From the NCBI GenBank assembly GCA_965222225.1, contig CBDCTK010000002.1, forward strand, positions 4,480,001-4,544,000: a stretch of DNA of 64,000 nucleotides. Reading direction: 5' to 3'. A program made the translations under genes and the position numbers. The notes under the pieces are model-generated. The model was not told the DNA's origin, did not search any database, and worked only from the letters and a program-made list of their open reading frames with translations. Numbering within the stretch: position 1 is the first letter of the stretch; each line of letters begins with the position of its first letter. Below, in pieces: positions 1 through 64,000 of this stretch. The stretch comes from Candidatus Poribacteria bacterium. Lineage in GTDB: Bacteria; Poribacteria; WGA-4E; JAJDTR01.

Positions 1-1
1 A

Positions 2-499
2 GCAGCGGCTAACAAAGATGGCATTTCTAGCGCCATGCTTTATCTGCTCATCTACTGCGTGATGAATATCGGCGCTTTCGCCGCTGTTATCCTTGCAAGA
101 ACCGAAGATGGCGAAAATCTCAAGATCGCCGATTATGCCGGTCTCGGGTACCGGAAACCGCTACTCGCGTTGTTTATGACCATCATGTTACTGTCTCTTG
201 CAGGATTTCCACCTACGGCCGGTTTCGTCGGGAAGTTCTACGTCTTCCGATCTGCCGTGGATGCGGGCCAAATTTGGTTAGTCGTCATCGCGGCGATTAA
301 CACCGCAATTTCAGCGTTTTATTACCTTCGCGTTGTTGTGACGATGTATATGAAGGAGCCTGAAGAAGAGCTTGACTTTCACGCCTACCCAAAATTATTA
401 GTATTTGCGCTGTTGATTATTACAATCGGCGTTGTTCTGATTGGGGTTTTGCCGTCGTATTTCTTGGGGCCAGCTCAAATCAGCACGCAATTCTTCTAG
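2..499 (+). CDS. nuoN: NADH-quinone oxidoreductase subunit N, 5'-partial
   Basis: Hydrophobic protein with SLAGFPPTAGFVGKF and ISAFYYLRVV motifs; the frame is open to the window edge. Confidence 0.9.
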   Translation, partial: AAANKDGISSAMLYLLIYCVMNIGAFAAVILARTEDGENLKIADYAGLGYRKPLLALFMTIMLLSLAGFPPTAGFVGKFYVFRSAVDAGQIWLVVIAAINTAISAFYYLRVVVTMYMKEPEEELDFHAYPKLLVFALLIITIGVVLIGVLPSYFLGPAQISTQFF

Positions 500-545
500 A
501 CTTGTACTTACGTAGAGATGCAGACTCTAGGGCGCGGATTCATAT

Positions 546-842
546 GTGGCAGAAGAACCAATGATGGCTAGACTTAAGCGGAGTCCGGAGGCGTGGAACA
601 GTTTTGACCTAGCGTCAATCGGCATCACCCTTGTGCTTGCAATTGGCATGGGATCGGGGTTGGGTTGGTGGATCGGCGGAAAAGTGGGCAACCAAAAGGT
701 CGGTCTAATCATCGGCTTTGTCATAGGAACCGCAGCGGGATTCATAGAGATGTTTCGTGCCGTGTCTCGCTGGAATCGGCGGATGGAAGAACAGGATCGA
801 GCGAATCGAACCCGCCAAGATGACAAAGGGAAGGATTCATAG
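546..842 (+). CDS. AtpZ/AtpI-family small membrane protein
   Basis: Two Gly-rich TM helices (GxGLGWWIG...GLIIGFVIGTAAGF); first gene of the atp operon. Confidence 0.75.
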   Translation: MAEEPMMARLKRSPEAWNSFDLASIGITLVLAIGMGSGLGWWIGGKVGNQKVGLIIGFVIGTAAGFIEMFRAVSRWNRRMEEQDRANRTRQDDKGKDS

Positions 843-843
843 G

Positions 844-1263
844 GTGAGTTCTCAATCGCCTTTCGAAGTAGATGGCAACTTCCTGCGCCAAGTCTACCGC
901 TTGACGGTTGTGTTGGCAGTCATTGGTACGGTTATTCTCGGGGCAGTTTGCGGTACGCCGGAGGGGTTGAGTTTCGCTATTGGCGGTTTTCTCAGTTTAA
1001 GCGCGATTTTGTCATTAGAGTTTGTCGTCCGTCGGTTGGTTAAGCCCGGCGGTCCGTCGCGAGCCAAACGTTGGATCGGGTTCATTTTATTGGGAAAATA
1101 CACGGTGATTTTTGGCGGTTTTTATCTGTTGATGAAGGCAGATTGGCTAAACGTCTATGCCCTTGCAGCCGGGATCGGCGTAGTGCAAATCGTGATAATC
1201 CTTAAAGCCATCAAACTTATGACAGGAATTCTATTCAGCAACAAAACAACCAAAGATACTTGA
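844..1263 (+). CDS. atpI: ATP synthase protein I (UncI-like)
   Basis: Four-TM protein directly upstream of atpB; likely GTG start at 844, just after the previous stop. Confidence 0.7.
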   Translation: MSSQSPFEVDGNFLRQVYRLTVVLAVIGTVILGAVCGTPEGLSFAIGGFLSLSAILSLEFVVRRLVKPGGPSRAKRWIGFILLGKYTVIFGGFYLLMKADWLNVYALAAGIGVVQIVIILKAIKLMTGILFSNKTTKDT

Positions 1264-1273
1264 TAACATTGAA

Positions 1274-2179
1274 ATGAAAAAAAACTGTTTTCTTTTAACC
1301 GTTTTGGTTCTCATTCTGGTTGGAGTTGGTTTCGACTTTGGATTCGCGGCTGAAGATGCTCATGACTCCTCGCACGACACCCACGGCGAGAGTGAACATG
1401 GCGGCGGCGGTGCACATCCCCACTATTCCTGGCTGCATCCGTTGTCTAGAATTTTGCCGGACGAAATTATCCCGGAACCCCTCCGTTGGCAACAGCCTGA
1501 TTTGATCCCAAACGCTTATTTCGTGGTGGTGGTTATCGCCATCCTTTTCATCTTTGGGACACGAAAGATGAAACGACTCCCCGAAGGCAAGGGACAAGCA
1601 CTGCTAGAGCTATTTGTTGGCGGGTTGATAGACTTCTTCGGCGGGATTCTGGGCGAACACGGGAAAAAATATGTTCCATTTGTGGGATCCTACTTTATCT
1701 TCATCCTTTTTCTAAACTATCTTGGCCTGATTCCTGGCTTTCAGTCTCCGACAGCGGATTTGAACACAACGCTCGCGCTCGGCATTACCGCGTTAATCGG
1801 TGTTCATATCATTGCTGTCAAGGAGAATGGCGTCGTTGGCTATCTGAAACACTTTGTTGGCGATCCGTGGTGGCTCGGGCCTTTAATGCTTCCACTACAC
1901 ATCATCGGAGAGATTGCACGCGCCGGGTCGCTGGCTATCCGCCTCTTTGGAAACATCTTCGGCGAGGAATCAGTCATCATCAATCTGACCCTTTTAGGGC
2001 TTGCAATTCCAGCCATTGGCGGCATGATACCTTGGGTGCCGATTCAGGTGCCCATGCTGTTTTTTGGGCTATTTGGCGGGTTCTTGCAAGCGCTTGTGTT
2101 CTCGATGTTGACATCAATCTACATCGTTACGTTCCTTGAGCATCATGACGAAGAGCATGGTGCGGAGGCACATCACTAA
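1274..2179 (+). CDS. atpB: F0 subunit a
   Basis: PTADLNTT and SLAIRLFGNIFGEE (essential Arg), LQALVF; signal-peptide-like N-terminus and His-rich ends. Confidence 0.95.
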   Translation: MKKNCFLLTVLVLILVGVGFDFGFAAEDAHDSSHDTHGESEHGGGGAHPHYSWLHPLSRILPDEIIPEPLRWQQPDLIPNAYFVVVVIAILFIFGTRKMKRLPEGKGQALLELFVGGLIDFFGGILGEHGKKYVPFVGSYFIFILFLNYLGLIPGFQSPTADLNTTLALGITALIGVHIIAVKENGVVGYLKHFVGDPWWLGPLMLPLHIIGEIARAGSLAIRLFGNIFGEESVIINLTLLGLAIPAIGGMIPWVPIQVPMLFFGLFGGFLQALVFSMLTSIYIVTFLEHHDEEHGAEAHH

Positions 2180-2264
2180 CTAGTGAACGACTATTTTCGT
2201 TCGTTCACACTGTTTTTCAGTGTTTTAATTTCGGTAGTATTTAATAATCAAAGGAGGAAATTCA

Positions 2265-2582
2265 ATGATTTATCTTGCAGTTTTAGCTTTCGGGGTGGCG
2301 CTCGGTTTGCCGATTGCGGTTATTGCGGCATCGACCGCACAGGGAAAGGCAACGAGTACCGCTCTTGAAGGTATTGCACGTCAGCCCGAGGCTGCACCCA
2401 GGATTCAGACGGCGATGATTATCGGTTTGGCTCTTATTGAGTCACTCGTCATCTATTCGCTGCTGATCTTTTTCCTGCTGATGGGAAAACTCCCGGACGT
2501 TACGCCGGCTGAAGGTGAAAAGATCAGCCCGCTTGAAAAGATAATGCAAGCCGCGTCGGCTGAAGAAGATCGCAATCATTAG
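2265..2582 (+). CDS. atpE: F0 subunit c with C-terminal extension
   Basis: GIARQPEA loop, LIESLVIY ion-binding Glu; RBS AGGAGG upstream. Confidence 0.95.
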   Translation: MIYLAVLAFGVALGLPIAVIAASTAQGKATSTALEGIARQPEAAPRIQTAMIIGLALIESLVIYSLLIFFLLMGKLPDVTPAEGEKISPLEKIMQAASAEEDRNH

Positions 2583-2664
2583 AAGAATAATAAAGCATGA
2601 AACGTACGGCGCGATCGTAGTGGTCGCGCGCTATGTTTCAGCGTTGACAACATTACGAGTCATC

Positions 2665-3264
2665 ATGAAAAGATATAGATATTTAGTCTTATTAATCTGT
2701 ATTAACACATTGATATCAGTCCCGTGTGCGCTTGCTGCTGGCGACGGTTCCGGAGGTGGCGGGCTAATGGGCGCTATCGGACTCGACCCCAAGACAATCA
2801 TCCTTCAAGCACTGGGCTTTCTTATTGTTCTGCTTGTGCTCTGGAAATTCGTCTTTGGTCGCGTTGGCGGATTGTTGGAAGAACGACAGAACGAGATAAC
2901 TTCACGCATGGAAAAGCTGGAGACGGACCAACAGGAGTTGGATCGGTTGAACGCCGAAACTCGCCAACGGCTGAATGAGATTGAGGCAGAGGGACAAGCC
3001 AAGATTCAAGCTGCAATCAATGAAGGTAATGTCGAGAGGCAGCGTATTCTTGACCGGGCGCGTCAAGAAGTGTCCGCCGAACTTGAAAAGGCACGCGCGG
3101 AAATCCAGCGCGAAAAAGATGAAGCGATCCTTGAGTTGCGAGGAACCGTCGCGGAAGTAGCGATTGATGCGGCGAGCAAGATTATCGATCAAGCACTTGA
3201 TGCGGAAAAACATCAGCACATCATTGATGAGTCAATTCGCCGCCTGCCTGCCCAAGGCGCTTGA
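2665..3264 (+). CDS. atpF: F0 subunit b
   Basis: TM segment followed by long coiled coil, VAEVAIDAASKII; position in the operon. Confidence 0.92.
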   Translation: MKRYRYLVLLICINTLISVPCALAAGDGSGGGGLMGAIGLDPKTIILQALGFLIVLLVLWKFVFGRVGGLLEERQNEITSRMEKLETDQQELDRLNAETRQRLNEIEAEGQAKIQAAINEGNVERQRILDRARQEVSAELEKARAEIQREKDEAILELRGTVAEVAIDAASKIIDQALDAEKHQHIIDESIRRLPAQGA

Positions 3265-3407
3265 TGCCTTGGAACTTCCGCACAGGAGTTGAAACACGAA
3301 ATTACAGGAAAGCCGTAGGGAAGATACTGCGCGCTATCAAACTGTAGGCACAACAACCCTTACGTAAGGTCTTTTCGCAATCCATTAGTGATCGGAGAGT
3401 ATACCCG

Positions 3408-3947
3408 ATGAGAGATATTCGCATTGCCAAACCATACGCGCAAGCGTTGTACGATGCGGCGGCAGAGCAGGCTGCTTTGAGTCGCATCGTAGGGGATGCC
3501 AACCAAATCATAAGCCTAGCACAAGAATCAGAAGATTTCGAAGGGTTCCTGAGCAATCCGATTCTGTCGCCACAATTCAAGAGTGAGATGTTCCAACAAC
3601 TCCTGTCCGAAGCCGTCCAACCGCTCACACTGAACTTTCTGCTACTTCTGGCATCGAAACAACGCGAGAGATTCCTAGTAGCAATCTTACAGACATTTCT
3701 CAAGCTTGTGGATTTGAAAGCAGGACGTCTCGTCGCGCAGGTGACATCCGCCGTGACGCTCAGCGATGCACAACAAGCCAGTCTTGTTCAACAGCTAAGC
3801 GATTATTCTGGCGCCGAAGTGAGACTCGAGTTAAGTGAAGATACTGCAATCAAGGGCGGCATCATTGTGCGGTTGGGAGACACGGTATTTGATGGAAGCG
3901 TCACGACGCAGTTGCAACGGCTGAGATTGCTGCTTGCAAGGGGTTAG
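3408..3947 (+). CDS. atpH: F1 subunit delta
   Basis: IAKPYAQAL N-terminus, IKGGIIVRLGDTVFDGSV C-terminus. Confidence 0.95.
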   Translation: MRDIRIAKPYAQALYDAAAEQAALSRIVGDANQIISLAQESEDFEGFLSNPILSPQFKSEMFQQLLSEAVQPLTLNFLLLLASKQRERFLVAILQTFLKLVDLKAGRLVAQVTSAVTLSDAQQASLVQQLSDYSGAEVRLELSEDTAIKGGIIVRLGDTVFDGSVTTQLQRLRLLLARG

Positions 3948-3998
3948 ACCGGAAAGCAGCAATTAAGGCTTGCTGTCGAATGAGGGAGAAAATAGCAT

Positions 3999-5522
3999 AT
4001 GGCAAGAGAAGTTAGACCCGATGAAGTTTCAAATATTCTAAAACAACAACTGCTGCAATTCAATCAACAAGTAGACGTTTACGATTCTGGAACAGTCCTG
4101 GATGTTGGTGACGGAATTGCTCGCGTGCATGGGCTTGCCAATGTCATGGCGAGTGAGATGATTGAATTCCCGAACGACGTATTCGGCATGGCTTTCAACT
4201 TGGAGGAAGACAACGTCGGCTGCGTGCTTTTCGGCGAAGATAGGTTGATTCACGAAGGCGACATCGCCAAACGGACCAATCGACTGCTTGAGGTTCCCGT
4301 CGGTGAGGAGTTGCTCGGGCGGGTCGTTAATGCGCTTGGTCAACCCATCGACGGCAAGGGAGAAATCGGTACCAGCGAGACACTTCCTGCCGAGCGAAAA
4401 GGTTTGGGCATTGTCCAACGTCAGCCCGTGCGCGAGCCGCTGTACACCGGTTTGAAAGCAATCGACAGCATAACCGCAATTGGGCGTGGACAGCGTGAGT
4501 TGATCATTGGTGACCGTCAAACGGGCAAAACCGCCATTCCCATTGACACGATAATTAACCAGAAAAACACGGACGTGTTCTGCATCTACGTGGCTGTGGG
4601 ACAGAAGGGATCGACGGTTGCACAGGTTGTGAACACGCTTGAGCAGCACGGCGCAATGGAGTACACCATTGTTATTTCGGCGCCGGCTAGTGAGCCGTCT
4701 CCGCTCCAATATCTTGCGCCCTATACAGGTACGTCAATGGGAGAATACTTCCGTGACAAGGGACAACATGCCTTGATTATCTATGATGACCTCACCAAAC
4801 ACGCGTGGGCGTATCGGCAGATGTCCTTGCTCTCGCGTCGACCGCCGGGTCGCGAAGCCTACCCTGGTGATGTCTTCTACCTCCACTCAAGATTACTGGA
4901 ACGTTCGGCTAAACTCAGTGACGAGTTAGGCGCCGGTTCGCTGACTTCATTGCCAATCATTGAGATTTTTGAGGGAGACCTGACGACATACATTCCAACC
5001 AATGTAATCTCAATCACTGATGGACAGATTTATCTGACATCTGAACTGTTTAATCAGGGTGTGCGACCGGCTATTGATGTCGGTACATCGGTGTCCCGGG
5101 TCGGCGGCGATGCGCAGACCAAAGCCATGAAGGCTGATGAGGTGGCAGGTTCGCTCAAGCTGGATTTAGCCAGTTTCCGTGAAGTTGCCGCATTTGCGCA
5201 GTTTGGTTCCGATCTTGACGCATCCACACAAGCGCAACTCCGCCGTGGAGAACGGTTGGTGGAGTTACTTAAGCAGCCGCAATACGCGCCCATGCCAGTC
5301 GAGAAGGAGATAGTCTCAATCTTCTGCGGATCGACGGGGTATCTGGACGACGTTGAAGTGGCGGATGTTTCGAGATTTGAATCTGAATTTCTTGCCTACA
5401 TGGACAGGAATCATGAAGCATTCCTAAAGGAGATTGCAGAGACAGGTGTTCTGAGCGATGAGCTTATTGGTAGTCTTCACGAAGCGGTTAAAAGTTTCAA
5501 GGCACAGTTCAAGAGTGAATGA
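3999..5522 (+). CDS. atpA: F1 subunit alpha
   Basis: GDRQTGKT Walker [24 protein letters not shown]. Confidence 0.98.
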
Positions 5523-5539
5523 AACGTGGAGGTGACGAG

Positions 5540-5743
5540 GTGAAGCAAAAGATTATTCTCCACGAAGCGGAAGAGGACGGATATTGGGCAGAGGTGCCTT
5601 CAATTGAGGGGTGCGTGAGTCAAGGAGAAACACTTGGCGCCTTGATTGAGAACATCTCTGAAGCGGTGGAGGGCTGTTTATCTGTGGAAATCAGTGACCT
5701 TGATATCGGCGAAAGAGATACAGTCATGGAAATAGCCGTTTGA
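5540..5743 (+). CDS. hicB: HicB-family antitoxin
   Basis: GYWAEVPSIEGCVSQGET motif; GTG start after GGAGG. Confidence 0.85.
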   Translation: MKQKIILHEAEEDGYWAEVPSIEGCVSQGETLGALIENISEAVEGCLSVEISDLDIGERDTVMEIAV

Positions 5744-5945
5744 AATCCCTAACGGTTAAAGAGTTTTGCCGCTTGCTGGATAAGTGGGGTTGGGAGTTAA
5801 AACGGATTAAGGGTAGTCATTACATTTTCGCCAAGAGGGAGTTACTATCCGAATCTCGGTTCCAGTTCACGTGAATAAAACTCTCAAGCAAGGCTTGCAG
5901 CGGCATCTTATGAAAATAGCCGGTATTGAAGAAAATGAGCTCTAA
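5740..5945 (+). pseudogene. hicA: HicA-family toxin, frameshifted near 5835
   Basis: MKSLTVKEFCRLLDKWGWELKRIKGSHYIFAK continues in another frame as EGVTIRISVPVHVNKTLKQGLQRHLMKIAGI; TTG start overlaps the hicB stop. Confidence 0.8.
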
Positions 5946-5966
5946 AGGGATGTCCAGAGGATTGCC

Positions 5967-6833
5967 ATGGCAACATTACGAGAAATCAGACGGCGTATCG
6001 CAAGTGTTGAGAATATCAAGCAAGTAACAGAAGCGATGCGGGTGGTTGCAGCGGCGAGGCTACGCCGCGCCCAAGAAAACATCTTGGCGACGCGACCGTT
6101 CGCGGAGAAGTTTAACGCGATTTTAAGCCACTTGATTGCGCAGATTGAAAATCCAACCCATCCGTTGCTGGAAAATCGAGAATTAAAAAACGTCTGTCTC
6201 GTTTCTATCAGCGCCGATCGGGGGTTGTGTGGAAGTTTCAACAGCAATGTGATACGGGCGACGGCGGAAAGAGCAAAACATTATCAAGATGGTGGCGCTG
6301 CTGTAAAAATCATCTGCGTGGGCAGGCGCACTCGAGACTACTTTGTGCGGCGGGACTATGAGGTCATTGCCGAATATGCCAACATATTTAGAGACCTTAA
6401 ATTTGAATCAGCAGTTGACATTGTTCATGAATTTGAGCATCTTTATTCTGAACTGCAGATTGACAAAGTAGAGGTGATCTACAATAACTTCAAATCCGCA
6501 ATACTACAGACAGTTCTCGTTGAGCAGTTATTGCCCCTTACCCCCGAAGCCCCAACGGGTGACGAACTCTTTCTTGACTATCTGTATGAGCCAGGACAGG
6601 AGGAAATCTTCGAGTCTGTATTGGCGAAACACCTGAATATGCAGATGTGGAAGGTTCTGCTGGATTCCAACGCCGCGGAGCAGGCGGCACGGATGGCAGC
6701 AATGGAAAACGCAACACGAAATGCCAAAGATTTAATTGACGAATTGATTCTACAGCGCAACCGCGCTCGACAAACCCAGATTACGACGGAAATCTCCGAG
6801 ATTGTGAGTGGAGCAGCGGCTTTGGAGGGTTAG
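5967..6833 (+). CDS. atpG: F1 subunit gamma
   Basis: ADRGLCGSFN, EQAARMAAMENAT, RQTQITTEISEIVSGA. Confidence 0.97.
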   Translation: MATLREIRRRIASVENIKQVTEAMRVVAAARLRRAQENILATRPFAEKFNAILSHLIAQIENPTHPLLENRELKNVCLVSISADRGLCGSFNSNVIRATAERAKHYQDGGAAVKIICVGRRTRDYFVRRDYEVIAEYANIFRDLKFESAVDIVHEFEHLYSELQIDKVEVIYNNFKSAILQTVLVEQLLPLTPEAPTGDELFLDYLYEPGQEEIFESVLAKHLNMQMWKVLLDSNAAEQAARMAAMENATRNAKDLIDELILQRNRARQTQITTEISEIVSGAAALEG

Positions 6834-6846
6834 AGTCATAGTTGTG

Positions 6847-8459
6847 TTGAAATTGTTTTTCTATTCTTCCATTGTTCTGTCGTTCTTGGGTGTCGGGTGC
6901 TTGTCCGCGTTTGGTCACGGTGATGAATCGACTCTGTTGGAGGATGTCAACAACGACGGTGTGGTGAACATTCTAGACTTGGTCATCGTGGCTAACGCCT
7001 TTGGACAGCCTGTGGATCGGAATTCCGAGCAGAATCCGGGTGTGAATCGTGACGGCAGCGTTAATATTCCCGACCTTGTTCGAGTTGCCAACCGCTTGGG
7101 CGAAACCGCAGGGATTGATAACTCTACCTATCACGATATTCAGGATTATGTATTCAATAGGAGTTGCGCAACGAGTTACTGTCACGCAGCGCCTACTAAC
7201 GCCGGCAATCTAAACCTCACAAGCAGTGTTTCCTATCAAGATTTGGTTGGGCGCGTTCCGCAAAACCTCGCTGCAGCGTCGGCAGGGATGAAGCGAATTA
7301 ATCCGGGCAATCCGGAAACAGTTTTCTGTTGACTAAGCTGGTAGGTCCCACAACTCCGGCACAAGGAGGGCGTATGCCGTTGGCTGCGGGACCGCTCCAT
7401 AGTGGAAAGATAGATGCAATTCGGAAGTGGATTGCTGCGGGGGCATCTCGGAATGATAAACTTACCGGTATCGGCGATCTCAGCTTGCTGCGCGATCCGC
7501 TTCAAACTTTCGAGCCGCCGCCGGCACCGCTGCCGGGCGAAGGATATCAGCTCCATTTACCGCCCTTCATTATTGAACCCGGTACAGAGCGGGAAGTCTT
7601 CTACGCCAGGCAAATCACCGACGCAATGGGACAGCCTTTGCAGGAGGATATATTCGTCAATAAATATGAAATTGTCTATCCGGCTGGCAGCCATCATTTC
7701 ATACTGTATCGGATTACAGATAAGGGATTAGAAGATGAGATACTCAACGTCGGTGTGACGCCGGGGGTTGGCGTAAATCCCGAAGACTCATTCCGAGTGT
7801 TAGATCCTGTGAATCCACAGGCACTCGGTAACTTTGGGGTGCATCGCGTTTACATTACGGGCACACAGATCGGCGAAAAAACCGTTTATCAATTTCCTGA
7901 AGGTGTGGCTCTTCAGCTCGCAGGCGACACGATATACGACCTGAACGCCCATTTCGTGAATTTGTTGGGTACCGAAGCGATAGAGGGAGAGGTTTACGTC
8001 AATCTCTACACCATTCCACCGGAGCAAGTTGAGCATGAAGCGGTCAAGCTTTTCTCCGCCAACACCGACATTTTCGTTCCATCGGGAACAACGCGCGTGG
8101 CGAAGAGGGAGGAAACCGTAAGGGAGGAGATTGAGCGGCGTGGTTACGATCCGAGCACAGGGTTGAACCTCGTCATGGTTACGTCACACATGCACCGGCA
8201 TGGCGAGTTGTTTGAGATTTTTCAGATGTCGACGGGGAGTTTGCTCCACCGAAGTGTCGCTTACGACGATGCGCCAATCACGGTGTTTGATCCGCCGTTG
8301 GTTCTTGACGCAAACGATGGCCTCACCTACGAGTGCACTCATAACAACTATGACAGAAATGTTCCGCTCACTTTCGGATTCACGTCCGAAGACGAGATGG
8401 CGATAATCATGGGCTACTACTATCCTACAACCGAAAGTGTTGATACCTCAAGCGAGTGA
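6847..8459 (+). pseudogene. Secreted dockerin + c-type heme + copper monooxygenase (PHM-like) protein, split by a 1-nt frameshift near 7317
   Basis: DVNNDGVVNILDLV repeats, CATSYCH, then SHHFILY, SHMHRHG, DEM; adding one A at 7316-7318 restores PENSFLLTKL across ORFs 6808-7332 and 7329-8459. Confidence 0.7.
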
Positions 8460-8576
8460 GAGGACGATTCCGAATATCGTAATGCCAAAGCATATTACGC
8501 AGGTTTCAATACAAAAATTCATCTTCCGTATGGACTGGGAAGAATGGAGACTATGCCCGTATTTTTTGCACATGGA

Positions 8577-8749
8577 GAATCTCTATCGCACTCGTTATTC
8601 ACTTGATTGATCGCCGCCGGGGCTTTTGGAGAGGTTGGTAAGAGCTCTATGGGATTTCTATCGCGGTCACTATCCGTTCCCTTGATCGTTATCCACTCGT
8701 TTGATCGCAGTGCGCACCCTACAAATGTACTTTTCAAATAGGCTCTTAA
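8577..8749 (-). repeat. Partial inverted MITE-A copy carrying a REP hairpin and three 36-nt units
   Basis: Reverse complement reads TTAAGAGCCTATTTGAAAAGTACATTTGTAGGGTGCGCACTGC..., matching the start of 24962-25213; units at 8577-8612 and 8643-8706 (nested). Confidence 0.8.
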
Positions 8750-8790
8750 CGTTTGATGTACCAGTTCATTTAGTCAAAGGAGGATAACCA

Positions 8791-9594
8791 ATGGTACTTG
8801 GATTAAGAGGTACACTTCTCGCTACTTTGATAGCATTGATTGCTTTGTGTGGTTGTGAGGAGGCCACAAATTTAGTAGTAGACGCGCTGTCGCCCGAGGA
8901 CCCGGTGATGGAGCCGATGCCCGTTGAAGAAACTACCATGGAGGACGACACTCCGGAACCCGATACGGAGACCGTACCTGTCAAATTGGTGTGGCTAGTC
9001 GACTATCCGGTGGGCGGGAAGGAAGATTATATCGCATGGGTCGCGTCCGTTGCACATATACTGCTAGCGCCAGAAGAACTCAAACGGGTAGCGTCTTACG
9101 ACAATCTTGATGGTTCCAATCCACACCGACTCGTTGAATTTGAATTTGATAGTTTTGCGGATGTCATGACGTACCTGAACCGTCCCGATGTCGCTGAGAT
9201 CTTTGCTGCGTTGCCAAACCATAGCACTAAGGCAAGTACGCATGTGTTCGTTCAGCGTGGTGATTACGCAAAAAACGAGACTACCACGCGAAACGTTAAA
9301 ACCGTCTACTTCGTAGACTATCCGCTTGGAGGCAAAGCGGAGTATTTGGAATGGATTGCGTCGATTGCGCCGATGCTACAGGCTCCTGAAGAGGTAAAGC
9401 GGATAGCATCTTACGACAACTACTATGGAGTGTCTCCACACCGGTTTGTTGAGTTCGAGTTTGATAGCTACGAAGATGCCAATTCGTACCAAGAGCTTGC
9501 AGACGTACAGGACGTTAATGCAGAGTTACCCAATCGAAGCAGTCGCACGTCTGTCCTAACCTTTGAGTTGCGATCCGATTACGTCAACGAATAG
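8791..9594 (+). CDS. Lipoprotein with two tandem alpha/beta-barrel-like (EthD/DUF1330-like) repeats
   Basis: Lipobox LCGC; VDYPxGGKxxYxxWxASxA...APEExKRxASYDN...PHRxVEFEFDS occurs twice. Confidence 0.7.
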   Translation: MVLGLRGTLLATLIALIALCGCEEATNLVVDALSPEDPVMEPMPVEETTMEDDTPEPDTETVPVKLVWLVDYPVGGKEDYIAWVASVAHILLAPEELKRVASYDNLDGSNPHRLVEFEFDSFADVMTYLNRPDVAEIFAALPNHSTKASTHVFVQRGDYAKNETTTRNVKTVYFVDYPLGGKAEYLEWIASIAPMLQAPEEVKRIASYDNYYGVSPHRFVEFEFDSYEDANSYQELADVQDVNAELPNRSSRTSVLTFELRSDYVNE

Positions 9595-9693
9595 TCGAGG
9601 GCGTTGTCATTACGACGCAGCCATGAATTAAGGAGAGGTGTTGGAAGCTGATGGTCGGGTTAGTGTCTACAGCGCACGAGCAGGAGGCGACTT

Positions 9694-10092
9694 ATGAGCA
9701 CATTGAAACCGATTGTCATCAATCAAACGGAACAGTCGTGGGAGGGATGGGATGACGCAGAAATCGCAGCCAAGAGTGCGATTCGCTGGAAAATCCTTAT
9801 ATCCGGCGAGCGAGGTCCTAGCGCCGGGCTAGTTAACGGCATAGCGGAGTTCCCGGTCGGTACTCGGCTGCCCCTTCACCACCACGAACCCGCGGAGACC
9901 TATTATGTCGTCAGCGGGCAGGGCCACATGGAAATCGACGGTCACGACGCAGACATCGGGCCAGGATCAACCGTCTACATTCCGTCCAACGCCAAACACG
10001 CGGTCCGATGCACTGGAGCTGAACCGTTAGTTTTCATTTTCACGTTCGCATGTGACCGATTCGACAAAATTGTTTACCACTTTGACGAATAG
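9694..10092 (+). CDS. Cupin-2 protein, DddK/DddW DMSP-lyase-like
   Basis: RWKILI...GIAEF...LPLHHHEPAETYYV...VYIPSNAKH...DRF. Confidence 0.7.
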   Translation: MSTLKPIVINQTEQSWEGWDDAEIAAKSAIRWKILISGERGPSAGLVNGIAEFPVGTRLPLHHHEPAETYYVVSGQGHMEIDGHDADIGPGSTVYIPSNAKHAVRCTGAEPLVFIFTFACDRFDKIVYHFDE

Positions 10093-10126
10093 CCGGATTG
10101 TGAAGAGGGCTGTTTGAATAGACATT

Positions 10127-10531
10127 ATGCCCTACAATGTTGAAAAACAGATTCAGGAGGCAATGGAACGGGGCGACTTCGAGAATTTAGCCGGCATGGG
10201 GAAGCAACAAGCGTTGGAAGAAAACCCATTTGTTCCTCGTGACACCCGCATAGTCAATCAGATGCTCAAAGACAACGGATTTGCACCGCGTTGGATTGAG
10301 GTAGACAAGGAGATTCGTGCCGAGAGCGAAGATGCTGAACAGTTGCTTGTAACTATCAGGAAGCGACGTGGGCGCTTGGAATCCGTGGTTCGTGCGCAGC
10401 CACTCAAGCGTTATGTCGTCTATCGCACATTTGAACTTGAACGTAGGCGGGCGCTAGACAGAAGCCAATGTACAACCTTGATACAATGGTTGCCCATTTC
10501 CACAAGGAGTGCCCCAGTCTTTAAGACGTAA
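10127..10531 (+). CDS. DUF1992 (DNAJC28-like) protein, C-terminus possibly frameshifted
   Basis: VEKQIQEAMERGDFENLAGMGK and LKDNGFAPRWIE; an alternative-frame tail PMYNLDTMVAHF suggests a lesion. Confidence 0.65.
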   Translation: MPYNVEKQIQEAMERGDFENLAGMGKQQALEENPFVPRDTRIVNQMLKDNGFAPRWIEVDKEIRAESEDAEQLLVTIRKRRGRLESVVRAQPLKRYVVYRTFELERRRALDRSQCTTLIQWLPISTRSAPVFKT

Positions 10532-10581
10532 AAGAATTCGGAACAAATAACGATATGTACGATTTTAAGAAAGGAAGATAA

Positions 10582-11994
<1,413 letters not shown>

Positions 11995-12071
11995 ACCACA
12001 CGCGAGCTTCGGGAGGCCGCGCTTGATATCGACTACCGAGCACTCAATACCTCTTTGTCTAGTGAATAGCC

Positions 12072-12479
12072 ATGCTTGAAAGAAGATTTCACCTCGAAAT
12101 CAGAACACCGCAGCAACTCATCTATGAAGGCGACGTGAGCAGTATCCGAGCGCCTGGCGAACTTGGCTCATTTGAAATCCTTACCGGTCATGTTCCCTTC
12201 TTGACGGTACTGGAAACAGGCGAGATTCGTATCCGAGAAACCGATACTCCGCAGTCACTCGCAATCAGTGATGGGGTGTTTGAAGTGTTGCGAACAGGGG
12301 TCACCGTGTTGTCGGATACGGCAGAATGGGCGCATGAGATAGATATTGAACGCGCAGAGACGGCCCGTCAACGCGCTCAGGAGCATCTCGCTTCCAGAGA
12401 TTCAATGATTAACCGAGAGCGTGCCGAAGCCGCATTGGCGCGCGCCGATAATCGGATAAAAATCGCAAATTCGCTGTAG
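12072..12479 (+). CDS. atpC: F1 subunit epsilon
   Basis: GSFEILTGHVPFLT, AEWAHEIDIERA, C-terminal helical hairpin. Confidence 0.95.
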   Translation: MLERRFHLEIRTPQQLIYEGDVSSIRAPGELGSFEILTGHVPFLTVLETGEIRIRETDTPQSLAISDGVFEVLRTGVTVLSDTAEWAHEIDIERAETARQRAQEHLASRDSMINRERAEAALARADNRIKIANSL

Positions 12480-12566
12480 TGCCGACAGGGTATCATCTAT
12501 CGCCGTCAGCGTTGACGTGTCTGTAATATCTTTTTAGATATCCCTTTATCTTTTCCAGCCCGTCGT

Positions 12567-13322
12567 TCAAACCATACGCCTGTAGTGCTTCGTGAGTTCC
12601 GCTAAATCATCTTCACTCTCATCTTCGCTCTCAGTCTGTTTTATCTGACTCTCAAAGAATTCTTCCGTTGTGCGATAGATGTTGTCCAAATCTGATTGGC
12701 TTGGGCGATGACGGGATAGATGAATCATGTCACATGTGCGCAAAATCTCGCCAACGTGATCGAGTGCCGGGTCGGTCAGATCATGGGGCAACGATCCGAG
12801 AATTTCTCCTGTTGTGGCATCAAGCGTCTTGATATGGTATTTTTGCTCAACATAGCGTTTCACAATCGCGGAAATTTCATCGTAATATTCGTAAATCTCA
12901 TCGGAAGAACGAAGAGAGGCAGCCTGTTTCAATTCTCTAAGTGATAGAGCCTCTGGCGTATCCCGCTGAATGTCGAGGAAAGTAGTCTGTTCCTGTTGCG
13001 GTTCTTCTAGCCGTGCTGCTACGCGCCGGGGCGTGGTGACTGATCTCTGCGGGATGGATGGCACCCCGCTGGGTATGCTGTCGCGAAATGCGTGGCGGAG
13101 ACTGCCAGTGAACTTGCTTCGCCTTTTGCCAAACCAAGCGTAGATACCCGCCCCAATTGCAGCGAAAACCACCATCCAAACAACGACCCAAACAATTGCT
13201 GAGAGCAACCCGGATGAATGCGTGGCGGGATCTGTTTCTTGGGCAAATAGCTCTGCGCTTCCGGATGCCAGAACTATGAGCAGTGATAAGGCGCAAGGAG
13301 AAAGCTTAGCTATTCGTTGCAC
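12567..13322 (-). CDS. Hypothetical membrane protein (DUF4381/BatD-associated-like C-terminus)
   Basis: Signal peptide, TM helix, YYDEISAIVKRYVE...ATTGEIL. Confidence 0.5.
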   Translation of the reverse strand: MQRIAKLSPCALSLLIVLASGSAELFAQETDPATHSSGLLSAIVWVVVWMVVFAAIGAGIYAWFGKRRSKFTGSLRHAFRDSIPSGVPSIPQRSVTTPRRVAARLEEPQQEQTTFLDIQRDTPEALSLRELKQAASLRSSDEIYEYYDEISAIVKRYVEQKYHIKTLDATTGEILGSLPHDLTDPALDHVGEILRTCDMIHLSRHRPSQSDLDNIYRTTEEFFESQIKQTESEDESEDDLAELTKHYRRMV

Positions 13323-14746
13323 AAGTCGTATTCCTTAATTTTCCTAAAGATTGTTCTCTTGTTGACACCCAAGATTTTGGCTGCCTTGGCTCTATTATTT
13401 CCGACATAGTCGAGGGTTGCTCGAATGGCTTCCTCTTTAATTTCCTCCATCGACATACCGACTTCCACGTTCAGACGGCGATCGGAGCCTACAGCCGGCA
13501 CTGCATTCACTGCTGTAGGCGCCGAGACGATAATGGGCGCGCCAATCCCGGTGAACTTAAGAACGCGCTCCGGGAGATCCGCCAAATCCAACTCGCGACT
13601 GTTCGACATCACGACCATGCCTTCGATACAGTTCCTGAGATCGCGCACATTCCCGGGCCAATCGAATTTCATGAGCGCCCTCAGCGCTTGCGAGGAGATG
13701 TCTTTTGGCGCTTTGCGGTTCTCTTGGCAGAATTCCTCAATGAAGGTCTTGACCAAGAGTGGGATGTCCCCTTTTCGCTCGCGAAGAGGCGGTAAATATA
13801 CCGAAATAACGTCAAGGCGATCGTATAGATCCGCCATGAATTTTCCTTCCTTAACCACTTTTTCCAGGTTCCGATTTGTTGCACAGATGACGCGGACATC
13901 CACTCTAACGACTTCGTTGCCGCCGACCCGATGAAACTCCCTTTCCGCCAGCACCCGCAGCAGCCTAGCCTGATTCGATAAACTTAACTCACCAATTTCG
14001 TCAAGAAACAGGGTGCCGCCGTTAGCAGACTCAAATTTCCCTTTTCGTTGCTGATCGGCGCCCGTAAATGCTCCGCGTTCGTATCCGAAAAGCTCCGATT
14101 CTGCAAGATTCTCGTTGAGTGCGGCGCAGTTGAAGACGACAAGCGGGCCTCGCCGCAAACTTCGGTGATGGATAGCGCGAGCGACAAGCTCTTTTCCAGT
14201 GCCGCGTTCACCGCGGATCATCACCGTCGATTTCGTCGGAGCGACCTGAGCAATGGTGTCCCGAACCTCTTGGAGCTGCTGGGAGTGGCCCGTGAGACGG
14301 AGCAAGCCCTCTCGTTCATCAATCTGGGACTGCAATTGGCGGTTTTCGGCGGTAAGGCGTTGGTTTTCAAGAATCTTGTGCAGGAGCGCCTTCAAGTGGA
14401 CGGGATTCGGGGGCTTCGGCAAACAGTAGCTTGCTTCATGATGGAGCATAGCTCTTATACCTACTTCTGTTTCCAGGACATCGTGAGTCGTCATGAAAAT
14501 CACGCCCACGTCGGGGTGCTTCTGTCGAGCGGCTTCCATCAGTTGCAAGCCGTCAAGTCGGTCTCCCTTTAGCGGCGCAACCAGTATGTCAATCTTGAGC
14601 CGGTCTATGCGATCCAATGCTTCGTACATGTTCCGGGTGATGACGAAATGAAGTCCCTCGCCCTCAAGCGCGCGGCATACGGTTTCACGCTCTCTTTGGT
14701 CTGGATTGACAACGAGAACGGTTTTCTGTTGGCTCATTGGCTTCAC
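13310..14746 (-). CDS. Sigma54-dependent Fis-family activator with a degenerate receiver domain
   Basis: GERGTGKE, GAFTGA, FLDEIGEL, WPGNVRDL, C-terminal HTH. Confidence 0.92.
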   Translation of the reverse strand: MKPMSQQKTVLVVNPDQRERETVCRALEGEGLHFVITRNMYEALDRIDRLKIDILVAPLKGDRLDGLQLMEAARQKHPDVGVIFMTTHDVLETEVGIRAMLHHEASYCLPKPPNPVHLKALLHKILENQRLTAENRQLQSQIDEREGLLRLTGHSQQLQEVRDTIAQVAPTKSTVMIRGERGTGKELVARAIHHRSLRRGPLVVFNCAALNENLAESELFGYERGAFTGADQQRKGKFESANGGTLFLDEIGELSLSNQARLLRVLAEREFHRVGGNEVVRVDVRVICATNRNLEKVVKEGKFMADLYDRLDVISVYLPPLRERKGDIPLLVKTFIEEFCQENRKAPKDISSQALRALMKFDWPGNVRDLRNCIEGMVVMSNSRELDLADLPERVLKFTGIGAPIIVSAPTAVNAVPAVGSDRRLNVEVGMSMEEIKEEAIRATLDYVGNNRAKAAKILGVNKRTIFRKIKEYDLCNE

Positions 14747-14774
14747 TCAAATTTGTTGGGAAATTCGAATATAC

Positions 14775-15818
14775 TAGGAGTTACGCAGTTGGCTGAAGCG
14801 TATAAAGAGGTTGTGCCAAATAAGCCCGTACCGCATCTCTGACAATAGAGAGTTTTGCATCAAACCAACTGATACCGGTATGATAGCAATAGTGCTCAAT
14901 TCTCAGAAAGGCTCTCAGCGCTAAACCGATATGATTTCTTTGAGTGCGAGCAGAGCGCACTTGTGCGCGTTCAATGCCAACAAATTGCTTAATCCCGCGA
15001 TGATATTCTTCTATTGTCCAAGACCATTCGGCATATTTGAGACGCGTCAATTCGTCCATCTGTAAATCATTCGTTGCCCAATATTCAATGTCACCTTCTG
15101 GAGTGTCAACCTTAAATACTCGAATCAATCCATAGCCTTTGAGATGGACAATTGTACCTGTTGATTCACTCGGAAGCGTACTCACCGGACGGTTACCGGA
15201 ATAATCTTTACTGACAAGTCGGTTGGCAGCTAGACGAGTAAGCCACTTCCAACCATGACCTCGCACCGCTTTTAGATTCTTTAGACTGGCATACCAACTA
15301 TCAAAACACACACATTCAGGAGCAAAACCGCGTGTTTTCGCTTCTTCAAGCATGGCGCGGAAATGCTCATTCTTCGTCAAGCCGTCTTTGGCTTTATCAT
15401 AGATTCGATAATCACACGGAATATGTCTATCGCCATCCGTCCAGAGCAAAGTGACCAAGTTAATCCCATTCACAACTCGGTGGTGTTTCCCTGACCAGTG
15501 TTTTGTCACGAGTTCAATCTTTTGTGAATAAGGTTTATCCAGAGTCGAGTCATCTATAACTAAAATTCCGGATTCTAATTTCACCTGATTTCTCGATTCT
15601 TGCCACAGTTTGCCAGTATCGGGTTCCTCTCGATGCAAGAGCCGTGTTATCGAATCGTGAGCCGGAGGATTATCAGCTTGGGGTTGAACTTTTTCCGATT
15701 CAAGACAACTGTAACTTTTCTGAGCGGCTACCAAGAAATCAATATAGTCAGTGTCAGTATATTTAGGGGGATTCATACTCAAATTATAACCTATTTTCAC
15801 TCAACTGCGTAACTCCTA
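14775..15818 (-). mobile_element. Complete IS701-family insertion sequence
   Basis: Perfect 17-bp TIR TAGGAGTTACGCAGTTG (14775-14791 and 15802-15818) flanked by a 5-bp direct repeat TATAC (14770-14774, 15819-15823). Confidence 0.9.
14781..15776 (-). CDS. IS701-family DDE transposase
   Basis: LVIDDSTLDKPYS, FDSWYAS, WTIEEYHRGIKQ. Confidence 0.9.
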   Translation of the reverse strand: MNPPKYTDTDYIDFLVAAQKSYSCLESEKVQPQADNPPAHDSITRLLHREEPDTGKLWQESRNQVKLESGILVIDDSTLDKPYSQKIELVTKHWSGKHHRVVNGINLVTLLWTDGDRHIPCDYRIYDKAKDGLTKNEHFRAMLEEAKTRGFAPECVCFDSWYASLKNLKAVRGHGWKWLTRLAANRLVSKDYSGNRPVSTLPSESTGTIVHLKGYGLIRVFKVDTPEGDIEYWATNDLQMDELTRLKYAEWSWTIEEYHRGIKQFVGIERAQVRSARTQRNHIGLALRAFLRIEHYCYHTGISWFDAKLSIVRDAVRAYLAQPLYTLQPTA

Positions 15819-15939
15819 TATACAACAGAATTTATCCAAGAATAATACCTTATTCACGTAATTTCGTCAAGGGCAATGCAAAGCGTCCTCTACCTCGATT
15901 TTGGTCGAACGTGCAATGATTAGGGCGTGGAGGAAAGAG

Positions 15940-16395
15940 AGGGGATTGGACGGATGGAAGGATGGAAGAGACGTGGAGACAGAGTTTTCGAGAAGAAACA
16001 CGGATTCCATTGTCTGAACCGCGGATTAAGGGATCTCTATCGCACTCACTATCCGTTCGCTTGATTAGATTAAAGGATTTCACGGATTAAACGTGCCTAA
16101 TCGGTGTTGTATTGCGCCTTGAAGATTCGTATTGCGGACCGGTTTACTGCGGAGTCGCAATGGAGGCCTGGGTTGGCTGTACGTTGTGGGCAACGCGTTT
16201 GGATATGGTGGGCAATGCCCACCCTACAAAAGCTCTATCGCACGGGATTTTCTATGGGAATGCTATCGCATTCGCTATTCGCTCATTTGATCCTTCCTTA
16301 ATCAGTCGGTTGATCGGTCGATATTCACTCCCTTGATCTATTCGCTCAGTCGATCCCTCAATCTATATTGTTCGTTTGATTCCAATCTACGCTAC
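15940..16395. repeat. Intergenic repeat mosaic (REPs plus single and deeply nested 36-nt units)
   Basis: Unit at 16030-16066; REP GGTGGGCAATGCCCACCCTAC at 16207-16227; nested stack at 16231-16382. Confidence 0.8.
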
Positions 16396-16555
16396 TGAAT
16401 TATTCCGTATGCGTTCAGTGTTTGTATCTGTTATAATCTGGAAAAAGCATTCTCCGTTCTAGTCCAGTGGCAGATTAGCAATCACTGAAAAATGTAGTGT
16501 CCCTGAAATCCCTATCGTCGTGCGAAACCGAAACGTACGGCATTTGTCATGAGGA

Positions 16556-17734
16556 ATGAAAATGGATATCTATAAATCACCTTCAGCGGTGGATTCTGAA
16601 GGAACAACCAAGTTCTACCGTGCCACGGCATTTGCCGACGCGAAGCCGGAGCTTGCGGCGCCAGGGGCTACGCCAGAGCGTTTGGAACACTTGAAAGAGC
16701 ACGGTTTCGTCATTATCACCGACTTCGTTGGCAGCCCTTGGATTCCGATTCTGCGTGAAGCCGGTAGGCGTGTCACCGAGGCATGTACTCCCGAAAACGG
16801 CTATAGTAAGATTGACTGCTCCAAAGGCTATGTGCATCGGGCAGCAGAGGATGAGCCCTGGGCAATTCGGGGATTGATTCATCCGGCTTTCGGCGAGCCG
16901 AGTTTTGCCGAATTTTATGGTTCGCCGGAGTACCTTCGCTTTGTCCATGATTGGTGCCACGGTTTGCAACCGGAGGATCTTGTCATGCTTCCGATGCTCC
17001 TCTGGTGCAATCCTAGGAGGAACGAGAATGGACCAAGTTGGCATCGAGACACGACATGGTGGGGCACTGGAAAGGGTTACTTTGCGCAGCGCCCGGAACA
17101 GGAGGGACCGGAAGCCTATTCGGAGGAGGTTGAGAGGCGCCGCTGGAAAGAAATCCAAGCAGAAAACTTGAATTCAATTGTCGAGCGGAATGGCGTGAGC
17201 ATGTTTCTTGCGCTTGCCGATGATGAGTGCCATGAACTGATTCCCGGTAGCAACCATCGGTGGCGGACGCCGTTTGAGCACGATGTGCTACTACCGAAAT
17301 CCATGAAGGAGCAGGGAGTGCCGTACACGCCGAGTTGGAACGGCGTCGACCCGTTGCCGAATCAGGTCGCCATTCGGTTAAAGCCCGGGGAAGCACTCAT
17401 CCGGAACGGCGTTACCATCCACACAGGGCACACTGTGCCTGATCGCGAGCGCAACACACTGGCACTCGGTTGGAGTAAGTGGTCGGGGCCTTTCACGGGG
17501 GAGTCAGCCATGTCGGATGTGCGTAACGCATGGCAACTCGATCTTGTCGTGCGTGAGGCGTTGCCGTACGAATGGATGAAGACTACTTGGGATCGTTGGG
17601 CAGAGACCGTGAAACTAGGGGATACGCTTGAGGACCGCTACACCCCGTTTGACATCAATAACATCAAGGCGGGGCAAATACTGGGTTGGCGAGGCGAGTT
17701 GGAGCGTCAGGCTGCGGCGGCTGGGGATGCGTGA
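16556..17734 (+). CDS. Phytanoyl-CoA dioxygenase (PhyH)-like Fe/2OG oxygenase
   Basis: EHGFVII, WHRD (HxD), LIPGSNHRW, LKPGEALI...IHTG. Confidence 0.75.
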   Translation: MKMDIYKSPSAVDSEGTTKFYRATAFADAKPELAAPGATPERLEHLKEHGFVIITDFVGSPWIPILREAGRRVTEACTPENGYSKIDCSKGYVHRAAEDEPWAIRGLIHPAFGEPSFAEFYGSPEYLRFVHDWCHGLQPEDLVMLPMLLWCNPRRNENGPSWHRDTTWWGTGKGYFAQRPEQEGPEAYSEEVERRRWKEIQAENLNSIVERNGVSMFLALADDECHELIPGSNHRWRTPFEHDVLLPKSMKEQGVPYTPSWNGVDPLPNQVAIRLKPGEALIRNGVTIHTGHTVPDRERNTLALGWSKWSGPFTGESAMSDVRNAWQLDLVVREALPYEWMKTTWDRWAETVKLGDTLEDRYTPFDINNIKAGQILGWRGELERQAAAAGDA

Positions 17735-17804
17735 GAACCGTTCCACACGTTGGATTAATCTCACAGCGTTAGCCTGCTCTAGGTTGGAGATGTGTATTGG
17801 AAGG

Positions 17805-18014
17805 GAGGTAGAAGCCGAGTTTTCGAGAAAAAAGGGATACGTCGCGAGCTCGCTCCTACAAATCGAACGTGCAATGAATTGCACTACTACAAACCGAGAA
17901 GACGCACAACGGAGAGGGGCCATCAAAGATAGGAAATTGAGAATCTGATGTTTGGAGATGGTGGGCAGGGAATCTCTATCGCACTCACTGTCCGTTCCTT
18001 TGATCCCACCCTAC
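17805..18014. repeat. REP cluster including a REP interrupted by a 36-nt unit
   Basis: GGTGGGCA[17968-18005 unit]CCACCCTAC; further CTAC-ended hairpins near 17841 and 17869. Confidence 0.8.
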
Positions 18015-18215
18015 AAAACTGCTTCTTCCAATTGGATTTCGATAACCTCTAGTAGATTCTTTCTTGCCTCTTCAATGTCCTTTCCACAACTCACAACGTC
18101 TATCTCTGGGCAGTAGGCGACGTACATGTTGCCCTCTTTCCATATTTCTTCCGTTATACGTTATAACAAGATTCTTCACTGTAGCCTCCTCAATCTATAT
18201 GAGCTCGGGTCAAAA

Positions 18216-19442
18216 CTATGGCATGCCGCCAATAATGTTCTGAACTTCGGTTTCCAAGTCAAGGGTGATTTGCTGGGTCGTCTGCCTCTTTTCTTTTTTG
18301 TAAGTCTCATAGGAATCCAAGAGGTTCTTGGGTGTTCCGATACGCAGGAAGGCATCCAAGGGGCCTTTGACTTTTGACTGACCGTAAACTTCGACTTCGA
18401 GGCGCGTGATGACCTCCAGGAAGCGTTCTTGAGAGGGATCTTCGCCGATATAGCCTTCGTAGATCGCAATGGAGTTTACGATGCGGCGGAGGTCGGTGTA
18501 AAACTGCCGAAACTTGTCAACGCGCTGCGCGTGAACTCCCCGTTCATACTCCGTCATCTCATCCACATCCCGGTAAATCCCCTCATCGATCCGATTCTGG
18601 ATTGCCCGGACCCGCCTGAGCGGGTTCCGGTCTGATAGAGGTGCGAGTTCCAAGAAGTTCTCCATCTGCGACAGAATGTGCTCTCGCATCTGCTGAATGC
18701 GTTCATTCAGTGTGCCCCCTTCATCTAGGCGCAGGTGATACTCTCTCGCCAGAATAGCCAGTAGGCTGCCGCCCACGTTCTTCACACGGTCGTACAGGTC
18801 TGCAGGTCGGTTGGCAGGGTCGGGGAGGACGCTCTGTTCCAAATTTGTAAGCGCCTCCTCGATTTGATCCCACATGTCGTTCCTGTAGATGTACTTTATC
18901 CCGACAGGCACCAGATAGAGGGGTTTCAGGTCCCCCGCCTTCTCCATGTCGTTGAGTGCCCACAAGCCGAACTGCACAATGCCACTCTCGAACGGCATGA
19001 TGGTCTCGTTCTGATGCGAGATTTCGCCTTCGCCGAAGATGACCAGCTTCCGCGCCCCTTTGGCGAGCGTTTCTCGTGTCATCCGAAACGAGTCGCGGTC
19101 GACAGCACCACGCACGACGGAGTAGACGCCGAGCCGCGTCATGACAAAGCCCCTCAATTTCAACCCGGCTATTTTGCGGTCAAAGGTTTCGCGTGCGCAC
19201 ATGTACCGAAATCGCTCACCATAGCGAGTTGACAGGGCGAACATTACATGGGGGTCGGCGCGGGAGGGGTGATTCGGCACCAGAATAGTTGGGTAGCCTT
19301 CAGTCGATTTCAGCCTGTCCAGGGATTCGGAGTCGATATCGACATGGGAGACCTTGGTTGTAAGCCGCATCAGGATTGGTAGCAGCAACTTTACGCTTCC
19401 GATTACGAGCCCATTTTCTTTTGGCGGTTTGAAATCTAGCAT
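18216..19442 (-). CDS. PlsC-family acyltransferase
   Basis: PNHPSRADP (NHxxxxD), LGVYSVVRG, VIFGEGE. Confidence 0.85.
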   Translation of the reverse strand: MLDFKPPKENGLVIGSVKLLLPILMRLTTKVSHVDIDSESLDRLKSTEGYPTILVPNHPSRADPHVMFALSTRYGERFRYMCARETFDRKIAGLKLRGFVMTRLGVYSVVRGAVDRDSFRMTRETLAKGARKLVIFGEGEISHQNETIMPFESGIVQFGLWALNDMEKAGDLKPLYLVPVGIKYIYRNDMWDQIEEALTNLEQSVLPDPANRPADLYDRVKNVGGSLLAILAREYHLRLDEGGTLNERIQQMREHILSQMENFLELAPLSDRNPLRRVRAIQNRIDEGIYRDVDEMTEYERGVHAQRVDKFRQFYTDLRRIVNSIAIYEGYIGEDPSQERFLEVITRLEVEVYGQSKVKGPLDAFLRIGTPKNLLDSYETYKKEKRQTTQQITLDLETEVQNIIGGMP

Positions 19443-19522
19443 TGGTTCACTCCAAGGTTATTTGCCTTTGAAACCAGAACTGTCCTATAAGACCTATCTT
19501 CTTTGTGTTCTTGCGAATTCCT

Positions 19523-19543
19523 GTAGGGTGCGCACTGCGCACC
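19523..19543 (+). repeat. GTAG-type REP hairpin at the left edge of the defence island
   Basis: GTAGGGTGCGCACTGCGCACC. Confidence 0.8.
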
Positions 19544-19559
19544 ATCGCCACCAAAAGGG

Positions 19560-21572
19560 TCACGCATGATGACATTTTGAAAGAAGGTGTTTGAGACATT
19601 TGCCAACATGACAACGAAATTCTTCATACTCATTTTTTTTCACTGGCGAAGCACTCGGATCGGCGTGCGAAACAGTGTCTTTGTGACGTCGAACAAATAA
19701 CTGAAGGACTTGATCGTGCGTTTCGCTGGGCACCTTCCGTTCCCTAAGGAATTCACCTACGTTTTTTTTCTTATAGTCTCTTAATGAGCACGGGGCATTC
19801 TTATCCAATAATTGGCAACTGGCGTGAAACTCGTTAAATAAATGGCTAAGCGCAACTGAATATTCCTCTTTTTGCTCACACAAGACTCGCAATCGAATCT
19901 GTTCGATAACATGTGGTTTAGCTATTTTCAAAGTCTGTGCTTTTGTCAATTCGTAATAACCAAGTGGTCTTGATGGCAAGCCTTTCCGTTTGAAAATATC
20001 CATGATTCGTTTCATCGCTGGGTCTTGTTTGAGAAGTTGGGGCAATTTGCTCGGGGCAAACTCAGTCTGACAGAGATACTGTAGCGCGAGACATATATCC
20101 CTTGACGTTAACGGTTTTTTCTGGCGAAGAAATTTCTGAAATTGCTCAGACACATCACTGCATTTCGAGATTAAAACGATAATCGGCTTTGAATAAGCAT
20201 TAACTAACTCGAAATCAAAGCCGTTAGAACTCAGAAAATATTCTCTAAGTCTATCCATGTAGTTGTATTTGGGACGTACTAACATCCTTTGGACGTTTTC
20301 ATCAAATACCCCCTTGAGCCCTTCCATAAAATTTTCTTCATTGAACTGTTCTTGTACGCTCCTTGGCTCGAAATGTTCCCGAAAGTAAGGTGCTATGGGA
20401 AAGCGCTTCAGTTTCTCCAACTGTTCAAAGATGTGCTCAATTTTAACGGCAGGCTTAACGGTAGTTTTGTCCTCTACGTCGTCATCTCGAGATATCATTT
20501 TCAAATTTCTTGTGAGTGCATCTCTATCGCTTTTCTCTTTTAGTCGGAAAATCTTTGTTTTTGGATTGAGTCGAAGTCCTAATTTTTCGTGAAGACAATC
20601 TGAAATACGGGCTGCTAACGGATTAAACAGAGGTCTCAAATCACTATCCTGTTCTTTAAAAGTGATTGATATATATATGTCGTCCACGTAGCGGATTATG
20701 GCATGATCTTGTATTGATTCGTTGCTGCGACAAAGTTCATCATCAAGATATGAATCCCCAAAGGCAAGAAAAAGATATCCGATGAAATCGGAGATAATGT
20801 TGTTGTCTGATTGCGGTATGCCTGAAGTTCCGCACGCCACAAAATCAAAAAAAGAAACAAGCTGACCATATGTTTTCTCGCCAAAGTAAAGTTTTTTCTT
20901 TACACTGTAATTGACGCGAGTTTCAAGTAAATCAAGAAGTCTCGGAATGCTAAGTTCATCGAAAAAGTTTTGTATGTCCAAGCGAATAACAACCTTGCGC
21001 TCTGTGTTTTCGTCTTTTTCCTTTTCCACCTCTTTGCAGAAGTTTTCATAGTGTGGTACGTGATAGATTGGTTCCTTGATGGGCTTCGGCTTTTTAATGA
21101 TGTGTCCTTGTTCGTTGAACTGTAGATTCCCTCCGTAGCCGGCGCGGATTCGATCGTGAGTGCTATAATTTTCTTGCAGATAATCTTTGGAAAGTTCAAT
21201 CAAATAAATTCCCACGGCGTTGTAAAGGACGCGCATAGGGCATGTCATAAACTTGTAACGACGCAGACCAAGATTAGATTTTGGGATAGTGTATGGAACA
21301 ATCGCAAACTCCCTGCTCAAGCCGTAAAACAGGTTATTGTCAACTGTCGTGCTGAAATACCTTTTCGACTTCAACCTGTTGAACGACTTACTCAGATTTT
21401 CGTAGTGAGACATCTCAGGCGTCCGGAAAAATCTATTTGTTTTTTTTCTTTCTAGTTGATACTCCAACAATTCTAAAGCTTGCAGCCAATGACGGTACTT
21501 CAAAAAATGGCTAAATTGGGGCACGTCATATTCGTTGGGGTTCTTTTTCCGTACGACGGTTTTTTTGTTCAT
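19560..21572 (-). CDS. abiA: AbiA-family reverse transcriptase with C-terminal HEPN-like motif (abortive infection)
   Basis: IPKSNLGLRRY, LDIQNFFD, GIPQ, IRYVDD; C-terminal LFVRRHKDTVSHA; AT-rich relative to flanks. Confidence 0.8.
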   Translation of the reverse strand: MNKKTVVRKKNPNEYDVPQFSHFLKYRHWLQALELLEYQLERKKTNRFFRTPEMSHYENLSKSFNRLKSKRYFSTTVDNNLFYGLSREFAIVPYTIPKSNLGLRRYKFMTCPMRVLYNAVGIYLIELSKDYLQENYSTHDRIRAGYGGNLQFNEQGHIIKKPKPIKEPIYHVPHYENFCKEVEKEKDENTERKVVIRLDIQNFFDELSIPRLLDLLETRVNYSVKKKLYFGEKTYGQLVSFFDFVACGTSGIPQSDNNIISDFIGYLFLAFGDSYLDDELCRSNESIQDHAIIRYVDDIYISITFKEQDSDLRPLFNPLAARISDCLHEKLGLRLNPKTKIFRLKEKSDRDALTRNLKMISRDDDVEDKTTVKPAVKIEHIFEQLEKLKRFPIAPYFREHFEPRSVQEQFNEENFMEGLKGVFDENVQRMLVRPKYNYMDRLREYFLSSNGFDFELVNAYSKPIIVLISKCSDVSEQFQKFLRQKKPLTSRDICLALQYLCQTEFAPSKLPQLLKQDPAMKRIMDIFKRKGLPSRPLGYYELTKAQTLKIAKPHVIEQIRLRVLCEQKEEYSVALSHLFNEFHASCQLLDKNAPCSLRDYKKKNVGEFLRERKVPSETHDQVLQLFVRRHKDTVSHADPSASPVKKNEYEEFRCHVGKCLKHLLSKCHHA

Positions 21573-21696
21573 TGATTTGGTAATTCCCTGCTTAAACTTT
21601 CATTCCGGTCATGAGATTTGTGAACTGCTAGTGGAACCATGCAAAATCCGCGCAATTCCAAGTCTTTGCTGTCTACGACCTAGGCATTTCGACTGT

Positions 21697-22023
21697 CTAC
21701 GAAACATCACCTAGCTCTTCCAAATCTTGCTGTCGCTCCTCCCAATCTGGGAGATAGGCGTGCATGAAGCTTTTGAATAGCCTCCCGTGATTCGGGGCGA
21801 GGAGATGAACCAACTCATGCACAATCACGAATTCGCCCAACGCCGCCGGCAGACGCAGCAACTCGGTGTTCAAGGTCAATCGCCCAGTTGTGGATATAGA
21901 TGCCCACTTTTTCCGCATGTCCCGCAGATGTACCTCGCGCACCGTCACGCCCATGCGCTCAGCCCAACCCCAGACCGCGCCTTTCAAATCGCTCGAATCA
22001 CTCCATATACTTTCGGCGTTCAT
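21697..22023 (-). CDS. M48/YgjP (DUF45) metallopeptidase
   Basis: VIVHELVHLLAPNHG; overlaps the hsdR stop. Confidence 0.85.
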   Translation of the reverse strand: MNAESIWSDSSDLKGAVWGWAERMGVTVREVHLRDMRKKWASISTTGRLTLNTELLRLPAALGEFVIVHELVHLLAPNHGRLFKSFMHAYLPDWEERQQDLEELGDVS

Positions 22024-24890
22024 ACGCGTTGCAAATCCAACAATGTGTTTGTTGTTTCTACTAGCTTGCTTGTCTCAACGATAGATCTTAGCGCGATGTA
22101 GAATCTCCGCCGCAACTGGCTTGCTTGTTGTTCATTCCATTGATAATCAGGATATTGGTCAAATATGCTGTTGAAATTTCGCGCATGCCCCGTTGAAATG
22201 TCGTCCGCATACCCCTGAAGAACCTTGTAAATCGCATAAGCGTTATCGTCAAGGTTCAGTCGCACGGTTTCAATTGTCGCTTGATTGCACTCTTCCGCAA
22301 ACCTCTCAAATTCAGCCAAAGCCTCTTGCGTCGTCATTTGCCGATTCTCATAAGCCTCCGCGACCACGTCTGCCCGTTCTCCGATAGATATGAGAAACGG
22401 CTTTGAACGGCTTTCCTCCGTGACGGTCTTACTCAAAACCTTCCTCAAATTCAACACCTTCACGGTGTCTGATAACTCGCTATCGGCGACTTCCCGCAAT
22501 GTGTCCGCGTTCAATTCATGGATGGCGCCCGGAAGTTCAAAGTTGTCGCTCTCCGTATGCTCCTGTAATAATTCGCGCGTTTTCTTGACCAACTCTTTAT
22601 CGACGTAGGGGTTGTCCGCGTAGGCATTACGAATTAAGGCATAGAGCGACGCGAGCGCTTTATAGTCGTTCAAGAACGGACGCAGAAATGCGTCGGGAGA
22701 AAGGATGTTGTAGATGTCTTGGATCTGCCTAAAAAACTTGAAAAAAGCCTCTCGCCCCTCCTTGTCCTCAAAGTAGGCGATTGCCCGCTCTTTTCCCCTA
22801 TCGTCCCAACTATGCGCATAGGGCAGATAACTCGGCGCAGTTTCCTCGAACCGCGCGGCAAAGAGGGTTTTGAGCACGTCTAGATTCTGAATTACGCTTC
22901 CCACCACGTCAGAATCAAAGGCAAGGGCTTTCTCCAGATTCTCGAAGATGCCGACGAAATCCAAAACAAACCCATACGGCTTCACCAGTCCCTCGTTGTC
23001 CTCGTAGGGTCGGTTGACGCGGGCGATTGCCTGTAGCAACACGTGATCGCGCATGGGTTTGTCAAGGTACATGCAGTAAAGAATCGGCGCATCAAAACCG
23101 GTCAACAGCTTTTCAGTTACCATCAGTATCTTTAGGGGGTCGCTCTTGTCGGCAAATCGCTTCCGAATCTCCTTTTCTTCGTCCTCGTTACGGTGATGCG
23201 CTTTCAAGTTCTCGGCGTCTTGATGGTGCGGGGAATATACCACCTCCGAATACTCTGGCGGTAGATGCCTATCAAGCGCCTCCTTGTACAACGCGCACGC
23301 CTCACGGTCTACGCCGACCAGAAACGCCTTGAAGCCCATCGGCTCAACATTGTCGCGGAAGTGTCCTGCGACATACCGGGCAATGTCTTCAACCCGATTG
23401 GGAGCTTTCATCATCTGCTTCAACCCGACTGCGCGGTCTAGGATGGCGTTCAGCTCCTCCACGTCGCTCACGCCTTCCGCCGCCGCAAGCCCCAGGAACT
23501 CCCGCTCCAGTGTCTCGCTGTCTACCTGTAAACCGGACGGGGAAAGCGCATAGTTCAACCGCACGGTAGTGCCGTCCTCAATGGACTCGGCAATTGCGTA
23601 TTTGTCAAGGTATCCCTGCTCATCGTCCGCGCCAAATACTCTGAAGGTCCCCTTGCCGTGGGCAAGCCGATCAATCGGCGTGCCGGTGAAACCGATGTAG
23701 GTGGCATTGGGAAGCGCCCCCATGAGGAAGTTCCCCAGATCGCCTCCGGTGGTGCGGTGGGCTTCATCAACCAGTATCGTCACGCTCTCGCGAGTGTTGA
23801 TTCTTGCCGGTATGTCGTCAAACTTATGAATGGTTGAAACCACCAAGCCGCGATAGTCGGAAGCCAAAATCGACCGTAGGTCGCGTTTGCTCTCCGCAAC
23901 TTTGGGTGTCCTAATACCGTAAGCCGTGATATTTTTGAACAACTGGCTCTCCAACTCATTGCGGTCCACCAGCATCAACACGGTGGGTTTTTCCGTTTCC
24001 CCGCCGCGGCGCAACAATCGGGAAGCGATGGTTATCATCGTCAGCGTCTTACCGCTGCCCTGCGTGTGCCAGACCAGTCCTCGCCGCTTGATGGGGTCGT
24101 GAACCCGTTCAACCACACCCTCCACGGCACGGGTTTGGTGCTGGCGCAACACAACTTTGGTCAGCTCGTCATCCCTGCTGAGGAAGATAATCGACTCGCG
24201 CAGGGCTTTCAGGAATCGGCCGGGATCGAAGAACGTCTTGACCTTATCCTCGTAGCTAGCGGGGTCGTCGGCTTTCCAGTTGAACAGATTCTTGCGGCTG
24301 GTGTTCCACGTGACGCCGTAGAAAAAATCCAAAAGTTGTGTGACGCCGAACAGTTGCGCGAAGGTAAACATCTCGGGTGTTTCCCGGTGGTAGCGGCGAA
24401 TCTGATCGACACCTTCCGCCAATCCGTCCCGCTTGTGCGCGGATTTTGTCTCCACCACCGCCACCGGAATCCCATTAATCAGAAACACCACATCCGCACG
24501 GTTTCGGTACACAGCGTTTCTTTGCCACCACTCATCAGTGACATGGAATAGATTGCTGTCAGGGGTATCGAAATCAATCAGCGTGACGTTCCGCTCACGC
24601 TCTTGGCTCGGGACAAAGATTGACCGCTCGCCGCGCAACCAAGCCAGTGCCTCCCGGTTTCCCTCACGAGTCGAATTAAGCAATTTTAACTGACGCAGAA
24701 TTTCCTTGCAGAGTCCCTCATCCAGTACCTCCCTGTTGAGTTTCAGGAGTTGCGAGTCCAGCACGTCCGCAAAATACAGCTTGGTATTGCCGCCGCGCAT
24801 CTGCAGCGCCTGCGATGCCGAAATGGACTCCCAGCCAATTTCATTGGCGTACCTGAGCATGGGATTTTGGACTGCATCACGTTCTGACAT
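22020..24890 (-). CDS. hsdR: Type I restriction endonuclease subunit R
   Basis: RADVVFLINGIPVAVVETK, HTQGSGKT, DEAHR, FTGTP, LLTGFDAP, QAIARVNR; likely start MSERDAVQ at 24890. Confidence 0.95.
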   Translation of the reverse strand: MSERDAVQNPMLRYANEIGWESISASQALQMRGGNTKLYFADVLDSQLLKLNREVLDEGLCKEILRQLKLLNSTREGNREALAWLRGERSIFVPSQERERNVTLIDFDTPDSNLFHVTDEWWQRNAVYRNRADVVFLINGIPVAVVETKSAHKRDGLAEGVDQIRRYHRETPEMFTFAQLFGVTQLLDFFYGVTWNTSRKNLFNWKADDPASYEDKVKTFFDPGRFLKALRESIIFLSRDDELTKVVLRQHQTRAVEGVVERVHDPIKRRGLVWHTQGSGKTLTMITIASRLLRRGGETEKPTVLMLVDRNELESQLFKNITAYGIRTPKVAESKRDLRSILASDYRGLVVSTIHKFDDIPARINTRESVTILVDEAHRTTGGDLGNFLMGALPNATYIGFTGTPIDRLAHGKGTFRVFGADDEQGYLDKYAIAESIEDGTTVRLNYALSPSGLQVDSETLEREFLGLAAAEGVSDVEELNAILDRAVGLKQMMKAPNRVEDIARYVAGHFRDNVEPMGFKAFLVGVDREACALYKEALDRHLPPEYSEVVYSPHHQDAENLKAHHRNEDEEKEIRKRFADKSDPLKILMVTEKLLTGFDAPILYCMYLDKPMRDHVLLQAIARVNRPYEDNEGLVKPYGFVLDFVGIFENLEKALAFDSDVVGSVIQNLDVLKTLFAARFEETAPSYLPYAHSWDDRGKERAIAYFEDKEGREAFFKFFRQIQDIYNILSPDAFLRPFLNDYKALASLYALIRNAYADNPYVDKELVKKTRELLQEHTESDNFELPGAIHELNADTLREVADSELSDTVKVLNLRKVLSKTVTEESRSKPFLISIGERADVVAEAYENRQMTTQEALAEFERFAEECNQATIETVRLNLDDNAYAIYKVLQGYADDISTGHARNFNSIFDQYPDYQWNEQQASQLRRRFYIALRSIVETSKLVETTNTLLDLQRV

Positions 24891-24961
24891 TACGCTCTCC
24901 GAGGGGAGGCAAACGGAAATCAGCAGCGAGCGGGAAAAGTAATTTATCAGATTTTCTTGAT

Positions 24962-25213
24962 TTAGAGCCTGTTTGAAAAGTGCAGTTTGTAGGGTGCGCA
25001 CTGCGCACCAGCCTCTAAAAGCCCCAGAGGGGCGGAAGGTGTATAGAAACACCAAAACCCCGTGCACCTAAGCCCCAGCGTGGGATCAAGGAAGCGAATA
25101 GCGACTGCGATAGAGATTCTACAGGTATGTAGCAGCCAACAATGAAAACATGAAAAAACTTTTTACAAATGACCAGAAATGGCTTTGCCACCGATTATTC
25201 AACCTGGCTCTTA
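24962..25213 (+). mobile_element. MITE-A, non-autonomous element of about 250 bp
   Basis: Ends TTAGAGCCTGTTTGAA ... TTCAACCTGGCTCTTA; near-identical copy at 48820-49054; contains REPs and a 36-nt unit at 25084-25119. Confidence 0.8.
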
Positions 25214-25340
25214 GTGCAAGAGCAATGTTACAATCCGTTCAGCCTTTTTCCTCAAAGCAACCGGAATCTAGCTTCAAAGGTGTTATTCTACTGTACAACA
25301 GGGAGAAAACCAAGATAAACTGGGCTAAAAGGAGTTTGTC

Positions 25341-25496
25341 ATGAATCAGACATATACCGCTCTTGCCCAACAACGTGAGGGCTGGTGGATCGGATGGATT
25401 GAGGAAATCCCCGGGGTAAACTGCCAAGAAAGAACGTATGAGGAGCTTCTTGATACTTTGAAAGTCACGCTTTCAGAGGCTTTGAAATTCAATTAG
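25341..25496 (+). CDS. Orphan, short HicB-family antitoxin (missed by the ORF track)
   Basis: MNQTYTALAQQREGWWIGWIEEIPGVNCQERTYEELLDTLKVTLSEALKFN after RBS AGGAG. Confidence 0.7.
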   Translation: MNQTYTALAQQREGWWIGWIEEIPGVNCQERTYEELLDTLKVTLSEALKFN

Positions 25497-25610
25497 GAAC
25501 AGCCAATCCGATCGGCATAGCGAAGCATCGGTTCTCGAACAACACTATGTTCAGACATCATTATCTCCCTAACCTGCTGCGACTTGCCAAATCCGCAGCA
25601 CTTTTGTTAA

Positions 25611-26276
25611 TCAATCGTGTAGCGCTTTGGTTGAAGTACACGCAGAACCCGAATCGCGTTGAGTCACACCTACGCCCTCTACCCGCTCGAATGTATACAT
25701 ATGCACCCGATCATCTCTTTCTTCCTTCATGTGAACTAGATAAAAGCCATTCCCATTCAGCAGTTTTATCTGGTGGCAATTGAGCAACTTCCTAATCCGC
25801 TCCATCCATTCGGGTATCATCTTTTCATAGTAGTCATAGTCCACTTCTTTTCCGAACGGATTCTGTGCGTGTAGACGCTTGCCACATCTTCCGTGAACCT
25901 CAATAAGTTCATCACGCGTCATGAATCCAGTCTCCATATCAACGAGTTTATTCTTGGCGCGAGAATTCTTCAATGGCACCTCAACAATAGGCCGCGGATA
26001 AAAGTTCGGGTTTAAACGTTCTACATCTTTGAGTATTGCTTTCGGATGCCACTGTTTCTCAAATTTATTCCTATTTTTCTCGAAGATTGATTTGTATGCG
26101 GACAGTGAGGCAAGTGCCACTAGCTCTGTAATCATTCGCACCTGATGCACCATTGATTCGACATGGGTAGCGTGATAAATTACACTTATCATTTTCTCTA
26201 ATAATGAGCGTACGACATTCATCCTGAGTTTAATTTCCTCCATGACTGCGATGTATGCTTTGGTATCCAGTTCCAT
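25611..26276 (-). CDS. Hypothetical protein inside the RM locus, possible HEPN-like fold
   Basis: RBS AGGAGG; helical protein with RCGKRLH (Rx5H). Confidence 0.6.
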   Translation of the reverse strand: MELDTKAYIAVMEEIKLRMNVVRSLLEKMISVIYHATHVESMVHQVRMITELVALASLSAYKSIFEKNRNKFEKQWHPKAILKDVERLNPNFYPRPIVEVPLKNSRAKNKLVDMETGFMTRDELIEVHGRCGKRLHAQNPFGKEVDYDYYEKMIPEWMERIRKLLNCHQIKLLNGNGFYLVHMKEERDDRVHMYTFERVEGVGVTQRDSGSACTSTKALHD

Positions 26277-26335
26277 TTTTTAATTCCTCCTTCTTGATAA
26301 AGCAGAATCTTTCTTAGTGTGTGTTTAGGAACTTG

Positions 26336-27601
26336 CTAGCCGGAAATTTCCGAATCAATTAGTGGAGCGGCGGACCTTTCCCCGGTCATCAGTTCCTCAA
26401 GCATGGCGTGAAACAGTTCGTCCAATCGGGCAGTTTCTTTTTCGAGGGCGGCAATCTTTGCGTTAAAGGCTATTAGAACCTCTGAGATTTCTTGCTGTTC
26501 ATCGAACGACGGAATTGGTATTTCTAGGCGCTTAACATCACCTACATTCAAATGTTTTGCGGTGACACCTCGCCCTTGTGACAACAGTCTAGAACGCAAT
26601 TCAGTCACATAGAAACTTTGAACCAAGAAATTGGCATCTAATATCAAAGGAATGACTCTCAATAGCATTAATCTTTGTCCCAAACTGAGTCTTGTATCCC
26701 GAGGAATGACACATGCTTCGCCAATAGGGGCTTCACGACTAAATAGGATATCACCTTATTGTGGCGTAAGTCGCTTAATGCGTTCTTGATATTCGTCTTC
26801 CGATGTATACGACGCAGGTTCTTTAACATAAATCCCTGAACGTATATTGACGTTTCGGGCGCATAGAACTCCAGACTCAACGAACTTTGGAGTTGAATGT
26901 GGACAATCAACAATCTTCAGACATACTTTATTCAACCCGACTATCTCCCAACTCTCAGGTATCTCACCAATCTCCGTCTGTTTTCGGGGTTCGCCCTTCG
27001 TGCCGTGAGAGAAGAGGTAATCCATCAATGCAGATTTGCGCTCTCGCTCTAACGCAATCTCCTTTTGCCGGGCAAACTTGGCTTCTTGAATTGCACCCAA
27101 AACCGAGGCAATGGCGCGTTGTTCGGGAAGTGGAGGGAGTGGCAACTGGTAATCAAGGATATGATTCTTCGATAAATTATTGATATTTGTGCCACGTGCT
27201 TCCCGAAGCAAATGCTTCCGATAATTCTTGGTCTGAAAAACATTACCAACAAAAATTGATTCTGCCATTGCATTATGGCGGAAAACTGCACAGAATGCAC
27301 CAAACGATCCCTTCCAATCCATATTTAACTGGGCAGCTTTTCCAACCACAGATTTACTTCCACTAGACATTGCAATTATCACATCGCCTCTCCGTAGAAG
27401 TTGGGAATCAGAAACTTTTTCAGCTTTTACGTATACTAATTCTTCATCCAAGATTAGCTGTCTATCTTGAATATTAGTCGCCCTAAGAACTGGTAAATAT
27501 CCAAGAATCGCGTCGTTGGTCACATCTTGTTTTTTGTAAGAAACACCGCGAACCAACCGCCCTAGTTTTCCCAACCTAACCAATTCCCAATGTTCCGGCA
27601 A
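26336..27601 (-). pseudogene. hsdS: Type I RM specificity subunit with an in-frame nonsense codon
   Basis: PEHWELVRLG, PLPPLPEQRAIA, TEIGEIPESW; LTPQ*GDILFSREAPIGE read-through at TAA 26756-26758 joins the two ORFs in frame. Confidence 0.88.
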
Positions 27602-27702
27602 TTCAATCTCGTCTATTTTATAGTCCCTCCCCGTTCAATTGAAGCCAAGACGACGCATTTTCCAACCTCTTGCTCGCGTTTTCAGGATCCTAGGCGCCTA
27701 CC

Positions 27703-28383
27703 CTATCTTCCACGGTTGGCTCCTCCTCTCGTGTTTCTCGTAAATCCCCGAAGTGTTTGTCCTTGTCCGCCTGATGTTGTCTTGGTGTTTGTCGGCGTTA
27801 TACGAGTTGAAGGTGGTTGCGCCATACGATTCATTCGATTTGGAGAAACGACTTCCTTGACAGGTGCCGAGGATTGCACTTCTGTGCTTGTTTCTAATTC
27901 AAAGGCTCTATGTACAGTCGTGTGCGAATAAACAACCTTGCTATTGGAAGAAAGTTTCTGAAGTTGAGTTTGGATCATCTCTCGATCTTTCAAGCCAGAA
28001 CTTAATATGGAGCGATCGAAACTAGGACAGACGATATGAAGAGCGACTCCCTCATCTTGAGCAACCGCCTTTGCTCCTTTAGTAAAACCAGTATTAGTAA
28101 TCATCATTGACTTGTTGGCAAATACTTTCTCTTTGACTTTCTGAAGGAGCAAAACCTCGCCCTGCTCTACCTTACCCGAACTTCGCCACTTCGCATTAGC
28201 AATATTCAGGTACTGCGTGAGTTGATTTCCATCTTCCCAGTAAAGGTCAATCTGATGATTATACTCTGGCAAATCAGGTCGTTTTGGATTTGGAATCTTG
28301 ACAGACAGTACTTCCTTAATAGGAATTTCAAGTTTATCAGCTAAGAAAAATCGACATAACTCCTCATATTGTGTACCAGTCAT
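27703..28383 (-). CDS. Mrr-cat-like PD-(D/E)xK restriction endonuclease family protein
   Basis: GTQYEELC, HQIDLYW, IANAKW, MITNTGFTKGAKAVA; low-complexity tail. Confidence 0.7.
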   Translation of the reverse strand: MTGTQYEELCRFFLADKLEIPIKEVLSVKIPNPKRPDLPEYNHQIDLYWEDGNQLTQYLNIANAKWRSSGKVEQGEVLLLQKVKEKVFANKSMMITNTGFTKGAKAVAQDEGVALHIVCPSFDRSILSSGLKDREMIQTQLQKLSSNSKVVYSHTTVHRAFELETSTEVQSSAPVKEVVSPNRMNRMAQPPSTRITPTNTKTTSGGQGQTLRGFTRNTRGGANRGR

Positions 28384-28499
28384 TCTAACTCCTTTTTGAA
28401 TTCAATCCCCCTTTGTTCTCTATGATAGAACACACTATTGCAATAATTCTCGACAGGATCGACTTGTATAACTGCCAATTGCCTTCTAGAGCATGGTTG

Positions 28500-30158
28500 T
28501 TAATCTCGTACTTTCTTGCATTGTAACTCTACCTCGCTAAATCCAAGCCCTGTCAACACATCTTCTAAGGTCTTATCCGCCTTTTCGCGTGTGATGCGTG
28601 CTTCCGTTAAGTCCGCGAGAATCTCATACACTAATCGATATTCAATCTTATCTCCCACGTCCACAAACTGGGAGGGACTCAGGTTATAATCGGTTTTTCG
28701 GGCATCTTCTAGGGTGATAACGCGGCTCAACTTCTCGCGAGATTTCCACGCTTGATAAACCTCTGACGCTGCATCGATTCCTTCGTCGGTCAAGGCATTT
28801 TTCGGCGCCTGTTTCACAAAATACTTTGAGAGGTTGATGAGTAGGATTTGGTCTTTGCGTTCGATTGGTTTGCTTCGGTTGAGCAGTAAAACGATGCCCG
28901 GCGCGCTAGTGTTATAGAACAGGTTTTCAGGCAAAAGTATCACGCCTTCAATCAGGTCGTTTTCCACAAACCCCTTGCGAATGTCACGCTCGCGGTTGGT
29001 GTGTTTACTGCCAGAGCCGCGAGAGACGGCGCCGGTATCCAGCACAATGGCGGCGCGTCCGTTGGCGTTCAGGGACGCCAGCATGTGCTGAACCCATGCC
29101 CAGTCTGCAGATGAGCTCGGGGGCACGCCATAGCCAAACCGTCCCCACCGGTCATTGTCGTAGAAGGTCTCGTTGTACTCCTTCTGATTCCACATCGGAT
29201 TGGCGAGCACATAATCAAAGCGTTTGAGCGTCGAATCATTAGCCACAAAGCCCGGCTTGCGGAAGGTGTCGCCGATACGCAGATCCGCTCCGATAAAGTC
29301 GTGAAGAAAGGCGTTCATCTTCGCCATGGCGAAGGTGGTGGGAGTTAGTTCCTGTCCGTAGATTTTCGGGGCTTGGCTCTCTTTATCGGGATGGGCTTGC
29401 TCAAATAGCAGGCGCGGTTTAATGAGCAGACCGCCCGAACCGCACGCCGGATCGTAGATGGTGGTGTACGGTTCAGGGTTAATGAGCCGCGCCATTAACC
29501 AGCCGACCTCTTTCGGCGTGTAGAACTCGCCGGCGCTCTGTCCCTGGTCCTCGGCAAATTTTCGCAGCAGGTATTCGTAGGCGCGTCCCAAAATATCCGG
29601 TTCCGTGTCCTTCAACCCAAGCCGATACCGGCTTAATACCTCAATCAGGGCTTCCAGCCGGTCGTCGTCTAGGGTGCGTTGTCCGCTCTGTTGTTCGTTA
29701 AAGTCGCGTACATCAAGGACACCGCGCAACAGCGGATTCAGACGGGCAACCTCGCGCATGGCTTCGGTGACGAACTCGCCCAAGCCGCCATCCGCCGGAT
29801 GGTTGCGAAGTTGCTTCCAACTGTACTTTTGGGGGATATAGAAACGTACAATCGGGGGACGTTCGTTTTTGAGCGCATCCTCATGGTCAGCTTCGATGAT
29901 GTCTCGTGCCGTTTCCTCATCGCCAAATTCGGTAACCTGTTCGGCAAATTCATCATCGAACACATTCGAGAGCCGCTTGTAGAAAATCAGAGGTAGAATA
30001 AAATCCTTGAATTTTGGCGCGTCGGTTGCCCCGCGAATCACGCAGGCGGCATCCCACAGCCATGTCTCTAGCGTGGAGATGTCTAACTCCTCTTGCTCTG
30101 GGGTGGGGAATTCAAGCGTCGTTTGGGGCGGGTCGGAGGCGGTTTGGTTCTTTGGCAA
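28500..30158 (-). CDS. hsdM: Type I RM N6-adenine methyltransferase
   Basis: GEFYTP, YDPACGSGG, LANPMWN, LFYNTS. Confidence 0.95.
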   Translation of the reverse strand: MPKNQTASDPPQTTLEFPTPEQEELDISTLETWLWDAACVIRGATDAPKFKDFILPLIFYKRLSNVFDDEFAEQVTEFGDEETARDIIEADHEDALKNERPPIVRFYIPQKYSWKQLRNHPADGGLGEFVTEAMREVARLNPLLRGVLDVRDFNEQQSGQRTLDDDRLEALIEVLSRYRLGLKDTEPDILGRAYEYLLRKFAEDQGQSAGEFYTPKEVGWLMARLINPEPYTTIYDPACGSGGLLIKPRLLFEQAHPDKESQAPKIYGQELTPTTFAMAKMNAFLHDFIGADLRIGDTFRKPGFVANDSTLKRFDYVLANPMWNQKEYNETFYDNDRWGRFGYGVPPSSSADWAWVQHMLASLNANGRAAIVLDTGAVSRGSGSKHTNRERDIRKGFVENDLIEGVILLPENLFYNTSAPGIVLLLNRSKPIERKDQILLINLSKYFVKQAPKNALTDEGIDAASEVYQAWKSREKLSRVITLEDARKTDYNLSPSQFVDVGDKIEYRLVYEILADLTEARITREKADKTLEDVLTGLGFSEVELQCKKVRD

Positions 30159-30206
30159 TGGTTGTTCTCCCGTTGATTTCAGGGTACTGATGTAAAACCT
30201 AACATA

Positions 30207-31064
30207 TCAAATGAGGGTTAATTGGTCAGGACTTGGCGGAAGTGTCAAATGAAATATTACAAAAACTCTATCCCTGTCTTTATCCCGTAATGCCTCGCAG
30301 TGACAGGGCATCTTCTTGCCGCTAGGAAAAGGGACATAGCTCTTCTCTTCAATAGCCTCAGAATCCGAAAACGCTTGATGTATCAAGTGGTCATCAGGAA
30401 TTCTTGCGTTTTTTGCCAACGGATATTTACTACTAGGTGACGAGGCTGAATAAGCTACGTGCAGCGTCGGTAGGGGCGAACGATACTGGTCATCAAGAAG
30501 ATGACCTTGAGAAGGTGCCGTTTTGTTCGGCACCAGGCCATATTCACAAATGGCAGAAATACATGAATTCGGCGCAACTTGGGCAAGTTGAATCGTCGTC
30601 GCAATTGCCGAACTTCCGAAATGGCGGGAGGCAAAGGGAATCAGTCCGACATTAAATCCCTTTTCTTCAGTAAGCTTTATGAATTCTTCGCTGGGCATCA
30701 AGAATTCAGCCGCGCCAATATTGCAGAGTCGTTCTAATTGTCTCTTGTATTCACCCTCTTGGTCCAAAGTCGCATCGTGAATCTCTGAAATTAATTCTCC
30801 ATCCTCATTAATTAGATGATGCGTGACTTCATGAAATCGAGTGAATTGCTTTCGCTCTTCATTCTGAATGCGAGAATTGACGAGAATTGTACGCTCAGCT
30901 AGTAATCCGTCTACTTCCAGACGCAACTCTACTTCTTTCGTGTTCAATCCTAGGCCCGCCTGAATTTCGTCAAATCTTGGGATTGGGGTTGAAGCGTATT
31001 TCTTTACAGTGTCTCGAACCAATTCCAGAGCATGTGTTCTCATGTCCTTCACGGAAAGTTGCAT
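30207..31064 (-). CDS. ImmA/IrrE-family metallopeptidase (CapP-like)
   Basis: FTRFHEVTH (HExxH), ERLCNIGAAEFLMP. Confidence 0.88.
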   Translation of the reverse strand: MQLSVKDMRTHALELVRDTVKKYASTPIPRFDEIQAGLGLNTKEVELRLEVDGLLAERTILVNSRIQNEERKQFTRFHEVTHHLINEDGELISEIHDATLDQEGEYKRQLERLCNIGAAEFLMPSEEFIKLTEEKGFNVGLIPFASRHFGSSAIATTIQLAQVAPNSCISAICEYGLVPNKTAPSQGHLLDDQYRSPLPTLHVAYSASSPSSKYPLAKNARIPDDHLIHQAFSDSEAIEEKSYVPFPSGKKMPCHCEALRDKDRDRVFVIFHLTLPPSPDQLTLI

Positions 31065-31065
31065 T

Positions 31066-31467
31066 TTAGTCCTCTCGCGAAGAAAAAATCCGTCTGAGAT
31101 TTAGATGCAGTTCCACCCATTCCTTCTTAGAGGCTGGCTTTCTACCCCGAAAGTCAAGTCTCATCAGAAATTCCTTCCAGTCGTCATCAATCTCATCTTC
31201 GTAATCAGTGTCTGACAGGAATTCTGAGAATCCTTCGGGATAGGTTTCGCGTGCCGATTCGCCCATCTCTTCAACCCCGGTAAACAGCTCTTGTACCGTC
31301 ATGGCATAAGCTTTAGCAACCTTTTGGAGGGTCTCTATGGATGGATTCACAACGTCACGCTCAATGTCAGAAAGATATGGCACAGACAGATCGGACCGTT
31401 CCTTCAAATCCTTCAACGTGAACTTGTGTTGCTTGCGGATAAGTCGGAGCCGTTCACCTAGTTTCAT
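31066..31467 (-). CDS. XRE-family HTH repressor (CapH-like)
   Basis: LGERLRLIRKQHKFTLKDL...LSVPYLSDIER...PSIETLQKVA. Confidence 0.9.
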   Translation of the reverse strand: MKLGERLRLIRKQHKFTLKDLKERSDLSVPYLSDIERDVVNPSIETLQKVAKAYAMTVQELFTGVEEMGESARETYPEGFSEFLSDTDYEDEIDDDWKEFLMRLDFRGRKPASKKEWVELHLNLRRIFSSRED

Positions 31468-31529
31468 CGCTATTTTTCTCCCTGTTTTGAGATTTAATCA
31501 AATCCTTCCCTCATTTAACGTGTAGGATT

Positions 31530-31558
31530 ATTATATCACAAATTACTATTTTGGTGAA
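31530..31558 (-). promoter_or_regulatory. Predicted sigma70 promoter for the HTH-peptidase-RM arm
   Basis: Minus strand TTCACC-17 nt-TATAAT with an extended TG. Confidence 0.6.
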
Positions 31559-31602
31559 GGCATAAAAAAACTAGAAATATTATCAAATCATTGAAAATAC
31601 CC

Positions 31603-31632
31603 TTGACAGCGCCATAGATTCGATGATACCAT
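31603..31632 (+). promoter_or_regulatory. Predicted sigma70 promoter for CBASS
   Basis: TTGACA-18 nt-TACCAT with an extended TG. Confidence 0.55.
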
Positions 31633-31692
31633 ACAAAATCACGTTGCGTTAGCCTATCAATGAAACTAAATCTAAGATGAGGAAAATGAAAG

Positions 31693-32637
31693 ATGAATGC
31701 TCAGAGACGAATTCTAGCACTTGACGGGGGCGGAATCAAGGGAATATTCGCCGCTTCATTTCTCGCTACTGTTGAAGATTCGATTGAAGATAGTATCGCC
31801 AACTATTTTGACCTAATCGTGGGGACTTCGACCGGTGGAATCATCGCACTGGGCCTTGGTCTAGGGTTATCCGCCAAGGAAATATTGAGGTTCTACGAAG
31901 AATCTGGCCCACGCATCTTTGGAGGCAATCGTATGTTGCGCTGTGTTAGGTGGTTGGGCAGATCGAAGTACAGTAAAACACCTTTGAAAGAAGCTCTTGA
32001 GGGTTGCTTTGGTGACCGGAGGTTGGGCGATTGCAGGAAGCGTATAATCATACCATCTTTCAACGCCGAAACGGGCGAGGTTCACGTCTACAAGACCGCG
32101 TTTCATCCTAGGTTAGAAAGGGACTACAAAGAAAAAGCAGTTGATGTAGCCCTTGCAACCGCATCTGCTCCATCCTACTTTCCTACACATCGGTCGGCTG
32201 CGGGTACGCCTTTGCTAGACGGTGGCGTATGGACAAACAATCCGATAGATGTCGCCGTAATCAATGCGATTGCATTACTTGATTGGCCAAGGGATTCAAT
32301 AAAAATCTTGAGTTTAGGCTGTACGTGTGAGCCAATAACTGTGAATCTGGGCAGGAACTTTTCGTTGGGAGGACTATACTGGGCAAAAAAGATCCTCAGC
32401 GTGTTCATGCAAGCGCAATCTAATGCCGCTCTTGGAACGGCGAAGCTTCTTGCCGGGGGTGAAAATATCACTAGGATAGACCCAGTGGTGTCCCCAGGAA
32501 GATTCAAATTAGGCGATGTGAAGGAAATGCCTTCGTTGAAAGGTCTTGGGAATTCTGAAGCCCGTAAAGCATTACCTGAACTCCGCAAGGTTTTTCTCGG
32601 TGAACCAGCAGAACAATTTGATGCATTCTACAAATAA
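31693..32637 (+). CDS. capV: CBASS patatin-like phospholipase effector
   Basis: DGGGIKG, GTSTGG, DGGVW; adjacent to a CD-NTase. Confidence 0.85.
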   Translation: MNAQRRILALDGGGIKGIFAASFLATVEDSIEDSIANYFDLIVGTSTGGIIALGLGLGLSAKEILRFYEESGPRIFGGNRMLRCVRWLGRSKYSKTPLKEALEGCFGDRRLGDCRKRIIIPSFNAETGEVHVYKTAFHPRLERDYKEKAVDVALATASAPSYFPTHRSAAGTPLLDGGVWTNNPIDVAVINAIALLDWPRDSIKILSLGCTCEPITVNLGRNFSLGGLYWAKKILSVFMQAQSNAALGTAKLLAGGENITRIDPVVSPGRFKLGDVKEMPSLKGLGNSEARKALPELRKVFLGEPAEQFDAFYK

Positions 32638-32654
32638 GGAGGATTTTTAGACTT

Positions 32655-34196
32655 ATGTCTATTGATTCAAAGCAACTCAGCCAACTACTAGAATCCATAG
32701 CTGAAGCACTGGACATCTCTGACAGTCACTACGAACAAGCTGTAAACCGCTATGAAGCCATTGGTAAGTGGATGAATCGAGACGAATCCAGCGTTGCTCG
32801 CTTCAATCCTGAAATCTACCCACAGGGCTCTATTGTGCTTGGAACAGTTACAAAACCCATCTCTGATGCCGACGAGTACGACATGGACCTTGTCAGTGAA
32901 TTGAGTTTTCGAAAAATCGAGATTACTCAAGAGCATTTAAAGAACTTAATCGGAACAGAAATTAAAGGCTATGCCGGTGCTAACAACATGAATTCTCCGG
33001 CAAGAGAAGGGCGGCGTCACTGGACGCTAAGTTATGCGGAAGGTGCTCAATTCCATATGGATATCTTGCCTGCAATTCCAGACTCTGACGCGTATAAACG
33101 ACTCCTTGAGTCAAGAGGTCACCAATTATCTAGTTGGTCAGATTCTGCGATTGCAATTACGGACAACACGCTCGCCAATTACAGGTCCATTGATCCTGAC
33201 TGGCCTCGGAGTAATCCAAAGGGGTATGCAGCTTGGTTTAGAAGCCGAATGGAGACCGAGTTCAATGCAAGACGAAAGATTATAGCTGAATCCAGCCGGA
33301 CTCAAGTTGAGGACGTACCGGAATACAAGGTCAAAACGCCGCTACAGCGGGCTATCCAGGTACTGAAACGGCACCGCGATGTCATGTTCGCCAAGAATCC
33401 AGAAGACAAGCCAATCTCAATTATCATTACGACGCTTGCAGGCCTTGCCTACAACAATGAGCCAGATCTTCTAGATACGCTAAAGAATCTTGTGGCATGT
33501 ATGCCGAACCACATCCAAAACAGCAATGGAGCGATCTTGATATCCAATCCGGTGGACCCGCTTGAAAACTTTGCTGACAAATGGCAGGAACATCCTCAAC
33601 GAGAACATAACTTCTATGAGTGGCTTAGGCAGGTGCAGCAGGGCCTCGACAAGGCGTTGAAACTGAGTGACATTCCGAGCGTTTTGGAATCACTAAAACC
33701 GTGTTTGGGTGCACGGGTTATAAACGAAGCAGTACGGAATCTTCCCGAAGCGAAAAGCCGATATGTACCTCCTCTGGCCGCAAGTGCTAGTCGGAGACCG
33801 GGACTGTTTGATGTGCCGCACCGACAGGCTCCAAAGTGGCCAGTGCTGCCAAAGGGTTGGGTAGAGATTAGAGGTTGGGCATCACGTCGAGGATTCAGAC
33901 CAGAGCAATTCAAGAACGATTCAACGCCTCTGCCAAAAAGCTGTTCGTTGCGGTTTGAAGCGCGGACAAAAGTGCCGCGCCCGTATAGAGTGCATTGGCA
34001 GGTTGTAAATACTGGGGGTGAAGCGTTCGCGGCGAAGGGCCTTCGCGGCAACTTCTACAACGGTATTCTTGAGAACGGTTGCCACGCCAAAAGAGAAAGC
34101 ACACTATACAAGGGTATGCACTGGATTGAATGCTTTATTGTCAAGGACGGAGCCTGTTGGGCACGGAGCGGGGAGTTTGTTGTGAATATCCAATAG
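32655..34196 (+). CDS. cGAS/DncV-like nucleotidyltransferase fused to an AGS-C domain
   Basis: PQGS...EYDMD, MDILP, SNPKGY, KPISIIITTL, ENFADKW; C-terminal WQVVNTG...LRG...ESTLYKGMHWIECFIVKDG. Confidence 0.88.
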   Translation: MSIDSKQLSQLLESIAEALDISDSHYEQAVNRYEAIGKWMNRDESSVARFNPEIYPQGSIVLGTVTKPISDADEYDMDLVSELSFRKIEITQEHLKNLIGTEIKGYAGANNMNSPAREGRRHWTLSYAEGAQFHMDILPAIPDSDAYKRLLESRGHQLSSWSDSAIAITDNTLANYRSIDPDWPRSNPKGYAAWFRSRMETEFNARRKIIAESSRTQVEDVPEYKVKTPLQRAIQVLKRHRDVMFAKNPEDKPISIIITTLAGLAYNNEPDLLDTLKNLVACMPNHIQNSNGAILISNPVDPLENFADKWQEHPQREHNFYEWLRQVQQGLDKALKLSDIPSVLESLKPCLGARVINEAVRNLPEAKSRYVPPLAASASRRPGLFDVPHRQAPKWPVLPKGWVEIRGWASRRGFRPEQFKNDSTPLPKSCSLRFEARTKVPRPYRVHWQVVNTGGEAFAAKGLRGNFYNGILENGCHAKRESTLYKGMHWIECFIVKDGACWARSGEFVVNIQ

Positions 34197-34253
34197 TCCA
34201 ATAACGCCTTTCGGCGATTGACGAATGCGGGAAAGAGCCTGAACGGTAATACT

Positions 34254-34281
34254 GTAGGGAACGCAGATCTGCGTTCCCTAC
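34254..34281. repeat. Palindromic REP
   Basis: GTAGGGAACGCAGATCTGCGTTCCCTAC. Confidence 0.8.
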
Positions 34282-34343
34282 GCTCCAGTGCGGGATTGAA
34301 AATTATCCGTGTTTATCTGGAGCCAAGTTCCGCTCTCCACGGG

Positions 34344-34703
34344 TCACGAGATTGAGGTTAGATCGACATCAAGGGCGGCGGCGATTGCTTTCAGTGTTTT
34401 GACGGAACCGGACTTACGTCCCGTTTCAATCTCCGCCAAATAGGCGCGTTGAATCCCGCACTTATCCGCCAGTTGCTGCTGGGTGAGGCCTCGATGGTCT
34501 CGATACACGCGGATTGGACTCTCCTCATTGAGAATCAGGCGATTGACTACCTCGCTGGGGAAAGTCTCTTCATCAACGGTTTTGGCTTCACGGAACTCTC
34601 GAACGTCTCTTAGCATCTCCGCATCTTCCATGAGCTGATTGTACTGTTCTCTCGGTACGAGGACATATTCCTGTCCCTGTTTTTCGACTGTTTCAATGTT
34701 CAT
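34344..34703 (-). CDS. HTH antitoxin (HigA-like)
   Basis: SPIRVYRDHRGLTQQQLA...YLAEIETG. Confidence 0.85.
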   Translation of the reverse strand: MNIETVEKQGQEYVLVPREQYNQLMEDAEMLRDVREFREAKTVDEETFPSEVVNRLILNEESPIRVYRDHRGLTQQQLADKCGIQRAYLAEIETGRKSGSVKTLKAIAAALDVDLTSIS

Positions 34704-34957
34704 CGGTACACACCTCCCCTAGGTCCAATTTTGATGATTTCGATGACGAGGACATCGTCATGGATTTCGCATAGCACGCGCCAATCTCCCACTCTGACCC
34801 GGTATCCTTGTTCACCCTTTAAGCGTGTTACATTGTTGTTCGGTGCATAGGGAGACGCGGCAAGTTGGTCAATCTTCCGCATAACGGTCTTCGCGAGGTT
34901 ACTTGGCATTCACCGAAGCATCTTTGTCGCGCTTGCTCGGTAACGAACCTTATACAT
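34700..34957 (-). pseudogene. RelE/ParE-family toxin with an internal TGA
   Basis: MYKVRYRASATKMLR*MPSNLAK...YRVRVGDWRVL...IGPRGGVYR; stop at 34910-34912. Confidence 0.75.
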
Positions 34958-35173
34958 GCCATTCTATACTGTAGCTTAAAGCAACATAAAACTCAAGTAT
35001 TTTTTGCCGCTGAGACTACGATGGGAAGAATATCGGGATTGGTGGCAGCGTTATTTTGGTAGGCGAGGAGAGCGACGCTGTATGGATTCGTGTTTGGAGC
35101 TAAGTGGGAAACGGTGCGTCGACAAGAAGGATTTTCCAATCTTTCGCGCGCTCAGTTTCCTCCTTTTCACGCC

Positions 35174-36199
35174 TCATTCCTTTTTCCACGCATCTTCCTG
35201 CACCGCATCTGAATCGCCCTGTTCACGGATCTCCGTCCACCACCCGCGATTTTCAGCGTACCATCGCGTGGTCTCTTGGAGTCCGGATTGAAAATCGACC
35301 TGCGGTTCCCAGTCGAGTTCGCGCCGAATCTTTGACGAATCCAAGAGATAGCGGCGATCGTGACCCGGGCGGTCCGGAACATAGGTTTTCAGGGATTGCG
35401 GTTTGTCCAACGCCGCCAAGACGCCATCAGCAATCTCTTCAACGCTCTGCTCCACGCCGCTTCCGATATTGTAGGTCTCGCCGATATTTCCCTTCCGAAT
35501 AATCAGATCGATAGCCCGGCAGTGGTCCGAGACCGCGAGCCATTCCCGGCGATTCAGGCTGTTCCGATAGAGCGGAAGCGGTTTGTAGTCAAGGGCATGG
35601 GTGGTAAACAGGGGTATCACCTTCTCGGGGTGTTGATAGGCGCCGTAATTGTTCGAGCAGTTGGAGATTGTGACGGGAAAGCGGTAGGTTTCAAAATAGG
35701 CTCGGACAGCGTGGTCCGCCGCCGCTTTGGAGGCGTTATACGGTGTTCGCGGTCGATAGGGGTGGTTTTCCGTGAACTTTATCGGTGAATCCAGCGCGAG
35801 ATCGCCGTAGACCTCGCACGTGGAGATGTGGTGAAATCGCGAGATTTTGTATTTGCGGGCAAGCTCAAGCAGCATCTGTGTCCCCATGACATTTGTCTCA
35901 AAGAAAAGACGGGGGTTGAGGACAGCGCGACTGTTATGAGATTCGGCGGCGAAGTTTACAATCAGCTCCGGACGATGTTTTGCAATGAGGTCATCGACGC
36001 AGTCGTAATCCCCAATATCTCCACGCACCAAGGCGTACCGGCTCGGGTAGGTTTCGCTAATGTCGGCGAGGTTATTCAGATTGCCCGCGTAGGTTAGCAG
36101 ATCGATGTTGATAATTGAGTCGTTAGGATAGCGTTGGAGCCAGTAGCGGATGAAGTTGCATCCGATGAATCCGGCACCGCCCGTGACTAATAGTTTCAT
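35174..36199 (-). CDS. rfbB: dTDP-glucose 4,6-dehydratase
   Basis: LVTGGAGFIG, NFAAESH, YNASKA, NCSNNYG, DRPGHDRRY. Confidence 0.93.
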   Translation of the reverse strand: MKLLVTGGAGFIGCNFIRYWLQRYPNDSIINIDLLTYAGNLNNLADISETYPSRYALVRGDIGDYDCVDDLIAKHRPELIVNFAAESHNSRAVLNPRLFFETNVMGTQMLLELARKYKISRFHHISTCEVYGDLALDSPIKFTENHPYRPRTPYNASKAAADHAVRAYFETYRFPVTISNCSNNYGAYQHPEKVIPLFTTHALDYKPLPLYRNSLNRREWLAVSDHCRAIDLIIRKGNIGETYNIGSGVEQSVEEIADGVLAALDKPQSLKTYVPDRPGHDRRYLLDSSKIRRELDWEPQVDFQSGLQETTRWYAENRGWWTEIREQGDSDAVQEDAWKKE

Positions 36200-36576
36200 A
36201 GGGCTTCCAGTCGTGCCGCCCCCCACTCCTTGCCTTCGAGTTCACGGAGCTCAACTTCCACTGCGCTGAGTTGGACATCAAACGCACTCAATTCCTCGGA
36301 GACGTGCGCATAGAAGTAAGCCGCCAGCATCTCGCAGGTGGGACATGCGGCTTGCTCCTCTGTCAAAGCAGTGTTCTCGTTGAGATAGGTGTCTGCTAGT
36401 TTTTCTACATACGGGTCGGTTATCTGGCGCAATTTAAGGATGTCTACAACCATGCCATCCTTTGGAACGCCCCTCACGTACAACTTCAGTGCCCAGAAAT
36501 GGTTGTGCGGTTTCTCCCGAACGGAGAGGCTGTGGCTCGCATAGAATTCAAACGGGACAATCACGGTTGTGTGCAA
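36196..36576 (-). CDS. queD: 6-carboxy-tetrahydropterin synthase / PTPS family
   Basis: FYASH, PHNH, GMVVD, PTCEMLA. Confidence 0.7.
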   Translation of the reverse strand: MHTTVIVPFEFYASHSLSVREKPHNHFWALKLYVRGVPKDGMVVDILKLRQITDPYVEKLADTYLNENTALTEEQAACPTCEMLAAYFYAHVSEELSAFDVQLSAVEVELRELEGKEWGAARLEAL

Positions 36577-36759
36577 TTTTCGTTAATCCTTTCCTTCAGA
36601 ATCTGTTTGAGTAATGGGTAGAAAACCGTTTTTGGTCATTTAAATGTTATTGTTGTCGTCTGCGAAACACCTTGGCGATGAAAAGGGAAGTTGGTGATTT
36701 GATAATCGAAGATATCACGCTAGGTTGAAAAAGGCTGGTGCGCGATGCGCACCCTACAA

Positions 36760-37332
36760 CTATCCAAAAAAGAGGATGAAGGCAATATAGAGGAGCACGG
36801 ATAGGGTGTTCACGGCAATCAATGCACCTTTGGCGGTGTTAGATTTCAGGCGTGGAAACAGGTAAACTGATACCCCGATTGTTGCCACTATCTCAACTGC
36901 CGAGACGATTCCCCCATGATACTCCGTTTCCCAGTAAGAAATAGGGCTCTTGAATTTGTAGTCCCAGAATGGGAAAAAGTGTCGATGGGCATCCTCGCGA
37001 TGAAGAAAAAAATCGGCCAGGTTGTGGAGCAGCATACTCCAACACACCACACGGACACGGTCGGATCGGAGAAGATAGCTGATACCGACGCCGAGGAGAA
37101 CAAGCGGTATTGAATTGAATGGGTCGATGAAGTTCTGCCATCGGGGAAGAAAATACCGTTCCGACCAGATTTCCGATTGAGAATGACCCAAAAACAGGGT
37201 CTCAACGCCAAAGAAGACAAAAATCGGGAGATCGGGCAATACCGCGCCGAGCAGTGCGCATCCGTGGTGATGAGGTTTATGCGCGCGCGAAAGCAACGCC
37301 ATGTTGATGAGCGCGTGGGATTGTGTATTCAT
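36760..37332 (-). CDS. Membrane-bound metal-dependent hydrolase-like protein
   Basis: MNTQSH, GAVLPD, LHNLADFFLHREDAHRHFFP. Confidence 0.65.
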   Translation of the reverse strand: MNTQSHALINMALLSRAHKPHHHGCALLGAVLPDLPIFVFFGVETLFLGHSQSEIWSERYFLPRWQNFIDPFNSIPLVLLGVGISYLLRSDRVRVVCWSMLLHNLADFFLHREDAHRHFFPFWDYKFKSPISYWETEYHGGIVSAVEIVATIGVSVYLFPRLKSNTAKGALIAVNTLSVLLYIAFILFFG

Positions 37333-37436
37333 ACAGTCAGTTCGCGCAACATGTGAACCCTTCGGAGTCTTATCTCATTCTAACATACCGGTCGTCCTCC
37401 GTCAAACGCAAAGAGGGTAATCGAATCATGGATAAA

Positions 37437-37603
37437 GGGATTCTCTATGCGATTTCTATCGGGCTCATTATTCACTCGCTTGATTCTGCAGGGCATGTTG
37501 TACGAAAAAGGCTGGTGGGCAGTGCCCACCCTACAGGACTAATCGCTCAGTTAATTGTTCGCTTGAAAAATCTCTATCGCGCTCGCCATTCGGTTGCTTG
37601 ATC
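37437..37603. repeat. REP flanked by 36-nt unit clusters
   Basis: Units at 37437-37486 and 37536-37603; REP at 37514-37534. Confidence 0.75.
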
Positions 37604-37700
37604 ATTCTGCATTCCCGTTGACGTTCTTTAATTCGAGTGGTATGATTGGCGCCAGTGCGGGTGCACGCCATCGAATCATAATACAGGAGTTTATGCCATA

Positions 37701-38360
37701 TTGGACACTGTGCAGGCAACAGGAGTAATTCTTGCAGGCGGAGGCAGTCGGCGAATGGGACAGAACAAGGCGTTGATGTGCTTGGGGGATGAAACACTCG
37801 TTGCCCGTACCTTAAAGCGTTTACAATCCGTCACGGACGAAGCCATCCTCATTTCAAATGCGCCAAATCTGTACGCCGAATTGGGTGTGCGGGTGTACAA
37901 GGACCTTATTCCCAATGCTGGCGCGCTCGGAGGCGTCTACACAGGGCTTAGTTACGCGGGAAACAATGCTGTTCTCTGTGTTGCATGTGATATGCCACTC
38001 CTACAGCCCAAGTTAATGACCTATCTCGTCTCGGTTTTGGGAGAACATGAGGCTGTTGTGCCGTATACACGGGAGATGAAGGAGTCCAATCCGAAGTTAC
38101 AAACATTATGTGCCGTGTATTCACGGCGTTGCGCCCAAGTCATCCGCCAAATGCTTGATGAAGGAGAACTACGCCTTCATGCGCTCTGTGATCGGGTCTC
38201 AGTCCGCATGGTTCATCCAGACGCATGGCGAGAATTTGACCCGAAGGGGCTTTCATTCGAGAACGTAAACACACATGAGGACTTTGAAAGGGTGAGAGAG
38301 GCGTTAGCAGCTGAGATGATGGAGGAGGTTGATGATGTTAACGGTCGAAGAAGCGCGTAA
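37701..38360 (+). CDS. mobA: Molybdenum cofactor guanylyltransferase
   Basis: ILAGGGSRRMGQNKA, GALGG, ACDMP, NVNT. Confidence 0.93.
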   Translation: MDTVQATGVILAGGGSRRMGQNKALMCLGDETLVARTLKRLQSVTDEAILISNAPNLYAELGVRVYKDLIPNAGALGGVYTGLSYAGNNAVLCVACDMPLLQPKLMTYLVSVLGEHEAVVPYTREMKESNPKLQTLCAVYSRRCAQVIRQMLDEGELRLHALCDRVSVRMVHPDAWREFDPKGLSFENVNTHEDFERVREALAAEMMEEVDDVNGRRSA

Positions 38361-39549
38361 ACGAATGCTGGACACTATCAGCGTTTTACCCCCGGAAAAG
38401 CGAGGCATTTTGGACTGCCTAGGCCATGTGCTCGCGGATGATATTTATGCCGTGGAGAACATCCCGCCGTTTGATAACTCGGCGATGGATGGTTTCGCTG
38501 TTATTGCCGAGGATGTTCAAGGCGCTTCCGAGGAGGCGTCGGTAAAGCTATCGGTCATTGAGACAATCGCCGCCGGATACGCGCCGAAGAAACGACTTGG
38601 TAGGGGGCAAGCCGCACGAATTATGACAGGTGCGATGATGCCGGCAGGAGCAGATGCGGTCGTCATGCAGGAGGTGACGCAGTTTGATGGAGCGAACGTG
38701 AAAATTTCCGAGACGGTGGAAAAGGCGGAAAACGTTCGATTCACAGGCGAAAGCGTGAAGAGTGGTGATTGCGTCATGTCTAGCGGAAAGCTTCTCCGTC
38801 CACAGGAGTGCTCAATGTTGGCATCACTGAATTGCTCGGAAGTGCTAGTGCACAGGCGTCCACGGGTAGCGGTGGTTTCTACGGGCGATGAACTAACGCC
38901 GCTCGGCAATGCATTGGAACCCGGAAAGATTCGCGACAGCAACCGCTACGGAATCTACGCGCAACTTCAAGAGGCAGGGAGTATCCCAATCGACATGGGC
39001 ATTGCTCGCGATGATGAAGCAGAAACCGAGCGCATATTCCGCGATGCACTGAGTCGCTCCGATGCTCTCATTACCAGCGGGGGGGTGTCCGTCGGTGAGC
39101 ACGACGTTGTCAAGACGGTTTTTTCCAAGCTCGGCGAGATTAATTTCTGGCGGGTGGCGATGAAACCCGGGAAGCCGCAAGCATACGGCATCGCCGATGG
39201 CAAGCCAATCTTCGGCTTACCGGGAAATCCTGTCTCTTCGCTTGTTGTGTTTGAACTCTTTGTTCGCCCAGCGCTCCTCAAGATGGCGGGGCACTCAAAC
39301 CCATTTCGCCCAACTTTTAGAGCCGTGTTGGACGAAGATATCGTTAATAGAGATAAACGAACCAATTTCATGCGATCAATCATTTCACAACGCGAAGGGA
39401 AGTATTACGCAAAAACGACCGGGCCGCAGGGGTCGGCTATTCTCTATTCACTTGTTTTGGCAAACGGTTTTATCGTTATTCCTGCGGGCGTAAACCTGAA
39501 GGCAGGAGACGAGGTGGAAGCGCAGTTTTTGGGTGATGGTGCCGGATGA
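38329..39549 (+). CDS. moeA: Molybdopterin molybdotransferase
   Basis: PPFDNSAMDGFAV, STGDEL, SGGVSVG, MKPGKP, GLPGNPVS. Confidence 0.96.
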   Translation: MMMLTVEEARKRMLDTISVLPPEKRGILDCLGHVLADDIYAVENIPPFDNSAMDGFAVIAEDVQGASEEASVKLSVIETIAAGYAPKKRLGRGQAARIMTGAMMPAGADAVVMQEVTQFDGANVKISETVEKAENVRFTGESVKSGDCVMSSGKLLRPQECSMLASLNCSEVLVHRRPRVAVVSTGDELTPLGNALEPGKIRDSNRYGIYAQLQEAGSIPIDMGIARDDEAETERIFRDALSRSDALITSGGVSVGEHDVVKTVFSKLGEINFWRVAMKPGKPQAYGIADGKPIFGLPGNPVSSLVVFELFVRPALLKMAGHSNPFRPTFRAVLDEDIVNRDKRTNFMRSIISQREGKYYAKTTGPQGSAILYSLVLANGFIVIPAGVNLKAGDEVEAQFLGDGAG

Positions 39550-39660
39550 TACTCAACCCGTTTTCTTTGATTCATGCGTTACAGTTGTGGAAATATGGGA
39601 AAACGGGCAAGCGTCTAACAGTGTGTGAGCAAACCGAGATAGAATTGCAAGGTAAAAACC

Positions 39661-39993
39661 GTGATGAACCCCTCAGAAGGCAAAATGTGTCAAGAGATTG
39701 TTAGATATGTTCGAGATGTGGCGAGTCCGAGGAAAATCGTACTGTTTGGATCCCGTGCGCGCGGGGATGGCGATGAGGATTCGGACTATGATTTGCTCGT
39801 CGTGAAAGACAAGGTCAAATCACATCAAGACGAATCTCATCAGATCCGTGTGGCGCTTATGGCGCTCCCAATATTTGTGGATGTGCTTTTGAGGAGCTCC
39901 GAGGAAGACAAACAGAAACAACAACTCCAGATCGGGCTTCAAAAGTCATTGATGGAAGAGGGGGTTGTCTTATATGAACACGGCATCTCATGA
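39661..39993 (+). CDS. Minimal nucleotidyltransferase (MNT) antitoxin
   Basis: LFGSRARGD...DSDYDLLVV. Confidence 0.88.
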   Translation: MMNPSEGKMCQEIVRYVRDVASPRKIVLFGSRARGDGDEDSDYDLLVVKDKVKSHQDESHQIRVALMALPIFVDVLLRSSEEDKQKQQLQIGLQKSLMEEGVVLYEHGIS

Positions 39994-40375
39994 ATTGGCT
40001 CGAACCTTATTGAGAAAAGCGGAAATTGATTTATTGAATGCCACCGTTCTACGAAATAGCAGTCAAAGGAATCGGGAGGGAGTTGGGCTCCATGTGCAGC
40101 AAGCTGTAGAAAAATCACTCAAGGCAATTCTGGCTTTTCATCAGATCCACTATCCGAAAACGCACGTAATTTCCGGATTAGTGCGCTTGGCAAGCGACAA
40201 TGATATTGAGCTTCCGGATACATTCCGTGAATCAGATCGCTATACGATTTATGCGATGGGTTTCAGGTATGATGAACTTGGCCCTCACGAAGAATTTGAC
40301 TTTGATGAGGCAGTGACACATGCCACGGAATGCGTAACCTTCGCGAAATCGATTGTAGAGAATGTGCCTTCGTGA
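39974..40375 (+). CDS. HEPN-domain protein of an MNT-HEPN pair
   Basis: HVQQAVEKSLKA, PKTH, RY; overlaps the MNT gene. Confidence 0.85.
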   Translation: MNTASHELARTLLRKAEIDLLNATVLRNSSQRNREGVGLHVQQAVEKSLKAILAFHQIHYPKTHVISGLVRLASDNDIELPDTFRESDRYTIYAMGFRYDELGPHEEFDFDEAVTHATECVTFAKSIVENVPS

Positions 40376-40565
40376 TTATTGGAGAGAGGCAGCCGAGGGG
40401 ACAGAGTTTGTTAGATCAATCAAAAGACACAAGGATACTTTTGATCGTTCCTTATAGTGGAGTAACATTGAATTTCTAGTTGGCGTGATTACTCCAAGAG
40501 ACCGCAAAAAAATGGGCAGAATACGACATTTGCGTATCCTGCCCGACGTCCGCAATGAATCCCGA

Positions 40566-40895
40566 TTATACGCTGAAGGATTCTCCGCAACCGCATTCTG
40601 TTTTGGCGTTCGGGTTAGTAATCTTGAAGCCAGTGTCCATCAAACCGTCCTTGTAGTCCAAGGTCGAACCAGCTAGGTAAAGGGTGCTTCGCGGGTCAAC
40701 GAACACCTTGAGTCCGTGAAACTCGAAGACCTTGTCGTTACCTTTGGATTCGCCAAACTCAAGGTCGTACTGGAAACCGGAACAACCCCCGCCAACGACC
40801 TTCATCCGCAGACCAAACCCTTCCTCCGCGGAATGGCCCCCTCCTGAGATTAAACCAAGTGCCTTCTGCGCCGCGTTTTCAGTGACAGTTATCAT
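40566..40895 (-). CDS. iscA: IscA/ErpA Fe-S carrier
   Basis: GGGCSGFQY, CGCGESF. Confidence 0.92.
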   Translation of the reverse strand: MITVTENAAQKALGLISGGGHSAEEGFGLRMKVVGGGCSGFQYDLEFGESKGNDKVFEFHGLKVFVDPRSTLYLAGSTLDYKDGLMDTGFKITNPNAKTECGCGESFSV

Positions 40896-41283
40896 AAGCC
40901 TTCCCCTTCGTTCGTTTGTTTACCCTTGACATATAGTCGTTAATTGCAGATTTAAGAACCTTTTGTGCATCAATTGCGTAGCGTTGCTTATCTGGGGGCA
41001 AGCCGCCCAATACATCGTCGATTTGCTGATTTGTGATTTTCAATGCGTCGTGGATTGTGATGCCTGTGACGAGTTCCGTTACGACAGAACTCGCTGCGAT
41101 TGCGGTTGGACACCCAAAAGCCTTAAACCTTGCGCTGGCGATCCGGCCACGGTGAATCCTAATCCAAAGCTTTATCATCTCGCCGCTTGCGGGTGTTCCC
41201 ATAGTTCCCACACCGTCGGCGTCTTTTATCACCCCGACGTTTCGCGGATTTTTATAATGGTCGATGACTTGTGGGCTATACAT
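40879..41283 (-). CDS. IscU/NifU-N-like scaffold with only one canonical Cys
   Basis: YSPQVIDHYKNPRNVG, FGCPTAIAASS, LGGLPP. Confidence 0.85.
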   Translation of the reverse strand: MYSPQVIDHYKNPRNVGVIKDADGVGTMGTPASGEMIKLWIRIHRGRIASARFKAFGCPTAIAASSVVTELVTGITIHDALKITNQQIDDVLGGLPPDKQRYAIDAQKVLKSAINDYMSRVNKRTKGKAYDNCH

Positions 41284-41556
41284 CTGCCTTAACTTCCGTC
41301 GGTTAAGCGAACAACCATCCCTAATTATATGTTACCCAGTGCTCTATGTCAAATCAGAAGTTTCTTGTAGGGTGGGCACTGCCCACCATTTCCACTCGCG
41401 TCGTCGGTGTGTAGGGACATCCGTTGTGGACGCTCACGCTTGCATCGCACCTCGCGTGGTTTCTTGCTTCAGTAAACACAATCCTGCGTAGTCGCCCTAT
41501 CTTTATAGGGGCAAATCGCCGTGCTTGTCTCTACCATTAGCTACCAACCACTTTTT

Positions 41557-43044
41557 TTACACCCTCGAATCCTGGGTCTGAAGAAGGTCCAACTGACCTT
41601 CCGTTGGCTCTGCTCAGCAAAACCAAGGTTCCGTAAGACGGGGCGCCCTCTCTCGATCGTCGGGGAGTGCGTACCGCTGCGGAGGCGGGCCTCCCTGCAA
41701 ACTTGCCGCAAGTTCCCAGACACAATAGAATGTCTCGCCCGGATCCGCGCCAGCTTGGGAATCCCTCTCCACCAACACGCTAACAGCTTTGTGCAGCTCA
41801 TCCATTCGTGGATCGGGATGTGACCAGCGGTAGCTAAATGAACTCTGATCCAACGAACGGAGGTGGGGCTTCATTGCGTCTCGATTTAGTAAATATGACC
41901 CCGGCGGAATTAACAACCGAACGGCGTATTGTACCGGATCGACATGGTCAATCAGAGCGTGGCTTGACACAAATTCAAACACCTCAAGGTAATCACGCAG
42001 CGATGTCCACGGTGTGAACGCGACCCAAGTAGGGCGAAGGGCGATGTTTTCCGTGTGTACAATTTCGATTGCCTCCTCAATATCGCGTCGCGTGTGGTTT
42101 TTCTCCAAAATCTGAAGAACGCGATCGCTTAGCGATTCCACCGCAGAAACCGTGAACAAGCAACCCAATTGGCTGAACTCAGGGAACACGCCACGATGTT
42201 TGATGATATGTTCAACCTTCGTCGTAAAATCAAAAGTTAGGGATGGGAATTCAGCGTGCATTGCTCGGACGAGACGCAGTGAATGGGTCGGGCCATTCAA
42301 GAAATCCGGATCGCCGAATGTAATATGCGTTGCCCCTGCTTGAACTTGCCGACGAATATCTTCCAGTACAATCTCCTGCGGAACGACAAAGAATCGCCCA
42401 TCATAAACCGGGGGAATGGGACAGTGCGTGCAGAGGTGTTTGCATCCCCGGCTTCCTTCGACATATCCCACCAGCCGGTTCTCGCCGCGATGCGCTAGGC
42501 GCGCGTACGAATCTAGTGCTGGCAGTGAACTACGCGATGGTGGCGAGAAGGACAACCGTTTGAGAAATGGTCGGGCTGCGACGCAATTGCCAATCACCCC
42601 GGCGGGTAGATTTGCCGCATTTGCCGGCAAGGTGAACCTGTCCTTGCCGACCATCTCAATGAGGGCGAGGAGCGGTGATTCATACTCGCCAGCAATGCAA
42701 AAGTCCACGCCGTTCTTTAGCAGGTAATCTGCATTGAGACCCGCATAGAGACCGTAGAGGCATATCAGCGCTTCCGGGTTGATTTCGCGGATGCGCTTAA
42801 CGACATAAACACCCAAACGCAAGGCGGTGTGCATTGGAACGGCGATTCCGACAAAGCGGGCACGGGCGACCTTATCTACGTCTAATGGTTCGACGGAAAC
42901 GTCGATTGCGGCCGGTAAGAAGCCTGCGCCATCCAAGAAACCAAGGGGCATAGCGACCGCCATCGGTTGATGTCCCAGTTCATAACAGGAAATCAACAGT
43001 ACCGCACCAGATGAACGCATGTTTTTAGCCCGTGTGTGGTTCAT
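41557..43044 (-). CDS. CUAEP-tail radical SAM selenoprotein (UGA at 41614-41616 read as Sec)
   Basis: B12-binding-like N-terminus, SRGCKHLCTHCP, PRLTEPWFC-TGA-AEPTEGQL...TAA; ATG 43044 follows GAGGAGG. Confidence 0.88.
41583..41601 (-). promoter_or_regulatory. Bacterial SECIS-like hairpin
   Basis: GAAGGTC-AGTTG-GACCTTC begins 12 nt after the in-frame UGA; G is the second loop base. Confidence 0.75.
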
Positions 43045-43155
43045 TGATATTGACCTCCTCTCTCTATTTTGGTGTTTAGTCGATTCTTGTTGCGGGTCTC
43101 GCGACGATTCGGCAAAGTTGGGGTAATCCCGTTCTGTAGACACACCTTCCATTTC

Positions 43156-44232
43156 CTAATCGGCAATCTCAACCTGATACCGTTCTGCAATCGTTTTGAT
43201 TTGCTCCCACGTATCCTCTTCAATGTAAATACCGTCGCGTTCGCGTCTTTCACGTTCACGAAACCCGCGTTCTCCCGGTACAAAGATTTCATTGACACCG
43301 GGTGATTTCTGCGCCGACTTGACATATTCGACGAAGCGGTCTACCTCTTCGTTGAACTCCGGTAACTCGACAAAGCTGGAAATCTTGAAGACAGTGACAA
43401 AAATACCGTTGCCGGGTCTTGTCTCGCCTTCTCGGGTACAGCCTGCGCCGCTCAACGCTCCCGAAAGAATATCCACGACGAGACTAAGTCCAAATCCTTT
43501 TTGTGCGGCAATCCCTCCGAACGGCAACAATGCACCGGGCGGATCCGCATAGAAGTCATCTACATTCGTCGTAGGCATTCCGGCGGAATCGAGAATCCAT
43601 CCTTCCGGGACAGCCTCCTTCCGATGTTGCTGCACCCTGACTTTCCCCGAGGCGACAACACTAGTGGACATGTCTAGAAGCAGGGGAGCGCGTCCCGGCA
43701 GTGGAATGGCGCAGGCAAGCGGATTGGTCGATAGCCTCGGTTCAATTCCCCCAAACGGTACGACGCAACCTCCGGCACCGTGGTCGTTCACTGTCAAAAG
43801 ACAGATCATGTCGGATTCTGCCGCGATCAGGGCAAAACCTCCCAATCTCCCGACTTCGTTTGATCTTGAGACGACAACCGAACCGAGATCGTTGAACTTA
43901 GCCTTCCGGATAGCGAGATTCACGGCGTGAGTGGCGATGACGGGACCAAATCCCCAATTGCCGTCCAATACCGCCATAGATGGGGATTCACGTTTAATCT
44001 CAATCTCCGCATCCAACTTAATCAATCCGAATTCAATTTCGGGGACGTATTTGAGTGGCAGATGGATGACGCCGTGTGAATCGTGTCCGACAAGATTGGC
44101 GTCAACCATTGCGCGTGTGACTACTGTGGCCTCAGCGTCTGATACACCAAGTGCGCGAAAGATTTTCAAACACGATTCTGTCAGTTTCTCTGCCGTCAGT
44201 ATTGGCAACGTCAATTCCTCTTCATCATCCAA
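43156..44232 (-). CDS. Ldh_2 (malate/L-lactate dehydrogenase-like) oxidoreductase
   Basis: GHDSHGV, DGNWGFG, STNPLA, LDMSTS, KGFGL, PGERG. Confidence 0.9.
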   Translation of the reverse strand: MDDEEELTLPILTAEKLTESCLKIFRALGVSDAEATVVTRAMVDANLVGHDSHGVIHLPLKYVPEIEFGLIKLDAEIEIKRESPSMAVLDGNWGFGPVIATHAVNLAIRKAKFNDLGSVVVSRSNEVGRLGGFALIAAESDMICLLTVNDHGAGGCVVPFGGIEPRLSTNPLACAIPLPGRAPLLLDMSTSVVASGKVRVQQHRKEAVPEGWILDSAGMPTTNVDDFYADPPGALLPFGGIAAQKGFGLSLVVDILSGALSGAGCTREGETRPGNGIFVTVFKISSFVELPEFNEEVDRFVEYVKSAQKSPGVNEIFVPGERGFRERERRERDGIYIEEDTWEQIKTIAERYQVEIAD

Positions 44233-44361
44233 CCACTGATATGATGTTTTATGGTCGTATTATACAACCTTTTAAGTGTTGATTTCAAACACATTAGCGC
44301 TTGGGTGCAGGGTAGTTGCGTCTGATTATGGGGATGTGGAAAGGTAGCGGGGCGGAAGAAT

Positions 44362-44542
44362 GGTGGGCAGTGCCCACCCTACAACTTTTATGCCGAATAA
44401 TAGTTGGGCTTGTGCCGGGAGTCGGGTTTCACTAGGATTTCTATCGCCTTGGGATCTCTATGGGAACTCTATCGCACTCACTATCCGTTCGCTTGATCGC
44501 TCCTACAGGTGTTGGGTTTCACTGTGTTCAACCCAACCTACG
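44362..44542. repeat. REP mosaic with triple-nested 36-nt units
   Basis: REP at 44362-44382; nested units at 44435-44498 abutting GCTCCTAC; GTTGGGTT...AACCCAACCTAC hairpin. Confidence 0.78.
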
Positions 44543-44758
44543 GGCTACAATCAGATGCGAATGGCATGTAAGGGTATTGAATGCGGTTGACATTAGTGCT
44601 TGAAGTTATGGCATAATTATATACAGAAGTGATTTATTATAGGTGCCACGTTTCGCCTTGCGGGAAGGAGGGTGGAAACGCAGACTCGAAGATTGCTTGA
44701 CAATTGTTCTCTACAAGCTTGGGCCATCCGGAGTGCCGTTCCACCGTTCAAAGGTCAT

Positions 44759-45856
44759 ATGCACACTACTGCGCTAGTTGCGCTATTCCGAGGTGTTGGT
44801 CAGCCGTTTGAGATTAGGAGACAACCACTAGACGTTTCGAGCAAAGACAACGTGCTGGTTCGAGTCATGCTAGCGACAATTTGCGGGTCAGATTTGCACA
44901 CTGTCTCAGGACGGAGATCGGTTTCGCTACCGTGTGCACTGGGCCATGAAGCCATCGGGGTGATTGCCGAGCCGACACATTTACAAGATGCCTACGGACG
45001 GGGCTTAAATGAGGGCGATCGAATTACCTGGAGCATTGGCGCATCGTGCGGCAGGTGCCATAACTGCGTAAAGAAAAACCTGCCTCAGAAATGTGACAGA
45101 CTGTTCAAGTACGGTCATGCCGGAGGAGGGGCCAATGTTGGGTTCAGCGGTGGGTTTGCCGAATACATCCAGCTCCGACCCGGCACTGCCATCTACCGAC
45201 TTCCGGCGGCTCTGACTGAGCGCGAAGCGGTGCCACTTAATTGTGCGCTGGCTACCGTGCTGGACGGATTGAAGGCTGTCGGCGTCAAGGCAGGGGACAA
45301 TGCGGTTGTACAAGGAGCAGGGATGTTAGGCATTTATGCCGCGTGCTACCTGCGCGAGAGTGGGTGCAGGAATGTAGTGGTTGTCGATTATCGAGAAGAT
45401 CGGTTGAAGATTGCGGCTCAGTTCGGTGCGACGCACACCGTTAATCTCACGGATACCTCGGCGAAGGATGTTGGACAGACCATCCAAGAGATTACGGATT
45501 GCAATGGCGCCGACCTCGTCCTAGAGGTGAGCGGGGCAAGCGCGGCATTGTCGAATGCGCTTGATTGGTTAGGAATCGGAGGTCGTTGCCTCACGCTCGG
45601 GTTCGTATATCCGGGCGCTGAAGTCACACTAGACGCTCAGAAAGTCGTGACGAAGTGTTTGACAATTCGCGGGCTGCACAACTATCATCCGTCTGCACTA
45701 GGTGAAGCGATTCGGTTCGTTGAGAAGAAACGCGATCGCTATCCGTTCAACGCGTTGATAGGCGCAACCTACCCGCTGGGGGAAATTGATGCAGCGTTCG
45801 AACGGGCACAACAGGGCAATTTGATTCGAGTGGCGGTAGATCCGCAAAGGGAGTGA
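44759..45856 (+). CDS. Zn-dependent alcohol dehydrogenase, phosphonate-catabolism-associated (HpnZ-like)
   Basis: ICGSDLHT, GHE, CGRCHNC...C, CALATV, GAGMLG, GLHNY; adjacent to phnA. Confidence 0.8.
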   Translation: MHTTALVALFRGVGQPFEIRRQPLDVSSKDNVLVRVMLATICGSDLHTVSGRRSVSLPCALGHEAIGVIAEPTHLQDAYGRGLNEGDRITWSIGASCGRCHNCVKKNLPQKCDRLFKYGHAGGGANVGFSGGFAEYIQLRPGTAIYRLPAALTEREAVPLNCALATVLDGLKAVGVKAGDNAVVQGAGMLGIYAACYLRESGCRNVVVVDYREDRLKIAAQFGATHTVNLTDTSAKDVGQTIQEITDCNGADLVLEVSGASAALSNALDWLGIGGRCLTLGFVYPGAEVTLDAQKVVTKCLTIRGLHNYHPSALGEAIRFVEKKRDRYPFNALIGATYPLGEIDAAFERAQQGNLIRVAVDPQRE

Positions 45857-45866
45857 CGAAAAGTGC

Positions 45867-46979
45867 ATGAGTAGACCCAAGGTTTTAATCATCTGCATTG
45901 ATGCGGGCGGGCACGACTACCTTGCCGCCAGTGAAATCCCAAATATTCGGAGACTAGCCGATGCCGGGTTCTACAGATGCGCTAACTCGGTCATACCGTC
46001 GGTTACAAACGTCAACAACGTCAGTATCGCGACAGGGTGCTTTCCAGCGACGCACGGAATTACGACAAATTATCACGTTGACCGAGAGACCGGAAGGGGA
46101 GAGTTTATTGAGGACAACCGTTTTCTGCTAACTCCAACATTGTTTGAGCGTGCGAAGTCGACAGGATTCGCCGAAAAAACCGCACTGTTAGTGACAAAGG
46201 AAAAACTTTTACGGATGCTGGAAGATGGAGCAGACATTCGGATCGCCGCGGAAGCCCCATCTGCGGAATATGTTGAATCGGTTGGAGAGGCAGAGTCAAT
46301 TTACTCAGCCGAAATTAACTGGTGGCTGTTTCGGGCATTGCGAAGAGTACTGCGTGATGAGAATCCCGATGTCGTTTTCTGTTCAACAACCGATTGGGCG
46401 CAGCATAAGTTCGCGCCCGATGAGGAGGTTTCTCAACGTCATATGGCTGAGCTGGATCGGATCTTTGGGGAAATTGTGGGCGATGATCCGAACCGAGAGA
46501 TATACATCACCGCGGATCACGGCATGTCAGCCAAAACAAATGCTCTTGACCCGGGGCGTTGGCTCACCGAACACGGCGTGGGAGCGAGCGCGATTCCAAT
46601 TATCAAAGACCGTTATGTTGCGCATCACGGAAATCTTGGCGGGGCAGCGTATATCTTTCTTAAGGAGGACGGCGAGTGCGCGCGAGCGGTTGCGTTGTTG
46701 GAGGATGCGCCGGGAGTTGAGGAGGTATACACCGCTGCACAAGCAGCAGAGACGTTCAAACTTCACCGAGACCGGATTGGTGACATCTTCGTCCTCGCAG
46801 ATTGTGATACGGTCTTCGGCGAGCTAGAACAAACAAGGGCGGAGGTTAGCTTGAGATCCCACGGATCTCGACACGAAAGCTATGTGCCGGTCATCGGCTA
46901 CAATAGCCCGTGGCGGGCAGAGGATTTCACTTACAATGTTGACGTTGGGCGACTATTCTTGGAGAGCATTCTCCACTGA
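45867..46979 (+). CDS. phnA: Phosphonoacetate hydrolase-like alkaline-phosphatase-superfamily enzyme
   Basis: PSVTNVNNVSIATG, TTDWAQHK, TADHGM, DRIGD, LRSHG. Confidence 0.75.
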   Translation: MSRPKVLIICIDAGGHDYLAASEIPNIRRLADAGFYRCANSVIPSVTNVNNVSIATGCFPATHGITTNYHVDRETGRGEFIEDNRFLLTPTLFERAKSTGFAEKTALLVTKEKLLRMLEDGADIRIAAEAPSAEYVESVGEAESIYSAEINWWLFRALRRVLRDENPDVVFCSTTDWAQHKFAPDEEVSQRHMAELDRIFGEIVGDDPNREIYITADHGMSAKTNALDPGRWLTEHGVGASAIPIIKDRYVAHHGNLGGAAYIFLKEDGECARAVALLEDAPGVEEVYTAAQAAETFKLHRDRIGDIFVLADCDTVFGELEQTRAEVSLRSHGSRHESYVPVIGYNSPWRAEDFTYNVDVGRLFLESILH

Positions 46980-47030
46980 CACATGAGATTCTACGTCACG
47001 AGGGTGACCACACATTGACGGAGGGAACCA

Positions 47031-47705
47031 ATGAAAACCCGAATTTTGATTATTGCCGCGGCGATTTTGCTGACAAGCACTATCGTTTTAGGGAAACAGG
47101 AAGGGACAGCAATGTCTAACAAAGAACGGTGGAACTTAAAGTACGAAGGTACGACGTATATTTATGGGAAGGAACCGACGGCGTTCCTCAATGAAAAGCT
47201 CTCGCTGCTGAAGAAGGGCAAGGCGCTGGTTCTGGCGATGGGTGAGGGACGCAATGCGGTTTACCTCGCCGAGAACGGATTTGATGTTACCGGCGTCGAT
47301 ATCTCCGCGGTCGGGATTGAGAAGTGTGAACGGCTTGCAGAGGAACGGGGTGTCGTGGTTAATTCCGTTGTCGCGGATTTGACCGATTACGATATGGGTA
47401 GCGAGCAATACGATCTCATCACAAATTTTTACTTTTTTGACGAATCGATTTTGCCGGGGGTGATTGATTCGTTGAAACCCGGCGGCATTTTTATCTTTGA
47501 GACCTATTCGCGCGATCACCCCAAACACAGCAAGTTTGGGCCTAAGAATCCTGACTACCTTGTGAAGCCCAATGAGCTTTTGGAAATCTTCAAATCGTTG
47601 CGGATTCTTTACTACGAGGATACGGTCACTGAGCTTAACGAGGGGATGCACAAGGGAAAAGCGGCGCTCATAAGGTTAATTGCGAGGAAACCGGAGTCGG
47701 ACTAA
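47031..47705 (+). CDS. Class I SAM methyltransferase (TehB-like) with signal peptide
   Basis: LAMGEGRNAVYLA, GVDIS, LKPGG. Confidence 0.85.
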   Translation: MKTRILIIAAAILLTSTIVLGKQEGTAMSNKERWNLKYEGTTYIYGKEPTAFLNEKLSLLKKGKALVLAMGEGRNAVYLAENGFDVTGVDISAVGIEKCERLAEERGVVVNSVVADLTDYDMGSEQYDLITNFYFFDESILPGVIDSLKPGGIFIFETYSRDHPKHSKFGPKNPDYLVKPNELLEIFKSLRILYYEDTVTELNEGMHKGKAALIRLIARKPESD

Positions 47706-47819
47706 CGCAATCTGTCTGTTTTTTGGCAGGGTAACGTCAAGAGGGGGGCTGCGCGGGTCGGGCTAGAAGCCCGACCTACAAGAAGGGGTGGCAATTTGGG
47801 TTACGTAACTATGCAGTAA

Positions 47820-48361
47820 CAACTTCTAATCAGGTCTGGTCGGCTGACATCACCTATATCCCGATGAAAAAAGGATTCATGTTCCTCGTAGCGATTTTGG
47901 ATTGGTACAGCCGTTTTGTCATCGCTTGGGAGTTCTCCAATGTGCTTCATGGACAGTTCTGTCTTAAGGCTCTGCACCGGGCCTCAAGTGATGCAGCACC
48001 AGAAATCTTCAATACAGACCAAGGAGTGCAGTTCACAGCCAATGCGTTCACCCAAGCCGTTGAATCCGCCGGTAGTTCGATGAGCATGGACGGAGTTGGA
48101 CGCGCCATTGACAATATTTACAACGAGCGTTTCTGGCGAAGCGTCAAGTACGAGGACGTATATCTCAAGCTGTACCAGACGCCAGATGCTCTGTTTGACG
48201 GATTAGCCAAGTACATCCGATTTTACAACCATCAACGGCCACATCAGAGCCTTGATTATGCAACCCCGGCTGAGGTTTACTTTGACCACAATACGATACC
48301 CTAACCTCAAATATCTTACTTATTTCTTGCTATTTTTGGTCTAGACAAGGGGACCACTTTA
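47820..48361 (+). mobile_element. IS3-family remnant (integrase core plus right end)
   Basis: NQVWSADITYIPM, FNTDQGVQFT, ERFWRSVKYE, YNHQRPHQSL; the 5' part is missing. Confidence 0.85.
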
Positions 48362-48819
48362 GTCAATAGCATGGCAAGATATATTGGTTCATCACGGCTG
48401 GGATTCCACGTGATTCGCCGTTCATCTTTTACCCAAGTTGTAGCCTATTGGAGACATTGCAAACCGGGAGGATGTGAGCCAAATCGAGTCAATCACCGCC
48501 CGCAGTGGACTGCCAAATCCACTGCACCTATGGGAGTATGGCTTGGATATGTCTATCCAAGCCGAGCTGAATTTATAAATGGAGTGAAACACAACACACG
48601 AAAATGAAAATCCCAGTATTTACGACTAGATAACAACAAAGGTTCTTTGAGAACTTCTGTTTATCATCGGATGGTTGACCATTGGCTGTGCGCACGGATT
48701 GACATTCGCATCAGTCAGATCTTGGGGAGAGCGGGTGAGTGGTTTGGAAGAGTAGTTGTCATGAACAGGACAGTTACAGAAACCGAGTTTTGAAGAAAAC
48801 GCGGTTTCGCCGCACTTGC

Positions 48820-49054
48820 TTAGAGCCTGCTTGAAAAGTACAGTTTGTAGGGTGCGATCAAAGGCATGAATAATGACTGCGATAGAGATCCCCTGCGCAC
48901 CAGCCTCTAAAAGCCCCAGCGTGGGATCAAGGAAGCGAATAGCGACTGCGATAGAGATCCTACAGGTATGTAGCAGCCAACAATGAAAACATGAAATAAC
49001 TTTCTACAAATGACCAAGATTGGCTTTACCTCCGATTATTCAAACAGGCTCTTA
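48820..49054 (+). mobile_element. MITE-A copy 2 with two 36-nt units
   Basis: TTAGAGCCTGCTTGAA...TTCAAACAGGCTCTTA; units at 48856-48893 and 48925-48960. Confidence 0.8.
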
Positions 49055-49061
49055 GAATGGG

Positions 49062-52000
49062 TTACAATTCTGCCACCATTTCCATCTCGATCCGATGTTC
49101 AGGCGCTTCCTGCTTTGTTGAGAGCAGCCGATATTTGAATCGCAGTAACAAATCTGTCACTTTCCGCACCTTGTATTCCGCGTTCGCTCGAATTTCGTGG
49201 CTTAGTCCCTCGTGGAAATGATATCGCGTGAATGGAATCCCACCAGTGCTATCCCCGAAACCGAGTCGATAATTGAAATCGATTCGGCCCTTCCGTATTA
49301 GGGAGTAAATCAGCCGGTTTTCGATTGATAATGTCCGTGTATGTGCTTCCGGTTCATCCGCCAATTTCTCAAGATCCGAGGTCGTTTCATAGCCGCCAGT
49401 AAGACTAAGCCGAAGAGCGCGGTTAAATTCGTATCGGAAGTCGATTTCACGCCTTCGCTCAAACTGCACCAAATCGGATATTCGATTGGATGTCTCCGCT
49501 TCATTCGCAAGTTGGCTAAACTGCTCTTGTTCGCGGCGCTGCTCCCATCGTCCAACGAATGATATTCGGCGTGTGGGGTTCAGCGTCAGATTGATATCCC
49601 AATCGCGGTTACTTCGCCATCGTTCTCTGTTATTGACACGCCTGTTCAGAGTTTGACTCCGGTTGTAATTCAGGTTAAGGTTCAGTGTGGTTGACGGCGA
49701 GAATTTGAGTTGATAGCGTTGCCTTTCCTGTCCAAAAAGAGTGCGATCGTTACGTAGATCGCGGAGCAGGTATAGCGATGCGGAGTCCGCTTCTTCCTGT
49801 TCTTCCCGGAGATCGAAGCGGATTTCGCCGCTGATGGCTTCCGCCAACCACTCCAACGCAGTTGTATGTTCCGGTGATTCCTCTCCCAATCTTTTACTTC
49901 CATCGCGAGGGGGGAGTTTCGAGTCGGTCGGCAGTATCCCAATTTTTGAGGTCGAAAATCGGCCAGCTCGTCTTCGCCGGGAAAAAATTTGTCGCGGACG
50001 AAAGCGTAATCTCAGTTTGGCATCAATTGCCGAAACGGGTTTGTCGTCAACATTCTGAATAATCTTTATGTAGTTCCCTTCCTCGGAATCTTCCCTATAG
50101 TGCAGGTCGTCAATTTTGACATAAAAACCTTCGCCCGGCTCAATTTCTCTTCCCGTGAACGGATTGATGTTGGAATATATCTCTCGTCGTTCCGTGGCTA
50201 ACTTCTTATCGAGTTCATAGGTAATCTCACCGTACAACGCGCGGTTAAAAGGGGTGAGTCGCACACTGATGTCGGCTAGCTGTGTTGTTACGTCGTTATT
50301 CAGTTTGTGCCGCGCCTCAAACACTCGGCGAGAGATGTTGGATGTCAGGTTTGCCCATTTGCGGGGTTGTGAAAAAAAGCCAACTGTCCATGTTCGCGCA
50401 GTCGTTTGAAGTTTCCAGTCCGAGAAAGCTAATGTTTCCCCGTCAACGGTGAGAAGGTCCTCTTTTCCGAATGATTTTTCAATGGAGTACAACGAATTAG
50501 GCGATGCCCACTTAAAGTTGACAACATCCATGCGACCTGTCGAGATATTCCGCCTTCGATTGAGGTTGGCACCGTCTGTGTAATCAAGATCCAAAGATTC
50601 CAACTGTTCGGTAGCCGCGCTCAGGTTTAATGCCCGAAGCCTATGAACGAGATTCCACTGTTGATTTTCTTTGCGAAACTGGTCAGTTCCCCTGATTTTG
50701 GATGCACTTCTACGCACATTCCATTTTAGTCGAGGGATTTTCAGGGGACTAAAATCGACAGCCCAGTTCAAGTTATCACGGATTGTTATATCGTCCCCCG
50801 GCGTGCGTGGGACAGATTCGCTGTCATTCACGCCGTCTCCCTCTGATTTTGCGCTTGCGGGTGCAGTTGCGCGGAAACGCTCCTCGGTTCGCCCTAGTCC
50901 GGAGTTAAACCCCAACCACGTGAACGGCTTGAATTGGAGGTCGAAGTCCAGCGATCGTTCGTCAGAGGATTGCCGCGGCGCTCTTCCCTCAAGCAGGTAG
51001 AGGTCATCGAATCTCTCCTGCTTGTATTGTTCTTCGTACTGAAAACGGGAGCGATTGGTACTTGATGCGCCAACCGGCACAAAGTCGGCATCAAGAGATC
51101 GAACATCAAGGTTCAACCGGATTTTCTCGTAGGACGAAAGTGCAAGGAGTTTCCACGCTCGACTGATTACCTTCGAATCCAAATCAGAAAAGGTGTTTTT
51201 GTCGAGCGCGCTGAAAGCGACTTCTCCTGTAAGGGAGGTTTGATCGCTTAGATTGAGAGCTCCGTCCAATCCCCATACGCTGTGTTTCTCCGGAGGAATT
51301 AGCGGTTTGCCATCTCCATCAGGATCCAACTCATTTCGGCGGAAATCTATCAAGTCTTGATCGCTGATAACAATGAATGCATTTTCGATGTTGTCCAAGT
51401 CCGACTCAACGGCGTATGCGGCACCAAGAGTAACACGATCTCCGGGCAGATTAAGGGACCCACTCGCACCGTAAAGATTTCGTTGATAGGCTCGATCTTC
51501 GGGGATGAATTCGAAATCAACGCGTATAACATCGTTGCTGGTGATCAGATGCTTATTTGTGAACTCGATTGTCGGGTCACCGTACTCGCGGATAACGTAA
51601 TCATTATTCTTTCCGCGCCGCATTCGCTCACCGTTGAGCCAGACGATATCGCTTCCGGCTTTGACCACGACAAATTCACCGTCGGCGTCGATTCGATACT
51701 CGCTACGCCCCTCTTCACCTCGAATCACTTTGCTTGTGGATTGCCCTTTTGGAATGCTACTCGGTATGAGGTGAAACTTTCCCCACTTGAAATCGCCTTC
51801 AACCTGCACACCTTCCAAAGCCCGCGGGAAAAAGATGAACTCCGAGTTTCCGAGAGAGCCCTCGTAATCGCCCAAGGTCGCGGTGACATTTGGGCTTGTA
51901 ATACGGATGAGTTTTTGGTCAATATCCTGAATGTCCTCGGTTGTACCGCTTGCTTGAATCGGCAGGTCTTGGTCCGACAGCGAGGCAATCACACTAACGT

Positions 52001-52586
52001 TTTCGGATACCTTGCCGTCAACGCTTATGCGTAACTCCCGGTTCTGAGATAGCGATCGATTGCTTCCAACAGAAATTCCGAATCTCTGTGATCCCGTAAC
52101 ATGCAGTTGCGATGGCGCCGTAGCCGGTCTGTCCAGGGTTCTCCTAGGCAATGATGTATCTCGGTCAGTGCCGGTACCCGCCTTTTCACGCGGTGCTTCC
52201 CGATGGAAAAGATCTCGTTGGTACTGTTTCTTGATAGCGAAGGGAAAGGTTTGGTAGGTAATCTCAAGGAGCGCGTCTTTGGCGAAATCGCGTTGGAGGG
52301 TGATTGCGCCTTCGCGGTAGTCAATCTGGTAATCAATTCCCCGCACAAGTGTCTCGCCATCAACTTTCAGCGTTTCACTGTTTCTGATAATGGGTAGGTA
52401 TTTCAGAGCAATTGGTGTCGGAAGGTCATTGAGTTGGTATTTCTCCGATTTGTGGAGCAGGGAGATGACCGGGAGTTCGAACTGACTCGCTTCATCTCCT
52501 GCCGGATCTGCCTTATCCGCGGCGTGAAGCGTAGAATTGAGTATTACGAATAGAAACAAACTCGGTATTGCCAGAAGTTTCCACAT
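49062..52586 (-). CDS. Large secreted/outer-membrane beta-rich protein of unknown function
   Basis: Signal peptide, alternating beta-strand pattern, two LVRGIDYQIDY/RRGKNNDYVI-type motifs. Confidence 0.7.
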   Translation of the reverse strand: MWKLLAIPSLFLFVILNSTLHAADKADPAGDEASQFELPVISLLHKSEKYQLNDLPTPIALKYLPIIRNSETLKVDGETLVRGIDYQIDYREGAITLQRDFAKDALLEITYQTFPFAIKKQYQRDLFHREAPREKAGTGTDRDTSLPRRTLDRPATAPSQLHVTGSQRFGISVGSNRSLSQNRELRISVDGKVSENVSVIASLSDQDLPIQASGTTEDIQDIDQKLIRITSPNVTATLGDYEGSLGNSEFIFFPRALEGVQVEGDFKWGKFHLIPSSIPKGQSTSKVIRGEEGRSEYRIDADGEFVVVKAGSDIVWLNGERMRRGKNNDYVIREYGDPTIEFTNKHLITSNDVIRVDFEFIPEDRAYQRNLYGASGSLNLPGDRVTLGAAYAVESDLDNIENAFIVISDQDLIDFRRNELDPDGDGKPLIPPEKHSVWGLDGALNLSDQTSLTGEVAFSALDKNTFSDLDSKVISRAWKLLALSSYEKIRLNLDVRSLDADFVPVGASSTNRSRFQYEEQYKQERFDDLYLLEGRAPRQSSDERSLDFDLQFKPFTWLGFNSGLGRTEERFRATAPASAKSEGDGVNDSESVPRTPGDDITIRDNLNWAVDFSPLKIPRLKWNVRRSASKIRGTDQFRKENQQWNLVHRLRALNLSAATEQLESLDLDYTDGANLNRRRNISTGRMDVVNFKWASPNSLYSIEKSFGKEDLLTVDGETLAFSDWKLQTTARTWTVGFFSQPRKWANLTSNISRRVFEARHKLNNDVTTQLADISVRLTPFNRALYGEITYELDKKLATERREIYSNINPFTGREIEPGEGFYVKIDDLHYREDSEEGNYIKIIQNVDDKPVSAIDAKLRLRFRPRQIFSRRRRAGRFSTSKIGILPTDSKLPPRDGSKRLGEESPEHTTALEWLAEAISGEIRFDLREEQEEADSASLYLLRDLRNDRTLFGQERQRYQLKFSPSTTLNLNLNYNRSQTLNRRVNNRERWRSNRDWDINLTLNPTRRISFVGRWEQRREQEQFSQLANEAETSNRISDLVQFERRREIDFRYEFNRALRLSLTGGYETTSDLEKLADEPEAHTRTLSIENRLIYSLIRKGRIDFNYRLGFGDSTGGIPFTRYHFHEGLSHEIRANAEYKVRKVTDLLLRFKYRLLSTKQEAPEHRIEMEMVAEL

Positions 52587-52799
52587 ATAAGCGCATCCAG
52601 ATCGGCTTGCTACGTGAATCTACAAATAATTACGGTGAAATGAATCTTCAGCAGTCTTCACGTAATATTGTCCTTATTTGTTACAGATTGTCCTCCTTTC
52701 TTCAAGGATTTCAATTTCCGTTGATGTGGTCCGTGTTTCTCAATCGAAAGTATTCCGAGACCAAAGTTATTATGCGTTGTATTTTCCAGTTGGCATTCC

Positions 52800-53471
52800 T
52801 CAAACGGGCGGAATGCACTCGGGCGAGTCATTTTTTGGTTGGTTCACCAGGCGCGAGACCGCAAAATTCTCCATCTCCTCTGCGGGATAGGACGTGAGAA
52901 GGTGATTCAGCGTAGCGGGATCACATTCGACCGGGGCCAGCCACAGGTCATACGCGTCTTGGTCCAAGATAACCGGCATTCGGTGGTGAATTGGCTCCAA
53001 CATTTCGTTTGCAGGACAGGTAATGATTGAGCACGACAGCACAGGTTCAACTTCGCCCTGCGGTCGTCAAGCTTCCCAAAGCCCGGCAAAGGCAAAAGGT
53101 TGCTCCGACGCCATCCGGATGTAAAACGGTGTCTTGGCACTTCCACCGGGCTCTTTTCGCCATTCGTAATAACCATCGACAAGGACGAGACAGCGACGAC
53201 ATTTGTAGGCGTTTCGGATCGAAGGTTTTTCGGAAAGCGTCTCTGCTCGTGCATTTATCATTCGGTTACCGATTTTCGGGTCTTTTGCCCATGGTGGAAT
53301 GAGTCCTGAACGGAAGAATTCGATTCATTCAATGCCGTTGTTCGGCACAACAGCGACAGGCTGTGTTGGGGCAATGTTGTAACGTGGCGTGAAGGCGTCG
53401 GACACCTCGAATTCGAGGAGGAATCTTATAAAGTTCATTGGGTCGGTTGCGAAGGTGAATCTGCCGCACAT
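52800..53471 (-). pseudogene. SRAP/YedK SOS-response-associated peptidase with two in-frame TGA stops
   Basis: MCGRF, RYNIAPTQ, INARAET, DGYYEW, IHHRMPVIL in one frame; stops at 53325-53327 and 53067-53069. Confidence 0.88.
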
Positions 53472-53500
53472 AATTGTCTCCTAGTTGCAGAATGGAACCG

Positions 53501-53795
53501 ATTTAAGAGTCTGTTTGAATAAAAGATGACAAAGCCATTCTTGGACATTCGAGTTGTTATTACCTGTGGGTTCTCTATCGCGCTCCGTGTTCAGTTACTC
53601 AATCCTGCTTTGTAGCACCGAGCTGTGTGCGCGATCCCGGAACTATATTGCGCTAGGAGGTCGCAATCGGGACATCGTTCCTACAGTAGGTCGTAGTAGC
53701 GCAATTCATTAAGCGTCCGGCTCATCGTTCAATCGTTGTACGTTGCTTGCCATGTTGTTTAGTGTAGAAACGGGCATTAAACTACTCCACTACGA
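53501..53795. repeat. Inverted MITE-A end plus REP mosaic with a degenerate unit
   Basis: TAAGAGTCTGTTTGAATAA...CAAAGCCAT; unit at 53568-53604; several GTAG/CTAC hairpins. Confidence 0.65.
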
Positions 53796-53821
53796 ATCTT
53801 AGGTATTCAACTGCGTAGGTA

Positions 53822-55864
53822 CTAACTCTCGTCGCGGAGGAGGCGCCGCATAATCTTGTTGGATGCTGTTCGAGGCAATGAATCACGAATCACCACATCG
53901 TGGATTTTGAAAAGAGGGTTGAGTTGTTCGCGGATCGCCACTCGTAGAGCAGCACTTAACGAAGCTTTATCTGGATATGCCTCTGGCAGCAAGACGGCGT
54001 GAATTATCAACTGACTTGGTCCTCCATCTTTGGGAGACACAGCCATGGCTGCGGTCTCACGAACGCCGCTCACGGTATTGAGAACCTGTTCAATCTCCGC
54101 CGAGCTGACTTTAATCCCATTTAAGTTCATCGTATCATCCACGCGACCATGAACCCGGTAGAATCCACCAGCCAAGCGTTCAACCTGGTCTCCGTGACGG
54201 CGAAGCGGCTCAGTATTAGGAATAGTCGGAGTTCCTTCAAAATAGACCTCGTGGTGGTCGCTGCCCAATAACTCTGTCGAGAGACCCATGGACGGTGGGA
54301 TGAGAAAAACTTCTCCGTTGTCAGTGTGGTTTCCCTCCGCGTCAAGAATGACAAGGTCGGAGCCCAATGCAGGCGTCGTAAACGTGGCTGGCGCAGCGGG
54401 CTGTATGAGTGTGCCTGTGATATAGCCGCCGCCGATTTCCGTTCCTCCACAATACTCGATTATTGGCCGATATTCCGCTAACGACATCAGAAATAGCATA
54501 TCCTCCCGATTGGAACATTCGCCGGTTGAACTGAAGGCTTTTATCTTGCGCCAATCAAGACCCTTCATACATTCCGTATTTTTCCACGCCCTGACCAAGC
54601 TTGGCACAACCCCAAGCATCGTGACACCGGCATCCTGTACAAACTCGCCAAACTCTCTGTCCGTTGGTAAGCCGTCATATAGAGCCATCGTTGCTTTGTT
54701 GATTAGACTTGCGTAGATTAGCCAAGGTCCCATCATCCAACCGAGATTGGTGGGCCAAGCCAATACATCTCCGGGCTTAATATCGTGATGTAAGTAAGCG
54801 TCTAGCGCACATTTGATGGGCGTTGTATGCGTCCAAGGTATGGCTTTAGGCGTTCCAGTAGTTCCGGAGGAGAACAGGATGTTCGTATGTCCATGCGGGT
54901 GACAGGCGACCGAGTTAAATTCGTCCCTATCACTTAGAAACTGTTCCCAAGTCAAATCCCGCGGTCGCAATTCGAGCGGCAATGTCGATTCTTCGCTAGC
55001 ACACAGAACGACAGCTTTCGGCGCGCCGGCAGCAATTACCTTAGAATATAGCGGCAACTGCGTGTCGCCACGAAAAATGACATCTTGAGTAAAAACTGCT
55101 TTTGTATCCGCAATTTTGAGACGGGTTTCTATCTCGTGCGGCGCAAAGCTATCGGCAACCGAAACTACCGTGCATCCCGCTTTGATGATTCCCAAATAGA
55201 TGGCAACCGATTCAGGCGTCATCGGCATGTCAACCGCGATAGAATCGCCTGCCGTGAATCTGGCGTCCACTAGTGAATTGGCGACCCGATTTGACATAGA
55301 ATCAAGTTCGTTGTAGGTTAATGTTGAGAGCGGCGTTCTTTCCGATTTTGAGACGATTGCGGGGGCATTCCCCAATGCCCTGAAGCAACTGTCCGCGATA
55401 TTCAACGCAGCTCCCGCGAGCCACTGCGGAGATTCTGCATTGCAGGACAATTCTACAACTGCCTCGAAGGGCTTGCTGAACCGAATTTCCAACCTATCTA
55501 CCATTAGTTCAAAGAAACTAGCGCGATTCTCGACCGACCATACGTGGAAATCTCCGTAAGACTCAATGCCCAATTCCCTCATCAATCCGGTAATATTTGC
55601 CCGTTGAACCTGTTCATCAGAGGGAAACCAAGCTGGGGCGGGCCCATCGTGTGATGTATTCCAGTCGGAAAAGGCGCACTCATGCAATAGCTTGTGGAGG
55701 ACAAATGGATGGGAAGGCGTCAAGACTTCATCGGTGATTCGTTTCCAGCATTGCGAGGGTGGCAGCGATTGGAGCAGGGGATTTACTTGCTTTAGTATCT
55801 TGGACGCGCCGGATTTGTCTAACCCGCATTGACTAAGTTGATTAAGATTCAGTTGAGTAGCCAT
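53822..55864 (-). CDS. AMP-forming acyl-CoA synthetase (acetate/acetoacetate-CoA ligase-like)
   Basis: FSSGTTGTPK, YCGGTEIGG, GRVDD, LPRTASNK. Confidence 0.9.
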   Translation of the reverse strand: MATQLNLNQLSQCGLDKSGASKILKQVNPLLQSLPPSQCWKRITDEVLTPSHPFVLHKLLHECAFSDWNTSHDGPAPAWFPSDEQVQRANITGLMRELGIESYGDFHVWSVENRASFFELMVDRLEIRFSKPFEAVVELSCNAESPQWLAGAALNIADSCFRALGNAPAIVSKSERTPLSTLTYNELDSMSNRVANSLVDARFTAGDSIAVDMPMTPESVAIYLGIIKAGCTVVSVADSFAPHEIETRLKIADTKAVFTQDVIFRGDTQLPLYSKVIAAGAPKAVVLCASEESTLPLELRPRDLTWEQFLSDRDEFNSVACHPHGHTNILFSSGTTGTPKAIPWTHTTPIKCALDAYLHHDIKPGDVLAWPTNLGWMMGPWLIYASLINKATMALYDGLPTDREFGEFVQDAGVTMLGVVPSLVRAWKNTECMKGLDWRKIKAFSSTGECSNREDMLFLMSLAEYRPIIEYCGGTEIGGGYITGTLIQPAAPATFTTPALGSDLVILDAEGNHTDNGEVFLIPPSMGLSTELLGSDHHEVYFEGTPTIPNTEPLRRHGDQVERLAGGFYRVHGRVDDTMNLNGIKVSSAEIEQVLNTVSGVRETAAMAVSPKDGGPSQLIIHAVLLPEAYPDKASLSAALRVAIREQLNPLFKIHDVVIRDSLPRTASNKIMRRLLRDES

Positions 55865-55945
55865 GTGAAGCGCTTCTGGTCTTGTTGGTCTATCGACGTT
55901 CTAGAACGAGAAGAGATTGTACTAAATGTGGGTGTCTTCGTAAAT

Positions 55946-56722
55946 CTAACGTGCGGTCCAGCCCAGGTCAATCGCCCAATCGGCGCCGGTAATAACTCCC
56001 GCTTCCTCGGAGCAGAGGTAAACAACGAGCGAGGCAATCTCCTCCGGTCGAATAAGCCGCTTAATTGCCGCGGGCGCCAACATCACCTGTTCCAATACTT
56101 CATCGCGCGTGAGTTGATGTGTCTCTGCCTGATCGGCAATCTGTTCCTCAACCAAGGGTGTCTGCACATATCCTGGACAGATTGCATTCACGGTGATGCC
56201 GTGCGCTCCGCCTTCCAGTGCGGCAGAGCGGGTAAAACCGATTAACCCATGCTTTGCCGTAACGTAAGCGCTCTTGAAGGGGGATGCCACGCGCCCGTGA
56301 ATTGAAGAGATGTTGATAATTCGCCCCCAACCGTTGGCTTTCATCGCTTGCCAGACATGTTGGGTTAGTAGGAAAGGCGCGGTAAGCATGACGGCGATCA
56401 TTTTGTCCCAGATTTCCGGAGGAAAGGTTTCAATGGATTCAACATGTTGGAGACCGGCGTTGTTGACCAAAATGTCAACTCTACCGTGCCAATCCAAGGT
56501 TTCGGCGATTAGGCGTAGACAATCTTCGCGTTGAGACAAGTCGGCTTGGACGAATCGGGCATCTAATGCGTCAGCAGCAGCTTCACCACCCGCTTTGTCG
56601 ATGTCAGCCACAACCACTCGGTCGCCTCTTTGAGCCAGTGCTTGGGCAATTGAGCGCCCGATGCCACTCGCCGCCCCGGTGACGATCGCAACACTTTGAT
56701 CCATGTTTAGCCGTCCTGCCAT
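55946..56722 (-). CDS. bdhA: D-3-hydroxybutyrate dehydrogenase
   Basis: TGAASGIG, NNAGLQH, KSAYVTAKHG, CPGYVQTPLV. Confidence 0.88.
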   Translation of the reverse strand: MAGRLNMDQSVAIVTGAASGIGRSIAQALAQRGDRVVVADIDKAGGEAAADALDARFVQADLSQREDCLRLIAETLDWHGRVDILVNNAGLQHVESIETFPPEIWDKMIAVMLTAPFLLTQHVWQAMKANGWGRIINISSIHGRVASPFKSAYVTAKHGLIGFTRSAALEGGAHGITVNAICPGYVQTPLVEEQIADQAETHQLTRDEVLEQVMLAPAAIKRLIRPEEIASLVVYLCSEEAGVITGADWAIDLGWTAR

Positions 56723-56813
56723 CAGTTCCTATGCCGTTTCTTAAATCTTAACCTATTATGGTGTGTTGTTCAACTGGCAAATTTTGGCAGCAACCTCGTG
56801 TCGCGGATTCTTC

Positions 56814-56902
56814 GTAGGGATCCAACGAACGAATAGATCAACCGAGCGGATAGCAATCCCATAGTGATCTCGGTGCGATTGAAATCTCTCGTTGTTCCCT
56901 AC
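56814..56902 (+). repeat. REP interrupted by nested 36-nt units
   Basis: GTAGG[GATCCAACG...GATCAACCG...GAAATCTC]TCGTTGTTCCCTAC. Confidence 0.7.
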
Positions 56903-56918
56903 AGTACAGACAAATGAA

Positions 56919-56947
56919 TTGACATCATTTGATTCACTTGTTAAAAT
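56919..56947 (+). promoter_or_regulatory. Predicted sigma70 promoter of the nusB cluster
   Basis: TTGACA-17 nt-TAAAAT with an extended TG. Confidence 0.65.
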
Positions 56948-57014
56948 TTAGTCGTTTGCGCCACGGCAGGAACTCACCTCATACGCGATTCATTGCAATC
57001 TAAAGAACGGGAAA

Positions 57015-57467
57015 ATGATGAGACTACGAACCAGAGCACGGGCATGTGCTCTCCAGATGTTATATCAAGCCGAGATGACACAGGATTCGATTGGCTATGT
57101 TCAGAAGCTTTTCTGGCAATCGGAAAATGCGCCCGAGCATGTGCGAGAATTCGCTAATCCTCTCGTCGAAGGTACGTTTGAACATCGGGCGACGATTGAT
57201 TCGGCAATACGGTCTACCGCCGACAACTGGACGCTTGAACGCATGCCGATCGTGGATCTCTGTATTCTGCGCAGCGCTACTTATGAGCTCCTTTATCTCG
57301 TTGATATACCCCCCGCTGTCTCAATTAACGAAGCGGTTGAACTTGCCAAGACTTATAGCACTGACGATTCCCCGAAATTTGTAAATGGCGTTTTGGATCG
57401 AATCAAGGAGATTGCGTCGACGATGACCGGATGGGAACACCTGCGAACCAGTGGAGGCAATAGTTGA
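57015..57467 (+). CDS. nusB: Transcription antitermination factor NusB
   Basis: [30 protein letters not shown]. Confidence 0.96.
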
Positions 57468-59251
57468 CGCAATTCCGACAATTCCTGATTGGTGTTCTAA
57501 TTCTAGCAATGCCTGTTGCCGTACACGCTCACCGAGAAATCAAATTCATTCAAGAGTTCGGAGGAAAAGGGGAACAGGGAGGTCAGTTCGCCGAGAACGT
57601 GTATATCGCTTTCGATAGAGAAGGCGGAATCTATATTACGGACACCGACAATTTCAGGATCCAAAAGCTCAACCCCAAAGGGCAACTTCAGTTTGAGATC
57701 CAAACAAGCGCGGAACAGTTTTCGCTCATCAACCCTACGGATATTGCTGTCGGGAAAGATGGCACAATTTACGTGGTGGACTGGATTCTCACTCCGATTG
57801 AGGGAACAAATAATCCGAAAATCTTCAACTATGGCCCCTGTGTCCACCGATTTGATGCGGAGGGCACGTTTGTCGCCAGTTATCCGATTCAAAATCTCTC
57901 TCAGCGGATAGCGCCACTTGAGTCCGCCGTGCCGGGCATTGATGCGGAGGGGAATTATGCACTTATCATTCCTCAAGGGGACACCCAACGCTCCTTTCTA
58001 CTCACGGTTGATCGAAACGGAGCCATCTATGTTTTAGATACCGGGGTTATCCATAAACTCGACGCTAATGGTCGTACCATTGCGACCTACCCGATGTCTC
58101 AACCCAAGGTCGGACAAGTGACTAAGGCGGTAGATATGACGGTGGACGGGGATGGGAATCTCTACCTCGTTGACAAAGCCGCCCATCGTGTCCTGAAGTA
58201 TGATTCCGACGGGAACTACCTAACAGCGTTTGGTCAATACGGCGATCGGGCAGGACAGTTTGTCTCGCCATTCCTCATTTTTGCCCGAGACGACGGAGCG
58301 ATTCTGATTGCCGATAGCGCCAAATATAAACTAGACTACAAGTCGGATTTGCCAAGGAGGCAGCACGATCCGTTTCAATTTGGGCGATTACCGTACCGCG
58401 TATTTCGGACTCGGATGCGCAGAGTTCAGCGGTTCACGCCGGATGGTGAATATAAAGAGAAAACCCTAATCCGATTCGGCAGAGAAAACGAGTTGCACAC
58501 CCATCTGAAACTGAAAGCGATTGATTACAGTGGGAATTTGTACTTCCTCGACACGGAGAGCCTACAATTCAGAAAGTTTACTTCTATCGGTGGGCTTGTT
58601 CCGTCCGCATTTGATGTGGAAGCCAAATTTGGCTACACGTTCGAGATTCATGACGCGGAGATTGATAATCAGGACGATCTTGACGCCGACCTTTATAGCG
58701 GCGCCGATTTTGACGAGCGCCTCGTGCTGAACGAGGCGAACACCAAACTCAAGCTCGCCTACCTTGTGAATGAGGACCTCCGCTGCTCAATCTCCAATAC
58801 CTTGGCTTACCTGTGGATGTCGGACAAAAGTTTCTATCGTGCGCGAGAGTTTGAGGATTTTCGCGGGAGTTTCAATCAGGATGACGAATCCAAACAGACA
58901 TTTTGGGATGATCGGATTCAGGTTGACCTGATTGTGACGCGCGATCATCGTCCGTACCATTACAGGGAGGCTAAGGGGTTCCTTTACCTGAATGTCATAC
59001 GCAACGATTACATAAACGCCGCACTCAGCTTATCCAACAATAGGCGCTTTGATTTTCAAGCACGGATTTCGGACTGGGGCGGCGGCATTTATTACGATCT
59101 GAGCAGGGCGTTTCGGCTTCAGTTTGAGGTCAACCATTTCTTCGGCTATAACACCTATACATATATTGATGAGACAAAAATTTTGTACGCAACCGGGTTC
59201 GTGGAAAGTGATTATACGTTGGCACTCTTGACAGTTGATGGCAGGTTTTGA
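57464..59251 (+). CDS. Secreted NHL-repeat protein with a C-terminal beta-barrel-like region
   Basis: [35 protein letters not shown]; terminal Phe. Confidence 0.75.
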
Positions 59252-59276
59252 TGCCTCCCATCGGAAGGAGAAATTC

Positions 59277-60023
59277 ATGAGTCAATTCGTCGCTGATTTT
59301 GAAGCCTATATACCCACCGAGTTTAACGGAAAACCGTACGGAAAGCCCGGTGTTCTGTCCACGATGGATGAGGCAGGTATTGATACTAGCGTGGTCTTCA
59401 TGGGCGGCTTGCCAAACGATCCGCGAGAGGGCAACGCGGAGCTACTGAGGGAGGTCAAAGGCGAGGCACGGATTCTTCCCGGCGCTCTCATCAATCCCAC
59501 GATGGGGCCTCTTGCAACCGACGACCTGAAGCGATGCGTCGATCGGGGGGCGCGGACAGCTAAGTTAATGGCTGCCGCTCACCGCTATCACCTTGATTCC
59601 GCCTGCGTCGATCCGATAATAGAACTCGCAGACTCACTTGGGATTCCCGCAACGATTCATTCGGGATCTCCCATGAGCGGGTGCTCACCGGAATTTATCG
59701 GGACGCTCGCCAAACGTCATCCGAATGTGGTAATCATCATGGATCACATGGGTTATCGCGAGTGGATTGGGCACGCCGTGCAGGCGGCAGTAGAGAATCC
59801 GCAGATTTATCTTGGCACCACGCTCATCGCGGCAGCGGAGCCGATTTCAGTTAAGGGTGTGGCGCACGGCGGGCAGGTCGGCGCTGATCGCATCGTATTC
59901 GGGTCAAACGCGCCGTCCGGCGTGGCTACGCACGGCGTCAACGGTATCCGAAATGTCAGGTTTACCGACGAAGAGGAGGCACTCATCCTAGGAGAGAATT
60001 TCAAGCGGATTTATGGAATCTGA
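59277..60023 (+). CDS. Amidohydrolase_2 family protein
   Basis: IHSG, IIMDHMG, RIVFGSN, ILGENF. Confidence 0.8.
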   Translation: MSQFVADFEAYIPTEFNGKPYGKPGVLSTMDEAGIDTSVVFMGGLPNDPREGNAELLREVKGEARILPGALINPTMGPLATDDLKRCVDRGARTAKLMAAAHRYHLDSACVDPIIELADSLGIPATIHSGSPMSGCSPEFIGTLAKRHPNVVIIMDHMGYREWIGHAVQAAVENPQIYLGTTLIAAAEPISVKGVAHGGQVGADRIVFGSNAPSGVATHGVNGIRNVRFTDEEEALILGENFKRIYGI

Positions 60024-60582
60024 AAGTCGCCGTATGAAGCAGTTGCGGGGCAAACCGCTCAAGGATTACTTGAAGCAGGTCGAACATCCCGGGACGGATC
60101 TTGTCATCGTATTGCAGGATGTGGAGGATCCGGTTAATGTTGGCGCTGCATTCCGAATTGCAGATGCCTGCGATGCGCGTGAACTCGCTTTGACAGGGAC
60201 GACTCCGGTTCCGCCCCATCCTTCGATTGCTGGCATCGGACGCGGAACGCATCGGCGCGTAAACTGGCGCTATTCGAATTCGGCGTCGGAGGCGATTCAA
60301 GGTTTCAAGGAACGCGGGTATACAAGCTGTGCCATAGAGGTTGCCTCGAACTCTTTACCCTACTACGAGGTTGAATATCCGGATAAAGTTTGCCTAATAC
60401 TGGGGAACGAATATTACGGGGTCGCAAAGCGAACAATTTCCGTCTGTGATATGGCGATTTATATCCCGATGTACGGGAAGGTGATGTCGCTGAATGTGCA
60501 CGTTGCGCTTGGGATTGCGGCGTATCATATTATTCATAGTGATCGGATGCGGGGACAACGACACGAGTTCCAGACGGAATGA
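60013..60582 (+). CDS. TrmH/SpoU RNA methyltransferase
   Basis: DPVNVGAAFR, LGNEYYGV, IPMYGKVMSLNV. Confidence 0.9.
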   Translation: MESESRRMKQLRGKPLKDYLKQVEHPGTDLVIVLQDVEDPVNVGAAFRIADACDARELALTGTTPVPPHPSIAGIGRGTHRRVNWRYSNSASEAIQGFKERGYTSCAIEVASNSLPYYEVEYPDKVCLILGNEYYGVAKRTISVCDMAIYIPMYGKVMSLNVHVALGIAAYHIIHSDRMRGQRHEFQTE

Positions 60583-60741
60583 TCCCTCTGAACAGGTTAT
60601 TTGGACACATTTTCCGCTTGACAAAATCAAAGAGAGATAGAATCATGTAATCCGTTTGCCACCACAATAACGGATACTGGTTTGTACAACAGGCTCATAC
60701 GTATGAATTAGTATTTTGAAACCCGATAAGGAGACTGCAAG

Positions 60742-61791
60742 TTGAAAATAAGCTACTGGCATTGTCTGGCACTAATCTCAATTGTCGTATTGATAATGAG
60801 TTCCACGGCGGTCCTTGCAGATGGTGGAAAAATTAGCGGCCTTTACTTCGGCGATTATTATTACATCGCCGCGCACCACAACGAGGAACGGAAATCGCGC
60901 AACGGATTCTGGACGCGCCGCGTATACCTGACGTACGATCAGAAGTTGAATGAGACGTTCTCGTCGCGCCTGCGTTTCGAAATGAATAGTCCAGACGGTT
61001 TGAAGGCGGACGCCGCCGGCAAGAATATTCCGTATGTGAAGGATGCGTATTTGAGAGTGTCACCGAAGGGCTCGTCGCACAGTATCTATCTGGGACGGTC
61101 TACTGCACCAACCTATGCAGTGTTGGTCAAACTCTGGGGTTATCGAGCAGTTGAGAAGTCCATGCCTAACTTGCAGAAGTATGGCAGTACGCGGGACTTG
61201 GGGATTGCAGTGAAGGGCAAAGTGCCAGGAGTGGACATACTGAGTTATCACGCGATGGTTGGCAACGGCGCAAGCACTGGCACGGAGACCAACAAAGGCA
61301 AAAAGGGGTACCTGTCAACAACGCTTAGGCCCTCCGGAGGCGTTATTGTTCAGGGGTATGTGGACTATGAGGCAAGGGAACTCGACATGAATCGCATGAC
61401 CTTTATGGGAATCGTGGGATACCAAAAGGAAAAATATAGGGTTGGTGCGCTGCTCGCCCACCAGATTCGAGGTCGGGCGGAAGGGAAGGATGATGAAAGG
61501 CTTCAGGGACTGTCCGTCTTTGGAGCTGCCGCTGTAAAACCCGACAAGATTTGGGTGTTTGGGCGCGTTGACAAGATGTTGAGCGTAAACTCCGCGGGGC
61601 CAAAATTCACGTATACGCCAATGAGCGGTTCCGCAAAGTCGAATACGCTCATTGCAGGACTCGATTACCGCCCGGCGAAGAACGTACACATCATACCGAA
61701 TGTGTTCATGGTCATCTACGATTCGCCCGAGGAGGGTGAGAAGCCGGACGCCGATCTGATGACGCGCGTGACACTCTACTATAAGTTCTAG
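60742..61791 (+). CDS. Outer-membrane porin-like protein (OprO/P-like)
   Basis: Signal peptide, GFWTRRVYL, VKDAYL, RDLGI, terminal YYKF. Confidence 0.65.
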   Translation: MKISYWHCLALISIVVLIMSSTAVLADGGKISGLYFGDYYYIAAHHNEERKSRNGFWTRRVYLTYDQKLNETFSSRLRFEMNSPDGLKADAAGKNIPYVKDAYLRVSPKGSSHSIYLGRSTAPTYAVLVKLWGYRAVEKSMPNLQKYGSTRDLGIAVKGKVPGVDILSYHAMVGNGASTGTETNKGKKGYLSTTLRPSGGVIVQGYVDYEARELDMNRMTFMGIVGYQKEKYRVGALLAHQIRGRAEGKDDERLQGLSVFGAAAVKPDKIWVFGRVDKMLSVNSAGPKFTYTPMSGSAKSNTLIAGLDYRPAKNVHIIPNVFMVIYDSPEEGEKPDADLMTRVTLYYKF

Positions 61792-61917
61792 TGAATGACA
61801 TTTTTGTGGGTAATACCATGTCTCTAAAATTCAGGCGCCTTGATTGCAGGAGTTAAGTAAAGGAATTTGTGCGGCGTGGAGTAAGATGCCTGTCGCCGCG
61901 CAAAGTCTGCGGGGCAA

Positions 61918-61968
61918 GGGGATCTCTATCAGGATTTACTATCGCCTTCGCTATTCGCTCAGTTGATC
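61918..61968 (-). repeat. Nested 36-nt units in a hairpin remnant
   Basis: GGGGATCTCTATC[AGGATTTACTATCGCCTTCGCTATTCGCTCAGTTGATC]CCCGTCTA. Confidence 0.7.
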
Positions 61969-62049
61969 CCCGTCTATGGAGAAAGAAATTGAATAATCAA
62001 AACATCTTATGCACTATTATTCAAACGAAATGGTATACGGAGAACTAGA

Positions 62050-62928
62050 ATGAGATATGTGTTAAATGAGGTATTGAGATTCATCGTGGTTGTGACGGTT
62101 GCCGCGCTCTGTGTGTCCACTTCGTGGAGCAATGAACTGGTTTTCACTGCTATACCGGACCAGGACACCTCCCGACTGGAGCAGCGTTTTGGCAAAATAG
62201 CGGATTACTTATCGGAACAGTTGGGTATCGCAGTGAGGTATATACCGGTTAAGTCGTACAGCGCCTCTGTGCAGGCGTTCAAGAACAACGAGGTTCAACT
62301 GGCTTGGTTTGGAGGTCTTTCGGGAGTTCAGGCACGGCTTGGGGTGCCGGGATCGGTGGCTATTGCTCAGGGAGCAGAGGATCCCGATTTCATCTCCTAT
62401 TTCATCGCGAATACGAGCACGGGATTAGCGTTTTCCGAGAAGTTTCCGAAAGGCATCGCCGACAAAACCTTTACATTTGGTTCGAAAGGATCAACATCGG
62501 GACGCCTCATGCCCGAGTTTTTTATCCGACAGGCATTTGAGAAATCGCCGGACGATATCTTCAAGCGGGTAGGTTTCAGCGGCGACCATTCCAAAACGTT
62601 GGCTTTAGTGCAATCGGGCAGTTATGAAGTCGGCGCCATGAATTTTAAGGTATGGCGCAAAGAGGTCGAAGCGGGTAAGGTAGATCCAACGAAGGTACAG
62701 GTCATCTGGCGTACCCCACCGTATCCCGATTACAACTGGACAATTCGCGGGGATGTGGACAAGACGTTCGGAGACGGGTTTATCAGGAAGGTGCAGCAGG
62801 CAATTACCGACATTGATGATCCGGCTATACTTGAGGCCTTCCCGAGAGCAAGATTTATTCCTGCCGACAATTCCATGTACCAACCTATCCTAGATACCGC
62901 GATTGAGGTTGGAATTATCAGGAAGTAA
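62050..62928 (+). CDS. PhnD-like ABC substrate-binding protein (putative selenate-transporter subfamily)
   Basis: FTAIPDQD, AWFGGLSGVQAR, FGSKGSTSGRLMP, GFSGDH, TPPYPDYNW. Confidence 0.82.
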   Translation: MRYVLNEVLRFIVVVTVAALCVSTSWSNELVFTAIPDQDTSRLEQRFGKIADYLSEQLGIAVRYIPVKSYSASVQAFKNNEVQLAWFGGLSGVQARLGVPGSVAIAQGAEDPDFISYFIANTSTGLAFSEKFPKGIADKTFTFGSKGSTSGRLMPEFFIRQAFEKSPDDIFKRVGFSGDHSKTLALVQSGSYEVGAMNFKVWRKEVEAGKVDPTKVQVIWRTPPYPDYNWTIRGDVDKTFGDGFIRKVQQAITDIDDPAILEAFPRARFIPADNSMYQPILDTAIEVGIIRK

Positions 62929-63016
62929 CCGGGCATCATTGGCGGTAGAACGACGATTGTTGAGCTCTACCTCGTTGCTTTTACAAAATACACATCGCAC
63001 CCTTCATACCGTTTGT

Positions 63017-63180
63017 TACATAACCCAAGTTGCTACTTACAAGATTTTAGACATGCACCACCGGTTTTAATTGAGAACAATTCATTAATTGCGGAGATTT
63101 CGTAGCGCAAACTGTCAGTTTGCGCATCACAAGCACAACCTAACAGATTGTGCTACAAAGGTGGCAACTTAGGTTACATA
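63017..63180. mobile_element. MITE-B, about 165 bp with 20-bp imperfect TIRs and an internal REP
   Basis: TACATAACCCAAGTTGCTAC ... GTGGCAACTTAGGTTACATA; a similar end at 47788-47807. Confidence 0.6.
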
Positions 63181-63182
63181 CC

Positions 63183-63881
63183 ATGGAACCATCCACCGAA
63201 CCCGCACTTTTCACTTTGGAGGGGGAAAGTGTCGCCTACGAGAACAATGTCGCCTTGAAAAGTGTTTCCCTGCAAATCCACAGGGGGGAGAAGGTCGCTT
63301 TGATTGGGCCCAGCGGCGCCGGGAAAACTACGCTGCTTCGCACATTGTACGACAGAGTCGCGGGAAGATCGTCATTCGTGCATCAACATTACGCGCTCGT
63401 TCCGCAACTCTCTGCCTTCCACAACGTCTTCATCGGACGTCTTGACCAGCATTCCACAGTTTTCAACCTTCTGAACCTAATCAAACCCCAGGAAAGGATT
63501 CTGGATGAGATTGTCCCAATTTTGTCCAGACTCGGGATGGAGGAGAAGATTTTCGAGCGGGTAGTCGCGTTGTCGGGCGGTCAGCAGCAACGGGTAGCTG
63601 TCGCGCGCGCGATGTACCGCGGCGAGGATATCCTGCTGGCAGACGAACCCATCTCCTCGGTTGATCCGCATCAGGCGGCAACGGTAATGGAGTTGATTAT
63701 GCAGAGCGCAGAAACCATCGTGTTGTCACTACATGCCATCGACTTTGCGTTAAAGTTTGCCAAACGGATTATCGGACTACGTGACGGTGAGGTCCAGTTT
63801 GATTTGCCGGCTGAAAGCGTTTCTCAGACCATGCTTAGCAAGTTATACGAGAGCGAGTCTGTCGGGATTAATCTGTTTTAG
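63183..63881 (+). CDS. PhnC-like ABC ATP-binding protein
   Basis: GPSGAGKTT, LSGGQQQRVAVARA, LLADEP. Confidence 0.9.
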   Translation: MEPSTEPALFTLEGESVAYENNVALKSVSLQIHRGEKVALIGPSGAGKTTLLRTLYDRVAGRSSFVHQHYALVPQLSAFHNVFIGRLDQHSTVFNLLNLIKPQERILDEIVPILSRLGMEEKIFERVVALSGGQQQRVAVARAMYRGEDILLADEPISSVDPHQAATVMELIMQSAETIVLSLHAIDFALKFAKRIIGLRDGEVQFDLPAESVSQTMLSKLYESESVGINLF

Positions 63882-64000
63882 TGTGAGCCAAGGGCGGGCA
63901 TGGATTAACACAGATGATCGCGAGTACGATGAAGATTCTGTGAGCCGTCGGAAAACAGGCGATAGAATGAACATCCTAGCGGGCAGCGGAGGCGATGCTG

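Follow-up and report, generated by a model that had tools for sequence, protein, structure and literature searches.

Very small, nested mobile repeats are said to have been described by Elhai et al. in 2008 (Genome Res 18:1484) in Nostoc punctiforme and related cyanobacteria; the families concerned, SDR1-8, are reportedly 21–27 nt long, dispersed, intergenic and partly hairpin-forming, nested in other repeats or in each other, absent at orthologous sites, and without an encoded enzyme. By this description, the repeat unit studied here resembles the SDRs in that it is tens of nucleotides long, dispersed, intergenic, hairpin-forming, nested, absent at orthologous sites and lacking an encoded enzyme, and differs from them in its host phylum, the Poribacteria, and in its length of 34–37 nt vs. 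21–27 nt. For the Poribacteria unit, an insertion rule, S/GCR (the slash marks the junction) with a loss of 1–4 bases, was worked out here, as were its bias towards one replication strand and its G·T pairing, which is specific to one strand. We found no published description of this Poribacteria unit, but the “undescribed system” of the first-pass annotation is, given the cyanobacterial repeats, not wholly undescribed in kind.

Like the REPs and REPINs served by RAYT (TnpA_REP) enzymes, the unit is an imperfect hairpin of ~35 nt with a conserved 5′ foot and hundreds of extragenic variants; its bias towards one replication strand is shared by the GTAG REPs of its host genome. However, its foot is GATCAA, not GTAG or CGTC, its stem consists of only four Watson–Crick pairs plus G·A, the 3′ tail behind it is conserved and single-stranded, the search for a cognate RAYT found none, and the REPs serve as its targets. 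Moreover, most units of the host genome stand alone or in direct nests, unlike REPINs, which are inverted doublets. Known REP-targeting insertion sequences are about 1–1.5 kb long, encode a transposase and make target duplications; the unit likewise prefers REP hairpins at a set position and orientation, but is 36 nt long and non-coding. IS1397, which enters BIME palindromic units, is one such sequence, and REPs as IS targets are the subject of Tobes and Pareja 2006 (both cited in PMC3116915). With the IS200/IS605 elements (IS608, ISDra2) and palindrome-associated miniatures, described as single-strand “peel and paste” elements in bioRxiv 10.1101/279083, the unit shares the absence of notable inverted terminal repeats and of target duplication, a probable dependence on a hairpin and an orientation linked to replication. 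In contrast to them, it has one hairpin instead of one per end, uses no fixed 5′ target tetra- or pentanucleotide, loses target bases and shows the opposite strand bias, and the IS200-like Y1 of the host genome does not co-occur with it. MITEs (e.g., Nezha, Correia/NEMIS, RUP), which PMC3733652 gives as 70–300 bp long, bounded by terminal inverted repeats and making target duplications, are similarly non-autonomous, high-copy and intergenic, whereas the unit is far shorter, makes no target duplication and, in the subfamily of genus g4, lacks the GATC ends of 4–5 bp. This agrees with the first-pass view of a discrete tract that is not a MITE.

The window, i.e., the whole 64-kb stretch analysed, belongs to a Candidatus Poribacteria MAG, a sponge symbiont with about 700–1000 unit copies in this genome. 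The 36-nt consensus proposed for a dispersed intergenic unit gave 12 full matches at ≤3 mismatches vs. 0.00 expected from 100 dinucleotide shuffles, and split copies come in addition, so that the unit is real; the further positions listed for it (8643, 16231, 37437, 37536, 44435, 53568, 56819, 61918) mark the beginnings of clusters, or copies that are split or partial. On the minus strand, a full unit matching the consensus (8577–8612) stands behind a flank ending in AAAGCCCCGGCGGC, and another (8652–8687) is nested after position 19 of an outer unit, whose 19-nt 5′ part (8688–8722; split-copy 5′ parts at 8690–8706) was inserted after GTAGGGTGCGCACTGC, the second TGC/GCA site of REP-A. An AATCAA variant occupies 16031–16066 (−). 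The nest at 16229–16355 (−), adjoined by a GTAGGGTGGGCATTGCCCACC REP, is four deep: the innermost full unit (16257–16292) lies between the 5′ parts of three outer units (16299–16355) and the outer-unit tails CATAGAAAATCC and CGTGCGATAGAGC (16229–16256). At 17960–18014 (−), a unit (17970–18005) splits a REP-A′ into GTAGGGTGG and C CTGCCCACC, the GCA of the intact REP being replaced, and at 48846–48902 (+) a unit (48856–48891) splits REP-A in the same manner, turning GTAGGGTGC GCA CTGCGCACC into GTAGGGTGC, unit, C CTGCGCACC.

The full units at 25084–25119 (+), between AAGCCCCAGCGTGG and TACAGGTATGTAGCAGCC, and at 48925–48960 (+) lie in the same composite repeat, and those at 37450–37485 and 37568–37603 (both −) are degenerate, with 3 mismatches each. 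Within 44435–44506 (−), GTAGGAGC is followed by a unit (44463–44498) and then by CATAGAGATCC and CAAGGCGATAGAAATCC, the tails of older split units (44435–44461). A lone tail fragment (GCGATAGAGAACC) is found at 53569–53581 (−). A GTAGG REP at 56814–56903 (+) carries two partial units (56819–56887), the inner one without 29 nt still present in two other strains, and at 61920–61968 (−) a unit (61933–61968) stands behind a flank ending in ATAGACGGG and is followed by an outer-unit tail (61920) and CCTTGCCCCGC of the REP-B type. The five contexts quoted in the first-pass annotation, with the unit joined to GTAGGGTGG (17970), GTAGGGTGC (48856), GTAGGAGC (44463), GTAGGGTGCGCACTGC (8706) and GTAGG (56814), are all present. 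As also noted there, no unit of the window lies in a CDS, because every one falls between called ORFs. Genome-wide, crude ORF calls make 82% of the sequence coding, yet only 144 of 975 units overlap these ORFs; 14 units are located far inside ORFs of at least 250 aa.

The unit is 36–37 nt long in the host genus and 34 nt in g4, the second unit-rich genus. Its conserved core runs from GATCAA through an irregular hairpin (NN GA NN - GRATA - NN GA NN) to GCGATAG, 3′ of which a short tail varies between lineages. The 5′ boundary is sharp, with an information content of ≤0.66 bit at positions −2/−1 vs. 1.7–2.0 bits at the first bases; at the 3′ side, the information drops past base 37 and the ends are ragged (AGATC, AGATCC, AGATCCC, AGATCT, AGATCTTC and others). 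Of the GATC-like ends reported earlier, the 3′ one holds for the host genus only and is not a general trait, the g4 subfamily ending in TYTT. The four covarying pairs of the hairpin are paired in 94–97% of cases vs. 48–79% expected from the column make-up, with all Watson–Crick types and 217 stem signatures across 699 units, while the G·A/A·G pairs are invariant. Read on the GATCAA strand, the stems contain 331 G·T/T·G vs. 35 A·C/C·A pairs; therefore, foldability is maintained only for this strand. RNA parameters predict a fold (−2.7 to −6.9 kcal/mol) in seven of the eight commonest variants, whereas DNA parameters predict none.

Such strong conservation of structure with compensatory changes, in copies that are nearly all intergenic, might also be expected of a host-beneficial motif under selection, such as a site bound by a protein, a terminator or a stabiliser of mRNA, or an element of the nucleoid. 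We regard this as very unlikely: no Rfam family matches the unit, the units are not co-oriented with genes, they break up one another and CRISPR repeats, orthologous spacers are free of the repeat clusters in six of nine sister species, and entire genera do without the unit. In the survey of 168 genomes from 26 Poribacteria genera, high copy numbers were seen in only two, g1 (10/10 genomes, 529–1216 matches each) and g4 (4/4 genomes, 184–205 matches each), which differ in their 3′ tails.

How the unit inserts could be read from empty paralogous sites, which were found for 248 of 978 units and represent 214 distinct events by flank and signature. The G of GATCAA is joined precisely, directly 5′ of a target G, preferably as S/GCR, and in 223 of these 248 cases G is the first base of the replaced target stretch. 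The usual loss is 1–4 bases (among the 214 events, most often GCG, 27; G, 27; GA, 26; GC, 21; GCA, 16), nothing is replaced in 13 events, the far junction is ragged, and no target duplication accompanies the insertions, just as the first-pass annotation had proposed for both the lost bases and the missing duplication. Its further proposal of insertion into REP hairpins and into the unit itself was likewise supported. The targets are GTAG REPs (mostly the GTAG strand), earlier unit copies and CRISPR repeats. Of 780 units, 224 immediately follow the 5′ portion of another one, inserted at position 23 (96), 12 (37), 17 (32), 19 (28), 10, 18, 25, 8 or 22, every one of these sites being 5′ of G or R; another 31 lie in an antisense copy at TCTATC/GC, consistent with C/GCR.

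Larger repeats have carried many copies along as passengers. One signature (AG-AT..AT-CT) recurs up to 49 times at the same REP site, mostly directly after GTAGGGTGC, and the CRISPR array holds tandemly duplicated 240-nt modules with units. Whole clusters were gained or lost between genomes G001 and G009; two genomes with 44 kb in common at ~96% identity share 3 units there and differ by whole clusters, and the comparison of close strains revealed no presence or absence of a single unit, which counts against a mobile element. Together with the composite repeat shared by the units at 25084 and 48925, these data would suit a unit immobile alone, carried by REPs, REPINs and composite repeats with gene conversion between them. 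Yet we hold this to be quite improbable in view of the 214 distinct events with an empty paralog, the different signatures at REP-A (20 at site 1, 9 at site 2), the nine insertion positions within the unit, and the insertions into hosts as unrelated as REPs of several families, CRISPR repeats and 14 ORFs. In a sister genome, one REPIN has one arm filled by a unit and the other arm empty.

The orientation, previously thought fixed, is near-fixed genome-wide. GTAGG occurs ≤15 nt upstream on the unit's own strand for 218 units (161 distinct combinations of context and signature), and insertions into REP-A/A′ are on the top strand in 64 cases (29 combinations of site and signature) vs. 6 (2) on the bottom strand, despite the palindromic TGCGCA core of REP-A. 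Neighbouring units are direct in 194 cases, tail-to-tail in 36 and head-to-head in 10. About 71% of the units are on the C-rich replication strand (549 vs. 227 units, 347 vs. 145 clusters), a bias shared by intact REPs (REP-A, 85 vs. 30; REP-C, 70 vs. 38), and there is no link to the direction of flanking genes (297 vs. 262). The strand bias could also arise if hairpins are selected against when they lie on the lagging-strand template.

Just as no responsible enzyme had been identifiable in the window, no enzyme was found whose distribution follows the unit: IS200-like Y1, RAYTs, AbiA RT and Cas1 all fail in co-occurrence. The IS200-like Y1 was found in 7/7 unit-free g6 genomes and in just 2/4 g4 genomes. 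RAYTs are present in every unit-rich genome, and unit-free genera are equally rich in them (g3, 8/10; g6, 7/7). Among the 58 RAYT reading frames obtained from 60 fetched regions, no clade was confined to unit-rich genera, bar one two-member pair; the RAYT genes showed no fixed flanking arrangement of units, and no clade was specifically unit-flanked. RAYT involvement is nevertheless possible, because all unit-rich genomes have RAYTs and the insertions respect the GTAG strand.

The first-pass annotation suggested RNA- or protein-templated writing as a possibility. In such a scheme, nicking just 5′ to the target G would prime synthesis of the GATCAA strand from an RNA or other template, and the far end would be joined imprecisely. 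The precise 5′ and ragged 3′ junctions with their lost bases, the G·U and tandem G·A pairs typical of RNA, the fold obtained with RNA parameters and the presence of an RT gene in the window (19560–21572, −) are all in keeping with this. However, this gene, the sole RT found in the genome, encodes a full-length AbiA-type defence RT (4e-76) and adjoins a type I restriction enzyme; its relatives are patchy (5/9 sister species, with stop codons in four of those five; 1/4 g4 and 1/7 g6 genomes), and thus the RT does not track the unit. Neither RT nor RAYT, the suggested co-occurrence partners, follows the unit across Poribacteria genera. Furthermore, the unit orientation is untied to transcription, and an antisense RNA template would turn the G·T pairs into C·A mismatches. 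Templated writing is therefore unlikely.

Ectopic integration by Cas1, the unit being spacer-sized DNA put into repeat-like hairpins, would fit the unit length (vs. spacers of about 35–39 nt in the host genome), the CRISPR repeat, a unit-containing hairpin with GTAG at its start, and a first sample in which close orthologues of the CRISPR-adjacent Cas1 occurred in 11/14 unit-rich vs. 2/27 other genomes. In the phylum-wide sample, however, this Cas1 was also present in 10/20 unit-free g6 genomes, in g12, g13 and one g9 genome, and it was not found in 3/10 g1 genomes, which carry 529–825 units. Besides, the units occupy the interior of the CRISPR repeat hairpin, away from the repeat borders, have no repeat-length duplication at their flanks and, unlike spacers, all belong to one sequence family. 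Such an origin is extremely unlikely.

Taken together, the unit is discrete and structured, obeys a target rule and an orientation rule, nests in itself and is amplified in restricted lineages. Very probably it is a mobile DNA element of the non-autonomous type, structured and very small. That its movement has a single-strand, hairpin-dependent step is, by our estimate, an even bet; the GATCAA strand would fold and move single-stranded, coupled to replication, with an enzyme acting on it in trans. New copies are joined by the G of GATCAA 5′ of a target G, with a ragged far end and 1–4 bases replaced. In known Y1 transposition, insertion is precise, a fixed tetra- or pentanucleotide lies directly 5′ of the inserted element, and the active strand is on the lagging-strand template. 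Against a Y1 reading of the unit stand the lost target bases, a 5′ flank that is merely S-biased, and a folding strand that is mostly the C-rich strand, i.e., the leading-strand template. Even so, the RAYT/IS200-type Y1/HUH nucleases, which would already handle the REP top strand, are tentatively the leading candidate class; bioRxiv 10.1101/279083 describes Y1/HUH enzymes as working at the replication fork, with hairpins in single-stranded DNA as their substrates. As a whole, the picture of a tiny structured element moved in trans as a folded single strand is one that we consider reasonably probable. With 34–37 bases and hundreds of copies, the unit would be among the smallest mobile DNAs seen.

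The consensus of the dispersed repeat of about 36 nt proposed in the first-pass annotation was matched 12 times in the window at ≤3 mismatches, with none expected by chance, so that the repeat is real; looser scans of the window showed that the other copies reported there are split and partial ones. It was also right that none lies in a CDS, since all window copies are situated between called ORFs. In the complete genome (5.70 Mb in two contigs, 50% G+C, where the window corresponds to C2:4480001-4544000), the 36-nt pattern occurs 130 times exactly, 699 times at ≤3 mismatches and 963 times at ≤5, and its 30-nt core is matched 978 times at ≤2 mismatches; only 15% of the units genome-wide overlap crude ORFs. 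Fourteen units are located deep in such ORFs (at least 90 nt inside an ORF of at least 250 aa, e.g., at C2:2921272, 701605 and 3738217), including one in an ORF of 2419 aa. In 489 aligned copies, the two bases preceding the unit carry ≤0.66 bit of information, the GATCAA start is nearly invariant (1.7-2.0 bits), and the information content drops after base 37. These sharp borders indicate that the unit is a discrete tract of 36-37 nt.

Inside this tract there is a 27-nt irregular hairpin, the only one, and the 3′ part of the unit is a conserved unpaired tail. The pairs 6-22, 7-21, 10-18 and 11-17 (0-based) are formed in 94-97% of the copies vs. 48-79% expected from the make-up of the columns, with all Watson-Crick types present, and as many as 217 stem-base combinations (signatures) were found among the 699 units, while G8.A20, A9.G19 and G12.A16 are almost invariant. 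The wobble pairs are one-sided (331 G.T/T.G vs. 35 A.C/C.A), thus indicating that the GATCAA strand is the one kept foldable, as single-stranded DNA or RNA. With RNA parameters, seven of the eight commonest variants fold as ATC/GAT - AA/GC - NN - GA/GA - NN - GRATA, at -2.7 to -6.9 kcal/mol; the same fold was not found for these eight variants with DNA parameters. Rfam 15 gave no match at gathering score in the window and none at E ≤ 1 over 48700-49100.

To define how the unit is inserted, we used empty paralogous sites with an identical 11-nt left flank and 10-nt right flank, which were available for 248 of the 978 units and represent 214 distinct events of flank and signature. The near junction is exact, as the left flank is unbroken up to the G of GATCAA, and the replaced stretch begins with G in 223 of the 248 cases. 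In most of the 214 events 1-4 target bases are replaced, most commonly GCG, G, GA, GC or GCA, and nothing is lost in 13. The far end is ragged: AGATCCC is the commonest form, and AGATCC, AGATCT, AGATCTTC and others also occur. For instance, the empty site GTAGGGTGC-GCA-CTGCGCACC corresponds to the filled site GTAGGGTGC-[unit]-C-CTGCGCACC, GTAGGCGGG-GCAT-CTTGCCCC to GTAGGCGGG-[unit]-C-CTTGCCCC, and CCCAGCGGG-GCGA-CAGGT to CCCAGCGGG-[unit]-CA-CAGGT. In a REPIN of a sister genome, one arm is empty and a unit occupies the other one in the same manner. The target rule is therefore that the unit is joined 5′ of a G preceded by G or C, best at S|GCR, with 1-4 bases replaced. Flanking direct repeats of 2-6 nt were not enriched around the units when we looked for target-site duplications (TSDs); the single exception, a 3-mer signal at unit length 38 (38 vs. 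14.6 expected), reads as the probable trace of the REP's own palindrome. Some copies are carried at fixed places within a composite repeat of about 160 nt, GTAGGGTGCGCACTGCGCACCAGCCTCTAAAAGCCCCAG(A/C)GTGG - unit - TACAGGTATGTAGCAGCCAACAATGAAAACATGAAA, which has many copies in the genome (in the window at 48846-49010 and 25040-25170) and with which the unit travels along.

The units also insert into each other: 224 of 780 immediately follow the 5′ portion of a unit that has the same orientation, as in the window nests at 8652-8722, 16229-16355, 44435-44506 and 61920-61968. The outer unit is cut after position 23 (96 cases), 12 (37), 17 (32), 19 (28) or 10 (13), more rarely after 18 (11), 25 (4), 8 (2) or 22 (1), and every one of these cut points precedes G or R of the outer unit, which resumes past the inner one minus a few bases, e.g., at CATAGAGATCC, where GCG has been removed. 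Another 31 units are found within an antisense unit copy at ..TCTATC|GC, a site that likewise conforms to C|GCR. Neighbouring units less than 150 nt apart are direct in 194 cases, tail-to-tail in 36 and head-to-head in 10.

The fixed orientation relative to REPs, first noticed in the window, holds throughout the genome, with GTAGG present within 15 nt upstream and on the unit's own strand for 218 units (161 combinations of context and signature). In the GTAG-footed family REP-A/A′, 64 insertions (29 combinations of site and signature) are on the GTAG strand vs. 6 (2) on the other one, despite the palindromic REP-A/A′ core, TGC|GCA; more than the local hexamer is therefore read. The flanking genes show no link with orientation (297 units in tandem spacers co-oriented vs. 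262). The C-rich strand, as defined by GC skew, carries 347 of 492 clusters and 549 of 776 units, a bias of 71:29, and intact GTAG REPs are biased alike (REP-A, 85 vs. 30; REP-C, 70 vs. 38), as are units with no GTAG nearby (323 vs. 146). If the skew is interpreted in the usual way, the strand kept foldable corresponds mostly to the leading-strand template, in contrast to IS608 and ISDra2, which use the lagging-strand template (bioRxiv 10.1101/279083). A 100-kb profile of the skew along the 5.6-Mb contig C2 changes sign many times and has no single origin-terminus pattern; either the chromosome is much rearranged, or the assembly was joined at repeats.

Among 168 Poribacteria genomes of at least 80% completeness from 26 genera, high counts at ≤1 mismatch were found only in the window's own genus, g1 (10/10 genomes, 529-1216 matches), and in g4, which belongs to another family (4/4 genomes, 184-205 matches). 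Seven other genomes have 1-19 matches each. We rejected these low counts as evidence of spread, because the 19 matches of G060, a MAG of the otherwise unit-free genus g6, are all on four contigs (C72, C83, C91 and C116), which could have been mis-binned from g1 or belong to an island acquired by transfer. A motif scan of public genomes yielded at least 125 stretches, and among the matches listed (80 of 125) all titles named Candidatus Poribacteria. The g4 units form a subfamily with the common 30-nt core, a TYTT tail instead of AGATCC and fewer stem signatures (e.g., loci L182, L183, L253 and L147), and they are inserted into g4's own REP (GTAGGTTGGGT..AACCCAAC). A few g4 units form inverted doublets, the two copies being separated by about 19 nt (two loci, L182 and L183, giving 3 of 30 rows). 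The idea that units are GATC fragments spread by restriction and ligation was rejected, since the empty sites are GCR and not GATC, and the g4 units have no 3′ GATC.

Comparison of related genomes revealed patchy sites: the cluster at window 8460-8790 is absent from the orthologous spacer in six of nine sister species (81-91% identity in the flanking gene). Over 44 kb, a pair of genomes with about 96% identity have three units at orthologous positions, and the differences between them are whole clusters; the close-genome comparison, in which just ~60-78 kb of 400 kb was collinear, revealed no polymorphism of a single unit. Likewise, reads of four other samples (X3, X7, X10 and X13) over window 37300-57200 showed no clean single-copy presence or absence of a unit, and the contigs of other strains break at repeats in this region. 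Read "skips" of 37-38 nt at 48854/48855-48893 have a depth of 105-190 and sides of only 21-27 nt, thus representing other REP copies and not alleles. Just one difference was found in single-copy sequence, namely 29 nt deleted from a unit of the window at 56848: X7 and X13 (depth 36-37) retain the 29 nt, which complete an inner unit, and in the window copy they have been removed between two GATAGC repeats. Deletion between short repeats is therefore a way in which units decay, and movement was not seen at the strain time scale covered by the two close genomes and the four read samples. The 564 units comprise 453 distinct 36-mers, with only 111 exact duplicates. The amplification was therefore lineage-specific, and many lineages of copies have served as sources.

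The unit has invaded a CRISPR array as well. At a type I CRISPR-Cas locus outside the window (L250, positions 2699412-2707950 of C2), the array adjoins cas7 (Cas7/DevR, 2.3e-64), cas5 and cas1 (1.2e-69), and the 37-nt repeat of this array is hairpin-forming, with GTAG at its start. In 4 of the 12 repeats, the 5′ half is followed by a unit after GAAAAG(C), reverse units occupy the other arm, where they are inserted at GGG|GCA on the opposite strand and abut CCCGAYGAAAAG, and unit-bearing modules of 240 nt are duplicated in tandem, so that the array is partly wrecked. A defence island is present in the window as well (19560-25067, minus strand), where an AbiA-type reverse transcriptase (RT) lies beside the R subunit of a type I restriction enzyme (1015 aa).

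The search for an enzyme included four candidates, none of which tracks the unit. A master copy beside an enzyme gene, as envisaged in the first-pass annotation, did not emerge: units are situated within 200 nt on both sides of 62 of 4352 crude genes (27 expected), the IS200-like Y1 gene included. The genome has five Y1 matches, one intact IS200-like gene plus RAYT-like genes or remnants, with units flanking two of the five loci and the best RAYT interrupted by a TAG stop. The intact gene (L001, 157 aa, C2:3080255-3080728) is bracketed by inverted copies of a hairpin motif, CCAAGCCCCAGSGGGGCGACAGGT, one empty and the other with a unit in place of GCG, in a REPtron-like layout. It was rejected as the master-copy locus because these flanks are REP-like hairpins, i.e., ordinary targets of the unit, and also on distribution, being present in 7/7 unit-free g6 genomes and in 2/4 g4 genomes. 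RAYTs are found in 14/14 unit-rich genomes, and also in 8/10 genomes of a further genus, g3, in 7/7 of g6, and in most genera with or without units. In a RAYT tree (60 regions fetched, reading frame in 58), two clades are confined to g1, and none was common only to g1 and g4, except for one pair; no fixed arrangement of flanking units was found at the 58 loci. The AbiA RT (670 aa; PADLOC, 4e-76), the sole RVT_1 match in the genome, is patchy among relatives, frequently has stop codons, and was rejected on co-occurrence. Cas1 was present in 11/14 unit-rich vs. 2/27 other genomes of a first sample, yet it also occurs in 10/20 unit-free g6 genomes and was rejected.

Among described elements, the REP/REPIN-RAYT systems resemble the unit in that it is an imperfect palindrome within the size range of 20-40 nt with 699-978 mostly extragenic copies. 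However, its foot is GATCAA and not GTAG (or CGTC), and units are mostly direct neighbours, whereas inverted REPIN/BIME doublets are frequent. Such systems are recognized by a cognate, usually single-copy RAYT gene that is flanked by, and co-occurs with, its own repeats. Miniature IS200/IS605 elements likewise insert with no target duplication, but they bear a subterminal hairpin at both ends where the unit has one, and insert precisely 3′ of a fixed tetra- or pentanucleotide, unlike the unit, with its weakly conserved upstream flank and loss of bases. MITEs are defined by terminal inverted repeats and a TSD; we rejected this reading because the unit has no TSD and its ends are just GATC..GATC, and not even that in g4. 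The nearest kind is probably the SDRs, the "very small mobile repeated elements" of cyanobacteria, followed by the REPs. The SDR1-8 families of Nostocaceae, reportedly described by Elhai in 2008, are said to be tiny repeats of 21-27 nt that are dispersed, occur inside one another and inside other repeats, and are absent at orthologous sites. The unit behaves in the way reported for them and differs in length and in host phylum. Literature searches, in which Poribacteria papers were screened by title and the start of the abstract, yielded no publication on the unit, and otherwise led only to papers that cite Elhai 2008. What is new is the structure with its strand-specific wobble, the target rule, the strand biases, the distribution over two genera with a different tail in each, the invasion of a CRISPR array, and the finding that none of four candidate enzymes follows the unit.

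Taken together, the unit is a discrete, structured tract of 34-37 nt present at many sites, inserted by one rule and in one orientation with no duplication, and amplified in two lineages. It would move as a folded single strand, probably in step with replication, by means of a trans-acting enzyme. Our best guess for the mover is a Y1/HUH enzyme of the RAYT kind, because the insertions respect the REP top strand, the unit has the same strand bias as the REPs, and such enzymes cut and join single strands in hairpins. Three observations argue against a Y1 reaction of the textbook type: target bases are lost, the target is only weakly defined on the 5′ side, and the strand bias points the other way. 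The first-pass annotation had suggested that the tract may be written into hairpins, for example by templated synthesis; such a copy-and-join process, primed at a nick, is compatible with the ragged far junction, and we give it low odds. Besides our best guess, we consider it rather unlikely, though worth stating, that the unit is the mark of an undescribed insertion pathway, in which a folded single strand of 34-37 nt would enter at a nick 5′ of a hairpin G and replace the next 1-4 bases, with the asymmetry of the REP top strand being read, even at palindromic local targets, by a non-classical enzyme. The latter might be a RAYT operating in a "swap" mode, or else an as yet unrecognised protein common to the two Poribacteria genera. 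If this pathway were true, the unit would rank as the smallest structured mobile DNA for which a target rule is defined, and such minimal DNA would be able to break CRISPR arrays.

Apart from a single irregular hairpin and some 20 fixed bases, the unit contains almost nothing, which places it near the lower size limit for mobile DNA; its minimal content therefore reveals what suffices for its enzyme to recognize it. With a target rule, strand rules, natural before/after sites and a two-genus distribution at hand, the search for this enzyme becomes tractable. The function of RAYT-type enzymes is still debated, and the unit could reveal what they can do to hairpin DNA. In practical terms, assemblies break at unit-bearing sites. 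In this uncultured phylum of sponge symbionts, the unit has reshaped intergenic DNA, REP families and at least one CRISPR array.
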